Part shown: positions 1-64,000 of the stretch, one piece after another | How positions within the stretch are numbered: position 1 is the stretch's first letter | How the letters are laid out: each line of letters begins with the position of its first letter | NCBI GenBank assembly: GCA_026770705.1 | Contig: JANJGN010000052.1 | Coordinates: forward strand, 3,720,001 to 3,784,000 | Length of the DNA: 64,000 bases | From: Isurus oxyrinchus | Lineage: Eukaryota | Reading direction: 5' to 3' | Made by a program: the position numbers and the translations under genes | The notes under the pieces: model-generated | What the model saw: only the letters and a program-made list of their open reading frames with translations | Databases searched by the model: none | Told to the model about the DNA's origin: nothing

Positions 1-79
1 TCTGGTCTGATCTGGTCTTGTATACCTTCAAATGGAACACCAGTAAAACAGGGAAATAAGAGTACTGGGCCAAACTGTT

Positions 80-300
80 AGAGAGGGGCACATTTAGAGA
101 GAGAGAGAGAGAGAGAAAGAGGGAGACACTGAAAGAGATAAGGACAAGGAAAGAAAGAGTGACAGAGAGAGACAGACAGAGACACACAAAGAAGTAGAAA
201 GAAAGTGATAGAGATGAAGCAGGAGAGAATGAGGAGAAAGATAGATAGATAGAGAGAGAGGATGGTAGAGAAAGAGAACGAGAGGAAAAGAGACAAAGGC
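80..300. repeat. GA-rich low-complexity / microsatellite tract
   Basis: (GA)n runs and purine-rich degenerate repeats; explains the spurious Leu/Ser-rich ORFs. Confidence 0.85.
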
Positions 301-509
301 AGAATGTGATGGAACACTGAATCCTTGTCTATGCGTTTTGAAATCCAGCCCAGAACTATCATTGGAAGATTCAGCGAGTGTCCAGTACAGGGGACCCAGC
401 CCAACCTTCTCATCCTGACCTTCCCAGTGGGGCTGAAGAGGGCAGAGAGGAAACCTTCCTCTGTTATTCTGTTGTCGAATAAACACAACAATTCTGGAAC
501 TCTGCCCTT

Positions 510-1105
510 TCTATCTCACGGATTAGAATATAAGGGGGCAGAGGTCATGCTTCAGTCTACATAAAGCCCTGGCTAGACCACACCTGGAGTCACTGTGAGA
601 CATTCTGGGCCCCACACCTTAGGAAGGATATATTGACCTCGGAGGGAGAGCAGTGTCAGTTTACCAGAATGAGACCGGGACTCCAAGGGTTAAATCACAA
701 GGAGAGATTAAACACAAACTCGGCTTGTATTCCCTGGAAGTTAGAATGTTAAGCAGGAGATTTGATGAAAGCTCGCATGATATTAAGGGGAACAGATTGG
801 GGGCGATAAAGAGAAACCATTTCCCCTGGTTGGGGGGAGTCTGGGACTCGGGGTCAGAGCCTAAAAAGGAATTAAATTAGGAAGTACAAAGGGTGGGAGA
901 AATTTGGAACTCTCTTCCCCAAACAGGAACTGATGCACGATCAAGTTGTTCATTTTAAACCTGTGAGACTGATAGATTTTTGTTATCCAAAGGTATTAAA
1001 GGAGATGGGACAAAGGCATATGGGGCTAGTTTGCAGATCAGCCATGATCTCATTGAATGGTGGAGCAGGCTCGAGGGGCCAAATGGCCTCCTCCTACCCT
1101 TATGT
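510..1105 (+). mobile_element. CR1-type LINE 3' fragment (decayed)
   Basis: Decayed C-terminal CR1 ORF2 motifs (GLEYKG.EVMLQ, RPHLE, LGLYSLE) followed by the typical tail gcaggctcgaggggccaaatggcctcctcct. Confidence 0.8.
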
Positions 1106-1496
1106 AATAGAAACTTACCTGTCAGAAGCCAGTTTATGTTGATGTGAGTCTGAGTCGATGACTGAACCCAGTTGGTAACTTGTTCCATACAAAGCAAGAA
1201 CGTTCATGCCCTTCAATGTTCCTGGATAAACCATTAACAAAGCTGGTGACAGACAGTCTCCACATGGTAAACACTGACCGATCAACACATGACATGGCTG
1301 TTAACCCCTAAACCTCAGCGTAAATCAGTTCCCCCTCGAGGCCCCTTGTCCGAAATAAAAGCAACGCACACAATTTGTAAAATAGTAAGTGTCTGGCAGG
1401 AAGGAGGAGCAATGAGAGGAGTAAGGGGTTAGGGGGCGTGCGCTTCACCTGATTTGCCGACATAAGAACCAGCCCCTATGTTTTTGCTATGTTGTG

Positions 1497-1708
1497 TTGC
1501 ATCAATATGAACACATATTTGCACAAGGTGAAGGGCGTTGCGGAGGGACTGATAGTTCTCGGCGCCAGACAGTCAATGTCCCAGTGACCTTACTGCTGGT
1601 CCCAGTCCAGTGGGACAGGGAACATCGACACTGCAATATCCAGAAATGGGTGTGATACCACACAGCTACCCACCCGCGGCTGTCCCCTTCAAGTGTTTCA
1701 GGTATAAG
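1497..1708 (+). promoter_or_regulatory. Candidate Pol II promoter: C/EBP-like sites, BMP/SMAD-like element, TATA-like box
   Basis: TTGCATCA 1497-1504, TTGCACAA 1519-1526, GGCGCC(agaca)GTCA 1561-1575 and TATAAG 1703-1708, ~75 nt upstream of a signal-peptide ATG. Confidence 0.4.
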
Positions 1709-1779
1709 AGCAGGAAGCTCCTCTAGTTACAAACCAAAGCATCAAAGCAGAGCCAGAAGATCAGAAGAGACAGGCAGAG

Positions 1780-1871
1780 ATGGGAAGCTCCCAGATGAAA
1801 TGGCGACTTGTCTTGTTCACTCTGACTTTGCTGCTCTCCCTGCAGCTGAGTCACTTCTTCTCCTTGTCGAG
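1780..1871 (+). pseudogene. Signal-peptide exon 1 of a small secreted protein, possibly hepcidin-like; frame disrupted
   Basis: MGSSQMKWRLVLFTLTLLLSLQLSHFFSLS then AG|gttaag (phase 2). Alternative donor TGG|gtgagg at 1896/1897 is phase 0 but includes TAA at 1879-1881. Neither joins the 4526 exon cleanly. Confidence 0.45.
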
Positions 1872-2069
1872 GTTAAGCTAAGAGATGTCCCTCTGGGTGA
1901 GGTGTTTCTTGCACATGACTCTACGTCTACCACCCAGATAGACTGGTCTCTTCCGCAGTTTGATATTATGTTCGTGCCTTTAATATTGTCGCCCTCTATG
2001 AATTTAACATCATTTCCTTCTGTCGTTTCCCCTGAAATTCTCATTCTTGTTTTCAATCCCTCCTCAGCC

Positions 2070-3780
2070 ACTCCCTATCTCTGTAACCTCCTCCAGCCCG
2101 TACAACCCTCCCTATCTCTGTAACCTCCTCCAGCCCCTACAACCCTCCCTATCTCTGTAACGTCCACCAGGCCTTACAACCCTCCCTATCTCTGTAACCT
2201 CCTCCAGCCCCTACACCCCTCCCTATCTCTGTAACCTCCTCCAGCCCCTACAACCCTCCCTATCTCTGTAACCTCCTCCAGCCCCTACAACCCTCCCTAT
2301 CTCTGTAACCTCCTCCAGCCCATACAACCCTCCCTATCTCTGTAACCTCCTCCAGCCCCTACAACCCTCCCTATCTCTGTAACCTCCACCAGGCCTTACA
2401 ACCCTCCCTATCTCTGTAACCTCCTCCAGCCCCTACACCCCTCCCTATCTCTGTAACCTCCTCCAGCCCCTACAACCCTCCCTATCTCTGTAACTTCCTC
2501 CAGCCCCTACAACCCTCCCTATCTCTGTAACCTCCTCCAGCCCGTACAACCCTCCCTATCTCTGTAACCTCCTCCAGCCCCTACAACCCTCCCTATCTCT
2601 GTAACCTCCTCCAGCCCCTACAACCCTCCCTATCTCTGTAACATCCTCCAGCCCCTACAACAATCCCTATCTCTGTAACATCCTACAGTCTCTACAACCC
2701 TCCCTATCTCTGTAACCTCCTCCAGTCCCTATAACCCTCCCTATCTCTGTAACCTCCTCCAGACCCGACAACCCTCCCTATCTATGTAACCTCCTACAGT
2801 CCCCACAACACTCCCTATCTCTGTAACCTCCCCCAGGCCCCACAACCCTCACGATCACTGTAACCTCCTCCAGATCCTACAACCCTCCCTATCTCTGTAA
2901 CCTCCTCCAGCACCTACAACCCTACCTATCTCTGTAACCTCCCCCAGGCCCCACAACCCTCATGATCACTGTAACCTCCTCTAGACCCTACAACCCTCCC
3001 TATCTCTGTAACCTGCTCCAGACCCTACAACCCTCCCTATCTCTGTAACCTCCTCCAGACCCTACAACCCTCCCTATCTCTGTAACCTCCTCCAGGCCCC
3101 ACGACCCTCAGAATCACTGTAACCTCCTCCAGCCCCTACAATGCTCATGAAATCTATAACGTCCTCTCCACACTATAACTCTCCCTATCTCTGTAACCTA
3201 CTGTGGCCCCTACAACAGTATCTATTTTGGTAACCTCCTCCAGCCTCTACAACCCTCCCTACCTCTGTAACCTCCTCCAGCCCCCACAACCCCCCCATCT
3301 CTTTAACCTCCTACAGCCCCTATTCACCTCCCTATCTCTGTAACCTCCTCCAGGCCCTACAACCCTCCCTATCTCTGTAACCTCCTCCAGGCCCCACGAC
3401 CCTCAGAATCACTGTAACCTCCTCCAGCCCCTACAATGCTCATGAACTCTATAACGTCCTCTCCACACTATAACTCTCCCTATCTCTGTAACCTACTGTG
3501 GCCCCTACAACAGTATCTATTTTGGTAACCTCCTCCAGCCTCTACAACCCTCCCTACCTCTGTAACCTCCTCCAGCCCCCACAACCCCCCCATCTCTTTA
3601 ACCTCCTACAGCCCCTACTCACCTCCCTATCTCTGTAACCTCCTACAGCCCCTACAACCCTCCCTATCTCTGTAACCTCCTGCAGCCTCTAGAACCCTCC
3701 CTATCTCTGTTATCTCCTACAGCCTCTACAACCCTCCCTATCTCTGTAACCTCCTCCAGCCGGAACAACCCTACCTAAAT
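2070..3780 (+). repeat. 37-bp minisatellite (ccctccctatctctgtaacctcctccagcccctacaa)n
   Basis: Dozens of visible tandem units; period 37 (tacaacc at 2101 and 2138). Confidence 0.95.
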
Positions 3781-3784
3781 CTCT

Positions 3785-4430
3785 GGTCTGAGTCTCACTC
3801 CAGGGAATTCAGTCCCATAACGTCGGTCAACACTCCGTGCTGAGGGAGTGCTGCACTGTCAGAGGGTCAGTAGTGTGGAAGTGTTGCACTATTGGAGGGA
3901 CAGTACTGAGTGAGTGCTATACTGTCGGAGGTCAGTACTGAGGAAGTGCTGCATTGTTACAGGGTCAGTACTGTGGAAGTGTTGCACTGTCGGAGGGTCA
4001 GTACTGAGGTAGCGCTGCACTGACGGAGGGACAGTACTGAGGGAGCGCAGCACTATCGAAGGGTTAATACTAAGGGAGTGCTGCAGTGCCAAAGGGTTAG
4101 TACTGAGGGAGCACAACAATGTTGAATGAGACATTAAACTGAGTCCCCCGTCTGCCCTCTCGGGCGGGTGTGAAAGATCCCACAGCCACTATTTGGAGGA
4201 AGAGCAGGGGGTGCTCTCCCCGGTGTCCTGGGACCAATATTTATCCCTCACCCAACATCACCAAAAACAGATGATCTAGGCCATGATCACATTGCTATTT
4301 GTGGGATCTTGCTGTGCACAAATCAGCTGCCACATTTCCTACAGTGTGAGTGCACTTCAAAAACATCCTTCAGTGGCTGTGAAATGCTTTGGGATGTGGT
4401 GAAAGGCGTTAGAGAAATGCAAGTCTGTCC
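3785..4430 (+). mobile_element. DeuSINE (SacSINE1/AmnSINE1-like) with internally amplified 33-bp unit
   Basis: 33-bp repeats run into gatgagacattaaactgag...atttatccctca...cacattgct.tttgtgggatcttgctgtgc...agaaatgcaagt, recognised from memory as the DeuSINE body and tail. Confidence 0.7.
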
Positions 4431-4525
4431 TCCTCCCCCTCTCTCTCCTGTACCTCTCTCTCTCTCTCTCCCTCTCCCTCAATCCTCCTCTCACTTTCTC
4501 CCTGATAAATTCTTTCTTTTTGCAG

Positions 4526-4582
4526 GTTGACACTGCTTTAGGTTCTTCGACGATTGAGAAATCTGTGGATTCCCCGGACACG
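4526..4582 (+). CDS. Candidate 57-nt phase-0/0 exon (VDTALGSSTIEKSVDSPDT), possible propeptide exon 2
   Basis: Strong acceptor ttctttctttttgcag and donor ACG|gtaggt; only frame 0 is open. Mirror copy at 62497-62553 (-). Confidence 0.45.
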
Positions 4583-4839
4583 GTAGGTGGAAATTCATTC
4601 CTTATTTTAAGGTTTCTCCCTGCTCGTTTCTTCCACAGAAAGTTTTCTGATTTCAAGCTGATTTCAGTGGCAGTCTGTCTCGGTTATACTCAGGAGGCAT
4701 GTTTGAAATCGAGCCCCCCCCACCCCCCCCCCTTTTTTTGCAAAGCTGGGAAGAGGCAATTCCAAGGAAGTGAACATATCCCCACAGGAATTTTAAATGT
4801 AACCCACGCCGGGAATAGTGAGAGGGAGACTGATCCAGC

Positions 4840-5280
4840 CTGGGAGTGGGTTAAAGAGAGGCTGGGAGTCGAGAGTCGGAGAGAGGGATGGAATGGGGGA
4901 GGGAGGGATTGGAAGAGAGAGACAGAGAGTGGGACGGGGAGGGGTGAAAGGGAAAGAACATAGGTGGGAGAGAGTGACAGAGGGAGAAATTAAAGAAGAG
5001 ATGCAGAGTGAGGGAAAGTGAAAAGGGAAGAGAGATTGTCCAAGAGAGAGAAATTAACAGGGAAGGGAGAGTTACAGAGTGAGCGAAAGGTACAAAAATA
5101 GTGTGAGAGAGAGGGAGAGATACAGAGTGGGAGAAGGAGACAGGGGAGAGAGAGGGAGAGAGACAGGAAAAGGGAGAGAGGAGAGAAAGATTGGGAGAGA
5201 GGGCAATTGAGAGGAAGAGTAGGAGAGAGAGAGACAGGGAGAGGAGGAGTGGAAGAGAGGAAGAGAGAGAGAGATATGGA
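4840..5280. repeat. Purine-rich low-complexity tract
   Basis: GA-rich degenerate sequence; mirror at ~61800-62230. Confidence 0.8.
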
Positions 5281-5860
5281 GCAGGAGAACACCTCCTCCG
5301 GTCCCGATGTTCCTCCAAAATCTCTGACATTACTGCATCTCCCGGGTCCCCCTGATTCCCATCGCTCCACCATTGGGGGCCGTGCCTTCAGCTGCCTGGG
5401 GCCCTGAGCTCCGGAATACCCTCCCTTAACCTCTCTGCCTCTCTCTCTCTCTCTCCTTTAAGACGCTCCTTAAAAACTGACATCTTTGACCAAGCTTTTG
5501 GTCACCTATCCCTAATATCTCCATATGTGACTCAGTGTTAGACTTCTCTCTGATTTACGCTCCGGTAATGTGGGCTGGGACATTTTGCAATGTCAGAGGC
5601 GCTGTGTAAATGCAAGTTGTGAGTGTTATGTGGAAGGGAGACCCCAGGCGGCAGTCAGTGCCAGAGACTGGAGTCATTGTGCGCAGACCGTATCTAATCT
5701 CTCCGAATGCACAATCGGTTTGACTGTCAGCCAAAGCACTTTTGATATTTGATCCTTCTAACTGTTTATAACCAGGCCTACATCATACACCGTGAGGCTG
5801 GTTAATCAACAGACACCTTAGAGGATCGAGTGAAAGACAAAGAGGACTTGCATTTCTCTA

Positions 5861-6009
5861 TAAAAACAAAGAAAACTGCGGATGCTGGAAATCCAAAACA
5901 AAAACAGAATTACCTGAAAAAACTCAGCAGGTCTGGCAGCATCGGCAGAGAAGAAAAGAGTTGACGTTTCGAGTCCTCAGAAGGGTCATGAGGACTCGAA
6001 ACGTCAACT
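5861..6009. mobile_element. Short Penelope-terminus insertion with inverted end and 14-bp target-site duplication
   Basis: Flanked by cttgcatttctcta at 5847-5860 and 6010-6023; 23-bp perfect inverted repeat at 5957-5979 / 5989-6011; same family as the Penelope end at 20930-21025. Confidence 0.7.
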
Positions 6010-6284
6010 CTTGCATTTCTCTAGCGCCTTCCAACACATCAGGACGTCCCAAACTGTTTCGCAGACAATCAAGTGCTTTTTTTCTTTCATGTGAGGTCAC
6101 TGATGTACTGTGGGAAAAGAATCAGCCATTGGCGCACTGTAAGATCCCACAGACAGCAGCATGATAATGACCAGCGCGCTCCCAGTACTTGCACTGCAAG
6201 TGTCAGTTCAGGGTGTGTGCTCGATTCTCTGCAACTCTCAGCTCTGAGTTAAAAGGACCACCAGGCGTAATTGAGAAATTACCG

Positions 6285-6930
6285 AGCTGTCGGAGGGTCA
6301 GTACCGGCGGGGGGGCAGGACAGTCGGAGGGTCAGTACTGAGGGGGTGCTGCATTGTCAGACGGTCAGTCTTGGAGTGCTGCACTGTCAGAGGGTCAGTA
6401 CCGGCGGGGGACTGCACAGTCGGAGGGTCAGTACTGAGGGGGTGCTGCACTGTTGGAGGGTCAGTACTGAGGGGGTGCTGCATTGTCAGACGGTCAGTAC
6501 TGAGGGAGTGCTGCACAGTCGGAGGGTCAGTACTGAGGGGGTGCTGCACTGTTGAAGGCGCTGTCTTTCAGATGAGATGTTAAACTGAGACAACATCTGC
6601 CCTCTCAGATGGATGTAGAGGATTCCATGGCCACAATTTAAATGAAGTGCGTCAGGAGTTGGGTGTATGTGTGGAGGGGGTGGTGGGGGGTGGATGGGAT
6701 GCAGTTATGTCTGCTTTCCTGGGGCAAACATTTATCCCTCAACTGACATTGGTAAAAAACTGAAAATGGGGCCATTATCACATTTCTGTTTGTGGGATCT
6801 TGCTGTGCGTGAATTGCCTGCTGCGTTTCCTACATTACAGCGGTGAGCTCACTTCAGAAAAAGTCCTTCCTTCAGCTGTGGAACACTTTGGGCCATCCTG
6901 AGGAGGGGAAAGGCGCTAGAGAAATGCGCC
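6285..6930 (+). mobile_element. DeuSINE copy with 33-bp minisatellite expansion
   Basis: 33-bp units at 6285-6555, then ctttcagatgagatgttaaactgag...gaaatgc tail. Confidence 0.7.
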
Positions 6931-7434
6931 ATCCTCCTTCCAATGACGCGCCTGATTGAAAGGATGCCTTCTTTCTTTCCGGAATGTTCTCACCTATTGT
7001 GCTCCTGCTTTTCCAGGGCTCCTTGCTGCAGCGCCAGAAGAGAATGGGCAGACAGCAGCTCTGCAGATTCTGCTGTAACTGCTGTAATTGGAGAGAACCA
7101 AATGAGACTTGTGGTCTCTGCTGTAGATATTAGACCCTGGCCTCATTCACGCAAGGTCATCCTGCACCATGCCACAGCCTCTCCCCTCCTTATCTACTGC
7201 TTAGCAATCTACTTAACACAGGCCCTGTTCATTAATTCCAACTGAAACTTTACCTGCGTTTTACAGCAGGGAAAGAAGCCATTCGGCCCATCTGTTCCAT
7301 GCTGGAGTTTCTGCTCCACACGAGTCTCCGCCCACCCCTTCTCCATCTCACCCCATCACCATATCCTTCTATTCATTTCTCCCTCGTGTGTTTATCCAGC
7401 TTCCCCTTAAATACATCGACACTATTCACCTCAC

Positions 7435-7830
7435 GTGACTGTGTTTGTGTCTGTCTTTATGAGCGTGTGTGTGTGACTGTCAATATGTGTGTGTCAATGT
7501 GAATGTGTGTGATTGTGTCAGCGTGTGTGTGTGTATGTGTGACTGTCAGTGCGTGTCAATGTGAATGTGTGTGATTGTGTCAGCGTGTGTGTGTGTGTGT
7601 GTATGTGTGTGTGTGACTGTGTCAGTGTGTGTCAATGTGAATGAGTGAGTGTGTCAGTGTGTCTGTGTGGGTGTGTGTGACTGTGTCAGTGTGTGTCAAT
7701 GTGAATGAGTGAGTGTGTCAGTGTGTCTGTGTGGGTGTGTGTGACTGTGTCAGTGTGTGTCAATGTGAATGAGTGAGTGTGTCAGTGTGTCTGTGTGGGT
7801 GTGGGTGTGTGAGTGTGCAAGTGAATGTGT
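7435..7830. repeat. (GT)n-rich compound microsatellite with higher-order duplication
   Basis: GT runs with repeated gtcaatgtgaatgagtgagt blocks; mirror ~59285-59680. Confidence 0.9.
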
Positions 7831-9669
7831 GAGGAATCTTATGACTAAGTCATTTGAATGGATGTTACTGGGGTTAATGATAGTTAAAATTCAGAGAGAT
7901 GTAAAGCGGGCTCCTGATTTTGCTGCTTTATGCTCCCGGGCACAGATTCACCCCGACAATGTGTTCATGATTCACCATTATCTTGTCGGGACTTTAATTG
8001 TAAATATTGTGCTTTGTAAAAAAAAATGAATAAACAACTTTTGTCTTCACAAAGAGTCTGGCTTGGTATTTCAGGCTACTTGTCTCCCCCTCACCCTCCC
8101 CCCCCCACCATGCCCCCCACACCAGGGAACAATTGTCCCCCCTTCCTCTGAAGTTCTGGGTAAAGATCAGCTTTGTTCAATGCAAGCTGTTCCGACATCG
8201 AGAACGTTGTTACAAATATCACACAAAGGCCACACGCCATGATAGCCCACTTTCAACAGATTTTACCAGTTGACCAGGTTGAAAACCTTTTCATAAACCA
8301 CAACGTAGGTGTTCAATTCTTGCTGCTGTTTGCTTAATGCTCTCATAACTGCTATAACCTCTCTAGTTCCACTACATAACAACACAAACATAAATAAACA
8401 GAAGCAGGAGTAGGCCTTTTGGCCTCCCAAGCCAGCTTGTCCATTCAATTTGAACCTGGCTCCTGCTGAAAGTTATTTAAGTTGAAGCGATAAAGCCATC
8501 AGGTGCAGGGATTAAAATGTAAGCAAAGGAAAAATAATACTTAGAGATGAGATTTAAAATCAGTTTCTGTGAAGAATCATACTGAGGCCATTGCTCTGGA
8601 TTCCTTCTTTCCAGAGTGAAGGGTTTAAAACTAGGAGTCACATTCAGCAGCTGCGTTGTCTTCTCTAGTTGACTATTTGGAGGTTGCCTGTAGATGTGAA
8701 TCAGCAGGTCAGCAGCTTTGGGGAGTCAGTGAAGGTCCCTTTTATTTACAGGATCTGCCACAGGGTGTGCAGGAATATTCCTGCTGAATTCTCCATCCTT
8801 GCATTCATGAAGGGTTTGAAACTGGAAGTCATATTCAGCAGCTGCAATGGCCTCTGTAGCCAACTGTCTGGAGGTTGCCTGTACAGGTGGACTCAGCAGG
8901 TCAACAGCTTTGTAGGGTGGGGGACATGGGTAGTGAAGGTCCCTTTACTTTAAAGGCTCTGCCAGTGCAACACTTGATGATCCTGGGTCAAAATCATGTA
9001 TCACCCTCCCCAACAGCACTGTGGATGTGCCCTATGGAGGTTCCTTGGCTTCGACAAGCAGCCGACCAGCTCTGCTCTCAATTCCTCTTCACACTTGCTT
9101 CCTTCCTCCTCTGGTCTTTACTTTGTTATAGTGTTAGTGTCCGCTCTGCCTTTTTTGTTGCTTTCCCAATTCTTCCCACCAACTCTCTCTGGCTTGATCC
9201 TTCTCTGTGCTCATCTCATTGGTTTGGGTTTCTATCCGTTCATTGACCTGGTATAATCTGAAACTGGTGCAATCAGGTAGGGGTGGGGGGGTTGGCGCTG
9301 GCCGTGGGTGGTGATACACGGCTACCTTTTTACCAAAATTCTTTCACGGGATGTGGACAGCGTTTGTTACCTGTTCCTGACTGACCCCTTGAGAAGGGGG
9401 TGCTGAGCTGCCTTTTCGAAGTGCTGCAGTTCACCTGGTTTGACTGGGCTGTGGCGGGTTTTGATATAACTCAGTGGCTTGCTCGGCCATTTCAGGGGCC
9501 AGTTAAGAGTCAACCACATTGCTGTGGTTCAGGCGTCACACGTAGGCCAGAATGGGTAAGGACGGCAGGTTTCCTTCCCCAAAGGGCATTAGTGACCCAG
9601 ATGGGTTTTTGCAACAATTGGCCTTAGTTTCATGGTCACCATTACTGAGACTAGCTTCGCATTCCAGAT

Positions 9670-11630
9670 GTCACATCCAGTCGTGGACAATTAAACAACT
9701 CACTGTAGGAGGAGGCTCCACAAATATCCCCATCCTCAATGATGGAGGAGCCCAGCACATCGGTGCAAAAGACAAGACTGAAGCATGCGCAATAATCTTC
9801 AGCCAGAAGTGCTGAGTGGCTGATCCATCTCGGCCTCCTCCTGAGGTCCCCAGCATCAGAGATGCCAATCTTTAGCCAATTCGATTAATTCCACGTGACA
9901 TCAAGAAAGGGCTGAAGGCACTGGATATTGCAAAGGCTCCAGGCCCTGACAATATTCTGGCAATAGTACTGAAGACTTGTGCTCCAGAACTTGCTGCGCC
10001 CCTAGCCAAGCTTTTCTGGAATTTTCTAGTACAGCTGCAACACTGGCAACTACCCGGCTATGGGGTACGTCCTGTACACAAAAAGCAGGACAAATCCAAC
10101 CCAGCCAATTCCCCAGCAGTCTATTCTTGATCATTACTAAAGTGATGGAAGGGGTCATCAACAGCGCTTGCAAGCAGCACCTGCTTACCAAGAACCTGCT
10201 CACTGACGCTCAGTTTGTGTTCCACCAGGATCATTCAGCTCCTGGCCTCATTACAGCCTTGGTTCAAACATGCACAAATGAGCTGAACTCCAGAGGTGAG
10301 GTGAGAGTGACTGTCCTTGACATCAAGGCAGCATTTGACTGAGTGTGGCAAATCAAGGAGCCCTAGCAAAACTGGAGTCAATGGGAATCGGGGGAAAACT
10401 CTCCGCTGTTTGGAGTCATACTTAGCACAAAGGATGATGGTTGTGATTGTTGGGGGTCAATCATCTCAGTTCCAGGACATCACTGCAGGAGTTCCAGGGT
10501 AGTGTCCTAGGCTCAACCATCTTCAGCTGCTTCATCAATGTCCTTCCTTCCATCATAAGGTCAGAAGTGGGGATATTTGCTGATGTTTGCACAATGTTCA
10601 GCACCATTCACGGCTCCTCAGATACTGAAGCAAGTTATGTCCAAATGCAGCAAGACCTGGACAACATCCAGGCTTGGGCTGACAGGTGACAAGTAACATT
10701 CATGCCACACAAGTGCCAGGCAATGACCAGCTCCAACAAGAGAGAATCTAACTGAAGGCGCAGAAAATTTGGATTTATTTTAAAGAGCCAGCCAGGACCA
10801 GCAGCTAGGGTGCCAAAGCGTACACATCCTTACGTGAAAGCTAAAAACCTGTACAAAGGGCTCAGCTGTAAATTTGCAATGAGGAAATGGGAGACACACA
10901 CACAAGGACACAGGGTGACTCAATCAAGAAATGGGGAAGGTTATTTCACACCGTCCGATGGCCTTGAACCACATCCAGTCAGCCTCCGGAAACCTTTTGT
11001 ATCGAACAAACATAGATTCTTTGCTGTCTCAAAAGGACAATAGCCAGTCTCTGCCCTGTAATTACTGTACAAGAACACAATTATCAGCCCACCGGAGGGT
11101 CATTGTGCTGTGGCCTTTGTCTAACTAATACCATTACCTTGTAACTGAGAGTAAAAAATATATAAACTGTGCTCATTTGAACCTCGGTGGAGAAGCACCT
11201 GTACTGCCCAGCGTTTGCTCCCCACATGCCTAATAAAGGAACCACTTGAATATTGCATCTGGAGTCCGAGTGTTGAAATTTTGTACCAGAGTATCCCACA
11301 GACCATTCATAACCATCGCCCCTTGGCATTCAATGGCATTACCATCAATGAATCCCCCAATATCAACATCCTGGGAGTTACCATTGAGCAGAAACTGAAC
11401 TGGACCAGCCATATAAACACTGTGGCTGCAAGAGCAGGTCAGAGGCTGGGAACCCTGCAGACAGTAACTCACCTCCTGACTCCCCAAATCCTGTCCACCA
11501 TCTACAACGCACAAGTCAGGAGTGTGATGGAATACTCTCCACATGCCTGGATGAGCACAGCTCCAACAACACTCAAGAAGCTTGACACCATCCAGGACAA
11601 AGCAGCCCGATTGATTGGCTCCCCTTCCAC
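9670..11630 (+). mobile_element. Decayed non-LTR retrotransposon RT region (CR1/L2/Jockey group), interrupted by a solo LTR
   Basis: RT motifs K(V)MEGVIN, LDIKAAFD, QGSVLGSTIF, IFAD, ILGVTIEQKLNW, YNAQVRSVMEY, with stops and frameshifts. Confidence 0.9.
10753..11309 (+). mobile_element. Solo LTR (557 bp)
   Basis: TGAA...TTCA termini; 4-bp TSD TAAC (10749-10752, 11310-11313); internal TATATAAA (~11159) and AATAAA (~11232); the LINE resumes seamlessly across it. Confidence 0.85.
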
Positions 11631-13119
11631 AGAGCTAGATAGATTCTTGATTAACAAGGGGGTGAAAGGTCATTGGGGGTAGGCAGGAATGTGAGGTTGA
11701 GGTGACAATCAGATCAGCCATGATCTTACTGAATGGCGGAGCAGGTTCGAGGGGCTGAGTGACCTACTCCTGATCCTAACTCAGATATCCATATGTTCTC
11801 AAAGGCAAATGGGGATGGGCAACAAATACTGGCCTAGTCAGCGACACCAACATCCCTGAAATGAATAAGAAAAAAATGTATCAATCAATTAAATTTATTG
11901 ATTAATCGAATTGAAATTCCTCCAGCTGCCGTGGTGGGATTTGAACCCGTGCCTTCAAAGCATTCACCTGGGCCTCTGGATCACTGGCCTAGTGCCATTC
12001 CCATTGTGCGACTGTCTGCTATCATCATGGCTCTTTCACATCGATGTGGAAGTCCTGATAACAGAAGCATTGGACGAGGTACAGGAAGGTGACAAATCAG
12101 GAGCTCCATTGCTCAATATGAACGGATAATAAAGATAAATGAACATAAACCTTCCAGTCGCTAATTAGGGAGTCACTGTGGAGCCCATGAGTCCCTCGCA
12201 GCGCTATTGCAACCTTCTGGATCCCCAGTAGGGGACTCGGGGTGCAGCTGTGTCTTCCTCATCATTTGGAAAAGCCGGAATTGTTCGGGTGCCCCTTCAA
12301 ACAGGCCGAAGATGCAGTGGGTGATGTCTCCCACAGGCCCTGGGAGACCTCCCCTGCCAATTTGTTTTGTAGCTTATTCTTCAACTGCGACATTGGATCA
12401 GCTTGAAAAAGGGTGGGGCTGAGGCAATACCACCAGGTAAGCTTCTAACCCCTCCCACTTCACCCCCCCACCCCCGTAACCATCACAGACCCTCCCATCG
12501 TGCTGGAGGAGCATAATGTGCACATTCCCCTCCTTCCAATCAGTCTCCTCCCTTCCTCTCTAATCCTTGATCTTATTGTGTTCGGGGTTGACATGCCAGT
12601 CCTCCTCCCTAGACTGTCTGATGTTGACATCCCAATGCCCCATGTAGACCTGACCTCTCTCCAACTAGAGGCCCATTGTACTGTGACTTACAGAGACCAC
12701 CGGCCCCCCTCTTTTCCACCCCCACCCCTACCCTCTATATTACCTGCTCCCCATTGACTGGCTGCAGATGCCTCCCCTGACTGGGATTGTGCCACCTGCG
12801 GCCTAGTATCAAGCCACCCACCCCCAGGACCGACGTGTGTGAGCGACTGACCAAGTCCTGCACACCATGCTGGGCACCACCAACCCAGGACTGCCAGGCT
12901 GTCCCCACCACACTGGACTGGGACTAGAATAGGCATGCCAAGCACAGCTCTCTAAATCGTGGCGCAGACCCACAGCACTCGCAATGTTTTGTGGCCCGAA
13001 TCCTTGCTGAGGAACTGCCCAGCACTAAAAGCAAAAAAACTGCGGATGCTGGAAATCCAAAACAGAAACAGAAACAGAAATACCTGGAAAAACTCAGCAG
13101 GTCTGGCAGCATCGGCGGA

Positions 13120-13510
13120 GAAGTACTGAGGTAGTGCAGCACTGTCGGAGGTTCAGTACTGAGGGAGTGCTGCACTGTCAGAGGGTCTGAGCTGAGGGAG
13201 TGCTGCACTGTCGGAGGCTCTGAGCTGAGGGAGTGCTGCACTGTTGGAGGGTTTGAACTGAGGGAGAGCTGCACTGTCGGAGGGTTTGAACTGAGGGAGT
13301 GCTGCACTGTCGGATGGTTTGAACTGAGAGAGTGCTGCACTGTCGGAGGTTCTGAACTGAGGGAGTGCTGCACTGTCTGAGGGTTTGAACTGAGGGAGTG
13401 CTGCATTGTTGGAGGGTCTGATCTGAAGGAGTGCTGCACTGTAGGAGGGTCTGAACTGAGGGAGTGCTGCGCTGTTGGAGGGTCAGTACTGTGGGAGTGC
13501 TGCGCTGTCT
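13120..13510 (+). repeat. 33-bp minisatellite, preceded by a Penelope terminus (13025-13122)
   Basis: gagggagtgctgcactgtcggagggtttgaact units; mirror at 53645-53995. Confidence 0.9.
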
Positions 13511-14537
13511 AAAGAACATTGTACAAATTGCACAAAATTGCATCTGATGCCTGTGTCTCATGCTAACATGAAGTTCATGCACACAACAGGAATATTTCTC
13601 GCTGTTTCTCAGCAGCAAGACAGCTTTGATATCACACCAGCCGCTGGCAAGTGTGTGCAGCTACAATGTGACATGTTTACATTGGAAATTTCTATTATAA
13701 AGATGGACAGAGGAATTCATCTGATTGGAAAACGTGACAACATGAAGTAATGTCTTTGAGCCAAGAATTTTGCAGCAAAATAAGAATTTTAATCTTTAAA
13801 TATCTACAGAACAGGCTGAGCATTTTAATCACTTGAGTTAATCAATGTAATTTTATTCATAAGCCAAATGCTTCTTACAATCTATCGCAGCATGAAAAAG
13901 GTGCAGCATTCAGAAAGCACATTCCAATCAGAGAACAGAGTTTAGCAACGTCACATTTCTGTTCATTCCTATTCGACCATGTTGGCTGCACACAGCCAGA
14001 CAATGCCGTGGTTATGATGTGTCCACACAGCAGGACTGGGGAGCACCAGGTATAAGGAAAAGTTTCAGCTTGCTGAGGAGAAGAAGGAGAATCTCTCGTT
14101 CCAGGTTTCTCTCCGTACATTAAGAAGCAGACATGCCGATGTTTCATTGCACTCTGTCTGCTAATGGGAGTCCGCTTGGAAATTGCTGTTTGTGCTGATG
14201 GAAAGAATAAGCTTTTCATAAATGGAGGGATTGAGTACAAACACAGGGAGGTTATGCTGAACATTTATAAAGCTCTGGTTAGGTCACAACTAGAGTATTG
14301 TGTCACAACTAGAGTATTGAGCTGGAACTCGCTGCCTACGAGGATGGTGGAAGCGGAGACGATGAACGATTTCAAAAGGAAATTGGATGGACACTTGAGG
14401 GGAAATAAACTTGAAGGGATACGGGGATAGAGCGGGGGAATGGGACTGACTGGATTGCTCTACAGAGAGACAGCATGGAGTCGATGGGCCGAATGCCGTC
14501 CTTCTGTTCCATGATGAGACTGTTGCTGTACAAAGCT

Positions 14538-14677
14538 TCAAACAGTCTGTCGACTTCCTTTCACTGTTTGTCTCTCCCAGACACAGACTCCAGCGATAGT
14601 GATAACCACAGCCACAAGGAATATCACAGCTCGTATTCCCAGGATCAGGATCACGTGCAGAATCTCTCCTCCACTGT
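14538..14677 (-). pseudogene. Siglec-like gene L (pseudogene): TM/cytoplasmic exon, itself intact
   Basis: Acceptor tgttctctag; (D)SGGEILHVILILGIRAVIFLVAVVITIAGVCVWERQTVKGSRQTV*. Confidence 0.85.
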
Positions 14678-16822
14678 CTAGAGAACACACAGAAAGAAAT
14701 CATCACTGACTCTCCGCTTTCAATCTCTCACTCTGGCTGAACAATCAAGCTTCATATCACTGCAACATTTGCTGTAATATTGACCCATCCACTGGGATTC
14801 AATGTGGAATGAATGTTTTCATTGTAAACACTCTAAGAGTGGACAATCGGAACTTTCCCCTTAGCGTGGAACATTGGTGAGAATGGATCATTGTGCTGTT
14901 GGACTCCCTGTCCAATGTTTCTCTCCATCGCTGTGTACAGGATTGTGCTGTAGAAAATTCTGGAAACGTTTAGTGCAGGGTAGAAATCCATCTCGGACGC
15001 GTGTGCGAATCGGGCAAGATCGAGATGGACTCCCCCATGGACTTACACCCCCCGCTTAATAAACAGGTCCAATCTTTACCCAGAGAGAGGGGAGAATGTG
15101 GAACTCGCTCCCACAGGGAGTGGTCGAGGTGAACAGTATCGATGTATTTAAGGGGCAGGAGGGTCGGTAACCAGAGGGACACAGATTGACGAACCGGAGG
15201 GGGAGATGAGGAGAATTTGTTTTGACAGAGCGAGTTGTTGTGATCTGGAAGGTGCTGCCTGAAAACGCGGTGGAAGCAGATTCAATAGGAACTTTCAAAA
15301 GAGAAATTGGATAAACACTTGAAGGAGGAAGATGGGGGCAAAGTGGAGTGGTGGTTAGTGGATCTGATGGGATAGAACATTGAAAGACCTGGCACAGGCT
15401 CAATGGGCTGAATGGCCTCCTCCTGTGCTGTATCATTCTCCGTTTCCATGATCTCTCCCCCAGTCAGTAACCACTCCAGATCCCTCTTGAAGGTGACAGA
15501 GAGACAGCAACCACCACACCCACTGACAGCACATTCTCAAGGATCCCTACTCTCTGGGAAAAGATGAACTCCCCAACATCCAGCCTATTCCTGCTTCCCG
15601 GAGAGTGTAAACACTTCAGGGAGGCGCTGAGGGAGTTTTCAATAAAATGACATCAAATCCACCGTTTGAGAAATAATTGAATTCCGATGAACTCACAGCT
15701 TGTGTAGCAAACTGGGAAGTGGAGTTGCTGGGAAAGCTGGGAAACACAAGGATGAAGGGCTACAATGCCACCACTGGTGGGAGGCTGTAACTACAGCGTG
15801 ACGTTTACATAGGCAGTCATCATTATAAACAGGGGCATTGCACATAATGGGAATTATGTGCACGGAAATAGTGAGAACATTATGTAAGCTTTTCACCAGC
15901 AGGAATTCTCTTCCTAAACCTCTCCAACTCTCTCTTACTCTCAGATACACAAAGAAAATCACACAGAATCAGATAAGGAAGAATTAGGTTGGTGATTCGT
16001 CAAAGGGTTAGGTTTCAGGAAGCTTCTTAAAAGGAGAGAGAGAGTTGGAGACGCAGAGAGTATCTGTGAGAGCCTCTATGCATCTGAGTGTCTGTAATAG
16101 TAATTTCCATATTCTTCCATAAATATGAATGGGAACACAAATCCCAGAATTCAGGCCAACTCTCCAGTGCAGTACTGAGGGAGGTCAGGTAACCCATGAG
16201 GGAGTGAGTGTTAGTGTTTGTGTGTGTGTGTGTCTTTGTGTGTGGTCATATATGTGTGTCTGCACGTGTCTATTTAGGTGTGTATGTTCGATGGTGTTTG
16301 TGTAGTGTTCAAATCTGAGAGAGATGTTGAAGTCTGTGTAACTCACGTTCCACACTGATGGTTATGAACCCATCCACTGCTCCATGTTCATTCTCTGCCA
16401 CACACTGATAGTCTCCAGTGTCCCTGGATGTAACATGAGGAATCACCAACCACAGCTCATTGTTGGAACTTGTTCTGTTCATTTGGACATTCAGATGTCA
16501 TGGCAGGAATCAAGAAGCCCGTTCACAGGATTATCAACAGAAAGTGAACAACAATTTATACTTAATGGGAAGAGAGTGCTGATTGGTTGGCAAGTGGACT
16601 CTGATAGGTGGAGGTGTTGCCATGGAGAATGGTGTGTGCGAGATGTAAAGTTTAGACAGCTTGTCTCTTCATTCAGCAATAATCAAATAAAGATCAATTA
16701 AATTCTATCGACTTTGAAGCACTTAGAGAGGCCTTAGAATGTGGATACTGAGAACGGGCTGCACTGTCAGAGGGTCAGCGCTGAGGGAGTGCTGATGTAG
16801 AATGAAAGGTGTATGTAATTAC

Positions 16823-17119
16823 CTTGCACTGTTAGTACGAGGGTCCGCTCCGATGAAACAGATGGATAGCTCACTCGGCAGCTGAGAGTGTGTCCGTGGT
16901 GTTTGAGTGATGGGATCAGGGTCAGAACAGAAGTATAGGTCAGAGTGACACCATGCTGAGTTACAGTGTTTGAGACTGATCCAGGTACGTCAGTGGGAGT
17001 GTCCCAGGTTAAGACAGGTGCTGCTGTTCCATTGCACGTTGTGTTGAAGGTGCAGCTTACATCCACACGCTTTCCTGCAATAATTTCAGCAGGGAATATC
17101 GTGGGTTTATCTGTGAAAT
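16823..17119 (-). pseudogene. Siglec-like gene L: C2-set Ig exon (297 nt, open)
   Basis: ctgttag|ATTTCACAGAT...; DFTDKPTIFPAEII...VSCTFNTTCNGTAAPVLTW...LSCRVSYP...LTVQ G|gtaatt; phase 1/1. Confidence 0.9.
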
Positions 17120-17977
17120 CTAACAGACAGAGAATGGATCCTTTTAGAGAAATATAATGTGAAGCATCAGTTCAAATAGAAATCACAGTCCCACAAGAGA
17201 AAGCACTTTGACAAGGATGATATCAGAACTGAGAGGTTACAATGATCAGGAAAGATTTTCTTGCTCTTTGGCAGTAGTGTTTCTGTCTCTCAGCTTAATA
17301 CACGTTCACTCCGAGACATGTGAATTGAGAATACTGAATGAGAGAAGAGGCTCAGTCCAGAGATTGGAGTTAAAAGCAGAATACTGCGGATGCTGGAAAT
17401 CTGAAACAAAAACAAAAATTGCTGGAAAGACTCAACAGGTCTGACAGTATCAGTGGAGAGGAAGACAGGGTTAACGTTTCGAGTCCGTATGACTCTTCAT
17501 CAGACCAGAGGTTTGAGTTCACTGGCTTCTCATTTCCTCAGTGATCTGGGTGATTTATTACATTGTGGTTTGTTGGATCTTGCTGTGCACAAACTGACTG
17601 CTGTGTTTTACATCTGTGACTACAATTCAGGAATAATTTCATTGGCTGTGAAGGGATTTGGATCCTCCTGAGGTGGTAAATTGCGCTGCAGAAATGCACA
17701 TCTTTCTTTTATCGATACGTCAGACTTTTAAACAGGACAGGAGAGATTGATGGGTGTGGTAACCTGAGAATACAGTTAATGCTTTTCATCATTGATATTA
17801 AAGTGAGTATTAGAGGTTGCTTTAGGACTGAACTGGAAGCTATCACCAGGTTATTGAGAATCAGATAGCAAGTTATAATAAGCTGTGTTTTGTGTTAATA
17901 TGTAAACGTCACAGTTTGTGTTATTTCCCATTGAGTGTTGAATGTGAATTGTTGAGTAATTATAACACAGCACTTAC

Positions 17978-18354
17978 CAGAAACGTGAAGCTGGGTTACA
18001 GGATAGTAGCTTTAACTATTCCTGCTGTCAAATTCTATTCTGAAAAAAATAAGGTCCTGCATCTTTCCGTCTGATGTTGTTTATAATCAGGGAACAGTCG
18101 CCATTTTTCAGGTCTCCAGACAGCCGGGTACGATGGCGGAATCTTTGATCCCTGTGACTGTGACCCTCGGAGTGAAAGGCTATAGACCATTTAGGCTGTA
18201 GGGTTCCCATCTATTCCTGTCAACCAGATTCCGACACGTGATCTCCCTACGAAATGTGATGATTAACTGTCATGACATGGAATCTGTACACAGGAACCTT
18301 CCTGCGCTGCCACCTCTCGTGGAGTGTCGCCTTTCCACTCTTGTGACAGTCCAA
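17978..18354 (-). pseudogene. Siglec-like gene L: V-set exon, disabled
   Basis: 377 nt. VGLSQEWKGDTPREVAAQEGSCVQIPCHDS* (TAA 18263-18265), two +1 frameshifts (one in the T-run of PYFFR) and a second TAA. Splice sites retained. Confidence 0.92.
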
Positions 18355-19056
18355 CTGGGGAGAGAAATATCAATATTTAACTCTGGAAGGTTTGTAGATC
18401 CACTAGACTCGATATCCACCCCCTCCATCACTGGGGCACAGTGGCTGCAGTGTGGACCATCTACAGGACACACATGGAACTCCCCAAGGTTTCACAATGG
18501 ATGGAAGAGAATCCTGGACACAGGAGTGGACAAGTTCATTCTACATTGGCTCATGGTCCTCAGGACCCTGTTTAGTGAAGCCAGTCTTCCACCCAACACA
18601 GTGTCTACAAGATACACAGAGAAACTGTGTAAACATCTCATCTCTCTAAACTGACTGGCTTGGCTTCGGTTTAACTTTCAGTATTTTTAAATTTCCATAT
18701 TGTGGTTGCTATGGTGAAACTGTGCAGGAAGAGTGAGGGCTGGACTCTCTGTCTATTCTCACTGCAGCTGTGATGTGGCCGTGGTGATTGTCAGTAAAAT
18801 GAAACCCTCTGATCTCCTCCATCCCTGAGGTTTAGGGAGTGAATTCCAGAGCTCAGGCCCCAGGCAGCTGAAGGCACGGCCGCCAGTATTGGATTGATGG
18901 GAATCGGGGGATGGTCAAGAGGCCGGAATTGCAGTAACACAGAGATCTGGGAAGTTGTTTGGTTGAGTTGCAGGAGGTTTCAGAGATTAAGAGATAAGAA
19001 TGATCTTTTACAAAGACTGTTAAACATAATTCTGTCTGAGCTGATGATGATATTAC

Positions 19057-19135
19057 CTTGGGAAAGTGACAAGAGGAAGTAGATTTCCCGATCATCGTCC
19101 ACTCCCAGATATTCCATCCACTTCTCACTCTCAAG
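19057..19135 (-). pseudogene. Siglec-like gene L: leader exon with 1-nt deletion
   Basis: ATG at 19095; coding part 39 nt versus 40 nt in the intact copy (TCCTAC to TCTAC), so the leader is frameshifted. Confidence 0.88.
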
Positions 19136-19544
19136 CTGTGAAAGAGAAAGGAGTTAATGAGACGTCACCTCTTGTCCGAATGCTCTCGAGAGATCAGAAC
19201 TGCTTTTAGACAATGTCTTCACAGACTAATTTGATTCTCTGTGGGATGATAGGTGCTCTGCAGAGAGTTACAAGGCTTTAAGAAAGAAGAACATTGAAGG
19301 ATTTGCATTTCTATAGCACCTTTCACCACCTCAAGACGCTCATGTTTTGAGATCTTGGTGAACTGTTAACCGTTTGTGTCCTGACCCTGTGGTGATATTT
19401 CTGCTCAGAGGTGGACAGTCATTGACCAGGAGTTTCTCCTGTGGGTCAGTGGGTTTCACAGCCAAATTCAGGGGCTCTGAACATTGTGGGATTCAAGACC
19501 CCATTCAGGGGACGTCTGCCCCACAGAGTAGACTGAAACTCCCC

Positions 19545-19830
19545 AGTGTCAGTACTGAGCAAGTGCTGCACTGTCGGATGGTCATTACTGAGCAAGTGTT
19601 GTACTATTGTAAGGTCAGTACTGAGGGGGATCTCCACTGTTGGAGGGTCAGTACTGAGGGAGTGCTGCACTGTCAGAGGGACATTTATCAGGGAGTGCTG
19701 CACTGTTGGAGGGTCAGTACTGAGGGAGTACTGCACTGTCAGAGGGACATTAATCAGGGAGTGCTGCACTGTTAGAGGATCAGTACTGAGGGAGTGCCGC
19801 ACTGTTGAAGGGTCAGTATTAAGGTGCTGA
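19545..19830 (+). repeat. 33-bp minisatellite
   Basis: Tandem cagtactgagggagtgctgcactgt units. Confidence 0.9.
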
Positions 19831-19902
19831 TTTAGAAGACAGGACAATGTGTTAGGAGCCCTCAGAACTTCCCCCGTGATTTCCAATCGATCCGTTACTT
19901 AC

Positions 19903-19970
19903 CCAGGACCTGTCTGACTGCTTGCCTGGGGAGGAACTGCCCACACGCTCTGCTTGGGCTGAATGGGCCT
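19903..19970 (-). other. Paralogous non-coding first-exon remnant of the Siglec-like family
   Basis: Reverse complement matches 30815-30900, including donor cctgg|gtaagt; upstream it runs directly into the 43-44-bp minisatellite. Confidence 0.6.
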
Positions 19971-21990
19971 CCTCCTGTTCCTGTGTAACAGGCTTGATGG
20001 GGCTGAATGGGCCTCCTCCTATTCCTGTGTAACAGGCTTGAGGGGGCTGAATGGGCCTCCTCCTGTTCCTGTGTTATAGGCTCGAGGGGCTGAGTGGGCC
20101 TCCTCCTGTTCCTGTGTAAAAGGCTAAAGGGGCTGAATTGGCCTTCCCCAGTTCCTGTGTACCAGGCTCGAGTACATTAGGAGCATCATTGGGAGCAGCA
20201 TTTCACTTGCACTTCCCTCAATTTAATCTACTGCCTTCACTGCTCCCAATGTGGTCTCCTCTACATGGGACAGACCAAACACAGACTGGGTGATCGCTCT
20301 GATGAACACCTTCGGTCTGTCCACAAGCATGACCCAGACCTCCCTGTCACTTGCCATTTTAACACCCCACCCTGCTCTCATGCCCACATGTCCGTCCTTG
20401 GCCTGCTGCATTGTTCCAGTGAAGCCCAACACAAACTGGAGGAACAGCACCTCATCTTCCGACCTGGCACTTTACAGCCTTCCCGACTGAATATTGAGTT
20501 CAACACTTTCAGATCATGAACTCTCTCCTCCATCCCCACCCCCTTTCCAATCTCCCTTTTTCCAATAATTTATCATTTTTAATATTTTTTTTTATTTATA
20601 TATTTTTCTTTTCCCACCTATTTCCATTATTTTTAAATGTTTTACATCTGTTGTTGTATCTCTACCTTTTAGCCGATTTCAATCCTTTCCCCCCACCCCA
20701 CCCCCACTAGGACTATCTGTCTCTTGCTCGTCCTGCTTTCTACCCTTAATGTCCCCATTAGCACATTCCTCAGATAATATCACCACCGTCAACACCCCTT
20801 TGTCCTTTTGTCTATCACATCTTTGGCAACCTCTTCTTTACCTCCACCTATCACTGGCCCACAATCCAGCTCTACCTGTCCCACCCCCTCTACCAGCTAA
20901 AACGTCACCTCATTTCTCGATTCCCTTAGTTCTGATGAAGAGTCATACAGACCCAAAACGTCAAGTGTGTTCCTCTCCGCAGATCCTGTCAGACCTGCTG
21001 AGTTTTTCCAGCTATTTTTGTTTTTGCTCCTGTTCTTGTGGAACAGGCTTGAGTGGCTGAATGGAGCCCCTAAAGTTCCTGTGTAACAAGCTTGTGGAGG
21101 CTGAATGGGTCTCCTGTACCTGTGAAACAGGCTCAAGGGGACAGAATGGGCCTCCTCCTGTTCCTGTGTAACAGGCTCGAGGAGGGTGAATGGGCCTCCT
21201 CCTCTTCCTGTGTAACAGGCTCGAGGGGACAGAATGGGCCTCCTCCTGTTCCTGTGTAACAGGCTCGAGGGGGCTGAATGGGCCTCCTCCTCTTCCTGTG
21301 TAACAGGCTCAAGGGGCTGAATGGGTTTCCTATTCCTGTGTAAGAGGGTTGAGAGACTGAATGTGCTCTTCCTGTTCCTGGATAACAGGCTAATGTGACT
21401 GAATGGCCTCCTCTTGTTCCTGTGTTACAGGCTCTATGGGGCTGAATAGGACTCCTCCTTTTCCTGTGTAACAGGCTCGAGGGGCTGAGAGTCTCTCCTG
21501 TTCCTGTTGAAGGGTGTTGAGAGACTGAATGGCCTCTTCCTGTTCCTGTGTAATAGGCTCATGAGGCTGATGGGCCTTCTCCTGTTCCTGTGTAACAGGC
21601 TCAGGTGCTGAATGGGCCTCCTGCTGTTCCTGTGTAACAGGCCCAAGGAGGCTGAATGGGCCTCCTCCTGTTCCTGTGTAACAGGCTCAGGTGCTGAATG
21701 TCCTCCTCTCATTAAAAATAAATACTGCAGATGCTGTAAATCTGAAATAAAAACAGAAAATGCTGCATTAACTCAGCAGGTCTGGCAGCAGCTGTGGAGA
21801 GAGAAACAGAGTTTTTGCTTATAGACTCTGAAGAAGGGTCATACGGACTCGAAATGATTATTCTGTTTATCTCTGCACAGATGCTGCCAGACCTACTCAG
21901 TTTCTCCAGCATTTTCTGTTTTTATTTCAGGTGCTCTCTTGTTCCTGTGTAGCAGGCTCGAGGGGGCTGAATGACCTCCTCCTGTTCCTA
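19955..21990 (+). repeat. 43-44-bp minisatellite derived from a LINE/SINE 3' tail, interrupted by Penelope pieces
   Basis: ggggctgaatgggcctcctcctgttcctgtgtaacaggctcga units; matches the CR1 tail at ~1065-1105. Confidence 0.9.
20195..21025 (+). mobile_element. Penelope-like element 3' fragment (GIY-YIG endonuclease plus terminal repeat)
   Basis: NLIYC..CSQCGLLYMGQTKHRLGDR..EHLRSV...PVTCHFN...LEEQHLIFRPGTLQP.RLN. Confidence 0.9.
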
Positions 21991-22989
21991 TTCAATGGGC
22001 AGTCAAAACATGTGTCTGATTTTGGACATCGAACCCAATTCTGTCCTCAGGACACTGATAGAGGGAGAGACCAGATACAGATCAATGCAGGAGGATTATT
22101 TATTTTCCCAATCTTTGATCCAAGTATCTCATCAAACACAGAGCGGAATACTGATCAAGGATGTTGGTCTCTGTAATCTGTAACACATCGCACAGTCCAC
22201 CCATCCACTCAGCCTTCAGGATGGATGCTCATTGTACTCTCCAAGTGTGAAGGACTAAAATTGTGGTTTATTGCAGCTCTGTCTCATTCTGTTATCAAAG
22301 CTGTCTCATCCATCCATGACATATTGAAGAAGATAAACCTGCAACCAAATTTTCACATCATAATTTCCAATGTTCATTGGCTATATCAATGTAAACATGT
22401 CACGTTGTACTGATGAACTCCCATCATTGGTGGCACTGTAGCACATGTTATCTTCTAAGCTGCAGAGAATTTCTCAAATCTTCAATCAAATTGTATCCCA
22501 GATTGTTGTTCGTTTCGCTGTTTAACAATGAAGTGTAAAATCCAAATATATTTCTGAAAATACAGTTGACTACAAAATGGTGTAAATTTTACCAATCTCC
22601 TCTGTTCCAATTATCCACCGATCCTGCATTTCCTGAAGTCTGCACTGGCTGATGAATATTCTAAACACTGACAGACAGGCTGAGTGGCCTCTTTCTGTGC
22701 TGTTTGATTCTGTGGTTTTCTAATATTTATCTGCGCTGCAGATCAGAGACAAACAGGAAACAATAAACTTCTGACCTTTCCACACAGGCTGAATTGTCAT
22801 CTCTTTATTTTCAGCCAGTTTGCTTAATTCTTGTGGTTTGGTGGTGAAACTGTGCAGCAAGTGTGAGTGTTGGGTTGTAGATCTGTCTATTCTGACTGCT
22901 GCTGTGCTCATGGTGACTTCTCAATTACATGAGAGTCTCTGAGATCCTCCACACCCAAGGATTAAGGAGAGACTTCCAAAGATTCAGGA

Positions 22990-24470
22990 CCCTGTACTGA
23001 AGAGGTGCTGCACTGTCAGAGGGTCAGTACTGAGGGAGTGCTGCAGTGTCAGAGGGTCAGTACTGAGGGAGTGCTGCACTGTCAGAGGGTCAGTACTGAG
23101 GGAGTGCTGCACTGTCAGAGGGTCAGTACTGAGGGAGTGCTGCACTGTCAGAGGGTCAGTACTGAGGGAGTGCTGCACTGTCAGAGGGTCAGTACTGAGG
23201 GAGTGCTGCACTGTCAGAGGGTCAGTACTGAGGGAGTGCTGCACTGTCAGAGGGTCAGTACTGAGGGAGTGCTGCACTGTCAGAGGGTCAGTACTGAGGG
23301 AGTGCTGCACTGTCAGAGGGTCAGTACTGAGGGAGTGCTGCACTGTCAGAGGGTCAGTACTGAGGGAGTGCTGCACTGTCAGAGGGTCAGTACTGAAGGA
23401 GTGCTGCACTGTCAGAGGGTCAGTACTGAGGGAGTGCTGCACTGTCAGAGGGTCAGTACTGAAGCAATGCTGCACTGTCAGAGGGTCAGTACTGAGGGAG
23501 TGCTGCACTGTCAGAGGGTCAGTACTGAGGGAGTGCTGTACTATCGGTGGGTCAGTACTGAGGGAGTGCTGCACTGCCAGAAGTTCAGTACTGAGGGAGT
23601 GTTGCACTATCGGTGGGTCAGTACTGAGGGAGTGCTGCACTGTCAGAGGGTCAGTACTGAGGGAGTGCTGCACAGTAAGAGGGTCAGTACTGAAGAGGTG
23701 CTGCACTGTCAGAGCGTCAGTACTGAAGCAATGCTGCACTGTCAGAGGGTCAGTATTGAGGGAGTGCTGCACTGTAAGAGGGTCAGTACTGAGGGAGTGC
23801 TGCACAGTAAGAGGGTCAGAATTGAGGGAGTGCTGCACTGTCAATGGTCAGTACTGAGGGAGTGCTGCACTGTCAGAGGGTCAGTACTGAGGGAGTGATG
23901 CACTGTCAGAGGGTCAGAAGTGAGGGAGTGCTGCACTATCATAGGGTCAGTACTGAGTGAGTGCTGCACTGTCAGAGAGTCAGTACTGAGGGAGTGCTGC
24001 ACTGTCAGTGAGTCAGTATTGAGGGAGTGCTGCACTGTCAGAGGGTCAGTATTGAGGGAGTGCTGCACTGCCAGAAGTTCAGTACTGAGGGAGTGCTGCA
24101 CTGTCAGTGAGTCAGTATTGAGGCAGTGCTGCACTGTCAGAGAGTCAGTACTGAGGGATTGCTTCACTATCGGTGGGTCAGAACTCAAGGAGTGCTGCAC
24201 TGTCAGTGAGTCAGTATTGAGGGAGTGCTGCACTGTCAGAGGGTCAGTACTGAGGGAGTGCTGCACTGCCAGAAGTTCAGTACTGAGGGAGTGCTGCACT
24301 GTCAGAGAGTCAGTATTGATGGAGTGCTGCACTGTCAGAGGGTCAGTACTGAGGGAGTGCTGCACTGCCAGAAGTTCAGTACTGATCGAGTGCTACACTG
24401 TCAGAGGGTCAGTACTGAGGGAGTGCTGAACTGTCAGAGGGTCAGTACTGAGGGAGTGCTGAACTGTGAA
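22990..24470 (+). repeat. Long, homogeneous 33-bp minisatellite (gagggagtgctgcactgtcagagggtcagtact)n
   Basis: ~45 units; produces 11-aa periodic spurious ORFs on both strands. Confidence 0.97.
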
Positions 24471-24557
24471 TCATTGGAATCTCTCTTTATAAAGTCACAA
24501 CATCAACAAAGGACAGTGTTGGTGGTGGAAGTGAATTCCAATCGTTCCGTTACTTAC

Positions 24558-24775
24558 ACAGGACCTGTCCGACTGCTCGCCTGGGGAGGAACTGCCCACA
24601 CACTCTGCTTGGGCTGAATGACCTCTTCCTGTGCTGCTCCCTCTGTGTATTTAATGAGAAAGGGTGGATGTGTCACTGTGAGACAAAGTGGGAGGTGGTT
24701 GCTGTCAAAGTATGAAAGCAAACTGTTAACCCTTGGAGTGCCAAGGCTGTGTCCGAATGTGATTAAACTTTTTCC
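24558..24775 (-). other. Second paralogous promoter / first-exon copy of the Siglec-like family
   Basis: Inverted homology to 30680-30965, including attaaatacacagagggagcagcacaggaagaggtcattcagccc and donor |gtaagtaacgg. Confidence 0.7.
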
Positions 24776-24776
24776 C

Positions 24777-25520
24777 ATGTAACAGGCTCGAGGGGCTGAA
24801 TGGCCTCCTCCTGTTCCTGTGTAATGGGATTGAGGGGGCTGAATGGGCCCCTCATGTTCATGTGTAACAGGCTCAAGGGGTTGAACGGCCTCCTCCTTTT
24901 CTTTTCTTACAAGCTCGAGGGGCTGAATGGGCCTCCTCCTGATCCTGTGTCATAGGCTCGATGGGCTGAATGGGCCTCCTCCTGTTCCTGTGTCACAGGC
25001 TTGAGGGGGCTGAATGGGCCTCCTCATGTTCCTGTGTAACAGGCTCGAGGAGCTGAATGGGCCTCCTCCTGTTGCTGTGTAACGGGCTCGAGGGGGCTGA
25101 ATGGGCCTCCTCCTGTTCCTGTGTAACAGGCTCGAGGGGCTGAATGGGCCTCCTCCTGTTCCTGTGTAACAGGCTTCAGGGGGCTGAATGGGCCTCCTCC
25201 TGTTCCTGTGTAACAGGCTCGAGGGGGCTGAATGGGCCTCCTCCTGTTCCTGTGTCACAGGCTTGAGGAGCTGAATGGGCCTCCTCCTGTTCATGTGTAA
25301 CAGGCCCGAGGGGCTGAATGGGCCTCCTCCTGTTCCTGTGTAACAGGCTCGAGGAGCTGAATGGGCCTCCTCCTGTTCCTGTATAACAGGCTCGAGGGGG
25401 CTGAATGGGCCTCCTCCTGTTGCTGTGTAACAGGCTCGAGGGGGCTGAATGGGCCTCCTCCTGTTCCTGTGTAACAGGCTCGAGGGGCTGAATGGGCCTC
25501 CTCCTTTCTTCTGTGTAAAT
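24777..25520 (+). repeat. 43-44-bp LINE-tail-derived minisatellite
   Basis: Measured periods of 43 and 44 bp (25097, 25140, 25184). Confidence 0.93.
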
Positions 25521-26596
25521 GACCAGTCCAAAGGATGTGTTTGATGCTGGGGTTAATGGCCTCCAACACAATCCTGTCCTCACATGATTAACTTAGTTAG
25601 TGACTGGTTACTGGTTAATGCAGGAGGATTATTTATTTTCCCAATCTTCTATCCATGTGTCTGGTTAGGATCTTTTCATCAAACACAGAGCAGAACCAGG
25701 ATCGAGGATGTTGGTGTCTGAAATCTGTAACACATCGCACAGTCCGCCCATTCACTCAGCCTTCAGGATGGGGGCTAATTGTTCTTTCAAAAACTGAAAG
25801 ACTGAAATGGTTGTAAGTTGTAGCTTTAGCTCATTCTGTTGTCAAAGCTGTTTCAGCCATCCAGGATACAGTGAAAAACGTACATTTGCAAGCAACTTTT
25901 CACATCATAGCTCCCTCTGTTCACAATGACATTGGCAACATCAATGTAAACATGTCACGCTGTAATGACATCCTCCCACCAGTGCTGACACTGTAGCACA
26001 CCTGTTTTCCTCTGTGTTGTCGGAAGTCTACCAATTCTCCAATCAAATTGTTTCCCTTTCCCAGTCTGCGATTAGTCTAATATTAAACAATAACTCATAA
26101 AATACACATGTTCTCTGAACATATGTTTGACTGCAAAATGGTGAATAAATTATAGGGATTTGCTCTGGTCCAATTATCCACCGATCCTGCATTTCCTGAA
26201 GTCTAAACTGGCTGATGAATATTCTGTAAACACTGGCAGACAGGAAGATGAATAACAGAATGAAAATTAACTCATAATCACGGACACGGGATTGAATTTG
26301 TCCGTTCTGTCCTGGTACATCATCGAACGATATCTAAAGACATTTACAATCAGAATGGAGAGAAGGATGTTTCCAACAGGGAGGGACAATTCTGAAGGAG
26401 GATGTTCGAATTGAAACCCACAGACAATCATCCTGGATAGATCATTCCGAAGAAATTCCATCAGATTGTAACAAGAGGTTTAAATCTATTTCCTGGGAGT
26501 GAGTTCCTGTGGATATTAGGAAGGTAAATTGGAGTTTTGAATGATTCTCCCATTCTGTATTCTCCCCACACTGTGTGTGTCTCATTCTTGCTCAGT

Positions 26597-26713
26597 TTAT
26601 AAATTCCCATAAACAGAATCCTCAGCAAATTCACAGTTTGCGTAAAGATCATCATCTGTATCAGGATTGACTCCGCGGTTAGATTTCATTTCCAGAACCT
26701 TTTCATCTTTCTT
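26597..26713 (-). CDS. Orphan terminal cytoplasmic-tail exon with two Tyr motifs
   Basis: Acceptor tttctgtttctattacag; phase 0 KKDEKVLEMKSNRGVNPDTDDDLYANCEFAEDSVYGNL*; AATAAA on the minus strand at 25632-25637. No upstream exons found. Confidence 0.65.
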   Translation of the reverse strand, partial: KKDEKVLEMKSNRGVNPDTDDDLYANCEFAEDSVYGNL

Positions 26714-26869
26714 CTGTAATAGAAACAGAAATGATCAGAGTGACAATCAGAGTGATCAGTGTTTAGTATTATTGATCCAAATCGAAAATTCCACCCACAA
26801 TACATACATTAATTATTGATACTGTTGGATGCTGCTCACGAGTTTGTTGGGACTTATGGATCCAGGCTT

Positions 26870-29800
26870 GTTTTGGAGAGGCTGAGTAGGTACAATAGAC
26901 CGAGTAGATCAGCAGACAGTTCTTAGATGAAACACATTCTGCTTATTTACAAAGGAACTCAGCAGCTACACTTGTGTGCTTTCAACTCAAGCCCTGTCTC
27001 CGCATTACAGGCTCTAACTAAAGGTGAACGACTACTGAGGTACCTGCGCCACTCGGCTGTTGGACACTGATATAAGAGTTAAACAGGGACTTCTATTAGT
27101 GAAAACCAAAGGTCAGCAGAATTCTCCAGGTGAACCTTGTGCACCATGGGGCTGACATCAGCAGAATTCTCCAGAAAGGCCTTGAAGATCACAAGGGATT
27201 AACTCGAGAAGAGACATAAATAGATGCTGAGGGTAAACAGATAAGGTAAAGGCAAACAGCACCAGGCTAGAACGAGATAAACAGTTCTTGCTTGGGTAAG
27301 GAGCAGATATGTACCTGGGACTGGGAACATCTGCTTATTATGTGATTATGTACTGACAAGATTTGAATTTAAATAACCCAATGTGTACGTGACTAACTCT
27401 GTGAACAAAAAAGATGGTTTCCCTGTAATGGGTAGAGTTCTGTTTTTAGCCAGGCCTGAGGTTGATTCTGAGAACACACCACAACACTGAGCTCATGTTA
27501 TCTTCCATTGTAACCTTCTTCTTAAAGGTATATCACACATCAGATTACCACCACCCTCCCCCTTTACTCAGAAATACATTTTACACTTACTTTTACCATT
27601 TTCTCAAAGTATCAGATGATTTACACAGATCAGTAATTTACAAATTCAGTCTTTCTGGGGGGTTTCCTTATGCGTCTGGAACGTCTCAGATCCACAGCTT
27701 CAGATGCTTTGTCAGGAGTCTCCTTTTCTGATGTTGTCCCAACACCAGCTTCTTCGGTGGACACCTGCAAACCTGTTTCCTCAACTCTTGCAGGTACAAC
27801 GGACCCTTCAGACACATCTGTTCTCAGCTGAGTTCTTTCAACAGGAGACATAGACGCAGCCGTGAAGACTGGTGGGATTGTTTCTTGGTACTTTGTTTCT
27901 CTCCTCCTTATATGACCCACATGTCTCCATATGACTCGGTCTTCCACTTTCACATGGTGAGAAAGAGTTCCAATCGCTGCATTTATTTCACCCGGTGACC
28001 ACTTTGGCCCCTCTCTAAAATCCTTCACATATACCGTCTCTCCTACGGTCAGCTTCCTGTCATGGCTATGCCAGTCATGTCCAGTTTCCTGTCTTCCTGG
28101 ACTCCTTTCCACCTTCCCGCTGACATTTAACATGACTGATGTTGCAAATGTGACGTGAGAAAAAACTTTTTCACACAACTAAGTTCTGGGCCTGGAATGC
28201 ACGGCCTGGAAGTGTTGTGGAGGCAGGTTCAATCGAGGCATTCAGGAGGGCATTAGATGGTTATTTGGATAGAGAAAAGGTGCAGGGGCATGGGGAAAGG
28301 CAGGGCAATGACACTAGGTCATGATGCTCATTTGGAGAGCTGGGACAGACACGATGGGCTGAATGGCCTCCTGCTGTGCCATTAAGACTCTGTGATCCTG
28401 CAGAGGAGACTCTGAAAGGCAAACCGGTTTATTGATACAACCCTTTGTGTGTATTAATTGTGACAAACTTCTGGGAGGCCTTCTCGAACTCCAATTGTTG
28501 ATAAGCATGGCTCATATCAGCTCCGTGTAGGCCGTTCCAGTCAATTCTTGTCATCTCCACAAATTCAAACACTTTGGCCAGGCTCAGGTCCAGGGACTAT
28601 TGGTGCTGCCCATTCTGAGGACTGCACAGATTGTATCACTCCCAGTTTCTAGAACCTGCCCAATTCAGCATCTGCCTTTTCCCACATTGCATAAGGTACT
28701 GGCCGTGCCTTCATAAATCAGAGGGGTAGAGTCTGGATCCACATGAATTTTTGCTTGCAGCCCCTGGATCTCCCCGAGTTCATCTTGGAAAACTGAGATG
28801 TATTTTTGTAGTAGCTCAGGTAGCCCACTGGCTCTCAGTTGGAAGATCTCAGACCAATCCAGTTTAATATCTTTCAGCCAGTTTCGTCCAAGGAGGCTTG
28901 GTCCCTCACCAGCTCCCATCATCAAGGGTCATTTTACTGATTGACTTCCATACTGTATAACAACCCTGCTTATGTCTTTGGCTTGAATGTCTTCTCCCGT
29001 GTGAGTTTTCAATTAGTCATCTGTTTCTTCCAAATTTAATTGACTTTCCCCATGATTCCAGTATTTGAAAGTATGCTCCCCAATTAGCGTAATGTTAGCT
29101 CCTGTGTCCACCCCCATTCTGAGAGCTCTATCATTCACCCTCACTGTTACATAGATTGGCTCTGTTCTTCCTACCTTTAAATTATACAATGAATAACTAT
29201 CTGAATCTGTTACTTCAGGCTCTTCTATGTTATGGATCTCACAGGGTTTTCTCTCTTGGTTGAAACTCTGCCTGATTCTATCCTTGCAATCTCTCATGGG
29301 CTCTCTGTTTCGATGACAGTAAAAACAATTGATTTTTTTAAAGTTCCATTCACTACGAGGTTGTCTGCTTCACCTCTGTTCACATTATTCCATGTTTTCT
29401 CTGCTAAGTCATTCCTTTTTATTTGCTGCTAGTGGTGGAGGTTTCCCGTTTCTCATCAGAGCTGTACATTTTCCCGCACTTCTTGGCTGAGGCTCCTCAC
29501 CCAACATGAGGACGGTGACATTTTGCACTATCCATATGTTTTTCGAGTCCCTCACTGCTCTTTCCATAGCCAGCACTATTCCCAGCACCTTCTGAATATC
29601 CAAATCTGTTTCAGACAGTAATCTCTTCTGAATCGCATCTTCATTTATACTGCACACCAGTTGATCTCTCAGCATATTATTTATAGATTTACCAAACTCA
29701 CAATGTCCTATTAACTCTTTCAGACTTTCCACATAACATGCAGCTGCCTCCCCTGGGACTCTATTTCTTGAGTTAAATTTGGACCGTTGCATCGTTACCG

Positions 29801-30185
29801 AGGGCTGGGGCTGGGAAGGAATCTTCACAAGGTTCACTATATCATCTAAACTTTTTGAATCCATGGCACCGGGTGACATTAAAGTTCGCATCAATCCCTA
29901 AATCTTACTCCCACACGTGGATAAGAGGGTCGCTCGCCTCTTCTCCTCCCCATCAATGTCATTCACTTGGAAAAAGAACGCGAGGAGTTCACCATAATGA
30001 GACCAATCGCCCACCGTTGGGTCGAAAGGATCAACTCTTCCAAACTGCAGCATTCTTCGAGGGGACTGCTTCGGTTATTAGGATGGAAATTATATTTATA
30101 ATCGTTGCGTGAGGCACAGCCGGATTTCGGTTCCCTTGCTCTCATTCCTTGCTTTTTCTTCCTTGTTATTCACCTCATCGCCAGT
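26870..30185 (-). mobile_element. Decayed Gypsy LTR retrotransposon (gag-protease-integrase remnants)
   Basis: PBS-like TGGCGATGAGG 30172-30183; gag (HCEFG...MLRDQLVCSINEDAIQKRLL); protease VDTGA and SLLGRNWL; integrase C-terminus (VGETVYVKDF...KWSPG). Boundaries approximate. Confidence 0.88.
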
Positions 30186-30214
30186 TTATTCAACCCTTGT
30201 CACTACTTTAGTTT

Positions 30215-30510
30215 GCACTCCCTCGGTACTGAGCCTGCGACAGTGCAGCATTCCCTGGGTACGGACCCTCCGACTGTGCAGTGGTCCCTTAGTCATGAGC
30301 CCCTGATAGTGCAGCAGCCCCTAAGTACTGATGCTCGAAAAGTGTAGCGCTCCCTCAGCATTGACCATCTGACAGTGCAGCACTCCTTCAGCACTGGCAC
30401 ACCCAGAGTGCAACACTCGCAGTACAGACCCTCCGACAGTGCAGCACTAAGTCAGTGCTGACCGTCCAACAGTGCAGCACTCCCTCAGCACTGACCCTCC
30501 GACTGTGCAG
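30215..30510 (-). repeat. 33-bp minisatellite, degenerate, reverse orientation
   Basis: gaccctccgacagtgcagcactccctcag units. Confidence 0.85.
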
Positions 30511-30599
30511 GACTCTCAGTCCTGACACCGAGTGCCGGTCTGAATTTTGCCAAATGAATTTCGAACTGACGACCTTCTCACTCAGAGAGAGAGAGGGTT

Positions 30600-30800
30600 C
30601 GAAATCCAGTGACACACAGGAGAAATTCCTGGTCAATGACTTTCCACTTTTGAGCAGAAATATCATCACAAGTCCAGAACGCAAAGGGTTAACAGCTTCA
30701 AAAAACTCAAAACACGAGCTGTTCTGTCACTTTGATCCAACTTCCTCATTTTGTCTCACAGAGACACATCAACCCTTTCTCATTAAATACACAGAGGGAG
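30600..30800 (+). promoter_or_regulatory. Candidate promoter of Siglec-like gene R
   Basis: PU.1/Ets consensus AAAATGAGGAAGT (minus strand, 30740-30752), kB-like GGAGAAATTCC 30619-30629, TATA-like TTAAATA ~30783; parts of the region are conserved in paralog copies. Confidence 0.5.
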
Positions 30801-30809
30801 CAGCACAGG

Positions 30810-30879
30810 AAGAGGTCATTCAGCCCAGGCAGAGCGTGTGGGCAGTTCCTCCCCAGGCGAGCAGTCGGACAGGTCCTGG
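30810..30879 (+). other. Siglec-like gene R: putative non-coding exon 1 (start approximate)
   Basis: Strong donor TGG|gtaagt at 30879/30880, conserved in three paralog copies, upstream of the leader-exon acceptor. Confidence 0.6.
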
Positions 30880-31329
30880 GTAAGTAATGGAACGATTGGA
30901 ATTCACTTCCACGACCAACACAGTCCTTTGTTGATGTTGTGACTTTATAAAGACAAATTCCAATGATTGATGCCTTTGAAAGATTTCTACTGATTATTGA
31001 GATCTGGGTGTGAGGCTCAAGTCTGTTGTACAGAACATCTTTCTAGCTCAAGGGATGAGGGAAGTGCAGGGACATGAGCTTTGGGACATCCTGAGGTGCT
31101 GAAATACGATATAGAAATGCAAGTCCTTCATTGATTTATTTTTTTAAAGCTTTTTAACTCTCTGCAGAGCACCTATCATCCCACAGAGAACCAAATTAGT
31201 CTGTGTAGACAATGTGTAAAAGCAGTTCTGATCTCTCGAGAGCTGTCGGACAAGAGGTGAGGTCTCATTAACTCCTTTCTCTTTCACAGTTTGAGAGTCA
31301 GAAGCTAAAGGAATATCTGGGAGTGGACA

Positions 31330-31369
31330 ATGATCGGGAAATCCTACTTCCTCCTGTCACTTCTCCAAG
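31330..31369 (+). CDS. Siglec-like gene R: leader exon (exon starts 31290)
   Basis: Acceptor ctttctctttcacag; MIGKSYFLLSLLQ G|gtaata, phase 1; joins in frame to every V exon (e.g. ...LLQ-VGLSQ). Confidence 0.88.
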
Positions 31370-32399
31370 GTAATATCATCGTCAACTTGGACAGACTTAT
31401 GGCTAATAGTCTTTGTAAAAGATCATTCTTATTGAGCTGTGATAGGGAACTGATTCAGCAGTGAGCCAGTGTACAAACTCACACCAAGTCCCATTCACCC
31501 ATCACCCCTGTGCTCACTGATATACACTGACTCCCTGTCTGACAGCAGAACTGCAGGACAGCAGAGACCTCAAAGGGTTTCAGGGCTGGAGGAGGTGACA
31601 GTGATAGGGAGTGGAGAGGGAGGATGGAGGGATAAGGAATCAATGAAGAGATTTTGAAAATTGAGTCATTGCTGGACTGGGAGCCAGTGTAGGTCAGCGA
31701 GTGACAGGGGAGCGATCGGCTGAATAGAGAAGCAGGGATAAAAACTGGGGGATGAAGTCTATCCTGATGCAAGCACTCCGATATCAATGCCCTGAAATGT
31801 TTCTCTCTTGCTGATTTTCATCAGAATTTCCCATGAAGACAACACAGAAGCTCTTAGATTAGACAGGCAGTTCAGCGTCACACTTCCTGTCCATTCTCAC
31901 CATGCTAGAAAATGCGATAAGATAGCAAGATAACTGATAGAGAGAAGGGAGGCAAAGCTGTCTGTATGTAAAACTGTCAAATATTCTGAGTTATCATGAT
32001 TGTTTCTGATCTGCTGCAGAGTTTATATTTCATTGAAACTTATCACTTTGCAGCTCAGAGAGAGACCATTGACTCACTGCCTGAAAGGGCGGTGGAAGCA
32101 GATTCAACAGGAACTTTCAGAAGGGGAACTGGATAAATACTTGAAGGGGAAATTTTGCAGGGTTGTGGAGGAAAGAGCAGAGGTGAGAGTGGGAATAATT
32201 GGACAGATCTTTCAACGGCCCAGCACAGGCTCGATGGGCCAAATGTCTTCCTTCTGTTCCGGATCATTCTACAATCCGATAAATTAAGTCCCTTTTCAAT
32301 AACTCTCCAGGCTCCTGCTGCAGGAATGGATCTTTCAGAAGGGCAGGGAGCAAGCGGTTTCTCATATCATGTTCATATTTATTGACAATTACATAAGTG

Positions 32400-35300
32400 C
32401 ATGGAACTGTTGAATATTTGAGTCTCTAAAGTGTGGATTTAACCTTCTGGTACACCCAGATCTTGTGCTGGTTACCTTGTCTGGAGGTGTCTTTAACTGC
32501 TCACAGTGATCTGTGGGATTGTCACCCTTGGATGTTGTTCCTGATTTCATGTGGGATCTTCTCCTCGATGGAATAGGAGCGGGAATGGATCTGATTTATC
32601 CTCAGTTCCGCCTCACCGCTGTGCCCTTGTGTGTTTGACTCCATAGGCCCTTGGTTCTGAACAAATCCTTGTCACCTCGGCTGGTGATCATGAACCTTCT
32701 GTGGGATCCTGGATGTGAACTTGTCCCAACTGTAAACTTGGCAACTGTGCACCTCCATTTTTATCATGAACATTCCTTATCTTCTCTTGTAGTTTTAAAA
32801 GTTGCCCTCTGGTTTCTGAGAGAGTAGAATGGGTAAGAATAGCGAAATTGGTCACTACTGGCCCACCAAACATGATCTCTGTCAGTGATGCAATAAGGTG
32901 AGGTGATGGTGTAGTGGTATTGTTGCTGGACGAGTAATTCAGAGACCCAGGGTAATGTCCTGAAAATATGAGTTCAAATCCTGTCATAATAGATGATGGA
33001 ATTTGAATTTAATAAAAAGATGAAATTCAAAGTCTAGTGATGACCACAAAACCATTGTTGGAAATCCCACCTGGTTCACCAGTGCCCTTTAGGGAACAAA
33101 ATTGCCTGGCCGACATGTGACTCCAGACTCCACGTCAATGTGGTTGACTCTTACATTAGGGATGGGTAATAAATCCTGGCCTGACCAGTGACTCCCACAT
33201 CCCATGAATGAATTTAACAAAGTTGCAGTTGTAGGTGTTGATCTCAGATGTAACATTGCAATGTGTGGATCTTGCTTGGTCTGTCTACATTTGAGAATTA
33301 GGGATTTCACTGGTGTGAATCATTCATTCAGCTAGGCCGTTAGATCTGGGGTAATGAGGAGAAGAAGTTGTGTGATTGATATTCCAGATTATATGTACTC
33401 ATGTCCCTAGGCTCACCAAATAAACTGAAAATAGTGCTTAGAATGTGTGCACCAGTAGTGCTCGGTGTGTTGTGTTATTTTTGAATAACGGGATATCTGG
33501 TAAAGCTGTCGACGATGACGATGAAGTCAGTGACATGGACATGAAAGGATTCAGATGTGAATTTGGACTAAGAATAGGCAGGAATTTCCTGTGGAATCAG
33601 TGGTTCTTTGTGTTGACTTGGCTCATCCTCTTGACAAGCCTCGAACTTCCCTACAACGACTTCAAGGTCATTGTTCATACCCGGCCAGTGACTGTATCTC
33701 TTGTGAGTCTCCCTGTCTGATCTGTGCCCATGTGTGAGGGATGAAGTTGTTGAAGAATATATCATCACAAAGGTTCCGGTATGATGCGATGCCTGCCATT
33801 AAAAATGACTCCCTGGGAGATGCCTCACTTATCCTGATGACATCAAGTTGAATCAGCCACCCTTTCAATGATATTTCCACAGTTCCTGTAGAATTTTTCA
33901 CTGTTCCCTCTTGTAGCTGCTGGCATTTCTGTTGTGCTAAATGTACTGGATCAATTGACAGACTTGCATTCTCCTGCAGGTGTAATGTTGCAGCTCCCTT
34001 GAAACTACAAATACTGTTGAAACTTTCTGCATATTTCAATGTTATGTCCATGAACTGAGTTGATGGGGTAGTTTCTGAGGTTGACCCATGTCAGGTCTGA
34101 CAGATTCCATGGATAGTCACTAGTGTGAGGTCACCGCATGCCGGTAGACTTGCAATTGCTCAGCCTTTAGTCTCCACAATGTAGAACATCTGTGACACCC
34201 AGGAGGATTGATTGTACTTGCACCCCAGGACTATGTATTCCGCACATGGAGTTGGTGAAGTGTTGTACACAGCAGTAGGTTTCCCCATGGACTTCCATGT
34301 CCTTGGATATATGTCTTTGAAAATTTGCTGGGGTGGGCTGGGGGAGGGGAATGTTGGCACTTGCCCTTGTGTCACTCTTGGCCAATAAAGGGGAGGTAGC
34401 CACTTTCTCAGGGCAGATAATTGGAATCTTGGCCAATAGTGCGGGTGATGTGACAGCATCTGTTCTCCGTGAGATCGATGGTGTAAAAGGTGTGAAATTG
34501 TTCAACAATTGCACAAAACGTTGAGCACAAATGTTGCACAAACTCTAAGCCGGGGTTTTCCGGCCCGGTCATGGTGGGACCTGCCTTGGGAGATTGGGAC
34601 AAATATAAATCCATTGGCTTTCGGCCGGACCGGACAATCCTGGCAGTGGGTGGGGCCAGAAAATCCTACCACTATGGGACATTTTCAGTTTATTTGATGT
34701 GCCCAGAGAGATCACTAAGGACAACAATCCACAATTTATTGACAAGCCACGACAGGATATGTGTGAGAGGTGGAATATCGATCACCGCACCTCGTCTCGC
34801 CGTGCACATCATCGCCATTTCCTGGTTTGTCAGTCACCACATGTCTATGTTCCTGATGGGATAGCGGATGGTCATTCTTATTGATTGAAGGTTCCCCGTT
34901 GTGTAGGGTCTGTTTGGATCAGCGCACGGCTCTTTGCAGCTGCATCAGCCTTTGCTCTAGTGCTCTGCCGCTGTCACTGGCCCTTTCTGCCACAAGCCTT
35001 GCAGGATTGGTGGAAAGCTGGGCATTTCCTTGGTGCCTGCAGAAGGCCACACCTTCCACACGTCTCACTAGGTTTGGATGTTCTAGTGAGTGTGTCAACA
35101 ATTGATGTTGTACTGAGGACCTGTAAGCTTCGTTGACCTGCGAGGATCACTTCGTATTTATGTCCATCCTTGAGTAGCTCTTCAATGCTATAGGTTTTGG
35201 TCTTATCTAGCAGATCTTTCTGGAAGGCTTCCATGGGAGTGGATGCGATCACCAACTCAACAACTGTGTCTGCAGGCTCTGTGTTTGAAATCACAGTGCG

Positions 35301-36350
35301 TACCCTTTTCTCTACATCGGCTGATGAAGTGGTCTATGGATTGTGTAGGCTGATGAAATGACATAAACTCTAGTTGATGAATATGGAGTTTCACCTGATT
35401 CTGAACCTGTCTTCCAATATCGTCCATATCTATTGGGGATCCTTTCGCTCTTCTGCTGTTAATCCTGACGTGTTCAGCCTGTGTAGACCTTCATTCCCAA
35501 TCACGAGGTGAATTTTTATGGCTTGTTCGTCTGGTTCAGTCACACCTGAATCAGGAAACCAGAGCTCTGTACGCTGTTTAAACATTCTGAATTCAGATAG
35601 TCGGTCAGCTACATCCCAGTTCAAACTGGGGAATTTCATGGACATTCTGACAATATTCCTTTGACCTTCCTTCTCCTACAGGACCTGGGATGAGTGTCGC
35701 TTTAGCCCCTTTCGTGCGCTTTTCCGAAGCTCCGCCCACGAAGATGGGTTGTGGCAGGAACACACCACGGAGTAATGGAGTCTTTGTTTTTTATTCAATT
35801 TGCTGTTCAGCAATCTCGAAGCCGCCCGTTATAATCACTAACTTCTCTGGGCTGATTTTTATAATGGTTTTTGTGTGTTTGACTCTCCCTCGCTCACTAT
35901 CGATCCAGCCCACACCCGGGTCCCTCGCCTTCCCTGACTGAGCTAACCCGCTGCTGGTCCTGGCGATACACACTGTCCCACTCACTGACCTACAGGCCGT
36001 GTGCTGTAATCTCACCACGAGGGATCCGTCTGCTCCCCAGCTCATTACTTGAGCTCTTTCCCGTCACTGTGTCTTCAAAGGTTTCCTGAGCAGTCAGTAC
36101 ACTGCGATTTCAACCCTCTCTGATGCTGTGTCTCTGTTGTGGTCTGACCAAAGCGTCGAGGGTCGTCTCATGTCATGTAGCTCGATCTCAGGCTGTTCAC
36201 CATGTCATACCTGTACTGAATCTTGCGGCCAGAATGTTTGGCCACCGCTGATCACCATGTTGTGTTTTTATAATGATATAAAGGCACCAGCCACTGATAC
36301 GGAATTGGGTAAATACATTGTGGGTTCAGTTATTTAGAATGGGGACATGA
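32400..36350 (-). mobile_element. Second decayed Gypsy LTR retrotransposon in the leader-V intron, with nested SINE at ~32895-33215
   Basis: gag N-terminus MKFPSLNWD...FRMFKQRTELWF, knuckle CGRCG...CPA...CKACGRKG, integrase remnants, PBS-like TGGTGATCAGCGG at ~36245-36257. Confidence 0.8.
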
Positions 36351-37770
36351 GAACAGATATACAAGGATAGAAAGCTGGGAGACACCTGCAGCCAAACTGT
36401 GTGAGCTGTGTTCTGCTCACAGGCCAAAGTGAAACTTGGACTGGATGGTGTTATCATCCCAGCTGATGTTACTACTGGGCAAGTCAGATCCCAGGGTGGA
36501 GCTCAGCTTGACAGGTCCTAACTTTTATTTTTTATTTAGGAATGTGGAGTGCTGCTACTGAACAGAGTCACAGGAATCATCTGATGACCTTCTAACAAAA
36601 GAATAAAACATTTATTAAACTAGGAAAGACAAACTATATTACATTACTCCTTCACCCAGACCTATACCTTTACAGATTCATAAGTAGAATACAAGTTACA
36701 ATAACTATCTTATACTCTCATGTTCACACTAAGTACACAGTTCATGCAAACCAATAGACGACCTGGTGTCAGGGACACCACATTCTGTAGCCAAGTGATA
36801 GACCCCAATTGGAACAAATGCTATGGGTTTCAGCTCAACTGACTCCAGACACTTGTTTCACCATGAGGCAACTGGTCTTACAAAACTGTATCTTTCACAT
36901 GAGAGTTTCCAATCTCTACTCGTCAAGTGCTCTCTTTGGAATCTTCTCTAACATGACACTTTCACTCAGAGACCTTCCACAAGGGTCCACTTCCACGATT
37001 TCAAACTCTCCTTCCCATGTTCCTGCCCCCTGGATCGCCACATGCATTCAGCCTTCCTTCTACGCGTTGTCTCTCCAATGCTCAGTCATGCCAATGGAAC
37101 ACCATGGCTTCACATGGTCATAGTAAGAAGACATCAACATTTAGCTGTCTCCTATGATCTTCTGGCTTCTAATCAGCCTTTTTTGCTTTAGGTCTGTGTC
37201 CTTTTGCTTTTTCTCTTTTAGCTTGGATCCCTCCTCTGCTCCTCAATCTTATCTCGACTTAACAGGACCTTTTTCAGATTCCTGATCTTCTTTGGAGTAG
37301 AAGGTCTTCTTGGGCTCTTTCTCCTGTTCCACTCGATGGTTTTGGCTTCTTCTTTACTTTGGGACTGACTATCTGTCCCGCTCCTATGCTGCTTCTCCTG
37401 GCAACTCCTTTCAACCAAACTGAAAGCACATTTCTGTTTTTCTCTGTCTCTATGGGTCCGTCCCTCTGGATCACTGTTGCTTAGCAATAGCACAGTTTCT
37501 TACACCTTGTGTTTGTTTTGACTTTCCTTCAAGAGACATCAAACCCCATTAGATTGCTAAACGAAAATGAAACCAAAACTGAAGTTTCCCCCTTTCTTAA
37601 CACACAAATACAGAAATCAAACTAAACTTGAACTTAAACATATACCTTATCCCTAACACACACAAATACACATAGAACTTACTTAAGCTATACCCAATTC
37701 CTAAAATCACATGACACACTTCCCCTCGAGTGATGTCATGCTGCTGTCCCTGAAAGGCATATTACAACAG

Positions 37771-38696
37771 TGTTATCACTTGGCAGGTGATGTGTGCCAG
37801 GCAGACCAAGTCCATGAGAGAAAGATGGTCACATGATCATAATGATTTTGCAATTTGTATTTATTATGAGATGTGTGCACTGAATTCAGAAGCAATAATT
37901 ACATAAAGACCTTTAGCGATTTGAAAATTAAATTAAAATACTTGCTCTCAAAATAAATGATTTGAAGCACATACATAACTCTACAATTACCACTATAATA
38001 ATTCTTAAAATTCTGAATTAAACTGACTCCCAGTTACACTCCCTTTAAGGCAACGGTCCAAAAATAGACTTTATATTTAAAACAAACCCAGCAAGTTAAC
38101 ACAATATAAAAGCAATACCCTGCACAGAGGAATTCCAAGTGGCTTTTCCCCAACTTCAGTTCTGTTGGATAGCAGGCTTGTGCACAAATGCTAGAGGTTT
38201 CATTAAGACTATATCACACACTCGTGTTAGATCTTACATGGCATTCTGACACATAGCCTTTCATTCTCCCTGATAGATATATATTTCTCTCTTTGTAACA
38301 TGAAAATTCTATTGTTCCATATGTTTTTGAAACTGTATATTCCACATAACAAACTCTTTCGTGGTGCCCATATTGCCAGGAGCCTTTGAGAAAAATAAAC
38401 ACATTCCTTAGTCTTGCTTATCTGGCTAGTTGTAAACAAGCTAAGATTCCTTTGAAATCCAACAACCCCTTCATTGATAGAAAAATGCAAATTCTCTTCA
38501 TACCTTCCATGCTAAGCAGCATCCATGTTTCCTCAATAGCATGTCAAGCACCTAGCTCCTTTTGATCATTTTAAACTTCCAATCTAATTAACTCCAAATG
38601 TACTTAAATCACATGCAGACCCATCATGCGTACCCCCATAAACCTACTTCACAATATACTATAAAATATTATGAAAATTATTATACTTACATCACA
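37771..38696. mobile_element. Probable solo LTR
   Basis: TGTTAT...ATCACA termini; imperfect 4-bp TSD ACAG/ATAG. Confidence 0.45.
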
Positions 38697-39099
38697 ATAG
38701 GAACCACTGCCTTAGACACTGAGGATCTAGGACAGCTAGGCCAATTCATGATTCATGATGGTGATAATGGGGGAATTCTGAAGGCTCCTAATCCATTGTC
38801 CTACGTTGTAAATCAGCAGTGAACTCACTTCAATTAGTGTGTCTTGTAGACACTGTGTTGGGTGGCAGACTGACTTCACTAAATAGGTACCTGAGGGTCA
38901 TGAGCCAATTTAGAATGAACTTGTCCACTCCTGTGTCCGGAATTCTCTTCAATCTGTTGTGAAACCTTGGGGCATTCATTGTGTGACCTGTGGATTATCC
39001 AGACTGCAGCCTGTGTGCCCCAGTGATGGAGGGGGTGAATATTGAGTCTAGTGGATTGAGAAAACATTCAGAGTTAAATATTGATATTTCTCTCCCTAG

Positions 39100-39474
39100 T
39101 TGGACTATCACAAGTATGGAAAGGTTACACTCCAGGAGAGGTGACAGCGCAGGAAGGTTCGTGTGTACAGATTCCATGTAATTACAGTTATCCATCATAT
39201 TTAGTAGCGAGATCACCAGTCGGAATCTGGTATATGAGAAGGAATTGGGAAAAATGGAATGAACGGTCTATAGCCTTTCACTCCAAGGATCATAATCGCG
39301 AGTTACCACAGTTCCACCATCGGACCCAGCTGTCTGGAGACCTGAAAGATGGCGACTGTTCCCTGATTATAAACAACATCAGACGGGAAGATGCAGGATA
39401 TTATTTATTCAGCCTAGAATTTGACAACAGGAATAGATACAACGACCGTCCTGAAACCCAGCTTCACGTTTCTG
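39100..39474 (+). CDS. Siglec-like gene R: V-set exon V1 (375 nt; essential Arg replaced by Ser)
   Basis: ccctag|TTGGA...TCTG|gtaagt; EVTAQEGSCVQIPC...GIW...GDCSLIINNIRREDAGYYLFSLE; Siglec-type Cys pattern. Confidence 0.92.
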
Positions 39475-39689
39475 GTAAGTGCTGTGTTATAATTACTCAA
39501 CAATTCACATCCAACACTCAATGGGAAATAATAGTGTTTGATTTGCTTGTTTTTTGGCCGTGTTAACCAGCGCCACTATTTTTAATGATTTGTCTATTTC
39601 TGCTCCCAGATCCATAAGCTTATTGTGTGTGATTGAATCCACATCATAGCTGTAACATAAACCGAGCTGAGGGGTGATGACACCTCCCC

Positions 39690-41280
39690 CCTGAGTGAAG
39701 TATCTCCTCCCCACTACACCTTCCACCCCTCACACTGTCCGTGTAAACCCCCGTCCCATCTCCAGCCTCTCTTTCCCCTCCAAAGTCCTGCAACCTGTTT
39801 CCATCTCCCGAATCTGTTCCCATCTTTCCCGGAACTCCATGTTTGAATCCCTCCAATCAGGTTCCCACCCCAGCCACTGTGCTGAAACAGCTCTTATCAA
39901 GGTCACAAATGGCATCCTGTGTGACTGTGACAAAGGTCAACTTTCCCTCCTCGTCCTTCTCGATCTGTCTGCAGCCTTTGACACGCTCGACCACACCATC
40001 CTCCTCCAACACCTCTCCACTGTGGTCCAGCTGGGTGGGACTGCTCTCCCCTGGCTCCATTCTTATCCATCTCATCGTAGCCAGAGAATCACTTGCAATG
40101 GCTTTGCAGCATCATCTGAACAGTGTTAGTTTTCACCTGTCCACTGAGGATCCCCAGCTCTACCTCACCACCACCTCTCTCGACTCCTCCACTGCTGCTA
40201 AATTATCAGGCTGCTTATCCGACATCCAGTACTGGATGGGCAGAAATTCCCTCCAATTAAATATTGGAAAGACTGAAGCCATTGTCTTCATTCCCCGCTC
40301 CAAACTCTGTTCCCTCGCTACCAACTCCATTCCTCTCCCTGGCAGCTCTCTGAGATTGAAGCCAATCTGTTCACAGCTTTGTTGTCCCATTTGATCCTGA
40401 GATGAGCTTCCGGCCTCCTATCTGCGCCCTCACTAACACCGTCTATTTCCACCTCCGTAACATCGCACGACGTCACCCTGTCTCAGCTCATCTGCTGCTG
40501 AAACCCTCATCCACGCCTTCATTACCTCCAGTCTCGACTGTTCCAACACACGCTCTACACTCCATAAACTTGAGGCCATCCAAAACTGCTGACCACGTCC
40601 TTACTCACACCAAGTCCCGTTCCCTTATCACCCGCTCTGCTCGATGACCGAGACTGGCTCCTGGTCAAGCAAAATGTCAACGTCCAAATTTTCATCTTTG
40701 TTTCCTCACTATCCCTGTAATCTCCTTGTCCTCCTCCAGTACCTACAACCATCCCATTCTCTGTAACCTCTTCAAGCCTCTACCGCTTCCCTATATCTGT
40801 AAATTCATCCTGCCCAACAAACCTACCAATCTCTGCAACCTCCTCCAGCCACAACAAATCTCCCTATTTCTGTAACTTCCTCCTGCCCCTAAAAGCTTCC
40901 CTATCTCTGTAGCCTGCTCCAGTCCCGACAACTTTCCCTGCCCCTGTAACCTGCCCCAGTCACTACAACCCTCCCGACCTCTGCAAACTCCTCCAGATTC
41001 TACACTCTCCCAATCTCTCTTAACTTTTCCAGCCCCTACAAACCTCCCTATCACTATAACTCCTCCAATCACTACAAACCTCGCTATCTCTGTAACCTCC
41101 TCCAGCCCCTACAACCCTCCCTATCTCTGTAACCTCCTCCAGACCCACCAACCTTCAGAGGTCTCTGCGCTCCTCCAATTCCAGCCTCTTGACCATCCCC
41201 CGATCTCAACACTCTAACATCGGTGGCCATGCCTTCAGCTGCCTGGGGACCGAGCTCTGTAATACCCTCCCTTAAGCCCT
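39690..41280 (+). mobile_element. L2-type LINE 3' fragment with degenerate 37-bp repeats in its tail
   Basis: RPISSL, HCAETAL, LLDLSAAFDTLDH, LQLNIGKTEAI; degenerate minisatellite at 40710-41160. Confidence 0.88.
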
Positions 41281-42019
41281 CTCCATCCCTCACACTCACT
41301 CTCTCTCTCTCACTAACCATTTCATCCCTCTTTTAATTTTCTCCATAACACCGACCTCTTCTGGTCAGCTGTCGCTAATATCTACACGTGTCTGGGTGAC
41401 ATACTTTGTTTTATGACGCTCCTGTGTAGCACCTTAGGGTGATTTGTCATGTTCAAGTTGTTGTGAAAATATAAGTTGTTGCCCTTTGACCCTCGACCCC
41501 AGATTGAGTCTTATTTTTGAGGGAATGTACAACCTGCTTAGATTTCTGACCAAAGTGTCATTTGATTATTTTTATTGAGCGAATGCCAAGCCCCGATACC
41601 GAGCGAGAGCCTCCTCATTTGCTGAGTTCAAGGTGATGAGTCAGCCCCTTAGTCCGTACAGGGGATTCTCCTCGGTAATGTACAGCCTTGTTTGTGTCTC
41701 TCCACAAGCGCATGAGGGATTTGTACAGAGGCTGCAGCGCTGGAGGGGGTCTGCACAGGGGTCCTGGCCTGTCCTGAGCTGGTTTTAGCAAGGACCACTC
41801 TGGCCTTGGCAGCTGAAAGCCAGCCATTGGACAGACAGGGCCTGTCACAAGGAGCCTGTTAGTCACTCCCCCCCGTGTCTCCTGTGCTCGGATCCAGACC
41901 ATGTTGGCTGGTGGATCTGGCTCAGGAAGGGTCCTCCCCATGGGACCCCCAGATGGAAGGTGGGTCGAGCGGGTCAGTCACTTGCATGTTTATTCTGCAG
42001 CTTTAATATTTTAAGAAGG

Positions 42020-42815
42020 TAAGAATGTAGGAACATAAGAAATAGGGACAGGAGCAGGCCATTCGGCCCCTCCAGCCTGCCCTCGCTGATCTGGTTGTGG
42101 CCTTAACTCCATTTTCCTGCCTGTCCCCCAAACCCTTGACTCCCTTGTCGATCAAAAACCTGCCTCACTCAGCCTTGAGTCTATTCAATGGCCCAGCCTC
42201 CACTGCTCTCTGGGGAAGAGAATTCCACAGGCTAGCGCCCCTCTGAGAGAGGAAATTCCTCCTCATCTCAGTCTTAAATGGGAGAGTCCTCATTCCGAAA
42301 CTGTGCTCCCTGGTTCTAGATTCCCCCACGAGGGGGAAACATCCTCCCAGCATCCACCCTGTCAAGCCCCCTCGGAATTGGATATGTTTCAATAAGGTCA
42401 CCCCTCATTCTTCTAAACTCCAATGGATACAGGCCCAACCTGCTCAACATTTCCTCACAGGACAAACCCTTTAATCCCAGGAATCAGCCCAGTGAAGCTT
42501 CTCTGAACTGCCTGTACACAATGATCCTGTTACAATCTCACTAACGCCCTGTGCAGCTGTTGCAAGACTTCCCTCCTTTTATACTCCATCCCTTTGCAAT
42601 AAAGGCCAACATTCCACTTGCCTTCCTCATTCCGTGGTGTTCCTGAATGCTGACTTTCTGTGATTCATGTACAAGGACACCCAGATCCCTCTGTACTGCA
42701 TTCTGCAGCCTGTCTCCATTTAAATAATATCCTGTTTTTCTATTCTTCCTGCCAAAATAATTTGTTGCCATTCTCCTCAGTATTGACCATCCCCCCAATT
42801 CAGCCTCATCTGTAA
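42020..42815 (-). mobile_element. CR1 LINE fragment, repeated in each tandem unit
   Basis: QRDLGVLVHES.K, KASGMLAFI, SRTREHS, EMRRNF.SQR..LWNSLP. Confidence 0.88.
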
Positions 42816-42876
42816 ATTTTGAGTCTAGTGGATCCACAAACCATCCAGAGATAAATATTGAGATTTCTCTCCCCAG

Positions 42877-43245
42877 TTGGACTGTCACAAGAGTGGAAAG
42901 GTGACACTCCACGAGAGGTGACAGCTCAGGAAGGTTCGTGTGTACAGATTCCATGTCATTACAGTTATCCATCGTGTCTGGAAAACCAACCGCGAGGTGG
43001 ACTCTGGTTTAATAATGAGAAACAGATTCCCTGGGCTCCCATTGCCTTTCACTCCAAGGATCACAGTCACGAGTTACCACGGTTCCGCCATCGGACCCGG
43101 CTGTCTGGAGACCTGAAAGATGGCGACTGTTCCCTGATTATAAACAACATCAGACGGGAAGATGCAGGACCTTATTTTTTCAGAATAGAATTTGACAATG
43201 GTCCGAGCCATAACTATTACCCTGTAACCCAGCTTCACGTTTCTG
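42877..43245 (+). CDS. Siglec-like gene R: V-set exon V2 (369 nt)
   Basis: ccccag|TTGGA...TCTG|gtaagt; DAGPYFFRIE with Arg codon at 43182-43184. Confidence 0.93.
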
Positions 43246-45181
43246 GTAAGTGCTGTGTTATAATTACTCAACAATTCACATTCAACACTCAATGGGAATT
43301 AACACAAACTGTGACGTTTACATATTAACACAAAACACAGTTTATTATAACACACTGTCTGATTCTCAATAACCTGGTGATAGCTTCCAGTTCAGTCCTA
43401 AAGCAATGTCTAATACTCACTTTAATATCAATGATTAAATGTGTTGACTGTGTCTATCAATGTTATCAGTTTATCCACTCCCATCAATCTCTCAAATCCT
43501 GTCTTGAAGTCTGACATATCGACAGAAGAAAGATTTACATTTCTACAGCGCCTTTCACCACCCTAGACTTCCCACCCTAAACCTCTCCCTCTCCCTCTTC
43601 CTCTCCCTCTCTCTCTCTCTCTCTCTGTCTCTTTCTCTCTGTCTCTCCATAACACCGACCTCTTCTGGTCAGCTGTCGCTAATATCTACACGTGTCTGGG
43701 TGACATACTTTGTTTTATGACGCTCCTGTGTAGCACCTTGAGGTGATTTGTCATGTTAAAGTTGTTGTGAAAATATAAGTTGTTGCCCTTTGACTCTCGA
43801 CCCCAGATCGAGTCTTATTTTTGAGGGAATGTACAACCTCCTTAGATTTCTGACCAAAATGTCATTTGATTATTTTTATTGAGCGAATGCCAAGCCCCGA
43901 TACCGAGCGAGAGCCTCCTCATTTGCCGAGTTTAGGGTGATGAGTCAGCCCCTTAGTCCGTAGAGGGGATTCTCCTCGGTAATGAGCAGCCTTGTTTGTG
44001 TCTCTCCACAAGCGCATGAGGGGTTTGTACAGAGGCTGCAGCGCTGGAGGGGGTCTGCACAGGGGTCCTGGCCTGTCCTGAGCCGGTTTTAGCAAGGACA
44101 ACTCTGGCCTTGGCAGCTGAAAGCCAGCCATTGGACAGACGGGGCCTGTCACAAGGAGCCTGTTAGTCACTCCCCCCCCGTGTCTCCTGTGCTCGGATCC
44201 AGACCATGTTGGCTGGTGGATCTGGCTCAGGAAGGGTCCTCCCCATGGGACCCCCAGATGGAAGGTGGGTCGAGCGGGTCAGTCACTTGCATGTTTATTC
44301 TGCAGCTTTAATATTTTAAGAAGGTAAGAATGTAGGAACATAAGAAATAGGGACAGGAGCAGGCCATTCGGCCCCTCCAGCCTGCTCTCACTGATCTGGT
44401 TGTGGCCTTAACTCCATTTTCCTGCCTGTCCCCCAAACCCTTGACTCTCTTGTCGATCAAAAACCTGCCTCACTCAGCCTTGAGTCTATTCAATGGCCCA
44501 GCCTCCACTGCTCTCTGGGGAAGAGAATTCCACAGGCTAGCGCCCCTCTGAGAGAGGAAATTCCTCCTCATCTCAGTCTTAAATGGGAGAGCCCTCATTC
44601 TGAAACTGTGCTCCCTGGTTCTAGATTCCCCCACGAGGGGGAAACATCCTCCCAGCATCCACCCTGTCAAGCCCCCTCGGAATTGGATATGTTTCAATAA
44701 GGTCACCCCTCATTCTTCTAAACTCCAATGGATACAGGCCCAACCTGCTCAACATTTCCTCACAGGACAAACCCTTTAATCCCAGGAATCAGCCCAGTGA
44801 AGCTTCTCTGAACTGCCTGTACACAATGATCCTGTTACAATCTCACTAACGCCCTGTGCAGCTGTTGCAAGACTTCCCTCCTTTTATACTCCATCCCTTT
44901 GCAATAAAGGCCAACATTCCACTTGCCTTCCTCATTCCGTGGTGTTCCTGAATGCTGACTTTCTGTGATTCATGTACAAGGACACCCAGATCCCTCTGTA
45001 CTGCATTCTGCAGCCTGTCTCCATTTAAATAATATCCTGTTTTTCTATTCTTCCTGCCAAAATAATTTGTTGCCATTCTCCTCAGTATTGACCATCCCCC
45101 CAATTCAGCCTCATCTGTAAATTTTGAGTCTAGTGGATCCACAAACCATCCAGAGATAAATATTGAGATTTCTCTCCCCAG

Positions 45182-45550
45182 TTGGACTGTCACAAGAGTG
45201 GAAAGGTGACACTCCACGAGAGGTGACAGCTCAGGAAGGTTCGTGTGTACAGATTCCATGTCATTACAGTTATCCATCGTGTCTGGAAAACCAACCGCGA
45301 GGTGGACTCTGGTTTAATAATGAGAAACAGATTCCCTGGGCTCCCATTGCCTTTCACTCCAAGGATCACAGTCACGAGTTACCACGGTTCCGCCATCGGA
45401 CCCGGCTGTCTGGAGACCTGAAAGATGGCGACTGTTCCCTGATTATAAACAACATCAGACGGGAAGATGCAGGACCTTATTTTTTCAGAATAGAATTTGA
45501 CAATGGTCCGAGCCATAACTATTACCCTGTAACCCAGCTTCACGTTTCTG
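45182..45550 (+). CDS. Siglec-like gene R: V-set exon V3 (369 nt, protein identical to V2)
   Basis: Same splice sites and translation as V2. Confidence 0.92.
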
Positions 45551-47488
45551 GTAAGTGCTGTGTTATAATTACTCAACAATTCACATTCAACACTCAATGG
45601 GAATTAACACAAACTGTGACGTTTACATATTAACACAAAACACAGTTTATTATAACACTCTGTCTGATTCTCAATAACCTGGTGATAGCTTCCAGTTCAG
45701 TCCTAAAGCAATGTCTAATACTCACTTTAATATCAATGATTAAATGTGTTGACTGTGTCTATCAATGTTATCAGTTTATCCACTCCCATCAATCTCTCAA
45801 ATCCTGTCTTGAAGTCTGACATATCGACAGAAGAAAGATTTACATTTCTACAGCGCCTTTCACCACCCTAGACTTCCCACCCTAAACCTCTCCCTCTCCC
45901 TCTTCCTCTCCCTCTCTCTCTCTCTCTCTCTGTCTCTTTCTCTCTGTCTCTCCATAACACCGACCTCTTCTGGCCAGCTGTCGCTAATATCTCCACATGT
46001 GTCTGGGTGACATACTTTGTTTTATGACGCTCCTGTGTAGCACCTTGAGGTGATTTGTCATGTTAAAGTTGTTGTGAAAATATAAGTTGTTGCCCTTTGA
46101 CTCTCGACCCCAGATCGAGTCTTATTTTTGAGGGAATGTACAACCTCCTTAGATTTCTGACCAAAATGTCATTTGATTATTTTTATTGAGCGAATGCCAA
46201 GCCCCGATACCGAGCGAGAGCCTCCTCATTTGCCGAGTTTAGGGTGATGAGTCAGCACCTTAGTCTGTAGAGGGGATTCTCCTCGGTAATGAGCAGCCTT
46301 GTTTGTGTCTCTCCACAAGCGCATGAGGGGTTTGTACAGAGGCTGCAGCGCTGGAGGGGGTCTGCACAGGGGTCCTGGCCTGTCCTGAGCCGGTTTTAGC
46401 AAGGACAACTCTGGCCTTGGCAGCTGAAAGCCAGCCATTGGACAGATGGGGCCTGTCACAAGGAGCCTGTTAGTCACTCCCCCCCCGTGTCTCCTGTGCT
46501 CGGATCCAGACCATGTTGGCTGGTGGATCTGGCTCAGGAAGGGTCCTCCCCATGGGACCCCCAGATGGAAGGTGGGTCGAGCGGGTCAGTCACTTGCATG
46601 TTTTTTCTGCAGCTTTAATATTTTAAGAAGGTAAGAATGTAGGAACATAAGAAATAGGGACAGGAGCAGGCCATTCGGCCCCTCCAGCCTGCTCTCACTG
46701 ATCTGGTTGTGGCCTTAACTCCATTTTCCTGCCTGTCCCCCAAACCCTTGACTCTCTTGTCGATCAAAAACCTGCCTCACTCAGCCTTGAGTCTATTCAA
46801 TGGCCCAGCCTCCACTGCTCTCTGGGGAAGAGAATTCCACAGGCTAGCGCCCCTCTGAGAGAGGAAATTCCTCCTCATCTCAGTCTTAAATGGGAGAGCC
46901 CTCATTCTGAAACTGTGCTCCCTGGTTCTAGATTCCCCCACGAGGGGGAAACATCCTCCCAGCATCCACCCTGTCAAGCCCCCTCGGAATTGGATATGTT
47001 TCAATAAGGTCACCCCTCATTCTTCTAAACTCCAATGGATACAGGCCCAACCTGCTCAACATTTCCTCACAGGACAAACCCTTTAATCCCAGGAATCAGC
47101 CCAGTGAAGCTTCTCTGAACTGCCTGTACACAATGATCCTGTTACAATCTCACTAACGCCCTGTGTAGCTGTTGCAAGACTTCCCTCCTTTTATACTCCA
47201 TCCCTTTGCAATAAAGGCCAACATTCCACTTGCCTTCCTCATTCCGTGTTGTTCCTGAATGCTGACTTTCTGTGATTCATGTACCAGGACACCCAGATCC
47301 CTCTGTACTGCATACTGCAGCCTGTCACCATTTAAATTATATCCTGTTTTTCTATTCTTCCTGACAATATAATTTATTGCCATTCTCCTCAGTATTGACC
47401 ATCCCCCCAATTCAGCCTCATCTGTAAATATCGGGTTCAGTGGATCCACAAACCATTCAGAGTTAAATATTGAGATTTCTCTCCCCAG

Positions 47489-47854
47489 CTGAACCCTCAC
47501 AAGAGTGGAAAGGTGACACTCCACGAGAGGTGACAGTGCAGGAAGGTTCCTGTGTACAGATTCCATGTCATTATAGTTATCCATCATGTCTGGAAAACCA
47601 ACCGCGACGTGGAGTCTGGCTTAATAATGAGGAATGGAGAACATCGTCTATAGCCTTTCACTCCAAGGATCACAGTCACGAGTTACCACGGTTCCACCAT
47701 CGGACCCGGCTGTCTGGAGACCTGAAAGATGGCGACTGTTCCCTGATTATAAACAACATCACATGGGAAGATGCAGGACCTTATTTTTTCAGAATAGAAT
47801 TTGACAATGGTCCGAGCCATAACTATTACCCTGTAACCCAGGTTCACGTTTCTG
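47489..47854 (+). CDS. Siglec-like gene R: V-set exon V4 (366 nt)
   Basis: ccccag|CTGAACCC...TCTG|gtaagt; AEPSQEW...RRGVWLNNEEWRTSSIAF...NITWEDAGPYFFRIEFD. Confidence 0.93.
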
Positions 47855-49790
47855 GTAAGTGCTGTGTTATAATTACTCAACAATTCACATTCAACACTCA
47901 ATGGGAATTAACACAAACTGTGACGTTTACATATTAACACAAAACACAGTTTATTATAACACACTGTCTGATTCTCAATAACCTGGTGATAGCTTCCAGT
48001 TCAGTCCTAAAGCAATGTCTAATACTCACTTTAATATCAATGATTAAATGTGTTGACTGTGTCTATCAATGTTATCAGTTTATCCACTCCCATCAATCTC
48101 TCAAATCCTGTCTTGAAGTCTGACATATCGACAGAAGAAAGATTTACATTTCTACAGCGCCTTTCACCACCCTAGACTTCCCACCCTAAACCTCTCCCTC
48201 TCCCTCTTCCTCTCCCTCTCTCTCTCTCTCTCTCTGTCTCTTTCTCTCTGTCTCTCCATAACACCGACCTCTTCTGGTCAGCTGTCGCTAATATCTACAC
48301 GTGTCTGGGTGACATACTTTGTTTTATGACGCTCCTGTGTAGCACCTTGGAGTGATTTGTCATGTTAAAGTTGTTGTGAAAATATAAGTTGTTGCCCTTT
48401 GACTCTCGACCCCAGATCGAGTCTTATTTTTGAGGGAATGTACAACCTCCTTAGATTTCTGACCAAAATGTCATTTGATTATTTTTATTGAGCGAATGCC
48501 AAGCCCCGATACCGAGCGAGAGCCTCCTCATTTGCCGAGTTTAGGGTGATGAGTCAGCACCTTAGTCTGTAGAGGGGATTCTCCTCGGTAATGTGCAGCC
48601 TTGTTTGTGTCTCTCCACAAGCGCATGAGGGGTTTGTACAGAGGCTGCAGCGCTGGAGGGGGTCTGCACAGGGGTCCTGGCCTGTCCTGAGCTGGTTTTA
48701 GCAAGGACCACTCTGGCCTTGGCAGCTGAAAGCCAGCCATTGGACAGACGGGGCCTGTCACAAGGAGCCTGTTAGTCACTCCCCCCCCGTGTCTCCTGTG
48801 CTCGGATCCAGACCATGTTGGCTGGTGGATCTGGCTCAGGAAGGGTCCTCCCCATGGGACCCCCAGATGGAAGGTGGGTCGAGCGGGTCAGTCACTTGCA
48901 TGTTTTTTCTGCAGCTTTAATATTTTAAGAAGGTAAGAATGTAGGAACATAAGAAATAGGGACAGGAGCAGGCCATTCGGCCCCTCCAGCCTGCTCTCAC
49001 TGATCTGGTTGTGGCCTTAACTCCATTTTCCTGCCTGTCCCCCAAACCCTTGACTCTCTTGTCGATCAAAAACCTGCCTCACTCAGCCTTGTGTCTATTC
49101 AATGGCCCAGCCTCCACTGCTCTCTGGGGAAGAGAATTCCACAGGCTAGCGCCCCTCTGAGAGAGGAAATTCCTCCTCATCTCAGTCTTAAATGGGAGAG
49201 CCCTCATTCTGAAACTGTGCTCCCTGGTTCTAGATTCCCCCACGAGGGGGAAACATCCTCCCAGCATCCACCCTGTCAAGCCCCCTCGGAATCGGATATG
49301 TTTCAATAAGGTCACCCCTCATTCTTCTAAACTCCAATGGATACAGGCCCAACCTGCTCAACATTTCCTCACAGGACAAACCCTTTAATCCCAGGAATCA
49401 GCCCAGTGAAGCTTCTCTGAACTGCCTGTACACAATGATCCTGTTACAATCTCACTAACGCCCTGTGTAGCTGTTGCAAGACTTCCCTCCTTTTATACTC
49501 CATCCCTTTGCAATAAAGGCCAACATTCCACTTGCCTTCCTCATTCCGTGTTGTTCCTGAATGCTGACTTTCTGTGATTCATGTACCAGGACACCCAGAT
49601 CCCTCTGTACTGCATACTGCAGCCTGTCACCATTTAAATTATATCCTGTTTTTCTATTCTTCCTGACAATATAATTTATTGCCATTCTCCTCAGTATTGA
49701 CCATCCCCCCAATTCAGCCTCATCTGTAAATATCGGGTTCAGTGGATCCACAAACCATTCAGAGTTAAATATTGAGATTTCTCTCCCCAG

Positions 49791-50156
49791 CTGAACCCTC
49801 ACAAGAGTGGAAAGGTGACACTCCACGAGAGGTGACAGTGCAGGAAGGTTCCTGTGTACAGATTCCATGTCATTATAGTTATCCATCATGTCTGGAAAAC
49901 CAACCGCGACGTGGAGTCTGGCTTAATAATGAGGAATGGAGAACATCATCTATAGCCTTTCACTCCAAGGATCACAGTCACGAGTTACCACGGTTCCACC
50001 ATCGGACCCGGCTGTCTGGAGACCTGAAAGATGGTGACTGTTCCCTGATTATAAACAACATCAGACGGGAAGATGCAGGACCTTATTTTTTCAGAATAGA
50101 ATTTGAAAATGGTCCGAGCCATAACTATTACCCTGTAACCCAGGTTCACGTTTCTG
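49791..50156 (+). CDS. Siglec-like gene R: V-set exon V5 (366 nt)
   Basis: As V4 but with NIRRED and EFEN; canonical splice sites. Confidence 0.93.
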
Positions 50157-50893
50157 GTAAGTGCTGTGTTATAATTACTCAACAATTCACATTCAACACT
50201 CAATGGGAAACAACACAAACTGTGACGTTTACATATTAACACAAAACACAGCTTATTATAACACACTGTCTGATTCTCAATAACCTGGTGATAGCTTCCA
50301 GTTCAGTCCTAAAGCAACCTCTAATACTCACTTTAATATCAATGATTAAATGTATTGACTGTGTCCATCAATGTTATCAGGTTATCCACTCCCATCGATC
50401 TCTCTAATCCTGTCTCGAAGTCTGACTTAGCGACAGAAGAAAGATTCACATTTCTGTAGCACTTTTCACCACCTCAGCATGGACCAAATCACTTCACAGC
50501 CAATGAGCTGATTCCTGAATTGTAGTTACTATTGTAATGTGGGAAACACAGCAACCAATTTGCACACAGCAAGCTCCCACAAATTGCAAAGTAAAAAATG
50601 GCCCAGATCGCTGAGGGACTGATGGGTTAGTGCACTCCAAACTCTGGTCTGCTCCACCACCCTCACCCACTATTATCAGTTCAAGTGTCTCGGAGTGAAC
50701 GTGTATTAAGCTGAGAGACAGAAACACCAAAGTCTCAAAGCAGGAAATTCTCTCCTAATCATTGTAACCTCTCAGATCTGATATCATCCTTGTAAAAGTG
50801 CTTTTTCTTGTGGGATTGTGATTTCTATTTGAACTGATGCTTCACGTTATATTTCTCTAAAAGGATCCATTCTCCGTCTGTTAAATTTCACAG

Positions 50894-51181
50894 ATAAACC
50901 CACGATATTCCCTGCTGAAATTATTGCAGGAAAGCCTGTGGATGTAAGCTGCACCTTCAACACAACGTGCAATGGAACAGCAGCACCTGTCTTAACCTGG
51001 GACACTCCCACTGACGTACGTGGATCAGTCTCAAACACTGTAACTCAGCATGGTGTCACTCTGACCTATACTTCTGTTCTGACCCTGATCCCATCACTCA
51101 AACACCACAGACACACTCTCAGCTGCAGAGTGAGATATCCATCTGTTGCATCGGAGCGGACCCTCGTACTAACTGTGCAAG
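50894..51181 (+). CDS. Siglec-like gene R: C2-set Ig exon
   Basis: (D)KPTIFPAEIIAGKPVDVSCTFNTTCNGTAAPVLTW...LSCRVRYP...LTVQ G|gtaagt. The upstream AG seen in gene L is AA here (50883-50884); an in-phase CAG lies at 50891-50893. Confidence 0.88.
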
Positions 51182-52770
51182 GTAAGTACAGACACCTTTC
51201 ATTCTACATCAGCACTCCCTCAGCGCTGACCCTCTGACAGTGCAGCCTGTTCTCAGTGTCCACATTCTCAGACCTCTCAAAGTGCTTCACAGTCGATAGA
51301 AGTTAACTGATCTTTATTTGATTGTTGCTGAATGAAGGGACAAGCTGTCTAAACTTTACATCTCACACACATTATTTTCCATGGCAACACCTCCTCCAAT
51401 CAGAGACCACTTGCTGATTAACCAGCACTCTCTTCCCTTTAAATATAAATTGTTGTTCACTTTCTGTTGGTAAACCTGCAATCTGTCTTGTTGAGTCCGG
51501 TCCTGACATCTGAATATCACAATGAACAGAACAAGTTCCAACAATGAGCTGTGGTTGGTGATTCCTCACGTTACATCCAGGGACACTGGAGACTATCAGT
51601 GTGCTCAGAGAATGAACATGGAGCAGTGGAGGGGTTCATAACCATCACTGTGGAACGTTAGTTAAGACAAACTTCAACATCTCTCTCAGATTGAAACACT
51701 ACAAAAACACACATAAATATCCAGCCTTAAATAGACACCTGCAGACACACAATCCCACATCTATGAGCACACACAAAGACACACTCACAAACAAACACAC
51801 TAGCACATACTCCCCTGTGGATTACCTGACCTCCCTCAGTGCTGCACCGGAGAGTTGACCTGGATTCTGGGATTTGTGTTCCCTTTCATATTTATGGAAG
51901 AATATGGAAATTGCAAAGTCTATTACAGACACTCAGATGCACAGAGATACTCACAGATACTCTCTGCCTCTCCAACTCTCTATCCTCCTTTAAGAAGCTT
52001 CCTGAAATCTAACTCTTTGACCAGTCACCTGTCCCAATTCCTCCTTACGTGATTTTGTGTGAAATTTTGTTTGAGTATCTGAGAGTAAGAGGGAAGTGGA
52101 GAGGTTTAGGAAGGGAATTCCTGTTGCTGAAAAGCTTACATCATGTTCTCAGCTTTCCAGTGCCCATTTTTCACATGACGTCCATGTTCATAATGGGGAT
52201 TGCCTATGTAAACGTCACGCTGTAGTTACTCTCTCCCACCAGTGGTAGCACGGTAACACTTAACCCTTGCATCTCCAAGCTTTACAAGCAATTTCACTTC
52301 CTAATTTGCTACTATTCACCTCAACCATTCCCTGTGGGAGCGAGTTCCACATTCTCCCCTCTCTCTGGGTAAAGATTGGAACTGTTTATTAAGCGGGGTG
52401 TGTAAGTCCGTGGGGGAGTCCATCTCGATCCTGCCCGATTCGCACACGCGTCCGAGATGGATTTCCACCCTGCACTAAACGTTTCCAGAATTTTCTACAG
52501 CACAATCCTGTACACAGCGATGGAGAGAAACATTGGACAGAGAGTCCAACAGCACAATGATCCATTCTCACCAATGTTCCACGCTAAGGGGAAAGTTCCG
52601 ATTGTCCACTCTTAGAGTGTTTACAGTGAAAACATTCATTCCACATTGAATCCCAGTGGATGGGTCAATATTACAGCAAATGTTGCAGTGATATGAAGCT
52701 TGATTGTTCAGCCAGAGTGAGAGATTGAAAGCGGAGAGTCAGTGATGATTTCTTTCTGTGTGTTCTCTAG

Positions 52771-52898
52771 ACAGTGGAGGAGAGATTCTGCACGTGATCC
52801 TGATCCTGGGAATACGAGCTGTGATATTCCTTGTGGCTGTGGTTATCACTATCGCTGGAGTCTGTGTCTGGGAGAGACAAACAGTGAAAGGAAGTTGA
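52771..52898 (+). CDS. Siglec-like gene R: TM plus short-tail terminal exon with intramembrane Arg
   Basis: Acceptor tttctttctgtgtgttctctag; phase 1 (D)SGGEILHVILILGIRAVIFLVAVVITIAGVCVWERQTVKGS*; Arg codon 52815-52817. Confidence 0.9.
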
Positions 52899-53174
52899 CA
52901 GACTGTTTGAAGCTTTGTACAGCAACAATCTGGTCAGTCAGTGCGGACAAATAACGTGTGATGTTGTGTTAAGTTGTAATGAAACTGGTCAGTGTCCTGG
53001 TTAGAATCATCTCCGTATCATCGAGTCATTCCAGCAATGGAGGAGGACATTTGGCCCATTGAGTCTATGCTGTCTCTCTGTAAAGCAATCCACTCAGTCC
53101 CATCCCCCGCTCTAACCCCGTATCCCTGCAAATTTATTTCCAATTTCCGTCCAATTTCCTTTTGAAATTGTTCA

Positions 53175-56100
53175 TCGAATAGGAATGAACAGAAATGTGA
53201 CGTCGCTAAACTCTGTTCTCTGATTAGAATGAGCTTTCTGAATGCTGCACCTTTTTCATGCTGCGACAGATTGTAAGAAGCATTTGGCTTATGAATAAAA
53301 TTACATTGATTAACTCAAGTGATTAAAATGCTCAGCCTGTTCTGTAGATATTTAAAGATTAAAATTCTTGTTTTGCTGCAAAATACTTGGCTCAAAGACA
53401 TTACTTCCTGTTGTCACGTTTTCCAATCAGATGAATTCCTCTGTCCATCTTTATAATAGAAATTTCCAATGTAAACATGTCACATTGTAGCTGCACACAC
53501 TTGCCAGTGGCTGGTGTGATATCAAAGCTGTCTTGCTGCAGAGAAACAGCGAGAAATATTCCTGTTGTGTGCATGAACTTCATGTTAGCATGAGACACAG
53601 GCATCAGATGAAATTTTGTGCAATTTGTACAATGTTCTTTAGACAGCACAGCACTCCCTCAGTTCAAACCCTCCAACAGCGCAGCACTCCCTCAGATCAG
53701 ACCCTCCGACAGTGCAGCACTTCCTCAGTTCAAACCCTCCGACAGTGCAGCTCTCCCTCAGTTCATACCCTCCGACAGTGCAGCACTCCCTCAGTTCAAA
53801 CCCTCCGACAGTGCAGCACTCCCTCATTTCAGAGCCTCCGACAGTGCAGCACTCCCTCAGTTCAGAGCCTCCGAAAGTGCAGCATTCCCTCAGTTCAGAC
53901 CCTCTGACAGTGCAACACTCCCTCAGCTCAGACCCTCCGACAGTGCAGCACTCCCTCAGTACTGAACCTCCGACAGTGCCGCACTCCCTCAGTTCTTCTC
54001 TGCCGATGCTGCCAGACCTGCTGAGTTTTTCCAGGTATTTCTGTTTCTGTTTTGAATTTCCAGCATCCGCAGTTTTTTTGCTTTTAGTGCTGGGCAGTTC
54101 CTCAGCAAGGATTCGGGCCACAAAACATTGCGAGTGCTGTGGGTCTGCGCCACGATTTAGAGAGCTGTGCTTGGCACGCCTATTCTAGTCCCAGTCCAGT
54201 GTGGTGGGGAGAGCCTGGCAGTCCTGGGTTGGTGGTGCCCAGCATGGTGTGAGTGACGTGGTCAGTCCCTCACACACGTCCATCCTGGGGGTGGGTGGCT
54301 TGATACTAGGCCGCAGGTGGCACAATCCCAGTCAGGGGAGGCATCTGCAGCCGGTCAATGGGGAGCAGGTAATATAGAGGGTAGGGGTGGGGGTGGAAAA
54401 GAGGGGGGCCGGTGGTCTCTGTAAGTCACAGTACAATGGGCCTCTAGTTGGAGAGAGGTCAGGTCTACATGGGGCATTGGGATGTCAACATCAGACAGTC
54501 TAGGGAGGAGGACTGGGATGTCAACCCCGAACACAATAAGATCAAGGATTAGAGAGGAAGGGAGGAGACTGATTGGAAGGAGGGGAATGTGCACATTATG
54601 CTCCTCCAGCACGATGGGAGGGACTGTGATGGTTACGGGGGTGGGGGGGGGGTGACGTGTGAGGGGATAGACGCTTACCTGGTGGTATTGCCTCAGCCCC
54701 ACCCTTTTTCAAGCTGATCCAATGTCGCAGTTGAAGAATAAGCTACAAAACAAATTGGCAGGGGAGGTCTCCCAGGGCCTGTGGGAGACATCACCCACTG
54801 CATCTTCGGCCTGTTTGAAGGGGCACCCGAACAATTCCGGCTTTTCCAAATGATGAGGAAGACACAGCTGCACCCCGAGTCCCCTACTGGGGATCCAGAA
54901 GGTTGCAATAGCGCTGCGAGGGACTCATGGGCTCCACAGTGACTCCCTAATTAGCGACTGGAAGGTTTATGTTCATTTATCTTTATTATCCGTTCATATT
55001 GAGCAATGGAGCTCCTGATTTGTCACCTTCCTGTACCTCGTCCAATGCTTCTGTTATCAGGACTTCCACATCGATGTGAAAGAGCCATGATGATAGCAGA
55101 CAGTCGCACAATGGGAATGGCACTAGGCCAGTGATCCAGAGGCCCAGGTGAATGCTTTGAAGGCACGGGTTCAAATCCCACCACGGCAGCTGGAGGAATT
55201 TCAATTCGATTAATCAATAAATTTAATTGATTGATACATTTTTTTCTTATTCATTTCAGGGATGTTGGTGTCGCTGACTAGGCCAGTATTTGTTGCCCAT
55301 CCCCATTTGCCTTTGAGAACATATGGATATCTGAGTTAGGATCAGGAGTAGGTCACTCAGCCCCTCGAACCTGCTCCGCCATTCAGTAAGATCATGGCTG
55401 ATCTGATTGTCACCTCAACCTCACATTCCTGCCTACCCCCAATGACCTTTCACCCCCTTGTTAATCAAGAATCTATCTAGCTCTGTGGAAGGGGAGCCAA
55501 TCAATCGGGCTGCTTTGTCCTGGATGGTGTCAAGCTTCTTGAGTGTTGTTGGAGCTGTGCTCATCCAGGCATGTGGAGAGTATTCCATCACACTCCTGAC
55601 TTGTGCGTTGTAGATGGTGGACAGGATTTGGGGAGTCAGGAGGTGAGTTACTGTCTGCAGGGTTCCCAGCCTCTGACCTGCTCTTGCAGCCACAGTGTTT
55701 ATATGGCTGGTCCAGTTCAGTTTCTGCTCAATGGTAACTCCCAGGCTGTTGATATTGGGGGATTCATTGATGGTAATGCCATTGAATGCCAAGGGGCGAT
55801 GGTTATGAATGGTCTGTGGGATACTCTGGTACAAAATTTCAACACTCGGACTCCAGATGCAATATTCAAGTGGTTCCTTTATTAGGCATGTGGGGAGCAA
55901 ACGCTGGGCAGTACAGGTGCTTCTCCACCGAGGTTCAAATGAGCACAGTTTATATATTTTTTACTCTCAGTTACAAGGTAATGGTATTAGTTAGACAAAG
56001 GCCACAGCACAATGATCCTCCGGTGGGCTGATAATTGTGTTCTTGTACAGTAATTACAGGGCAGAGACTGGCTATTGTCCTTTTGAGACAGCAAAGAATC

Positions 56101-59100
56101 TATGTTTGTTCGATACAAAAGGTTTCCGGAGGCTGACTGGATGTGGTTCAAGGCCATCGGAGGGTGTGAAATAACCTTCCCCATTTCTTGATTGAGTCAC
56201 CCTGTGTCCTTGTGTGTGTGTCTCCCATTTCCTCATTGCAAATTTACAGCTGAGCCCTTTGTACAGGTTTTTAGCTTTCACGTAAGGATGTGTACGCTTT
56301 GGCACCCTAGCTGCTGGTCCTGGCTGGCTCTTTAAAATAAATCCAAATTTTCTGCGCCTTCAGTTAGATTCTCTCTTGTTGGAGCTGGTCATTGCCTGGC
56401 ACTTGTGTGGCATGAATGTTACTTGTCACCTGTCAGCCCAAGCCTGGATGTTGTCCAGGTCTTGCTGCATTTGGACATAACTTGCTTCAGTATCTGAGGA
56501 GCCGTGAATGGTGCTGAACATTGTGCAAACATCAGCAAATATCCCCACTTCTGACCTTATGATGGAAGGAAGGACATTGATGAAGCAGCTGAAGATGGTT
56601 GAGCCTAGGACACTACCCTGGAACTCCTGCAGTGATGTCCTGGAACTGAGATGATTGACCCCCAACAATCACAACCATCATCCTTTGTGCTAAGTATGAC
56701 TCCAAACAGCGGAGAGTTTTCCCCCGATTCCCATTGACTCCAGTTTTGCTAGGGCTCCTTGATTTGCCACACTCAGTCAAATGCTGCCTTGATGTCAAGG
56801 ACAGTCACTCTCACCTCACCTCTGGAGTTCAGCTCATTTGTGCATGTTTGAACCAAGGCTGTAATGAGGCCAGGAGCTGAATGATCCTGGTGGAACACAA
56901 ACTGAGCGTCAGTGAGCAGGTTCTTGGTAAGCAGGTGCTGCTTGCAAGCGCTGTTGATGACCCCTTCCATCACTTTAGTAATGATCAAGAATAGACTGCT
57001 GGGGAATTGGCTGGGTTGGATTTGTCCTGCTTTTTGTGTACAGGACGTACCCCATAGCCGGGTAGTTGCCAGTGTTGCAGCTGTACTAGAAAATTCCAGA
57101 AAAGCTTGGCTAGGGGCGCAGCAAGTTCTGGAGCACAAGTCTTCAGTACTATTGCCAGAATATTGTCAGGGCCTGGAGCCTTTGCAATATCCAGTGCCTT
57201 CAGCCCTTTCTTGATGTCACGTGGAATTAATCGAATTGGCTAAAGATTGGCATCTCTGATGCTGGGGACCTCAGGAGGAGGCCGAGATGGATCAGCCACT
57301 CAGCACTTCTGGCTGAAGATTATTGCGCATGCTTCAGTCTTGTCTTTTGCACCGATGTGCTGGGCTCCTCCATCATTGAGGATGGGGATATTTGTGGAGC
57401 CTCCTCCTACAGTGAGTTGTTTAATTGTCCACGACTGGATGTGACATCTGGAATGCGAAGCTAGTCTCAGTAATGGTGACCATGAAACTAAGGCCAATTG
57501 TTGCAAAAACCCATCTGGGTCACTAATGCCCTTTGGGGAAGGAAACCTGCCGTCCTTACCCATTCTGGCCTACGTGTGACTCCTGACCCACAGCAATGTG
57601 GTTGACTCTTAACTGGCCCCTGAAATGGCCGAGCAAGCCACTGAGTTATATCAAAACCCGCCACAGACCAGTCAAACCAGGTGAACTGCAGCACTTCGAA
57701 AAGGCAGCTCAGCACCCCCTTCTCCAGGGGTCAGTCAGGAACAGGTAACAAACGCTGTCCACATCCCGTGAAAGAATTTTGGTAAAAAGGTAGCCGTGTA
57801 TCACCACCCACGGCCAGCGCCAACCCCCCCACCCCTACCTGATTGCACCAGTTTCAGATGACACCAGGTCAATGAACGGATAGAAACTCAAACCAATGAG
57901 ATGAGCACAGAGAAGGATCAAGCCAGAGAGAGTTGGTGGGAAGAATTGGGAAAGCAACAAAAAAGGCAGAGCGGACACTAACACTATAACAAAGTAAAGA
58001 CCAGAGGAGGAAGGAAGCAAGTGTGAAGAGGAATTGAGAGCAGAGCTGGTCGGCTGCTTGTCGAAGCCAAGGAACCTCCATAGGGCACATCCACAGTGCT
58101 GTTGGGGAGGGTGATACATGATTTTGACCCAGGATCATCAAGTGTTGCACTGGCAAAGCCTTTAAAGTAAAGGGACCTTCACTACCCGTGTCCCCCAGCC
58201 TACAAAGCTGTTGACCTGCTGAGTCCACCTGTACAGGCAACCTCCAGACAGTTGGCTACAGAGGCCATTGCAGCTGCTGAATATGACTTCCAGTTTCAAA
58301 CCCTTCATGAATGCAAGGATGGAGAATTCAGCAGGAATATTCCTGCACACCCTGTGGCAGATCCTGTAAATAAAAGGGACCTTCACTGACTCCCCAAAGC
58401 TGCTGACCTGCTGATTCACATCTACAGGCAACCTCCAAATAGTCAACTAGAGAAGACAACGCAGCTGCTGAATGTGACTCCTAGTTTTAAACCCTTCACT
58501 CTGGAAAGAAGGAATCCAGAGCAATGGCCTCAGTATGATTCTTCACAGAAACTGATTTTAAATCTCATCTCTAAGTATTATTTTTCCTTTGCTTACATTT
58601 TAATCCCTGCACCTGATGGCTTTATCGCTTCAACTTAAATAACTTTCAGCAGGAGCCAGGTTCAAATTGAATGGACAAGCTGGCTTGGGAGGCCAAAAGG
58701 CCTACTCCTGCTTCTGTTTATTTATGTTTGTGTTGTTATGTAGTGGAACTAGAGAGGTTATAGCAGTTATGAGAACATTAAGCAAACAGCAGCAAGAATT
58801 GAACACCTACGTTGTGGTTTATGAAAAGGTTTTCAACCTGGTCAACTGGTAAAATCTGTTGAAAGTGGGCTATCATGGCGTGTGGCCTTTGTGTGATATT
58901 TGTAACAACGTTCTCGATGTCGGAACAGCTTGCATTGAACAAAGCTGATCTTTACCCAGAACTTCAGAGGAAGGGGGGACAATTGTTCCCTGGTGTGGGG
59001 GGCATGGTGGGGGGGGGAGGGTGAGGGGGAGACAAGTAGCCTGAAATACCAAGCCAGACTCTTTGTGAAGACAAAAGTTGTTTATTCATTTTTTTTTACA

Positions 59101-62100
59101 AAGCACAATATTTACAATTAAAGTCCCGACAAGATAATGGTGAATCATGAACACATTGTCGGGGTGAATCTGTGCCCGGGAGCATAAAGCAGCAAAATCA
59201 GGAGCCCGCTTTACATCTCTCTGAATTTTAACTATCATTAACCCCAGTAACATCCATTCAAATGACTTAGTCATAAGATTCCTCACACATTCACTTGCAC
59301 ACTCACACACCCACACCCACACAGACACACTGACACACTCACTCATTCACATTGACACACACTGACACAGTCACACACACCCACACAGACACACTGACAC
59401 ACTCACTCATTCACATTGACACACACTGACACAGTCACACACACCCACACAGACACACTGACACACTCACTCATTCACATTGACACACACTGACACAGTC
59501 ACACACACACATACACACACACACACACACACGCTGACACAATCACACACATTCACATTGACACGCACTGACAGTCACACATACACACACACACGCTGAC
59601 ACAATCACACACATTCACATTGACACACACATATTGACAGTCACACACACACGCTCATAAAGACAGACACAAACACAGTCACGTGAGGTGAATAGTGTCG
59701 ATGTATTTAAGGGGAAGCTGGATAAACACACGAGGGAGAAATGAATAGAAGGATATGGTGATGGGGTGAGATGGAGAAGGGGTGGGCGGAGACTCGTGTG
59801 GAGCAGAAACTCCAGCATGGAACAGATGGGCCGAATGGCTTCTTTCCCTGCTGTAAAACGCAGGTAAAGTTTCAGTTGGAATTAATGAACAGGGCCTGTG
59901 TGAAATAGATTGCTAAGCAGTAGATAAGGAGGGGAGAGGCTGTGGCATGGTGCAGGATGACCTTGAGTGAATGAGGCCAGGGTCTAATATCTACAGCAGA
60001 AACCACAAGTCTCATTTGGTCCTCTCCAATTACAGCAGTGACAGCAGAATCTGCAGAATCTGCCCATTCTCTTCTGGCGCTGCAGCAAGGAGCCCTGGAA
60101 AAGCAGGAGGACAATAGGTGAGAACATTCCGGAAAGAAAGAAGGCATCATTTCAATCAGGCGCGTCATTGGAAGGAGGATGGCGCATTTCTATAGCGCCT
60201 TTCCCCTCCTCAGGATGGCCCAAAGTGTTCCACAGCTGAAGGAAGGACTTTTTCTGAAGTGAGCTCACCGCTGTAATGTAGGAAACGCAGCAGGCAATTC
60301 ACGCACAGCAAGATCCCACAAACAGAAATGTGATAATGGCCCCGATTTTCAGTTTTTTACCAATGTCAGTTGAGGGATAAATGTTTGCCCCAGGAAAGTG
60401 GACATAACTCCACCCCATCCACCCCCCATCACCCCCTCAACACATACCCCCTACTCCTGACGCACTTCATTTAAATTGTGGTCATGGAATCCTCTACATC
60501 CATCTGAGAGGGCAGATGTTGTCTCAGTTTAACATCTCATCTGAAAGACAGCGCCTTCAACAGTGCAGCACCCCCTCAGTACTGACCCTCCGACTGTGCA
60601 GCACTCCCTCAGTACTGACCGTCTGACAATGCAGCACCCCCTCAGTACTGACCCTCCGACTGTGCAGTCCCCCGCCGGGACTGACCCTCTGACAGTGCAG
60701 CACTCCAAGACTGACCGTCTGACAATGCAGCACCCCCTCAGTACTGACCCTCCGACTGTCCTGCCCCCCCGCCGGTACTGACCCTCCGACAGCTCGGTAA
60801 TTTCTCAATTACGCCTGGTGGTCCTTTTAACTCAGAGCTGAGAGTTGCAGAGAATCGAGCACACACCCTGAACTGACACTTGCAGTGCAAGTACTGGGAG
60901 CGCGCTGGTCATTATCATGCTGCTGTCTGTGGGATCTTACAGTGCGCCAATGGCTGATTCTTTTCCCACAGTACATCAGTGACCTCACATGAAAGAAAAA
61001 AAGCACTTGATTGTCTGCGAAACAGTTTGGGACGTCCTGATGTGTTGGAAGGCGCTAGAGAAATGCAAGAGTTGACGTTTCGAGTCCTCATGACCCTTCT
61101 GAGGACTCGAAACGTCAACTCTTTTCTTCTCTGCCGATGCTGCCAGACCTGCTGAGTTTTTTCAGGTAATTCTGTTTTTGTTTTGGATTTCCAGCATCCG
61201 CAGTTTTCTTTGTTTTTATAGAGAAATGAAAGTCCTCTTTGTCTTTCACTCGATCCTCTAAGGTGTCTGTTGATTAACCAGCCTCACGGTGTATGATGTA
61301 GGCCTGGTTATAAACAGTTAGAAGGATCAAATATCAAAAATGCTTTGGCTGACAGTCAAACCGATTGTGCATTCGGAGAGATTAGATACGGTCTGCACAC
61401 AATGACTCCAGTCTCTGGCACTGACTGCCGCCTGGGGTCTCCCTTCCACATAACACTCACAACTTGCATTTACACAGCGCCTCTGACATTGCAAAATGTC
61501 CCAGCCCACATTACCGGAGCGTAAATCAGAGAGAAGTCTAACACTGAGTCACATATGGAGATATTAGGGATAGGTGACCAAAAGCTTGGTCAAAGATGTC
61601 AGTTTTTAAGGAGCGTCTTAAAGGAGAGAGAGAGAGAGAGGCAGAGAGGTTAAGGGAGGGTATTCCGGAGCTCAGGGCCCCAGGCAGCTGAAGGCACGGC
61701 CACCAATGGTGGAGCGATGGGAATCAGGGGGACCCGGGAGATGCAGGAATTTCAGAGATTTTGGAGGAACATCGGGACCGGAGGAGGTGTTCTCCTGCTC
61801 CATATCTCTCTCTCTCTTCCTCTCATCCACTCCTCCTCTCCCTGTCTCTCTCTCTCTCCTACTCTTCCTCTCAATTGCCCTCTCTCCCAATCTTTCTCTC
61901 CTCTCTCCCTTTTCCTGTCTCTCCCCCTCTCTCTCTCCCCTGTCTCATTCTCCCACTCTGTATCTCTCCCTCTCTCTCACACTATTTTTGTACCTTTCGC
62001 TCACTCTGTAACTCTCCCTTTCCTGTTAATTTCTCTCTCTTGGACAATCTCTCTTCCTTTTTCACTTTCCCTCACTCTGCATCTCTTCATTAATATCTCC

Positions 62101-64000
62101 CTCTGTCACTCTCTCCCACCTATGTTCTTTCCCTTTCACCCCTCCCCGTCCCACTCTCTGTCTCTCTCTTCCAATCCCTCCCTCCCCCATTCCATCCCTC
62201 TCTCCGACTCTCGACTCCCAGCCTCTCTTTAACCCACTCCCAGGCTGGATCAGTCTCCCTCTCACTATTCCCGGCGTGGGTTACATTTAAAATTCCTGTG
62301 GGGATATGTTCACTTCCTTGGAATTGCCTCTTCCCAGCTTTGCAAAAAAAGTGGGGGCGGGGGGTCTTGATTTCAAACATGCCTCCTGAGTATAACCGAG
62401 ACAGACTGCCACTGAAATCAGCTTGAAATCAGAAAACTTTCTGTGGAAGAAACGAGCAGGGAGAAACCTTAAAATAAGGAATGAATTTCCACCTACCGTG
62501 TCCGGGGAATCCACAGATTTCTCAATCGTCGAAGAACCTAAAGCAGTGTCAACCTGCAAAAAGAAAGAATTTATCAGGGAGAAAGTGAGAGGAGGATTGA
62601 GGGAGAGGGAGAGAGAGAGAGAGAGGTACAGGAGAGAGAGGGGGAGGAGGACAGACTTGCATTTCTCTAACGCCTTTCACCACATCCCAAAGCATTTCAC
62701 AGCCACTGAAGGATGTTTTTGAAGTGCACTCACACTGTAGGAAATGTGGCAGCTGATTTGTGCACAGCAAGATCCCACAAATAGCAATGTGATCATGGCC
62801 TAGATCATCTGTTTTTGGTGATGTTGGTTGAGGGATAAATATTGGTCCCAGGACACCGGGGAGAGCACCCCCTGCTCTTCCTCCAAATAGTGGCTGTGGG
62901 ATCTTTCACACCCGCCCGAGAGGGCAGACGGGGGACTCGGTTTAATGTCTCATTCAACATTGTTGTGCTCCCTCAGTACTAACCCTTTGACACTGCAGCA
63001 CTCCCTTAGTATTAACACTTCGATAGTGCTGCGCTCCCTCAGTACTGTCCCTCCGTCAGTGCAGCTCTATTTCAGTACTAACCCTTCCACACAGCAGCAC
63101 TCCCTCAGTACTGACCTCCGACAGTATAGCACTCCGTCAGTACTGTCCCTCCAATAGTGCAACACTTCCACACTACTGACCCTCTGAGAGTGCAGCACTC
63201 CCTCAGCACGGAGTGTTGATCTACATTATGGGACTGAATTCCCTGGAGTGAGTCTCAGACCAGTGATTTAGGTAGGGTTGTGGGGGCTGGAGGAGGTTAC
63301 AGAGATAGGGAGGGCTGTAGAGGCTGTAGGAGGTTACAGAGAAAGGGAGGGTTGTAAGGGCTGTAGGAAGTTACAGAGATAGGGAGGGTTGTAGAGGCTG
63401 TAGGAGGTTACAGAGATAGGGAGGGTTGTAGGGGCTGGAGGAGGTTACAGAAATAGGGAGGGCTGTAGAGGCTGTAGGAGTTTACAGAGATAGGGAGGGT
63501 TGTAAGGGCTGTAGGAAGTTACAGAGATAGGGAGGGTTGTAGAGGCTGTAGGAGGTTACAGAGATGGGGGAGTTGTGGGGGTTGGAGGAGGTTACAGAGG
63601 TAGGGAGGTGTGTAGGGGCTGTAGGAGGTTACAGAGATGGGGTGGTTGTGGGGGCTGGAGGAGGTTACAGATGTAGGGAGGGTTGTAGAGGCTGGAGGAG
63701 TTTACCAAAATAGACACTGCTGTAGGGGCCACAGTAGGTTACAGAGATAGGGAGAGTTATAGTGTGGAGAGGAGGTTATAGAGTTCAGGAGGATTGTAGG
63801 GGCTGGAGGAGGTTACAGTGATTGTGAGGGTTGTGGGGCCTGGAGGACTTTACAGAGATAGGGAGGGTTGTAGGGTCTGGAGCAGGTTACAGAGATAGGG
63901 AGGGTTGTAGGGTCTGGAGCAGGTTACAGAGATAGGGAGGGTTGTAGGGTCTGGAGGAGGTTACAGTGATCATGAGGGTTGTGGGGCCTGGGGGAGGTTA
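53175..64000 (-). repeat. Right high-identity arm of the inverted duplication (runs off the window)
   Basis: Reverse complement of 2935-13975, including the LINE (55485-57445), solo LTR (55806-56362), SINEs and minisatellites (37-bp array 63270-64000). Confidence 0.97.

Follow-up and report, generated by a model that had tools for sequence, protein, structure and literature searches.

Two inverted arms in a Siglec-like array of Isurus oxyrinchus share the similarity steps of their family and probably carry one recent conversion tract

The window analysed here, a stretch of 64,000 nucleotides from the 4.17-Mb contig JANJGN010000052.1 (C52) of Isurus oxyrinchus, holds two Siglec-like genes in mirror-image arms, whose similarity rises and falls in steps. 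Does this layout reflect an old inverted pair that repeated exchange between the arms has kept alike, as an earlier note on this DNA proposed, or does it belong to the gene family as a whole? We favour, with a probability of roughly 0.78, the reading that the arms are two of at least 218 Siglec-like gene-end copies in a multi-megabase array, that their stepped similarity is a family pattern, and that one 5.2-kb stretch was likely overwritten recently, from right to left, by gene conversion.

The inverted arms are borne out by self-BLAST, in which 3046-13976 aligns with 64000-53175 on opposite strands (96.3% over 10,945 columns). The TM block is as near-identical as had been claimed (14517-15138 against 52931-52310, 12 mismatches in 622, 98.1%), while the gene bodies reach 87.5% (15704-17370 against 52312-50634) and 81.7% (17501-18415 against 50651-49730). 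Identity is likewise non-uniform in a sliding comparison of 250-bp bins, with all flank bins from 4001 to 13000 at 96-100% and full gene-body bins at 76.9-96.4%, and the diverged patches noticed at 12440-12480 and 14340-14510 are present at 12443-12489 (five substitutions and a 3-bp indel) and 14360-14516. The extent given for the arms needs revision. Their left end at 2935 is arbitrary because it lies inside a 37-bp minisatellite (2935-3777 at this end), and in 120 kb of neighbouring DNA the mirror similarity passes the window on either side and reaches about -19.5 kb and about 81.5 kb, in colinear blocks of 82-95%. A third copy at 88-101 kb is equally close to either arm in the outer mirror region. 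The features of the window are collected in Table 1.

Table 1. Features of the two arms and their genes (positions within the window).
Feature	Position	Strand	Remarks
37-bp minisatellite	2071-3777		mirror from 63269 past the window edge
Left arm	3790-18617	-	3' flank and body of left Siglec-like gene; unit present in many copies
Tract A	7216-8916		pair-specific; 1 difference in 1266 unmasked sites; mirror about 58199-59901
Patch inside tract	8917-9534		10 differences in 618; mirror about 57581-58198
Tract B, left copy	9535-12442		3 differences in 2908; LINE-like remnant with LTR-like insertion
LTR-like insertion	10753-11309		557 bp; TGAA...TTCA ends, TAAC on both sides; mirror about 55806-56362
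Left gene, TM and short tail	14538-14677	-	Arg in membrane span; no tyrosine motif
Left gene, second C2 exon	16346-16500	-	3' half alone remains
Left gene, first C2 exon	16823-17119	-	open
Left gene, V exon	17978-18354	-	377 nt; broken by stop codons and frameshifts
Left gene, leader	19057-19095	-	39 nt (right gene 40 nt); frame shifted from the usual ATG
Right gene, leader	31330-31369	+	intact
Right gene, V1	39100-39474	+	open; essential Arg replaced by Ser
Tandem units with V2-V5	41277-50473	+	four 2.3-kb units, 95-98% alike
Right gene, V2, V3, V4, V5	42877-43245, 45182-45550, 47489-47854, 49791-50156	+	all open; essential Arg retained
Right arm	49730-63290	+	V5-C2-TM and 3' flank of right gene; mirror extends beyond the window, as far as about 81.5 kb
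Right gene, first C2 exon	50885-51181	+	
Right gene, second C2 exon remnant	51505-51657	+	absent from the joints in RNA contigs of the family
Right gene, TM and tail	52771-52898	+	Arg in membrane span
Tract B, right copy	54673-57580		likely donor

The identification of both genes as Siglec paralogs stands. The 18 top matches of V5 in the PDB are all Siglecs, with Siglec-5 as the best (E 2.9e-14) and CD33 and Siglec-8 also among the best. Pfam assigns V5 to V-set and Ig_CD22 and the following exon to C2-set_2, and the order V-set, C2-set, TM is supported by V-C2-TM joints in RNA contigs of the family. The F-strand essential Arg, kept in V2 to V5 and replaced by Ser in V1, aligns with YFFRVE of Siglec-5, as do all three conserved V-domain cysteines (two near strand B, one in strand E). 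V1 also lacks the extra Cys of the YPSCLEN motif, which V2-V5 keep (39100-50156). V5 is 84-89% identical to great white shark proteins with the automatic NCBI names Siglec-10/12/13, CD33-like and MAG-like. Among annotated elasmobranch proteins, P0021, P0027 and P0032 have nearly the same Arg-bearing anchor after one C2, as found here, and P0002 combines five essential-Arg V motifs with an Arg anchor. All 29 sampled anchors carry Arg in the TM span and the tails of both genes are free of tyrosine, a combination that marks the predicted anchors as activating-Siglec-type (Siglec-14/15/16 type, basic TM residue and no ITIM). Activating Siglecs of mammals couple to the ITAM adaptor DAP12 (PMC13358205).

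The right gene would, to judge from its exons, encode an activating receptor of the order leader-V5-C2-TM, whose membrane Arg is predicted to mediate coupling to an ITAM adaptor. Its first C2 acceptor is AA (AG in 30 of 33 copies) with an in-frame AG 9 nt further on, and its tail ends at a stop that is absent from all 23 other copies, losing the last four residues. The left gene, with a leader one base short and a broken V exon, is probably a pseudogene. The head-to-head layout of the two is confirmed and the left gene is broken; "divergent transcription" is to be read here as gene orientation, since RNA support is at the level of the family rather than the locus. In contigs of four runs that we took to be RNA, V-to-C2 and C2-to-TM joints with the half exon skipped occur in all four, leader-to-V joints in two and V-to-V joints in one, again for the family.

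Following the definitions of paired receptors as outlined in PMC13358205, the two genes are adjacent and head-to-head, with leaders at 19095 (-) and 31330 (+) and a spacer of 12.2 kb between the start codons. They have the same Arg anchor and short tail instead of opposite signalling ends, and their V exons, instead of being near-identical, share 80% identity and place the partner at ranks 33 and 35 of 38. Because of this shared signalling end and the dissimilar V exons, the pair is by its predicted products not of the SIGLEC11/16 or 5/14 type. ITIM-type tails sit in other genes, at -19.5 kb and 81.2 kb, tail-to-tail with each arm. The tail exons in question (L003:515-760 (+) and L006:7204-7449 (-)) mark the outer ends of the mirror, with 28-34 kb between each activating gene of the pair and the inhibitory gene that it faces tail-to-tail. 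On C52, a convergent ITIM exon lies within 45 kb of 13 of the 32 genes with the 3' flank versus two of the 34 without it.

The setting of the pair is an extensive array. Exact 24-mers count 218 copies of the TM and 637 of the V exon genome-wide, and a 27-mer of the ITIM tail counts 86. With regard to diverged copies these figures are minima; if haplotigs remain, they are maxima. Ten of the matching contigs add up to 12.8 Mb. A view of the other contigs as haplotigs of C52 was rejected, as a C52 partner under 0.5% exists for only one of 24 copies on other contigs. C52 itself has 66 TM anchors, 65 of them located by the exact TM motif and one by the TM-block comparison. Their orientations are mixed: of 65 adjacent pairs, 33 are inverted and 17 head-to-head. 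An inverted pair is for this reason the common state in the array. Three V-exon matches at G000:C34:15138163-15186158, on a larger contig, may anchor the array to a chromosome-scale scaffold.

We compared the arms with two samples of the family, tandem repeats being masked: 40 copies that were the top matches to the left arm, a choice biased against the partner looking special, and all remaining C52 anchors, of which the 3' flank was found within 10 kb in 32 of 66 (56 copies altogether). The TM block has at least 40 matches in the genome at 98-100%, and the right arm is absent from the best 40; the partner ranks 6 and 8 of 23. The partner is likewise absent from the best 40 genome matches of segment 4150-5050. 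In ten gene-body segments it ranks between 6 and 35 among 24-38 matches, and each gene has relatives of 95-99% elsewhere. Judged by similarity, the gene bodies of the arms belong to different subfamilies (80-89% alike). The stepped gradient is a family-wide pattern and not specific to the pair, because the gene bodies fall into different subfamilies with closer relatives elsewhere, because the TM block is typical of the family, and because the median divergence in sampled exons is 13.1% for V (33 intact), 2.0% for the first C2 (17) and 2.4% for the TM protein (28). The proposal that the TM side is homogenised here, as a mirror image of the homogenised ectodomain in SIGLEC11/16, is consequently not supported: dozens of distant copies are equally similar and both genes have the same activating-type anchor. 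More generally, identity steps between two copies are uninformative on pair-specific conversion until the remaining family is counted.

One stretch of the arms behaves differently. Across 4792 sites in 7216-12442, a stretch that lies downstream of the genes, the arms show 14 differences (0.29%), against 1.07-1.15% for the next copy and a median of 2.09%, and the arm pair ranks second of 1540 pairs. The mismatches are clustered with a permutation p = 2e-4, which is the floor for 5000 shuffles and refers to tract borders chosen post hoc. The tract contains 13 of the 16 rare alleles shared by the arms, and the allele at 10364 occurs in both arms and in none of 54 other copies. We interpret this tract as the likely result of a recent right-to-left gene conversion. 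Of the conversion or inversion between the arms that the earlier note envisaged, conversion is the best reading of one tract and no signature of inversion was found.

The direction is suggested by the grouping of the copies. The patch at 13976-14516 divides the family into two structural types of 16 copies each, leaving 10 of the 42 unassigned. L034, L033 and L039 are the copies with which both arms group in tract B, while just inside the tract the right arm is nearest to L034, L038 and L015 and the left arm groups with the other structural type. A right-to-left transfer appears probable because both arms are right-type in tract B and the left arm returns to its own type just inside. The nearest third copy for tract A, L014, has a left-type V exon, a misfit for a single right-to-left event. 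It is also possible that a third copy was the donor of tract B, because L034, which lies on another contig, shares most tract-B alleles. Similarly, the adjacency of the arms may be incidental, because comparably good tracts link copies at a great distance from each other (L035/L037, L079/L099, L031/L046). The tract lies at least 1.8 kb beyond the stop codon. A hidden exon within it was considered, but a comparison of 44 frames (36 of 127 listed and 8 others) with Pfam found no family in 1-14300, a search that short exons could escape. The tract itself is likely without coding consequence.

The 557-bp LTR-like insertion in tract B has TG...CA-type ends and a 4-base target-site duplication (TAAC), as a solo LTR should. 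Its left and right copies show exactly the two differences that had been reported, at 10953 and 11099. As a clock for the pair the element was rejected, because the insertion is present in 44 of 56 family copies and both differences are polymorphisms of the family (37/17 and 41/13 among other copies).

These patterns suggest an array that grew by segmental duplication and inversion and in which modules were exchanged by ectopic recombination, mostly between distant copies. The arms of the present pair would have folded back and paired once (or a few times), resolving without crossover, and the 618-bp patch may be patchy repair or a later overwrite. Neighbours are mildly favoured as exchange partners. 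On C52 pairs within 100 kb differ by 1.97% on average (p = 0.014 including the arm pair), and without the left arm the effect has p = 0.063 at 100 kb and p = 0.005 at 130 kb. A general homogenisation of inverted neighbours is not seen, the median being 2.15% for inverted and 2.22% for direct pairs (496 C52 pairs).

This mild effect of proximity is also what a palindrome-like unit might leave, one kept alike by repeated, long-term conversion between the arms with a homogenised TM and 3' side. Such a unit could likewise account for the reciprocal-best tract of 5.2 kb in two pieces, and for the right arm as the best genome match listed for 7850-9500 and, narrowly, for 10500-11560. We nevertheless consider it unlikely. 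Outside the tract the partner is an average relative, with ranks of 28/48 and 16/47 on the outer side (6010-7215) and of 17 and 22 of 32 on the inner side (12443-13975), and arms that exceed 99% and are mutually closest, which a Y-type palindrome has along its length, are found in 7216-12442 only. Furthermore, the other four of the five head-to-head pairs within 100 kb that carry the 3' flank are typical of the family (1.59-2.30%, versus 2.19% for distant pairs), and only five of 32 copies have their nearest sequence relative within 100 kb. What remains of the old, repeatedly homogenised pair of the earlier note is one bounded tract of mutually closest sequence, best read as conversion; the private pair and the repetition are not supported.

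Still less probable, in our view, is a crossover between the arms that flipped the spacer, with the tract as the conversion scar of an inversion that is perhaps still polymorphic. The geometry permits it, the orientations on C52 are thoroughly mixed, and the two sub-tracts have different nearest third copies. However, likeness to the left arm outside the tract does not predict likeness to the right arm inside (rho 0.06, p = 0.70, 42 copies), a test that is weak because the family is fully mosaic, and in a human Y palindrome conversion is frequent and inversion rare (PMC3723533). Finally, we regard it as very unlikely that the tract is an assembly artefact, both arms having been built from reads that belong to a single arm or to two haplotypes of the same locus: a divergence of 0.1% in the sub-tracts (0.1-0.3% in the tract) and hundreds of 98% copies that are hard to assemble would suit it, but no N occurs in 184 kb of sequence surrounding the window, nor in the 1.19 Mb of compared loci, the shared alleles are rare and not the family majority that mis-polishing would impose, the right arm holds three private bases in the tract, and a misjoin of two haplotypes is unlikely because the gene bodies differ by 10-20% and in the number of V exons.

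Gene conversion, the reading we prefer for the tract, may act on exons of the array as well. The synonymous divergence of the first C2 (pS 0.028) points to conversion centred on the exon rather than to purifying selection alone. Positive selection on V was considered and rejected, as the pooled pN/pS of 0.65 (C2 0.60) shows no excess; V exons are intact in 33 of 42 sampled copies. The first C2 exon and its short flanks (16750-17250 and 50754-51253) are 96-98% alike between the subfamilies, with adjacent introns 11-18% different.

Several further elements were observed in and around the arms. Arrays of 2.3-kb V units like those of the right gene occur elsewhere, e.g., at C52:3547540-3554806 and C189:689535-696801. 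The second-type C2 exon keeps its 3' half alone in most sampled activating genes, and a neighbouring gene (L010:1318-9250) has one V, one first C2 and at least eight tandem intact second-type C2 exons. In L058 and L060, two first-C2 exons lie back to back in opposite orientation about 600 bp apart, a small fold-back junction common to two contigs. The outer arm contains a second, distant V-like exon (L005:3616-4002 (-), with copies at window -3760 and 92781 (+)), which has about 32% identity to the main family and 63% to P0036 and seems to end before the essential-Arg strand. The spacer, upstream of both leaders, holds isolated fragments of a third type of tail, the one found in P0037, at 19903-19965, 24519-24650 and 26600-26716 (-) and at 30787-30879 (+). 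Decayed LTR-retrotransposon-like fragments also occupy 27600-30100 (-) and 33700-35600 of the spacer, with a weak aspartyl-protease Pfam match below the cut-off at 29013-29366. A short frame at 1708-1878 (+), which is also present in the right outer arm, has a hydrophobic signal- or anchor-like stretch and plausible splice sites and is without a Pfam match.

The pair itself is ordinary: primates already provide an example of ectopic conversion in a Siglec cluster, and the sole pair-specific tract falls outside coding sequence, beside a pseudogene. The size of the array and its modular shuffling matter more. Tentatively, and at slightly less than even odds, we propose a modular germline repertoire for glycan sensing, spread over contigs of at least 12.8 Mb and comprising at least 218 activating anchors along with 637 V exons and 86 ITIM tails. 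In it, diverse V heads, in one to five tandem copies, would be shuffled among C2 stalks and signalling ends kept uniform by recombination; the pair would be one snapshot of this exchange. Such a repertoire would lie an order of magnitude above the 14 functional human Siglecs (PMC13324755), and a search of annotated elasmobranch proteins gave 107 Siglec-like proteins over many species versus 637 V exons in the present genome. In the literature searched, mostly outside subscription journals and supplements with their possible gene-family tables, we found no paper on a shark Siglec array; PMC8455134 mentions Siglecs once, within a list. With its hundreds of Siglec-like genes, in which diverse heads are joined to uniform constant modules, the array offers a direct test, in an early-branching jawed vertebrate, of how the ligand-binding domains of activating and inhibitory receptors are retained or exchanged.

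Among known systems, the primate pair SIGLEC11/SIGLEC16, head-to-head and about 9 kb apart according to PMC5701461, is similar in its closely spaced Siglec genes (12.2 kb here), in stepped identity from kilobase-scale conversion, and in that one partner can be a pseudogene. According to that paper, what is converted there is the upstream region together with the first exons, the V domain among them; the conversion joins an inhibitory with an activating gene and is shown in several species (PMC5701461). The shark pair, by contrast, has the same activating-type anchor twice, V exons 80% alike and hundreds of alternative donors, and its tract lies past the stop codon instead of in the upstream and V region. 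The human Y palindrome P6 is reported to have conversion tracts with a mean of about 2 kb and a maximum over 9 kb, and arms above 99.9% throughout (PMC3723533). Inverted arms and multi-kilobase tracts (1.7 and 2.9 kb) are shared with the shark pair, which reaches 99.7-99.9% in the tract only and is not a closed pair. Birth-and-death clusters of paired receptors, such as LILR/KIR, the chicken CHIR and the fish NITR, likewise combine many activating and inhibitory copies with pseudogenes and exchange of modules. The shark array differs from these in its ligand-binding head, which is a Siglec V-set in one to five tandem copies.

What the first reader, a model, noticed from the sequence alone, without database searches (positions are those of the whole stretch)
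26597..26713. Orphan cytoplasmic exon with tandem tyrosine motifs: remnant of a paired signalling partner?
Not in the ORF track. A good acceptor is followed by KKDEKVLEMKSNRGVNPDTDDDLYANCEFAEDSVYGNL*. SVYGNL fits the ITIM consensus (S/I/V/L)xYxx(I/V/L). Both tyrosines are YxN (Grb2-type), and the DxxYxxC-x7-YxxL spacing is ITAM-like. A ~960-nt putative 3'UTR leads to AATAAA. Upstream lie only a Gypsy element and the opposite-strand promoter, suggesting a receptor gene cut off by the inversion breakpoint.
Basis: partly seen in the sequence, partly recalled or inferred. Interest (0 to 1): 0.7.

Follow-up and report, generated by a model that had tools for sequence, protein, structure and literature searches.

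The report
Severed tail exon of shark Siglec
This is the last exon of a shark immune-receptor gene present in about 135 copies; this copy, like about 37 others, has been cut off from the rest of its gene next to a retrotransposon remnant and is likely dead, while intact copies make a receptor whose tyrosine tail likely docks Grb2-type adaptors.

Summary
The exon is real and lies on the minus strand (26713-26597). It is not a separate signalling partner. It is the terminal cytoplasmic exon of a Siglec-like receptor (V-set, C2 domains, uncharged membrane anchor, three tail exons) with about 135 genomic copies. Of 40 copies examined, 26 follow their membrane exon, 12 (this one included) share one junction with a Gypsy remnant and an inverted neighbour gene, and 2 are joined out of frame to another receptor. 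Public contigs splice it to the upstream tail exons by GT-AG. The same tail ends annotated Siglec-like proteins of nine sharks and probably a ray. Conserved are two YxN tyrosines 11 residues apart; a strict ITIM holds in 7 of 19 and an ITAM-type first motif in 0 of 19. This copy is most likely a pseudogene fragment amplified with its block. Side findings: skipping one tail exon shifts the frame and removes all tyrosines (CEACAM1-L/S-like), and the same exon also serves as a 5' untranslated exon. The scan had already noted this genome's paired Siglecs on other DNA, not this tail. Interest is modest.

The parts
26597..26713 (-). Terminal cytoplasmic exon (phase 0, 38 codons and stop) of a type-B Siglec-like receptor; severed copy
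26714..26824 (-). Remnant of the last intron: acceptor, pyrimidine tract, last unit of the 24-bp intron minisatellite; cryptic donor GT at 26807-26806
25632..26596 (-). Putative 3' UTR up to AATAAA at 25637
   Evidence: proximal part covered by contigs; the poly(A) site was not tested
26825..27553 (-). LTR-like segment after a polypurine tract; its end is the shared break junction. LTR identity is inferred from position only
27554..30183 (-). Broken Gypsy-type internal remains (gag-like, protease, pol pieces); no second terminal repeat found
   Evidence: (Asp_protease_2 E 6e-4, below cut-off)
30215..30528 (.). 33-bp satellite; other side of the rearranged interval, normal upstream context of the plus-strand gene
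30795..30879 (+). 85-nt exon, here upstream of the leader; about 96% identical to the first coding tail exon (cytA) of intact type-B genes
31290..31369 (+). Leader exon of the plus-strand gene (ATG at 31330)
39114..52907 (+). Neighbour gene: five V exons, C2 exon, partial Ig exon, Arg-bearing membrane exon with a stop near its end
14541..24690 (-). Next gene of the inverted block: cytA-like 5' exons, V exon with stops, C2 exon, partial Ig exon, Arg-bearing membrane exon

Best explanation
The segment is the last coding exon of a shark Siglec-like receptor, left without its upstream exons by a rearrangement beside a Gypsy remnant, and this copy is likely a non-functional fragment that spread as part of a duplicated block. 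Shown: in intact copies the order is leader, V, C2, zero or more further Ig exons, uncharged membrane exon, cytA (85 nt), cytB (105 nt), this exon, giving a 104-residue tail. Inferred history: a Gypsy-type element came to lie in the last intron; an inversion, or a deletion between inverted copies, joined it to the 5' end of an opposite-strand gene; the block was then copied about 37 times, with some exchange of exon sequence with intact copies. Inferred function of the intact tail (about 55%): Src-family kinases would phosphorylate the YxN tyrosines (one in cytB, two here), which would dock Grb2-family SH2 adaptors, with the terminal motif possibly also binding SHP-1/2 as in CD22. Skipping cytA shifts the frame and would give a short tail without tyrosines.
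For: 139 candidates, 40 scored at 98-100%; 135 exact tail motifs, 105 membrane-exon motifs, 38 junction motifs of which 1 is a chance match elsewhere. 26 of 40 copies follow the membrane exon; 12 of 40 share the junction; 6 of 6 further junction copies have the same layout. Membrane-to-tail splice open in 21 of 25. GT-AG joints in public contigs: cytB to tail, cytA to cytB, membrane to cytA, membrane to cytB. Colinear inverted block. 17 of 107 V-domain homologues carry this tail at E <= 0.01. Top 17 of 28 PDB hits of the V exon are Siglecs. No in-frame ATG on the LTR side in 12 of 12 severed copies.
Against: All 18 severed copies examined keep an open frame, but at 2-3% divergence this says little (10 variants, 3 silent, 7 replacement, 0 stops, against 3, 9, 0 in 26 attached copies), and copies were chosen by similarity. 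One contig (run X3, depth 5) joins a cryptic donor at 26807 to the exon with 30 or more letters on each side, which would reach into the LTR-like DNA. Contigs of X1 cover the Gypsy remains at high identity. The severed copies fall into two groups on the exon tree (8 and 4), so a single origin rests on the shared junction. Copy counts may be inflated by assembly redundancy. No binding was tested.
Confidence: 0.87

Rival explanations
1. The severed copies are an expressed, LTR-driven unit that makes a tail-only RNA and a 30-residue tyrosine peptide from the ATG inside the exon, acting as a decoy for SH2 adaptors.
For: One X3 contig splices from the LTR side into the exon; its first exon base is the variant carried by 4 of 12 severed and 1 of 26 attached copies. 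About 37 copies are kept with acceptor, open frame and AATAAA.
Against: One contig, one run, depth 5; it is not the window's own allele; no in-frame ATG upstream; no sign of selection; all other listed loose ends at the exon start lead to cytB or to a membrane exon; a soluble peptide would lack a membrane anchor to bring it to kinases (inference).
Confidence: 0.05
2. The exon belongs to a distinct adaptor-like or activating partner gene with an ITAM-like tail.
For: Y-to-Y spacing of 11 is fixed in 18 of 19 homologues and fits ITAM spacing; acidic residues precede both tyrosines; Arg-anchor activating-type genes flank the locus.
Against: In every resolved case it ends a Siglec-like receptor; 0 of 19 homologues have Leu or Ile at +3 of the first tyrosine.
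Confidence: 0.03
3. The exon is reached by long-range splicing from a minus-strand gene further upstream.
For: Minus-strand Ig exons, a type-A membrane exon and a MAG-like V exon lie 41-60 kb upstream; two other copies are spliced to a foreign membrane exon over about 6.4-6.9 kb.
Against: No cytA, cytB or type-B membrane exon on the minus strand in 137 kb; membrane exons end in phase 2 and the exon is phase 0, so a direct join loses the tyrosines; the upstream type-A membrane exon has its own tail exons.
Confidence: 0.03
4. The severed arrangement is an assembly artefact of a highly repetitive cluster.
For: The cluster lies on many short contigs with 97-99% identical blocks.
Against: The junction recurs at 37 places with distinct variants, internal deletions and both orientations; one contig of run X1 spans the Gypsy-satellite side (30181-30534).
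Confidence: 0.02

Closest known systems
CD33-related Siglecs and their paired receptors, e.g. Siglec-11/16 (PMC5701461, passages read)
   Same: V-set plus C2 ectodomain with best PDB matches to Siglec-5, CD33, Siglec-8, MAG; tandem cluster with inhibitory-type and activating-type members, non-functional copies and sequence exchange.
   Different: Far larger cluster; a third tail type with tandem YxN rather than ITIM plus ITIM-like; the activating type has an Arg near the outer end of the anchor; about a quarter of the tail exons are severed.
CD22 cytoplasmic tail (PMC3342095, passages read)
   Same: Siglec tail that combines ITIM tyrosines with a Grb2-recruiting tyrosine.
   Different: CD22 has three conventional ITIMs and one Grb2 site; here three YxN sites and at most one, poorly conserved, ITIM. 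No sequence homology to the CD22 tail was tested.
CEACAM1-L/S exon 7 switch (PMC11646291, passages read; PMC2490704, start of abstract in listing)
   Same: Skipping one small cytoplasmic exon yields a short tail lacking the tyrosine sites.
   Different: Unrelated Ig family; regulation shown for CEACAM1, only both splice forms seen here; here the switch exon has near-identical copies used as 5' untranslated exons.
Catfish IpLITR 1.1b (PMC4810170, passages read)
   Same: Fish Ig receptor tail with a YxN Grb2 motif beside ITIMs and mixed outputs.
   Different: Different receptor family; tested biochemically, whereas this tail is untested.
NCBI-predicted shark 'sialic acid-binding Ig-like lectin 13' proteins, e.g. 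P0037 of Cetorhinus maximus
   Same: Same exon order and 84% identity over 37 residues of this exon.
   Different: Automatic annotation only; the window's copy has no upstream exons.

Membership tests
Siglec family (parent gene) | N-terminal V-set domain of Siglec type followed by C2-set domains | tested here: met
   Pfam V-set, Ig_CD22, C2-set_2; top 17 of 28 PDB hits are Siglecs, E 2e-14 to 5e-12
Siglec family (parent gene) | Conserved F-strand arginine (its sialic-acid role is recalled, not from a call) | tested here: met
   YFFR aligned with Siglec-5 and CD33; present in 11 of 11 V exons printed
Siglec family (parent gene) | Binds sialic acid | not testable with these tools
   needs a glycan array
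Siglec family (this copy) | Intact gene: ectodomain and membrane exons upstream on the same strand | tested here: not met
   none within 137 kb
ITIM receptors | S/I/V/L-x-Y-x-x-I/V/L (consensus from PMC4810170) | tested here: inconclusive
   met in all 40 genomic copies examined but in only 7 of 19 homologues
ITIM receptors | Phospho-dependent SHP-1/SHP-2/SHIP recruitment | not testable with these tools
   no assay
ITAM | Two YxxL/I motifs 6-8 residues apart (consensus recalled) | tested here: not met
   spacing fits, but first motif has L/I at +3 in 0 of 19
Grb2-type docking tails | YxN motif (PMC4810170) | tested here: met
   first tyrosine YxN in 17 of 19; second in 19 of 19, where the search pattern required it and every sequence matched
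Transposon-derived sequence | Dispersed copies independent of host genes | tested here: not met
   all 40 examined copies lie in the receptor cluster, 28 of them behind a membrane exon; no Pfam hit; no repeat library was available
Gypsy LTR retrotransposon (upstream DNA) | gag-protease-pol order, polypurine tract, two LTRs | tested here: inconclusive
   weak protease hit, polypurine tract, no second terminal repeat, junction-proximal 20-mer found only in the cluster

The most novel reading that the evidence does not exclude
The roughly 37 severed tail copies are not debris but an LTR-driven unit that makes a tail-only RNA and a short tandem-YxN peptide, which would buffer signalling of a 100-member shark Siglec family that already switches its tyrosine tail on and off by skipping a recycled 5' exon.
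Probability: 0.05. Interest if true: 0.7.

Novelty: new variant of a known kind. Interest (0 to 1): 0.3.

Why it matters
The severed exon itself is ordinary birth-and-death debris. It points to something less ordinary: a shark Siglec-like cluster with roughly 100 genes of a tail type built on tandem YxN motifs, conserved across nine shark species and probably a ray, beside classical ITIM-type and Arg-anchor activating types. If the tail docks Grb2-family adaptors and is toggled by a frame-shifting exon, sharks reached a CD22-like and CEACAM1-like control of Siglec output, and this is testable with a chimeric receptor. I found no paper on it in five searches, but the library lacks most subscription journals, and the proteins are already in NCBI's automatic annotation.

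Tried and rejected
A direct protein search with the 38-residue peptide was not possible because of its length; the tail was compared locally with V-domain homologues, so receptors of other families ending in this tail would be missed. Pfam gave no family for the peptide. No run is on record as RNA ('no RNA holder listed'); runs X1-X6 are guessed RNA, kept as contigs, X1-X4 are one sample, tables were cut, and depths cannot rank genes or isoforms. X5 showed no joints. Selection test on severed versus attached exons was uninformative. The exon tree had unsettled bootstrap and did not make the severed copies one group once attached rows are counted. The C15 junction match is a chance 17-mer. The LTR end could not be confirmed outside the cluster. 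In some searches some query exons (cytA, cytB, membrane exons, one Ig exon) were cut in the wrong frame by a script offset; those rows were not used, except the off-frame cytA hits noted in passing, and the frames were read correctly. The script was flooded by satellite hits and cut. No structure or complex prediction was run, as phosphotyrosine binding cannot be modelled. Paper searches returned nothing; searches returned nothing relevant in the listings. No supplements were opened. Look-ups of earlier notes near this place, by sequence and by words were empty.

Full report
Observation. The ITIM match alone is common (180 hits in the window's six frames, 14 before a stop), while the double YxN pattern occurs once. 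The window is from a 4.98-Gb genome; its V exons are up to 88% identical to lamniform shark proteins, so a shark is inferred.

Copy number and gene. A DNA search gave 139 candidates; the 40 scored are 98-100% identical. Exact motifs count 135 tail exons and 105 matching membrane exons. In 264 kb around the window, two plus-strand copies end genes built as leader, V (Pfam V-set and Ig_CD22), C2-set_2, further Ig exons, an uncharged membrane exon and tail exons. I fetched about 9 kb upstream of all 40 scored copies. 26 of 40 follow the membrane exon (25 with both middle exons, one with a deletion), 12 of 40 have the window's arrangement, and 2 of 40 had neither. Splicing membrane exon, cytA, cytB and this exon in silico is open in 21 of 25 and gives a 104-residue tail; V and C2 exons were not checked throughout, and some carry stops, so intact genes are fewer.

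Transcripts. No run is on record as RNA, but contigs of guessed-RNA runs show GT-AG joints at exactly the predicted ends: cytB to this exon and cytA to cytB (X2), membrane to cytB (X1, X2, one sample), membrane to cytA (X6, another organism). The family exon is therefore spliced; these contigs cannot be assigned to the window's copy.

The break. Homology to intact copies stops at 26824, in the last unit of the intron's 24-bp minisatellite. Beyond lie an LTR-like segment, broken Gypsy-type coding remains, a 33-bp satellite and the 5' exons of a plus-strand gene. On the other side, 26824 down to 9574 is colinear, inverted, with the normal array downstream of intact tails. The two flanks of the element thus come from opposite orientations, which a plain insertion does not give; an inversion or a deletion between inverted copies is inferred. 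The junction recurs: 38 exact motifs, one a chance match on another contig; 37 with a second motif, all in cluster contigs; 39 of 40 scored matches of the LTR-like segment at 98% or more. Six more such copies had the same layout. The exon sequences of 12 severed copies fall in two groups among attached ones, which suggests exchange after the break, on a weak tree.

Is the severed copy used? All 18 severed copies examined keep the frame, but variant counts do not differ from attached copies and are too few to test selection. Laying four runs of one sample on 26400-31500 showed exon starts joined to cytB or to another membrane exon, and one X3 contig (depth 5) joining a cryptic donor at 26807 to the exon, with at least 30 letters on the upstream side, which would include LTR-like DNA. 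Its first exon base is a variant of 4 of 12 severed and 1 of 26 attached copies, not the window's. There is no in-frame ATG upstream. I read this as leaky read-through.

What the tail is. 17 of 107 homologues found with a V exon carry this tail; two more were added by eye and alignment, covering nine shark species and one ray. Across these 19, the tyrosines are 11 apart in 18, the first is YxN in 17, the second in all, a strict ITIM holds in 7, and an ITAM-type first motif in none. cytB is a paralogue of this exon with a third YxN. The cluster also holds genes with a classical Siglec tail (LLYANI ... TEYAQI) behind a second uncharged anchor, and genes with an Arg-bearing anchor and short tail, two of them flanking this exon. 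By the motif rules in PMC4810170 (passages) and the CD22 precedent in PMC3342095 (passages), Grb2-family docking with possible SHP binding at the last tyrosine is the likeliest mechanism; it is untested.

Splice switch and recycled exon. cytA is 85 nt; skipping it shifts the frame and gives a 34-residue tail with no tyrosine, the stop 8 nt before the last junction, in 21 of 25 copies. That position would escape nonsense-mediated decay by the recalled 50-nt rule. Both forms are in contigs. This resembles CEACAM1 exon 7 (PMC11646291, passages); regulation is not shown. Near-identical cytA copies also stand before leader exons, and contigs of X1, X3 and X4 join them to the leader.

Comparison and verdict. 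The parent is Siglec-like by fold, best hits and conserved arginine; sialic-acid binding is untested. Paired Siglecs with non-functional copies and gene conversion are known in primates (PMC5701461, passages), and earlier notes of this scan describe paired Siglecs elsewhere in this genome. Five searches found no paper on shark Siglec tails (listings only). The finding is a real but most likely dead exon; the tail type it exposes is a new variant of a known kind. Interest 0.3.

Noticed in passing
L043:2287-9429 and L044:2813-9446 (G000:C150, C121): Two copies of the tail exon lie 6.4-6.9 kb behind the membrane exon of a different, MAG-like Siglec gene; contigs of X2 and X3 join them, in a frame that gives a short basic tail without tyrosines. 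Exon capture between subfamilies.
   Followed up: partly
window 30795-30879; also 24519-24650 and 19903-19968: The 85-nt first tail exon also stands before leader exons and is spliced to them; an off-frame match near the N-terminus of a sevengill shark protein (P0085, residues 21-46) hints that this double use is old.
   Followed up: partly
window 31367 to 30793: Contigs of X1, X2 and X4 join the leader end back to the start of the 85-nt exon: tandem 5' exon pairs in other copies, or a circular RNA.
   Followed up: no
window 3046-13976 and 53175-64000: Large inverted duplication at 96% identity whose arms flank the whole locus.
   Followed up: partly
window 41277-50473: 2.3-kb tandem unit repeated four times, giving five V exons in a row before one C2 exon.
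   Followed up: no
window 31500-38700: About 7 kb of further repeat and retroelement remains between leader and first V exon of the plus-strand gene; also present in the copy near window coordinate -38000.
   Followed up: no
L026-L027 and L039-L040: Type-A genes with 8 to 11 near-identical membrane-proximal Ig exons in tandem: variable stalk length.
   Followed up: no
L091, L092 (G000:C34, about 15.13-15.18 Mb): Diverged type-B genes lacking cytB on a 20-Mb contig, with altered first tyrosine motif; may anchor the cluster for synteny.
   Followed up: no
window 21709-22679: Second, partial copy of the distal 3' UTR region, closer to intact copies (94%) than the UTR next to the exon.
   Followed up: no

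What the first reader, a model, noticed from the sequence alone, without database searches (positions are those of the whole stretch)
30810..52898. Siglec-like receptor gene with a cassette of five interchangeable V-set exons between one leader and one C2-TM unit
Seen: one leader (31330-31369), five open V exons with canonical AG/GT and phase 1/1, one C2 exon and one TM exon; I found no leader or C2 inside the tandem units. Each V exon starts with the tail of the signal peptide (VGLSQ or AEPSQ), so each is built as a first-domain exon. Known: characterised Siglecs carry one N-terminal V-set domain (primate Siglec-XII has two). Inference: either V exons are chosen by alternative or mutually exclusive splicing onto a constant region (273-aa product with V5), giving a small Dscam-style repertoire, or they are strung together into a multivalent 5V receptor (766 aa). 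Either would be unusual for a Siglec.
Basis: partly seen in the sequence, partly recalled or inferred. Interest (0 to 1): 0.92.

Follow-up and report, generated by a model that had tools for sequence, protein, structure and literature searches.

The report
Shark Siglec gene with five V-exons
A shark immune-receptor gene of the sialic-acid-lectin (Siglec) family really carries five in-frame copies of its sugar-binding exon, but they look built to be strung in series, a layout already in gene models of other sharks, and this copy may be decaying.

Summary
Observation confirmed. There is one leader (31330-31369) and five open V-set exons, all AG/GT, phase 1-1 and a multiple of three bases long. 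One C2 exon and one TM exon follow. No leader or C2 lies inside the 2.3-kb units.

V1 is an "outer" V and has lost the essential Arg. V2-V5 are four young copies of an "inner" V type. That type has an extra Cys (YPSC), and V4/V5 start AEPSQ. In 146 annotated Siglec-like proteins this type almost never follows a signal peptide.

Gene models of other sharks and rays already show 2-5 V domains in series. Catshark isoforms use different V subsets. RNA contigs from this shark hold leader-to-V, V-to-V, V-to-C2 and C2-to-TM junctions.

Serial inclusion is therefore favoured over Dscam-style choice. Every tested mechanism for exclusive choice fails.

The RNA carries letters of another copy, not of this gene. 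This gene has lost its usual C2 acceptor, has four replacements at conserved C2 residues, and has a slightly early stop. It may be unexpressed or decaying.

The scan found similar multi-V Siglec genes elsewhere in this genome. I found no paper describing them.

The parts
30747..30879 (+). Candidate non-coding first exon and promoter-proximal stretch (donor GG|GTAAGT at 30879/30880).
   Evidence: It is 95% alike to the matching stretch of the inverted paralogue (24690-24469). The sequence was read.
31290..31369 (+). Leader exon. ATG at 31330 encodes MIGKSYFLLSLLQ plus the first base of the next codon (phase 1).
   Evidence: It is the only leader homologue in the gene. The same signal peptide appears in annotated shark Siglec-like proteins.
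39100..39474 (+). V1, the outer-type V-set exon. It is 375 nt, phase 1-1. The essential Arg is replaced by Ser (YYLFSLEF), and there is no extra Cys (YPSY).
   Evidence: In the tree it sits with lamniform first-position V domains (98/86). It is 73% alike to the outer V of C. carcharias XP_041037160.1.
39695..40394 (+). LINE reverse-transcriptase fragment inside the V1-V2 intron.
   Evidence: The ORFs carry RT motifs. It was not searched further.
40730..41154 (.). 37-bp satellite, 11.6 copies, just upstream of the array.
   Evidence: The same satellite lies at 2071-3785 and 63262-64000.
41340..50473 (+). Tandem array of 3.96 units of 2304 bp. Each unit holds one inner-type V exon and about 1.9 kb of intron with an antisense LINE fragment.
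   Evidence: U3 and U4 differ mainly in a 600-nt patch around the 5' part of the exon.
42877..43245 (+). V2, an inner-type V-set exon. It starts VGLSQ, has the extra Cys (YPSC), and keeps the Arg (YFFRIEF).
45182..45550 (+). V3, identical to V2 over all 369 nt.
47489..47854 (+). V4, an inner-type V-set exon. It starts AEPSQ, has YPSC, keeps the Arg, and reads NITWED.
   Evidence: RNA contigs read a V-donor end joined to this type of exon start (loose end at 47488).
49791..50156 (+). V5, like V4 (5 nt differ). It is the last V before C2.
   Evidence: The best solved relatives are Siglec-5, CD33 and Siglec-8 (E 3e-14), and YFFRIE aligns with their YFFRVE/YFFRME. It is 89% alike to the inner V of XP_041037160.1.
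50894..51181 (+). C2-set exon, 288 nt, phase 1-1. The family's usual acceptor lies 9 nt upstream (AG at 50883-50884 in relatives) and reads AA here.
   Evidence: RNA joints go to 50885, which is the acceptor of the other copies.
51390..51656 (+). Relic of a second C2/I-set exon. It is broken by stops, an internal deletion and a 1-nt deletion at 51603/51604.
   Evidence: Intact copies elsewhere are highly represented in RNA and are spliced to the TM exon (+T at 51603, joint 51656>52771).
52771..52898 (+). TM and tail exon, reading DSGGEILHVILILGIRAVIFLVAVVITIAGVCVWERQTVKGS*. An Arg sits inside the membrane span. The TGA at 52896-52898 cuts the last four residues (RQTV) found in relatives.
   Evidence: The C2-to-TM joint 51181>52771 was seen in three runs. 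The contig runs on unspliced past 52898, so this is the last coding exon.
14538..24690 (-). Inverted paralogue P with a single V exon. Its leader (about 19095) has a 1-nt deletion. Its V (18352-17979) has two frameshifts. C2 is at about 17119-16823 and TM at about 14677-14538. It is a pseudogene and shows the one-V-exon layout.

Best explanation
This is a lamniform-shark member of a CD33-related-like, activating-type Siglec family. The ancestral plan was leader, outer V, inner V, C2, (second C2), then a TM exon with a buried Arg and a very short tail.

In this gene the 2.3-kb unit holding the inner V exon was amplified to four copies. This happened by recent unequal crossing-over or tandem duplication.

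All V exons are phase 1-1, a multiple of three bases long, and share the same strong U2-type splice sites. Ordinary splicing should therefore string them in series. The product would have up to five V-set domains (766 aa): a first head without the sialic-acid Arg and four heads with it.

Some V exons may be skipped, giving shorter strings.

Shown here: the anatomy, the domain types, the duplication history, and the family-level junctions. Inferred: that this particular copy is transcribed and that all five exons are kept in its transcript.
For: - **Exon symmetry and splice sites.** All five V exons share these features.
- **Domain lineage.** V1 groups with first-position V domains. V2-V5 group with internal V domains of other sharks.
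- **Inner-type markers.** The AEPSQ start is found in 0 of 96 V domains behind a signal peptide and in 20 of 57 internal ones. The extra Cys is found in 1 of 96 and 33 of 57.
- **Closest relative.** C. carcharias XP_041037160.1 has leader, outer V, AEPSQ inner V, C2 and the same TM with Arg.
- **Same plan elsewhere.** S. torazame XP_072326181.1 has one outer plus four inner V and the same TM.
- **More multi-V models.** They occur in Scyliorhinus, Mustelus, Cetorhinus, Hypanus and Mobula.
- **RNA contigs of this species** show four junction types: leader to a GLSQ-type V; a V donor to an EPSQ-type V; a V donor to C2; and C2 to TM.
- **Single-V paralogue.** The inverted paralogue has one V exon only, so the array is derived.
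- **Real divergence between units.** Units differ by 1.2-1.3% outside the exon. Their variant letters recur in contigs from another sample.
Against: **No RNA junction or letter is specific to this gene.**
- The expressed contigs carry the other state at 50884, 50936, 51020, 51109, 51148 and 52896. Their leader differs by 1 nt.
- They therefore come from a paralogue or another allele.

**This gene shows signs of relaxed constraint.**
- The usual C2 acceptor is lost.
- All four derived changes in C2 are replacements at residues conserved across sharks.
- The stop comes four residues early.

**The support has limits.**
- V1 was outside the laid stretch.
- Gene models in other species are automatic predictions.
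- Contigs cannot show how many V exons one molecule holds.
Confidence: 0.55

Rival explanations
1. The gene is an unexpressed or decaying copy in a birth-and-death family. The V exons are open only because V2-V5 are very young duplicates.
For: - The usual C2 acceptor reads AA instead of AG.
- All four derived C2 changes are nonsynonymous at residues conserved in all relatives: R to P, P to R, G to R, and S to A.
- A TGA comes four codons early.
- The second C2 exon is dead.
- The neighbouring inverted paralogue is a clear pseudogene.
- RNA contigs show only the other copy's letters. They show no joint to this gene's own fallback acceptor at 50894.
Against: - All eight coding exons are open.
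- An in-frame AG 9 nt downstream can replace the lost acceptor.
- The early stop removes only four tail residues.
- The second C2 exon is also skipped in relatives: the C2-to-TM joint is seen in RNA, and XP_041037160.1 lacks it.
- V1 stayed open over the time in which the paralogue's V exon gained two frameshifts.
- Logan contigs drop minor variants, so absence from them is weak evidence.
Confidence: 0.25
2. One V exon per transcript is chosen (mutually exclusive or Dscam-style), giving a small repertoire of single-V receptors on one constant region.
For: - There is one leader and one constant region for five V exons.
- V2/3 and V4/5 differ mainly in the CC' loop, which sets glycan preference in Siglecs.
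- Catshark isoforms X1-X3 of one gene use different V exons.
- Great white isoform X4 joins the leader directly to the inner V.
Against: - None of the known ways to enforce exclusivity applies. The exon lengths are multiples of three, the introns are about 1.9 kb, and all donors are GTAAGT. The best docking-like complementarity is 13 nt.
- V-to-V junctions exist in RNA.
- The catshark isoforms still hold 3-4 V domains in series.
- AEPSQ-type V domains never follow a signal peptide in 96 annotated cases.
- No leader-to-EPSQ junction was among the listed loose ends.
Confidence: 0.1
3. The number of units is an assembly artefact, and the real gene has fewer inner V exons.
For: - The units are 96-100% alike, and V2 equals V3 exactly. 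Such arrays are hard to assemble.
- I could not lay genomic reads, because the single reads call went to RNA.
Against: - Likeness falls with distance between units (98.3, 96.7 and 96.0%), as in real arrays.
- Two exon types are present.
- Unit-specific letters of U2, U3 and U4 recur in contigs of another sample.
- There are no N runs.
- Other first readers and follow-up agents in this scan report similar V-exon arrays at other loci of this genome. I did not check those notes.
Confidence: 0.08

Closest known systems
Primate Siglec-12 / human Siglec-XII
   Same: It is a Siglec with more than one V-set domain in series at the N-terminus. In humans the essential Arg of one V domain is mutated (PMC6288428), as in V1 here.
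   Different: It has two V domains only and an inhibitory tail. Here there are five V exons, an Arg in the membrane span and an 8-residue tail. The duplication is independent.
Activating Siglecs (Siglec-14, -15, -16) that pair with DAP12
   Same: They have a positively charged residue in the TM domain and a short tail (PMC6288428). The V domain is CD33-related-like.
   Different: Those have one V domain. Adaptor pairing in sharks is untested.
Annotated elasmobranch multi-V Siglec-like models: C. carcharias XP_041037160.1, S. torazame XP_072326181.1, S. canicula XP_038670868-874, Cetorhinus XP_078389734/739, Hypanus XP_059815055
   Same: They share the leader, the outer and inner V types, the AEPSQ/YPSC inner V, the DFTDKP C2 and the TM with Arg. 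They hold 2-5 V domains in series.
   Different: They are automatic models with no paper that I could find. This gene's four inner exons are much younger (0-8% apart) and sit in a regular 2.3-kb array. Its C2 acceptor and tail are altered.
Dscam1-type mutually exclusive exon clusters
   Same: Both are a tandem array of alternative Ig-domain exons between constant exons.
   Different: No docking/selector pairing, steric limit, U12 clash or frame trap is present. Relatives include several array exons at once.
Polymeric Ig receptor
   Same: It is a string of V-like domains in one chain. NCBI even named the S. torazame 5-V model 'pIgR-like'.
   Different: The V domains here are Siglec-type by Pfam Ig_CD22, Cys pattern and Arg. 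pIgR matches cover only a short stretch.

Membership tests
Siglec (I-type lectin) family | V-set domain of the Siglec type | tested here: met
   All five exons match Pfam V-set and Ig_CD22 (PF24518) above the curated cut-offs. The top 18 solved relatives are all Siglecs.
Siglec (I-type lectin) family | Essential Arg on strand F that binds the sialic-acid carboxylate | tested here: met
   V2-V5 read YFFRIEF, which aligns with YFFRVE/YFFRME of Siglec-5 and CD33. V1 has Ser there, so V1 alone fails this test.
Siglec (I-type lectin) family | Cys pattern: C-x4-C at strand B plus a strand E Cys, with a third Cys in the next C2 domain for an inter-domain bond | tested here: met
   All V exons carry CVQIPC ... 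DCSL, and C2 has SCTFNTTC ... LSC. The pairing itself is inferred from knowledge of solved Siglecs and was not modelled here.
Siglec (I-type lectin) family | Binding of sialylated glycans | not testable with these tools
   This needs a glycan array or cell binding with a recombinant ectodomain.
Activating (adaptor-coupled) Siglec subclass | Basic residue inside the TM helix and a short tail without ITIM | tested here: met
   The TM reads ILHVILILGIRAVIFLVAVVITIAGVCVW, followed by ERQTVKGS and a stop. The same TM appears in great white and catshark models. The adaptor partner is untested.
Mutually exclusive exon cluster (Dscam type) | Array exons never joined to each other | tested here: not met
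   A V donor is joined to an EPSQ-type V start in contigs of two runs. Annotated relatives hold 2-5 V domains in series. This evidence is at family level, not for this gene itself.
Mutually exclusive exon cluster (Dscam type) | A mechanism that enforces exclusivity (short intron, U2/U12 clash, frame trap, docking/selector RNA pairing) | tested here: not met
   The exons are 366-375 nt, all multiples of three. The introns are about 1.9 kb and all donors are GTAAGT. The best complementarity between constant introns and the unit intron is 13 nt, E 0.04.

The most novel reading that the evidence does not exclude
Sharks may build Siglec receptors with a variable number and choice of lectin heads from tandem V-exon arrays.

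The inner V type would have evolved to be chained. Its extra BC-loop Cys sits where the C2 domain carries the Cys for the inter-domain disulfide. Each inner V could therefore be bonded to the V in front of it.

Exon skipping within the array (as in catshark isoforms X1-X3) would then give a small combinatorial set of multivalent activating receptors. Their heads would differ in the CC' specificity loop.
Probability: 0.2. Interest if true: 0.7.

Novelty: new variant of a known kind. Interest (0 to 1): 0.45.

Why it matters
Siglecs are taught as receptors with one sugar-binding head; primate Siglec-12, with two, is the stated exception. In the held library I found no paper on Siglecs of sharks or rays.

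Sharks and rays appear to have a large, fast-turning family of CD33-like receptors with two to five or more heads in series. Both activating and inhibitory endings occur. This locus shows how such genes grow: a 2.3-kb unit holding one symmetrical exon is amplified.

If the strings are made as protein, they offer a natural test of how valency and head order tune glycan recognition. They also give an independent origin of multi-V lectin receptors.

For this particular gene the value is lower. The layout is already in automatic annotation of other species, the scan has met it at other loci of this genome, and this copy may not be expressed.

Tried and rejected
- **The look-up of encoding contigs was closed.** I could not fetch genomic or transcript contigs of the great white, basking shark or catshark relatives to see their exon arrays.
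- **Spliced model not joined, as instructed.** All searches were exon by exon, by reference. Only exon lengths were summed, and single exons were translated.
- **The one reads call went to RNA-like runs.** No genomic reads were laid, so copy number is unchecked.
- **V1 and the leader lay outside the 5.6-kb stretch.**
- **Docking/selector search.** Only 9-13 nt matches turned up, which I rejected as chance.
- **dN/dS between V exons.** Values of 0.36-1.04 do not separate selection from relaxation.
- **Paper searches.** These gave nothing on shark Siglecs beyond a passing mention in the whale shark genome paper.
- **Structure prediction and complex prediction were not used.** The outputs give no coordinates to measure Cys-Cys distances, and I make no binding claim.
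- **An early idea was weakened.** I had thought the extra Cys never follows a signal peptide. Great white isoform X4 (P0270) skips the outer V, so the count is 1 of 96.
Full report
**What is there**

The window is an inverted segmental duplication. The gene in question (G, + strand, 30.7-53 kb) faces a paralogue (P, - strand, 24.7-14.5 kb).

G has these parts:
- a leader exon, 31290-31369, with ATG at 31330;
- five V-set exons: V1 39100-39474, V2 42877-43245, V3 45182-45550, V4 47489-47854, V5 49791-50156;
- a C2 exon, 50894-51181;
- a last exon, 52771-52898, that encodes the membrane span and an 8-residue tail.

Every V exon is a multiple of three bases long (375, 369, 369, 366, 366) and phase 1-1. 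Each is open, with a pyrimidine-rich AG acceptor and a CTG|GTAAGT donor. All five match Pfam V-set and the Siglec first-domain model Ig_CD22. The C2 exon matches C2-set_2.

The best solved relatives of V5 are Siglec-5, CD33, Siglec-8 and Siglec-7 (E down to 3e-14). YFFRIE aligns to their YFFRVE/YFFRME motif. From general knowledge of Siglecs, that motif holds the essential Arg.

No second leader and no second C2 lie inside the array.

It is broken by stops, an internal deletion and a 1-nt deletion.

**How the array arose**

V2-V5 sit in 3.96 tandem units of 2304 bp (41340-50473). Neighbouring units are 98.3% alike. Units two apart are 96.7% alike and units three apart 96.0%.
- V2 and V3 are identical over the exon.
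- V4 and V5 differ by 5 nt.
- V2/3 differ from V4/5 by 30 nt. These differences lie in a 600-nt patch covering the exon's 5' part and the 240 nt before it. The rest of the unit differs by about 1%.

V1 is older, about 83% alike in DNA and 68% in protein. It lies in a block inserted into what is the short leader-V intron in P.

P has one V exon only. It is a pseudogene: its leader has a 1-nt deletion and its V exon has two frameshifts. The five-exon state is therefore derived, by exon-unit duplication.

**Outer and inner V types**

I counted V domains in 146 annotated Siglec-like proteins, mostly from sharks and rays.

| Feature | V domain directly behind a signal peptide | Internal V domain |
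|---|---|---|
| AEPSQ-like start | 0 of 96 | 20 of 57 |
| Extra Cys (YPSC) | 1 of 96 | 33 of 57 |

An earlier tally gave Fisher p 5e-18, but the rows are related, so this is not a true probability. The single exception is a great white isoform that skips the outer V.

In a maximum-likelihood tree of 64 V domains, G's V1 sits with lamniform first-position domains (support 98/86). V2, V4 and V5 sit inside a clade made almost wholly of internal domains (90/92).

The closest annotated protein is C. carcharias XP_041037160.1. It has the same leader, an outer V (73% alike to V1), an AEPSQ inner V (89% alike to V5), a C2 starting DFTDKP, and the same TM with Arg, ending KGSRQTV. G is that plan with the inner V exon amplified fourfold.

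S. torazame XP_072326181.1 has the same one-outer-plus-four-inner plan and the same TM.

The VGLSQ and AEPSQ starts are inherited exon ends that annotated proteins carry inside the chain.

**Series or choice**

The known ways to enforce one-of-many exon choice are a very short intron, a U2/U12 clash, a frame trap, and docking/selector RNA pairing. None is present.
- The exons are multiples of three bases.
- The introns are about 1.9 kb.
- All donors are GTAAGT.
- The best complementarity between constant introns and the unit intron is 13 nt.

RNA-like contigs of the same species (runs X3 and X4; exon peaks over low intron signal) and of a sister species (X17, X18) were laid on 47400-53000. They show:
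- a leader end joined to a GLSQ-type V start;
- a V-donor end (TTCACGTTTCTG) joined to the EPSQ-type V start;
- a V donor joined to C2;
- C2 joined to the TM exon (51181>52771, GT..AG);
- in X17, the intact second C2 exon joined to the TM exon.

The TM contig runs on unspliced past the stop, so this is the last coding exon.

V-to-V splicing therefore exists in this family in this animal. The EPSQ-type exon was seen behind a V donor. Among the listed ends it was not seen behind the leader.

Annotated relatives hold 2-5 V domains in series. Looser choice also has precedent. S. canicula isoforms X1 (4 V), X2 and X3 (3 V each) of one gene have consecutive accessions. X2 and X3 are identical outside the first V domain and use different first V exons. 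X1 uses another subset.

My reading is serial inclusion with possible skipping, not strict exclusive choice.

**Is this copy alive?**

The RNA contigs do not carry G's own letters. Five positions and one insertion separate them from G.
- At 50884, 50936, 51020, 51109, 51148 and 52896 they show the state of P, of the sister species and of all annotated relatives.
- They also carry an extra T at 51603.
- They are not P itself: they share 4 of P's 6 differences in C2. Their leader differs from G by one synonymous base.

They come from another paralogue or allele.

G's derived states are as follows:
- The usual C2 acceptor is lost (AG to AA). An in-frame AG 9 nt downstream remains.
- Four replacements fall at C2 residues conserved across sharks (R to P, P to R, G to R, S to A), with no synonymous change.
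- A TGA removes the last four tail residues.

No joint to G's fallback acceptor at 50894 was listed. This fits relaxed constraint, though every coding exon is still open and contigs drop minor variants. I give the decaying or unexpressed reading 0.25.

**Is the array real?**

Likeness falls with distance between units, and two exon types are present. Of the 16 "other letters" listed for contigs laid on unit 5, 12 match the letters of units 2-4 at the same positions. Nearly all of those 12 come from the X3/X4 sample; the four that do not match come mostly from the sister species.

**Comparison and novelty**

In the literature I could search:
- Siglec-12 is the Siglec with two V-set domains;
- human Siglec-XII lacks the essential Arg;
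- activating Siglecs carry a basic TM residue for DAP12 (PMC6288428).

I found no paper on shark or ray Siglecs.

Automatic annotation already records multi-V Siglec-like proteins in at least eight elasmobranch species. Other notes and follow-ups of this scan report arrays of two to seven V exons at other loci of this genome.

This locus is thus one more case of an undescribed but database-visible variant of the Siglec plan. It adds three things: a clear duplication history, a split into outer and inner V types, and family-level junction evidence.

**Limits**

Searches were exon by exon.

Noticed in passing
window 1-64000 (arms about 2-24.7 kb and 30.7-64 kb): The whole window is a head-to-head inverted segmental duplication. 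The arms are 72-98% alike depending on the stretch, and the TM-exon region is 98% alike, which may reflect gene conversion. One arm holds a single-V pseudogene and the other holds the five-V gene.
   Followed up: partly
window 30215-30528, 53642-53995, 22990-24470, 13120-13510: Arrays of a 33-bp satellite (GACAGTGCAGCACTCCCTCAG...) flank both paralogues on both sides. The copy at 53642-53995 is 89% regular.
   Followed up: no
P0166 / P0160 / P0011 (S. canicula XP_038670868-874): Three NCBI isoforms of one catshark gene are identical except in which V exons they contain. At least six different V exons are used, three or four per isoform. This is annotated evidence for combinatorial V-exon use that deserves a check against RNA reads.
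   Followed up: partly
window 51514-51700: This bin has the highest contig depth of the laid stretch in X3 and X4. It lies over the dead second C2 exon, and the contigs carry an extra T that restores the frame. Intact copies of this exon elsewhere in the genome therefore appear to be well represented in RNA. They are spliced to several different downstream exons (loose ends ATGCACCACAGAAT and AGAGACTCCAG).
   Followed up: no
window 42541-42800 and the same place in each unit (- strand): An antisense LINE ORF2 C-terminal fragment (…LNGDRLQNAVQRDLGVLVHESQKV…) lies 80-330 nt upstream of each inner V exon. It belongs to the duplicated unit.
   Followed up: no
P0183, P0258, P0262 (Leptobrachium leishanense): A frog also has predicted Siglec-like proteins with three or four V-set domains in series. 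Multi-V strings may therefore have arisen more than once outside mammals.
   Followed up: no
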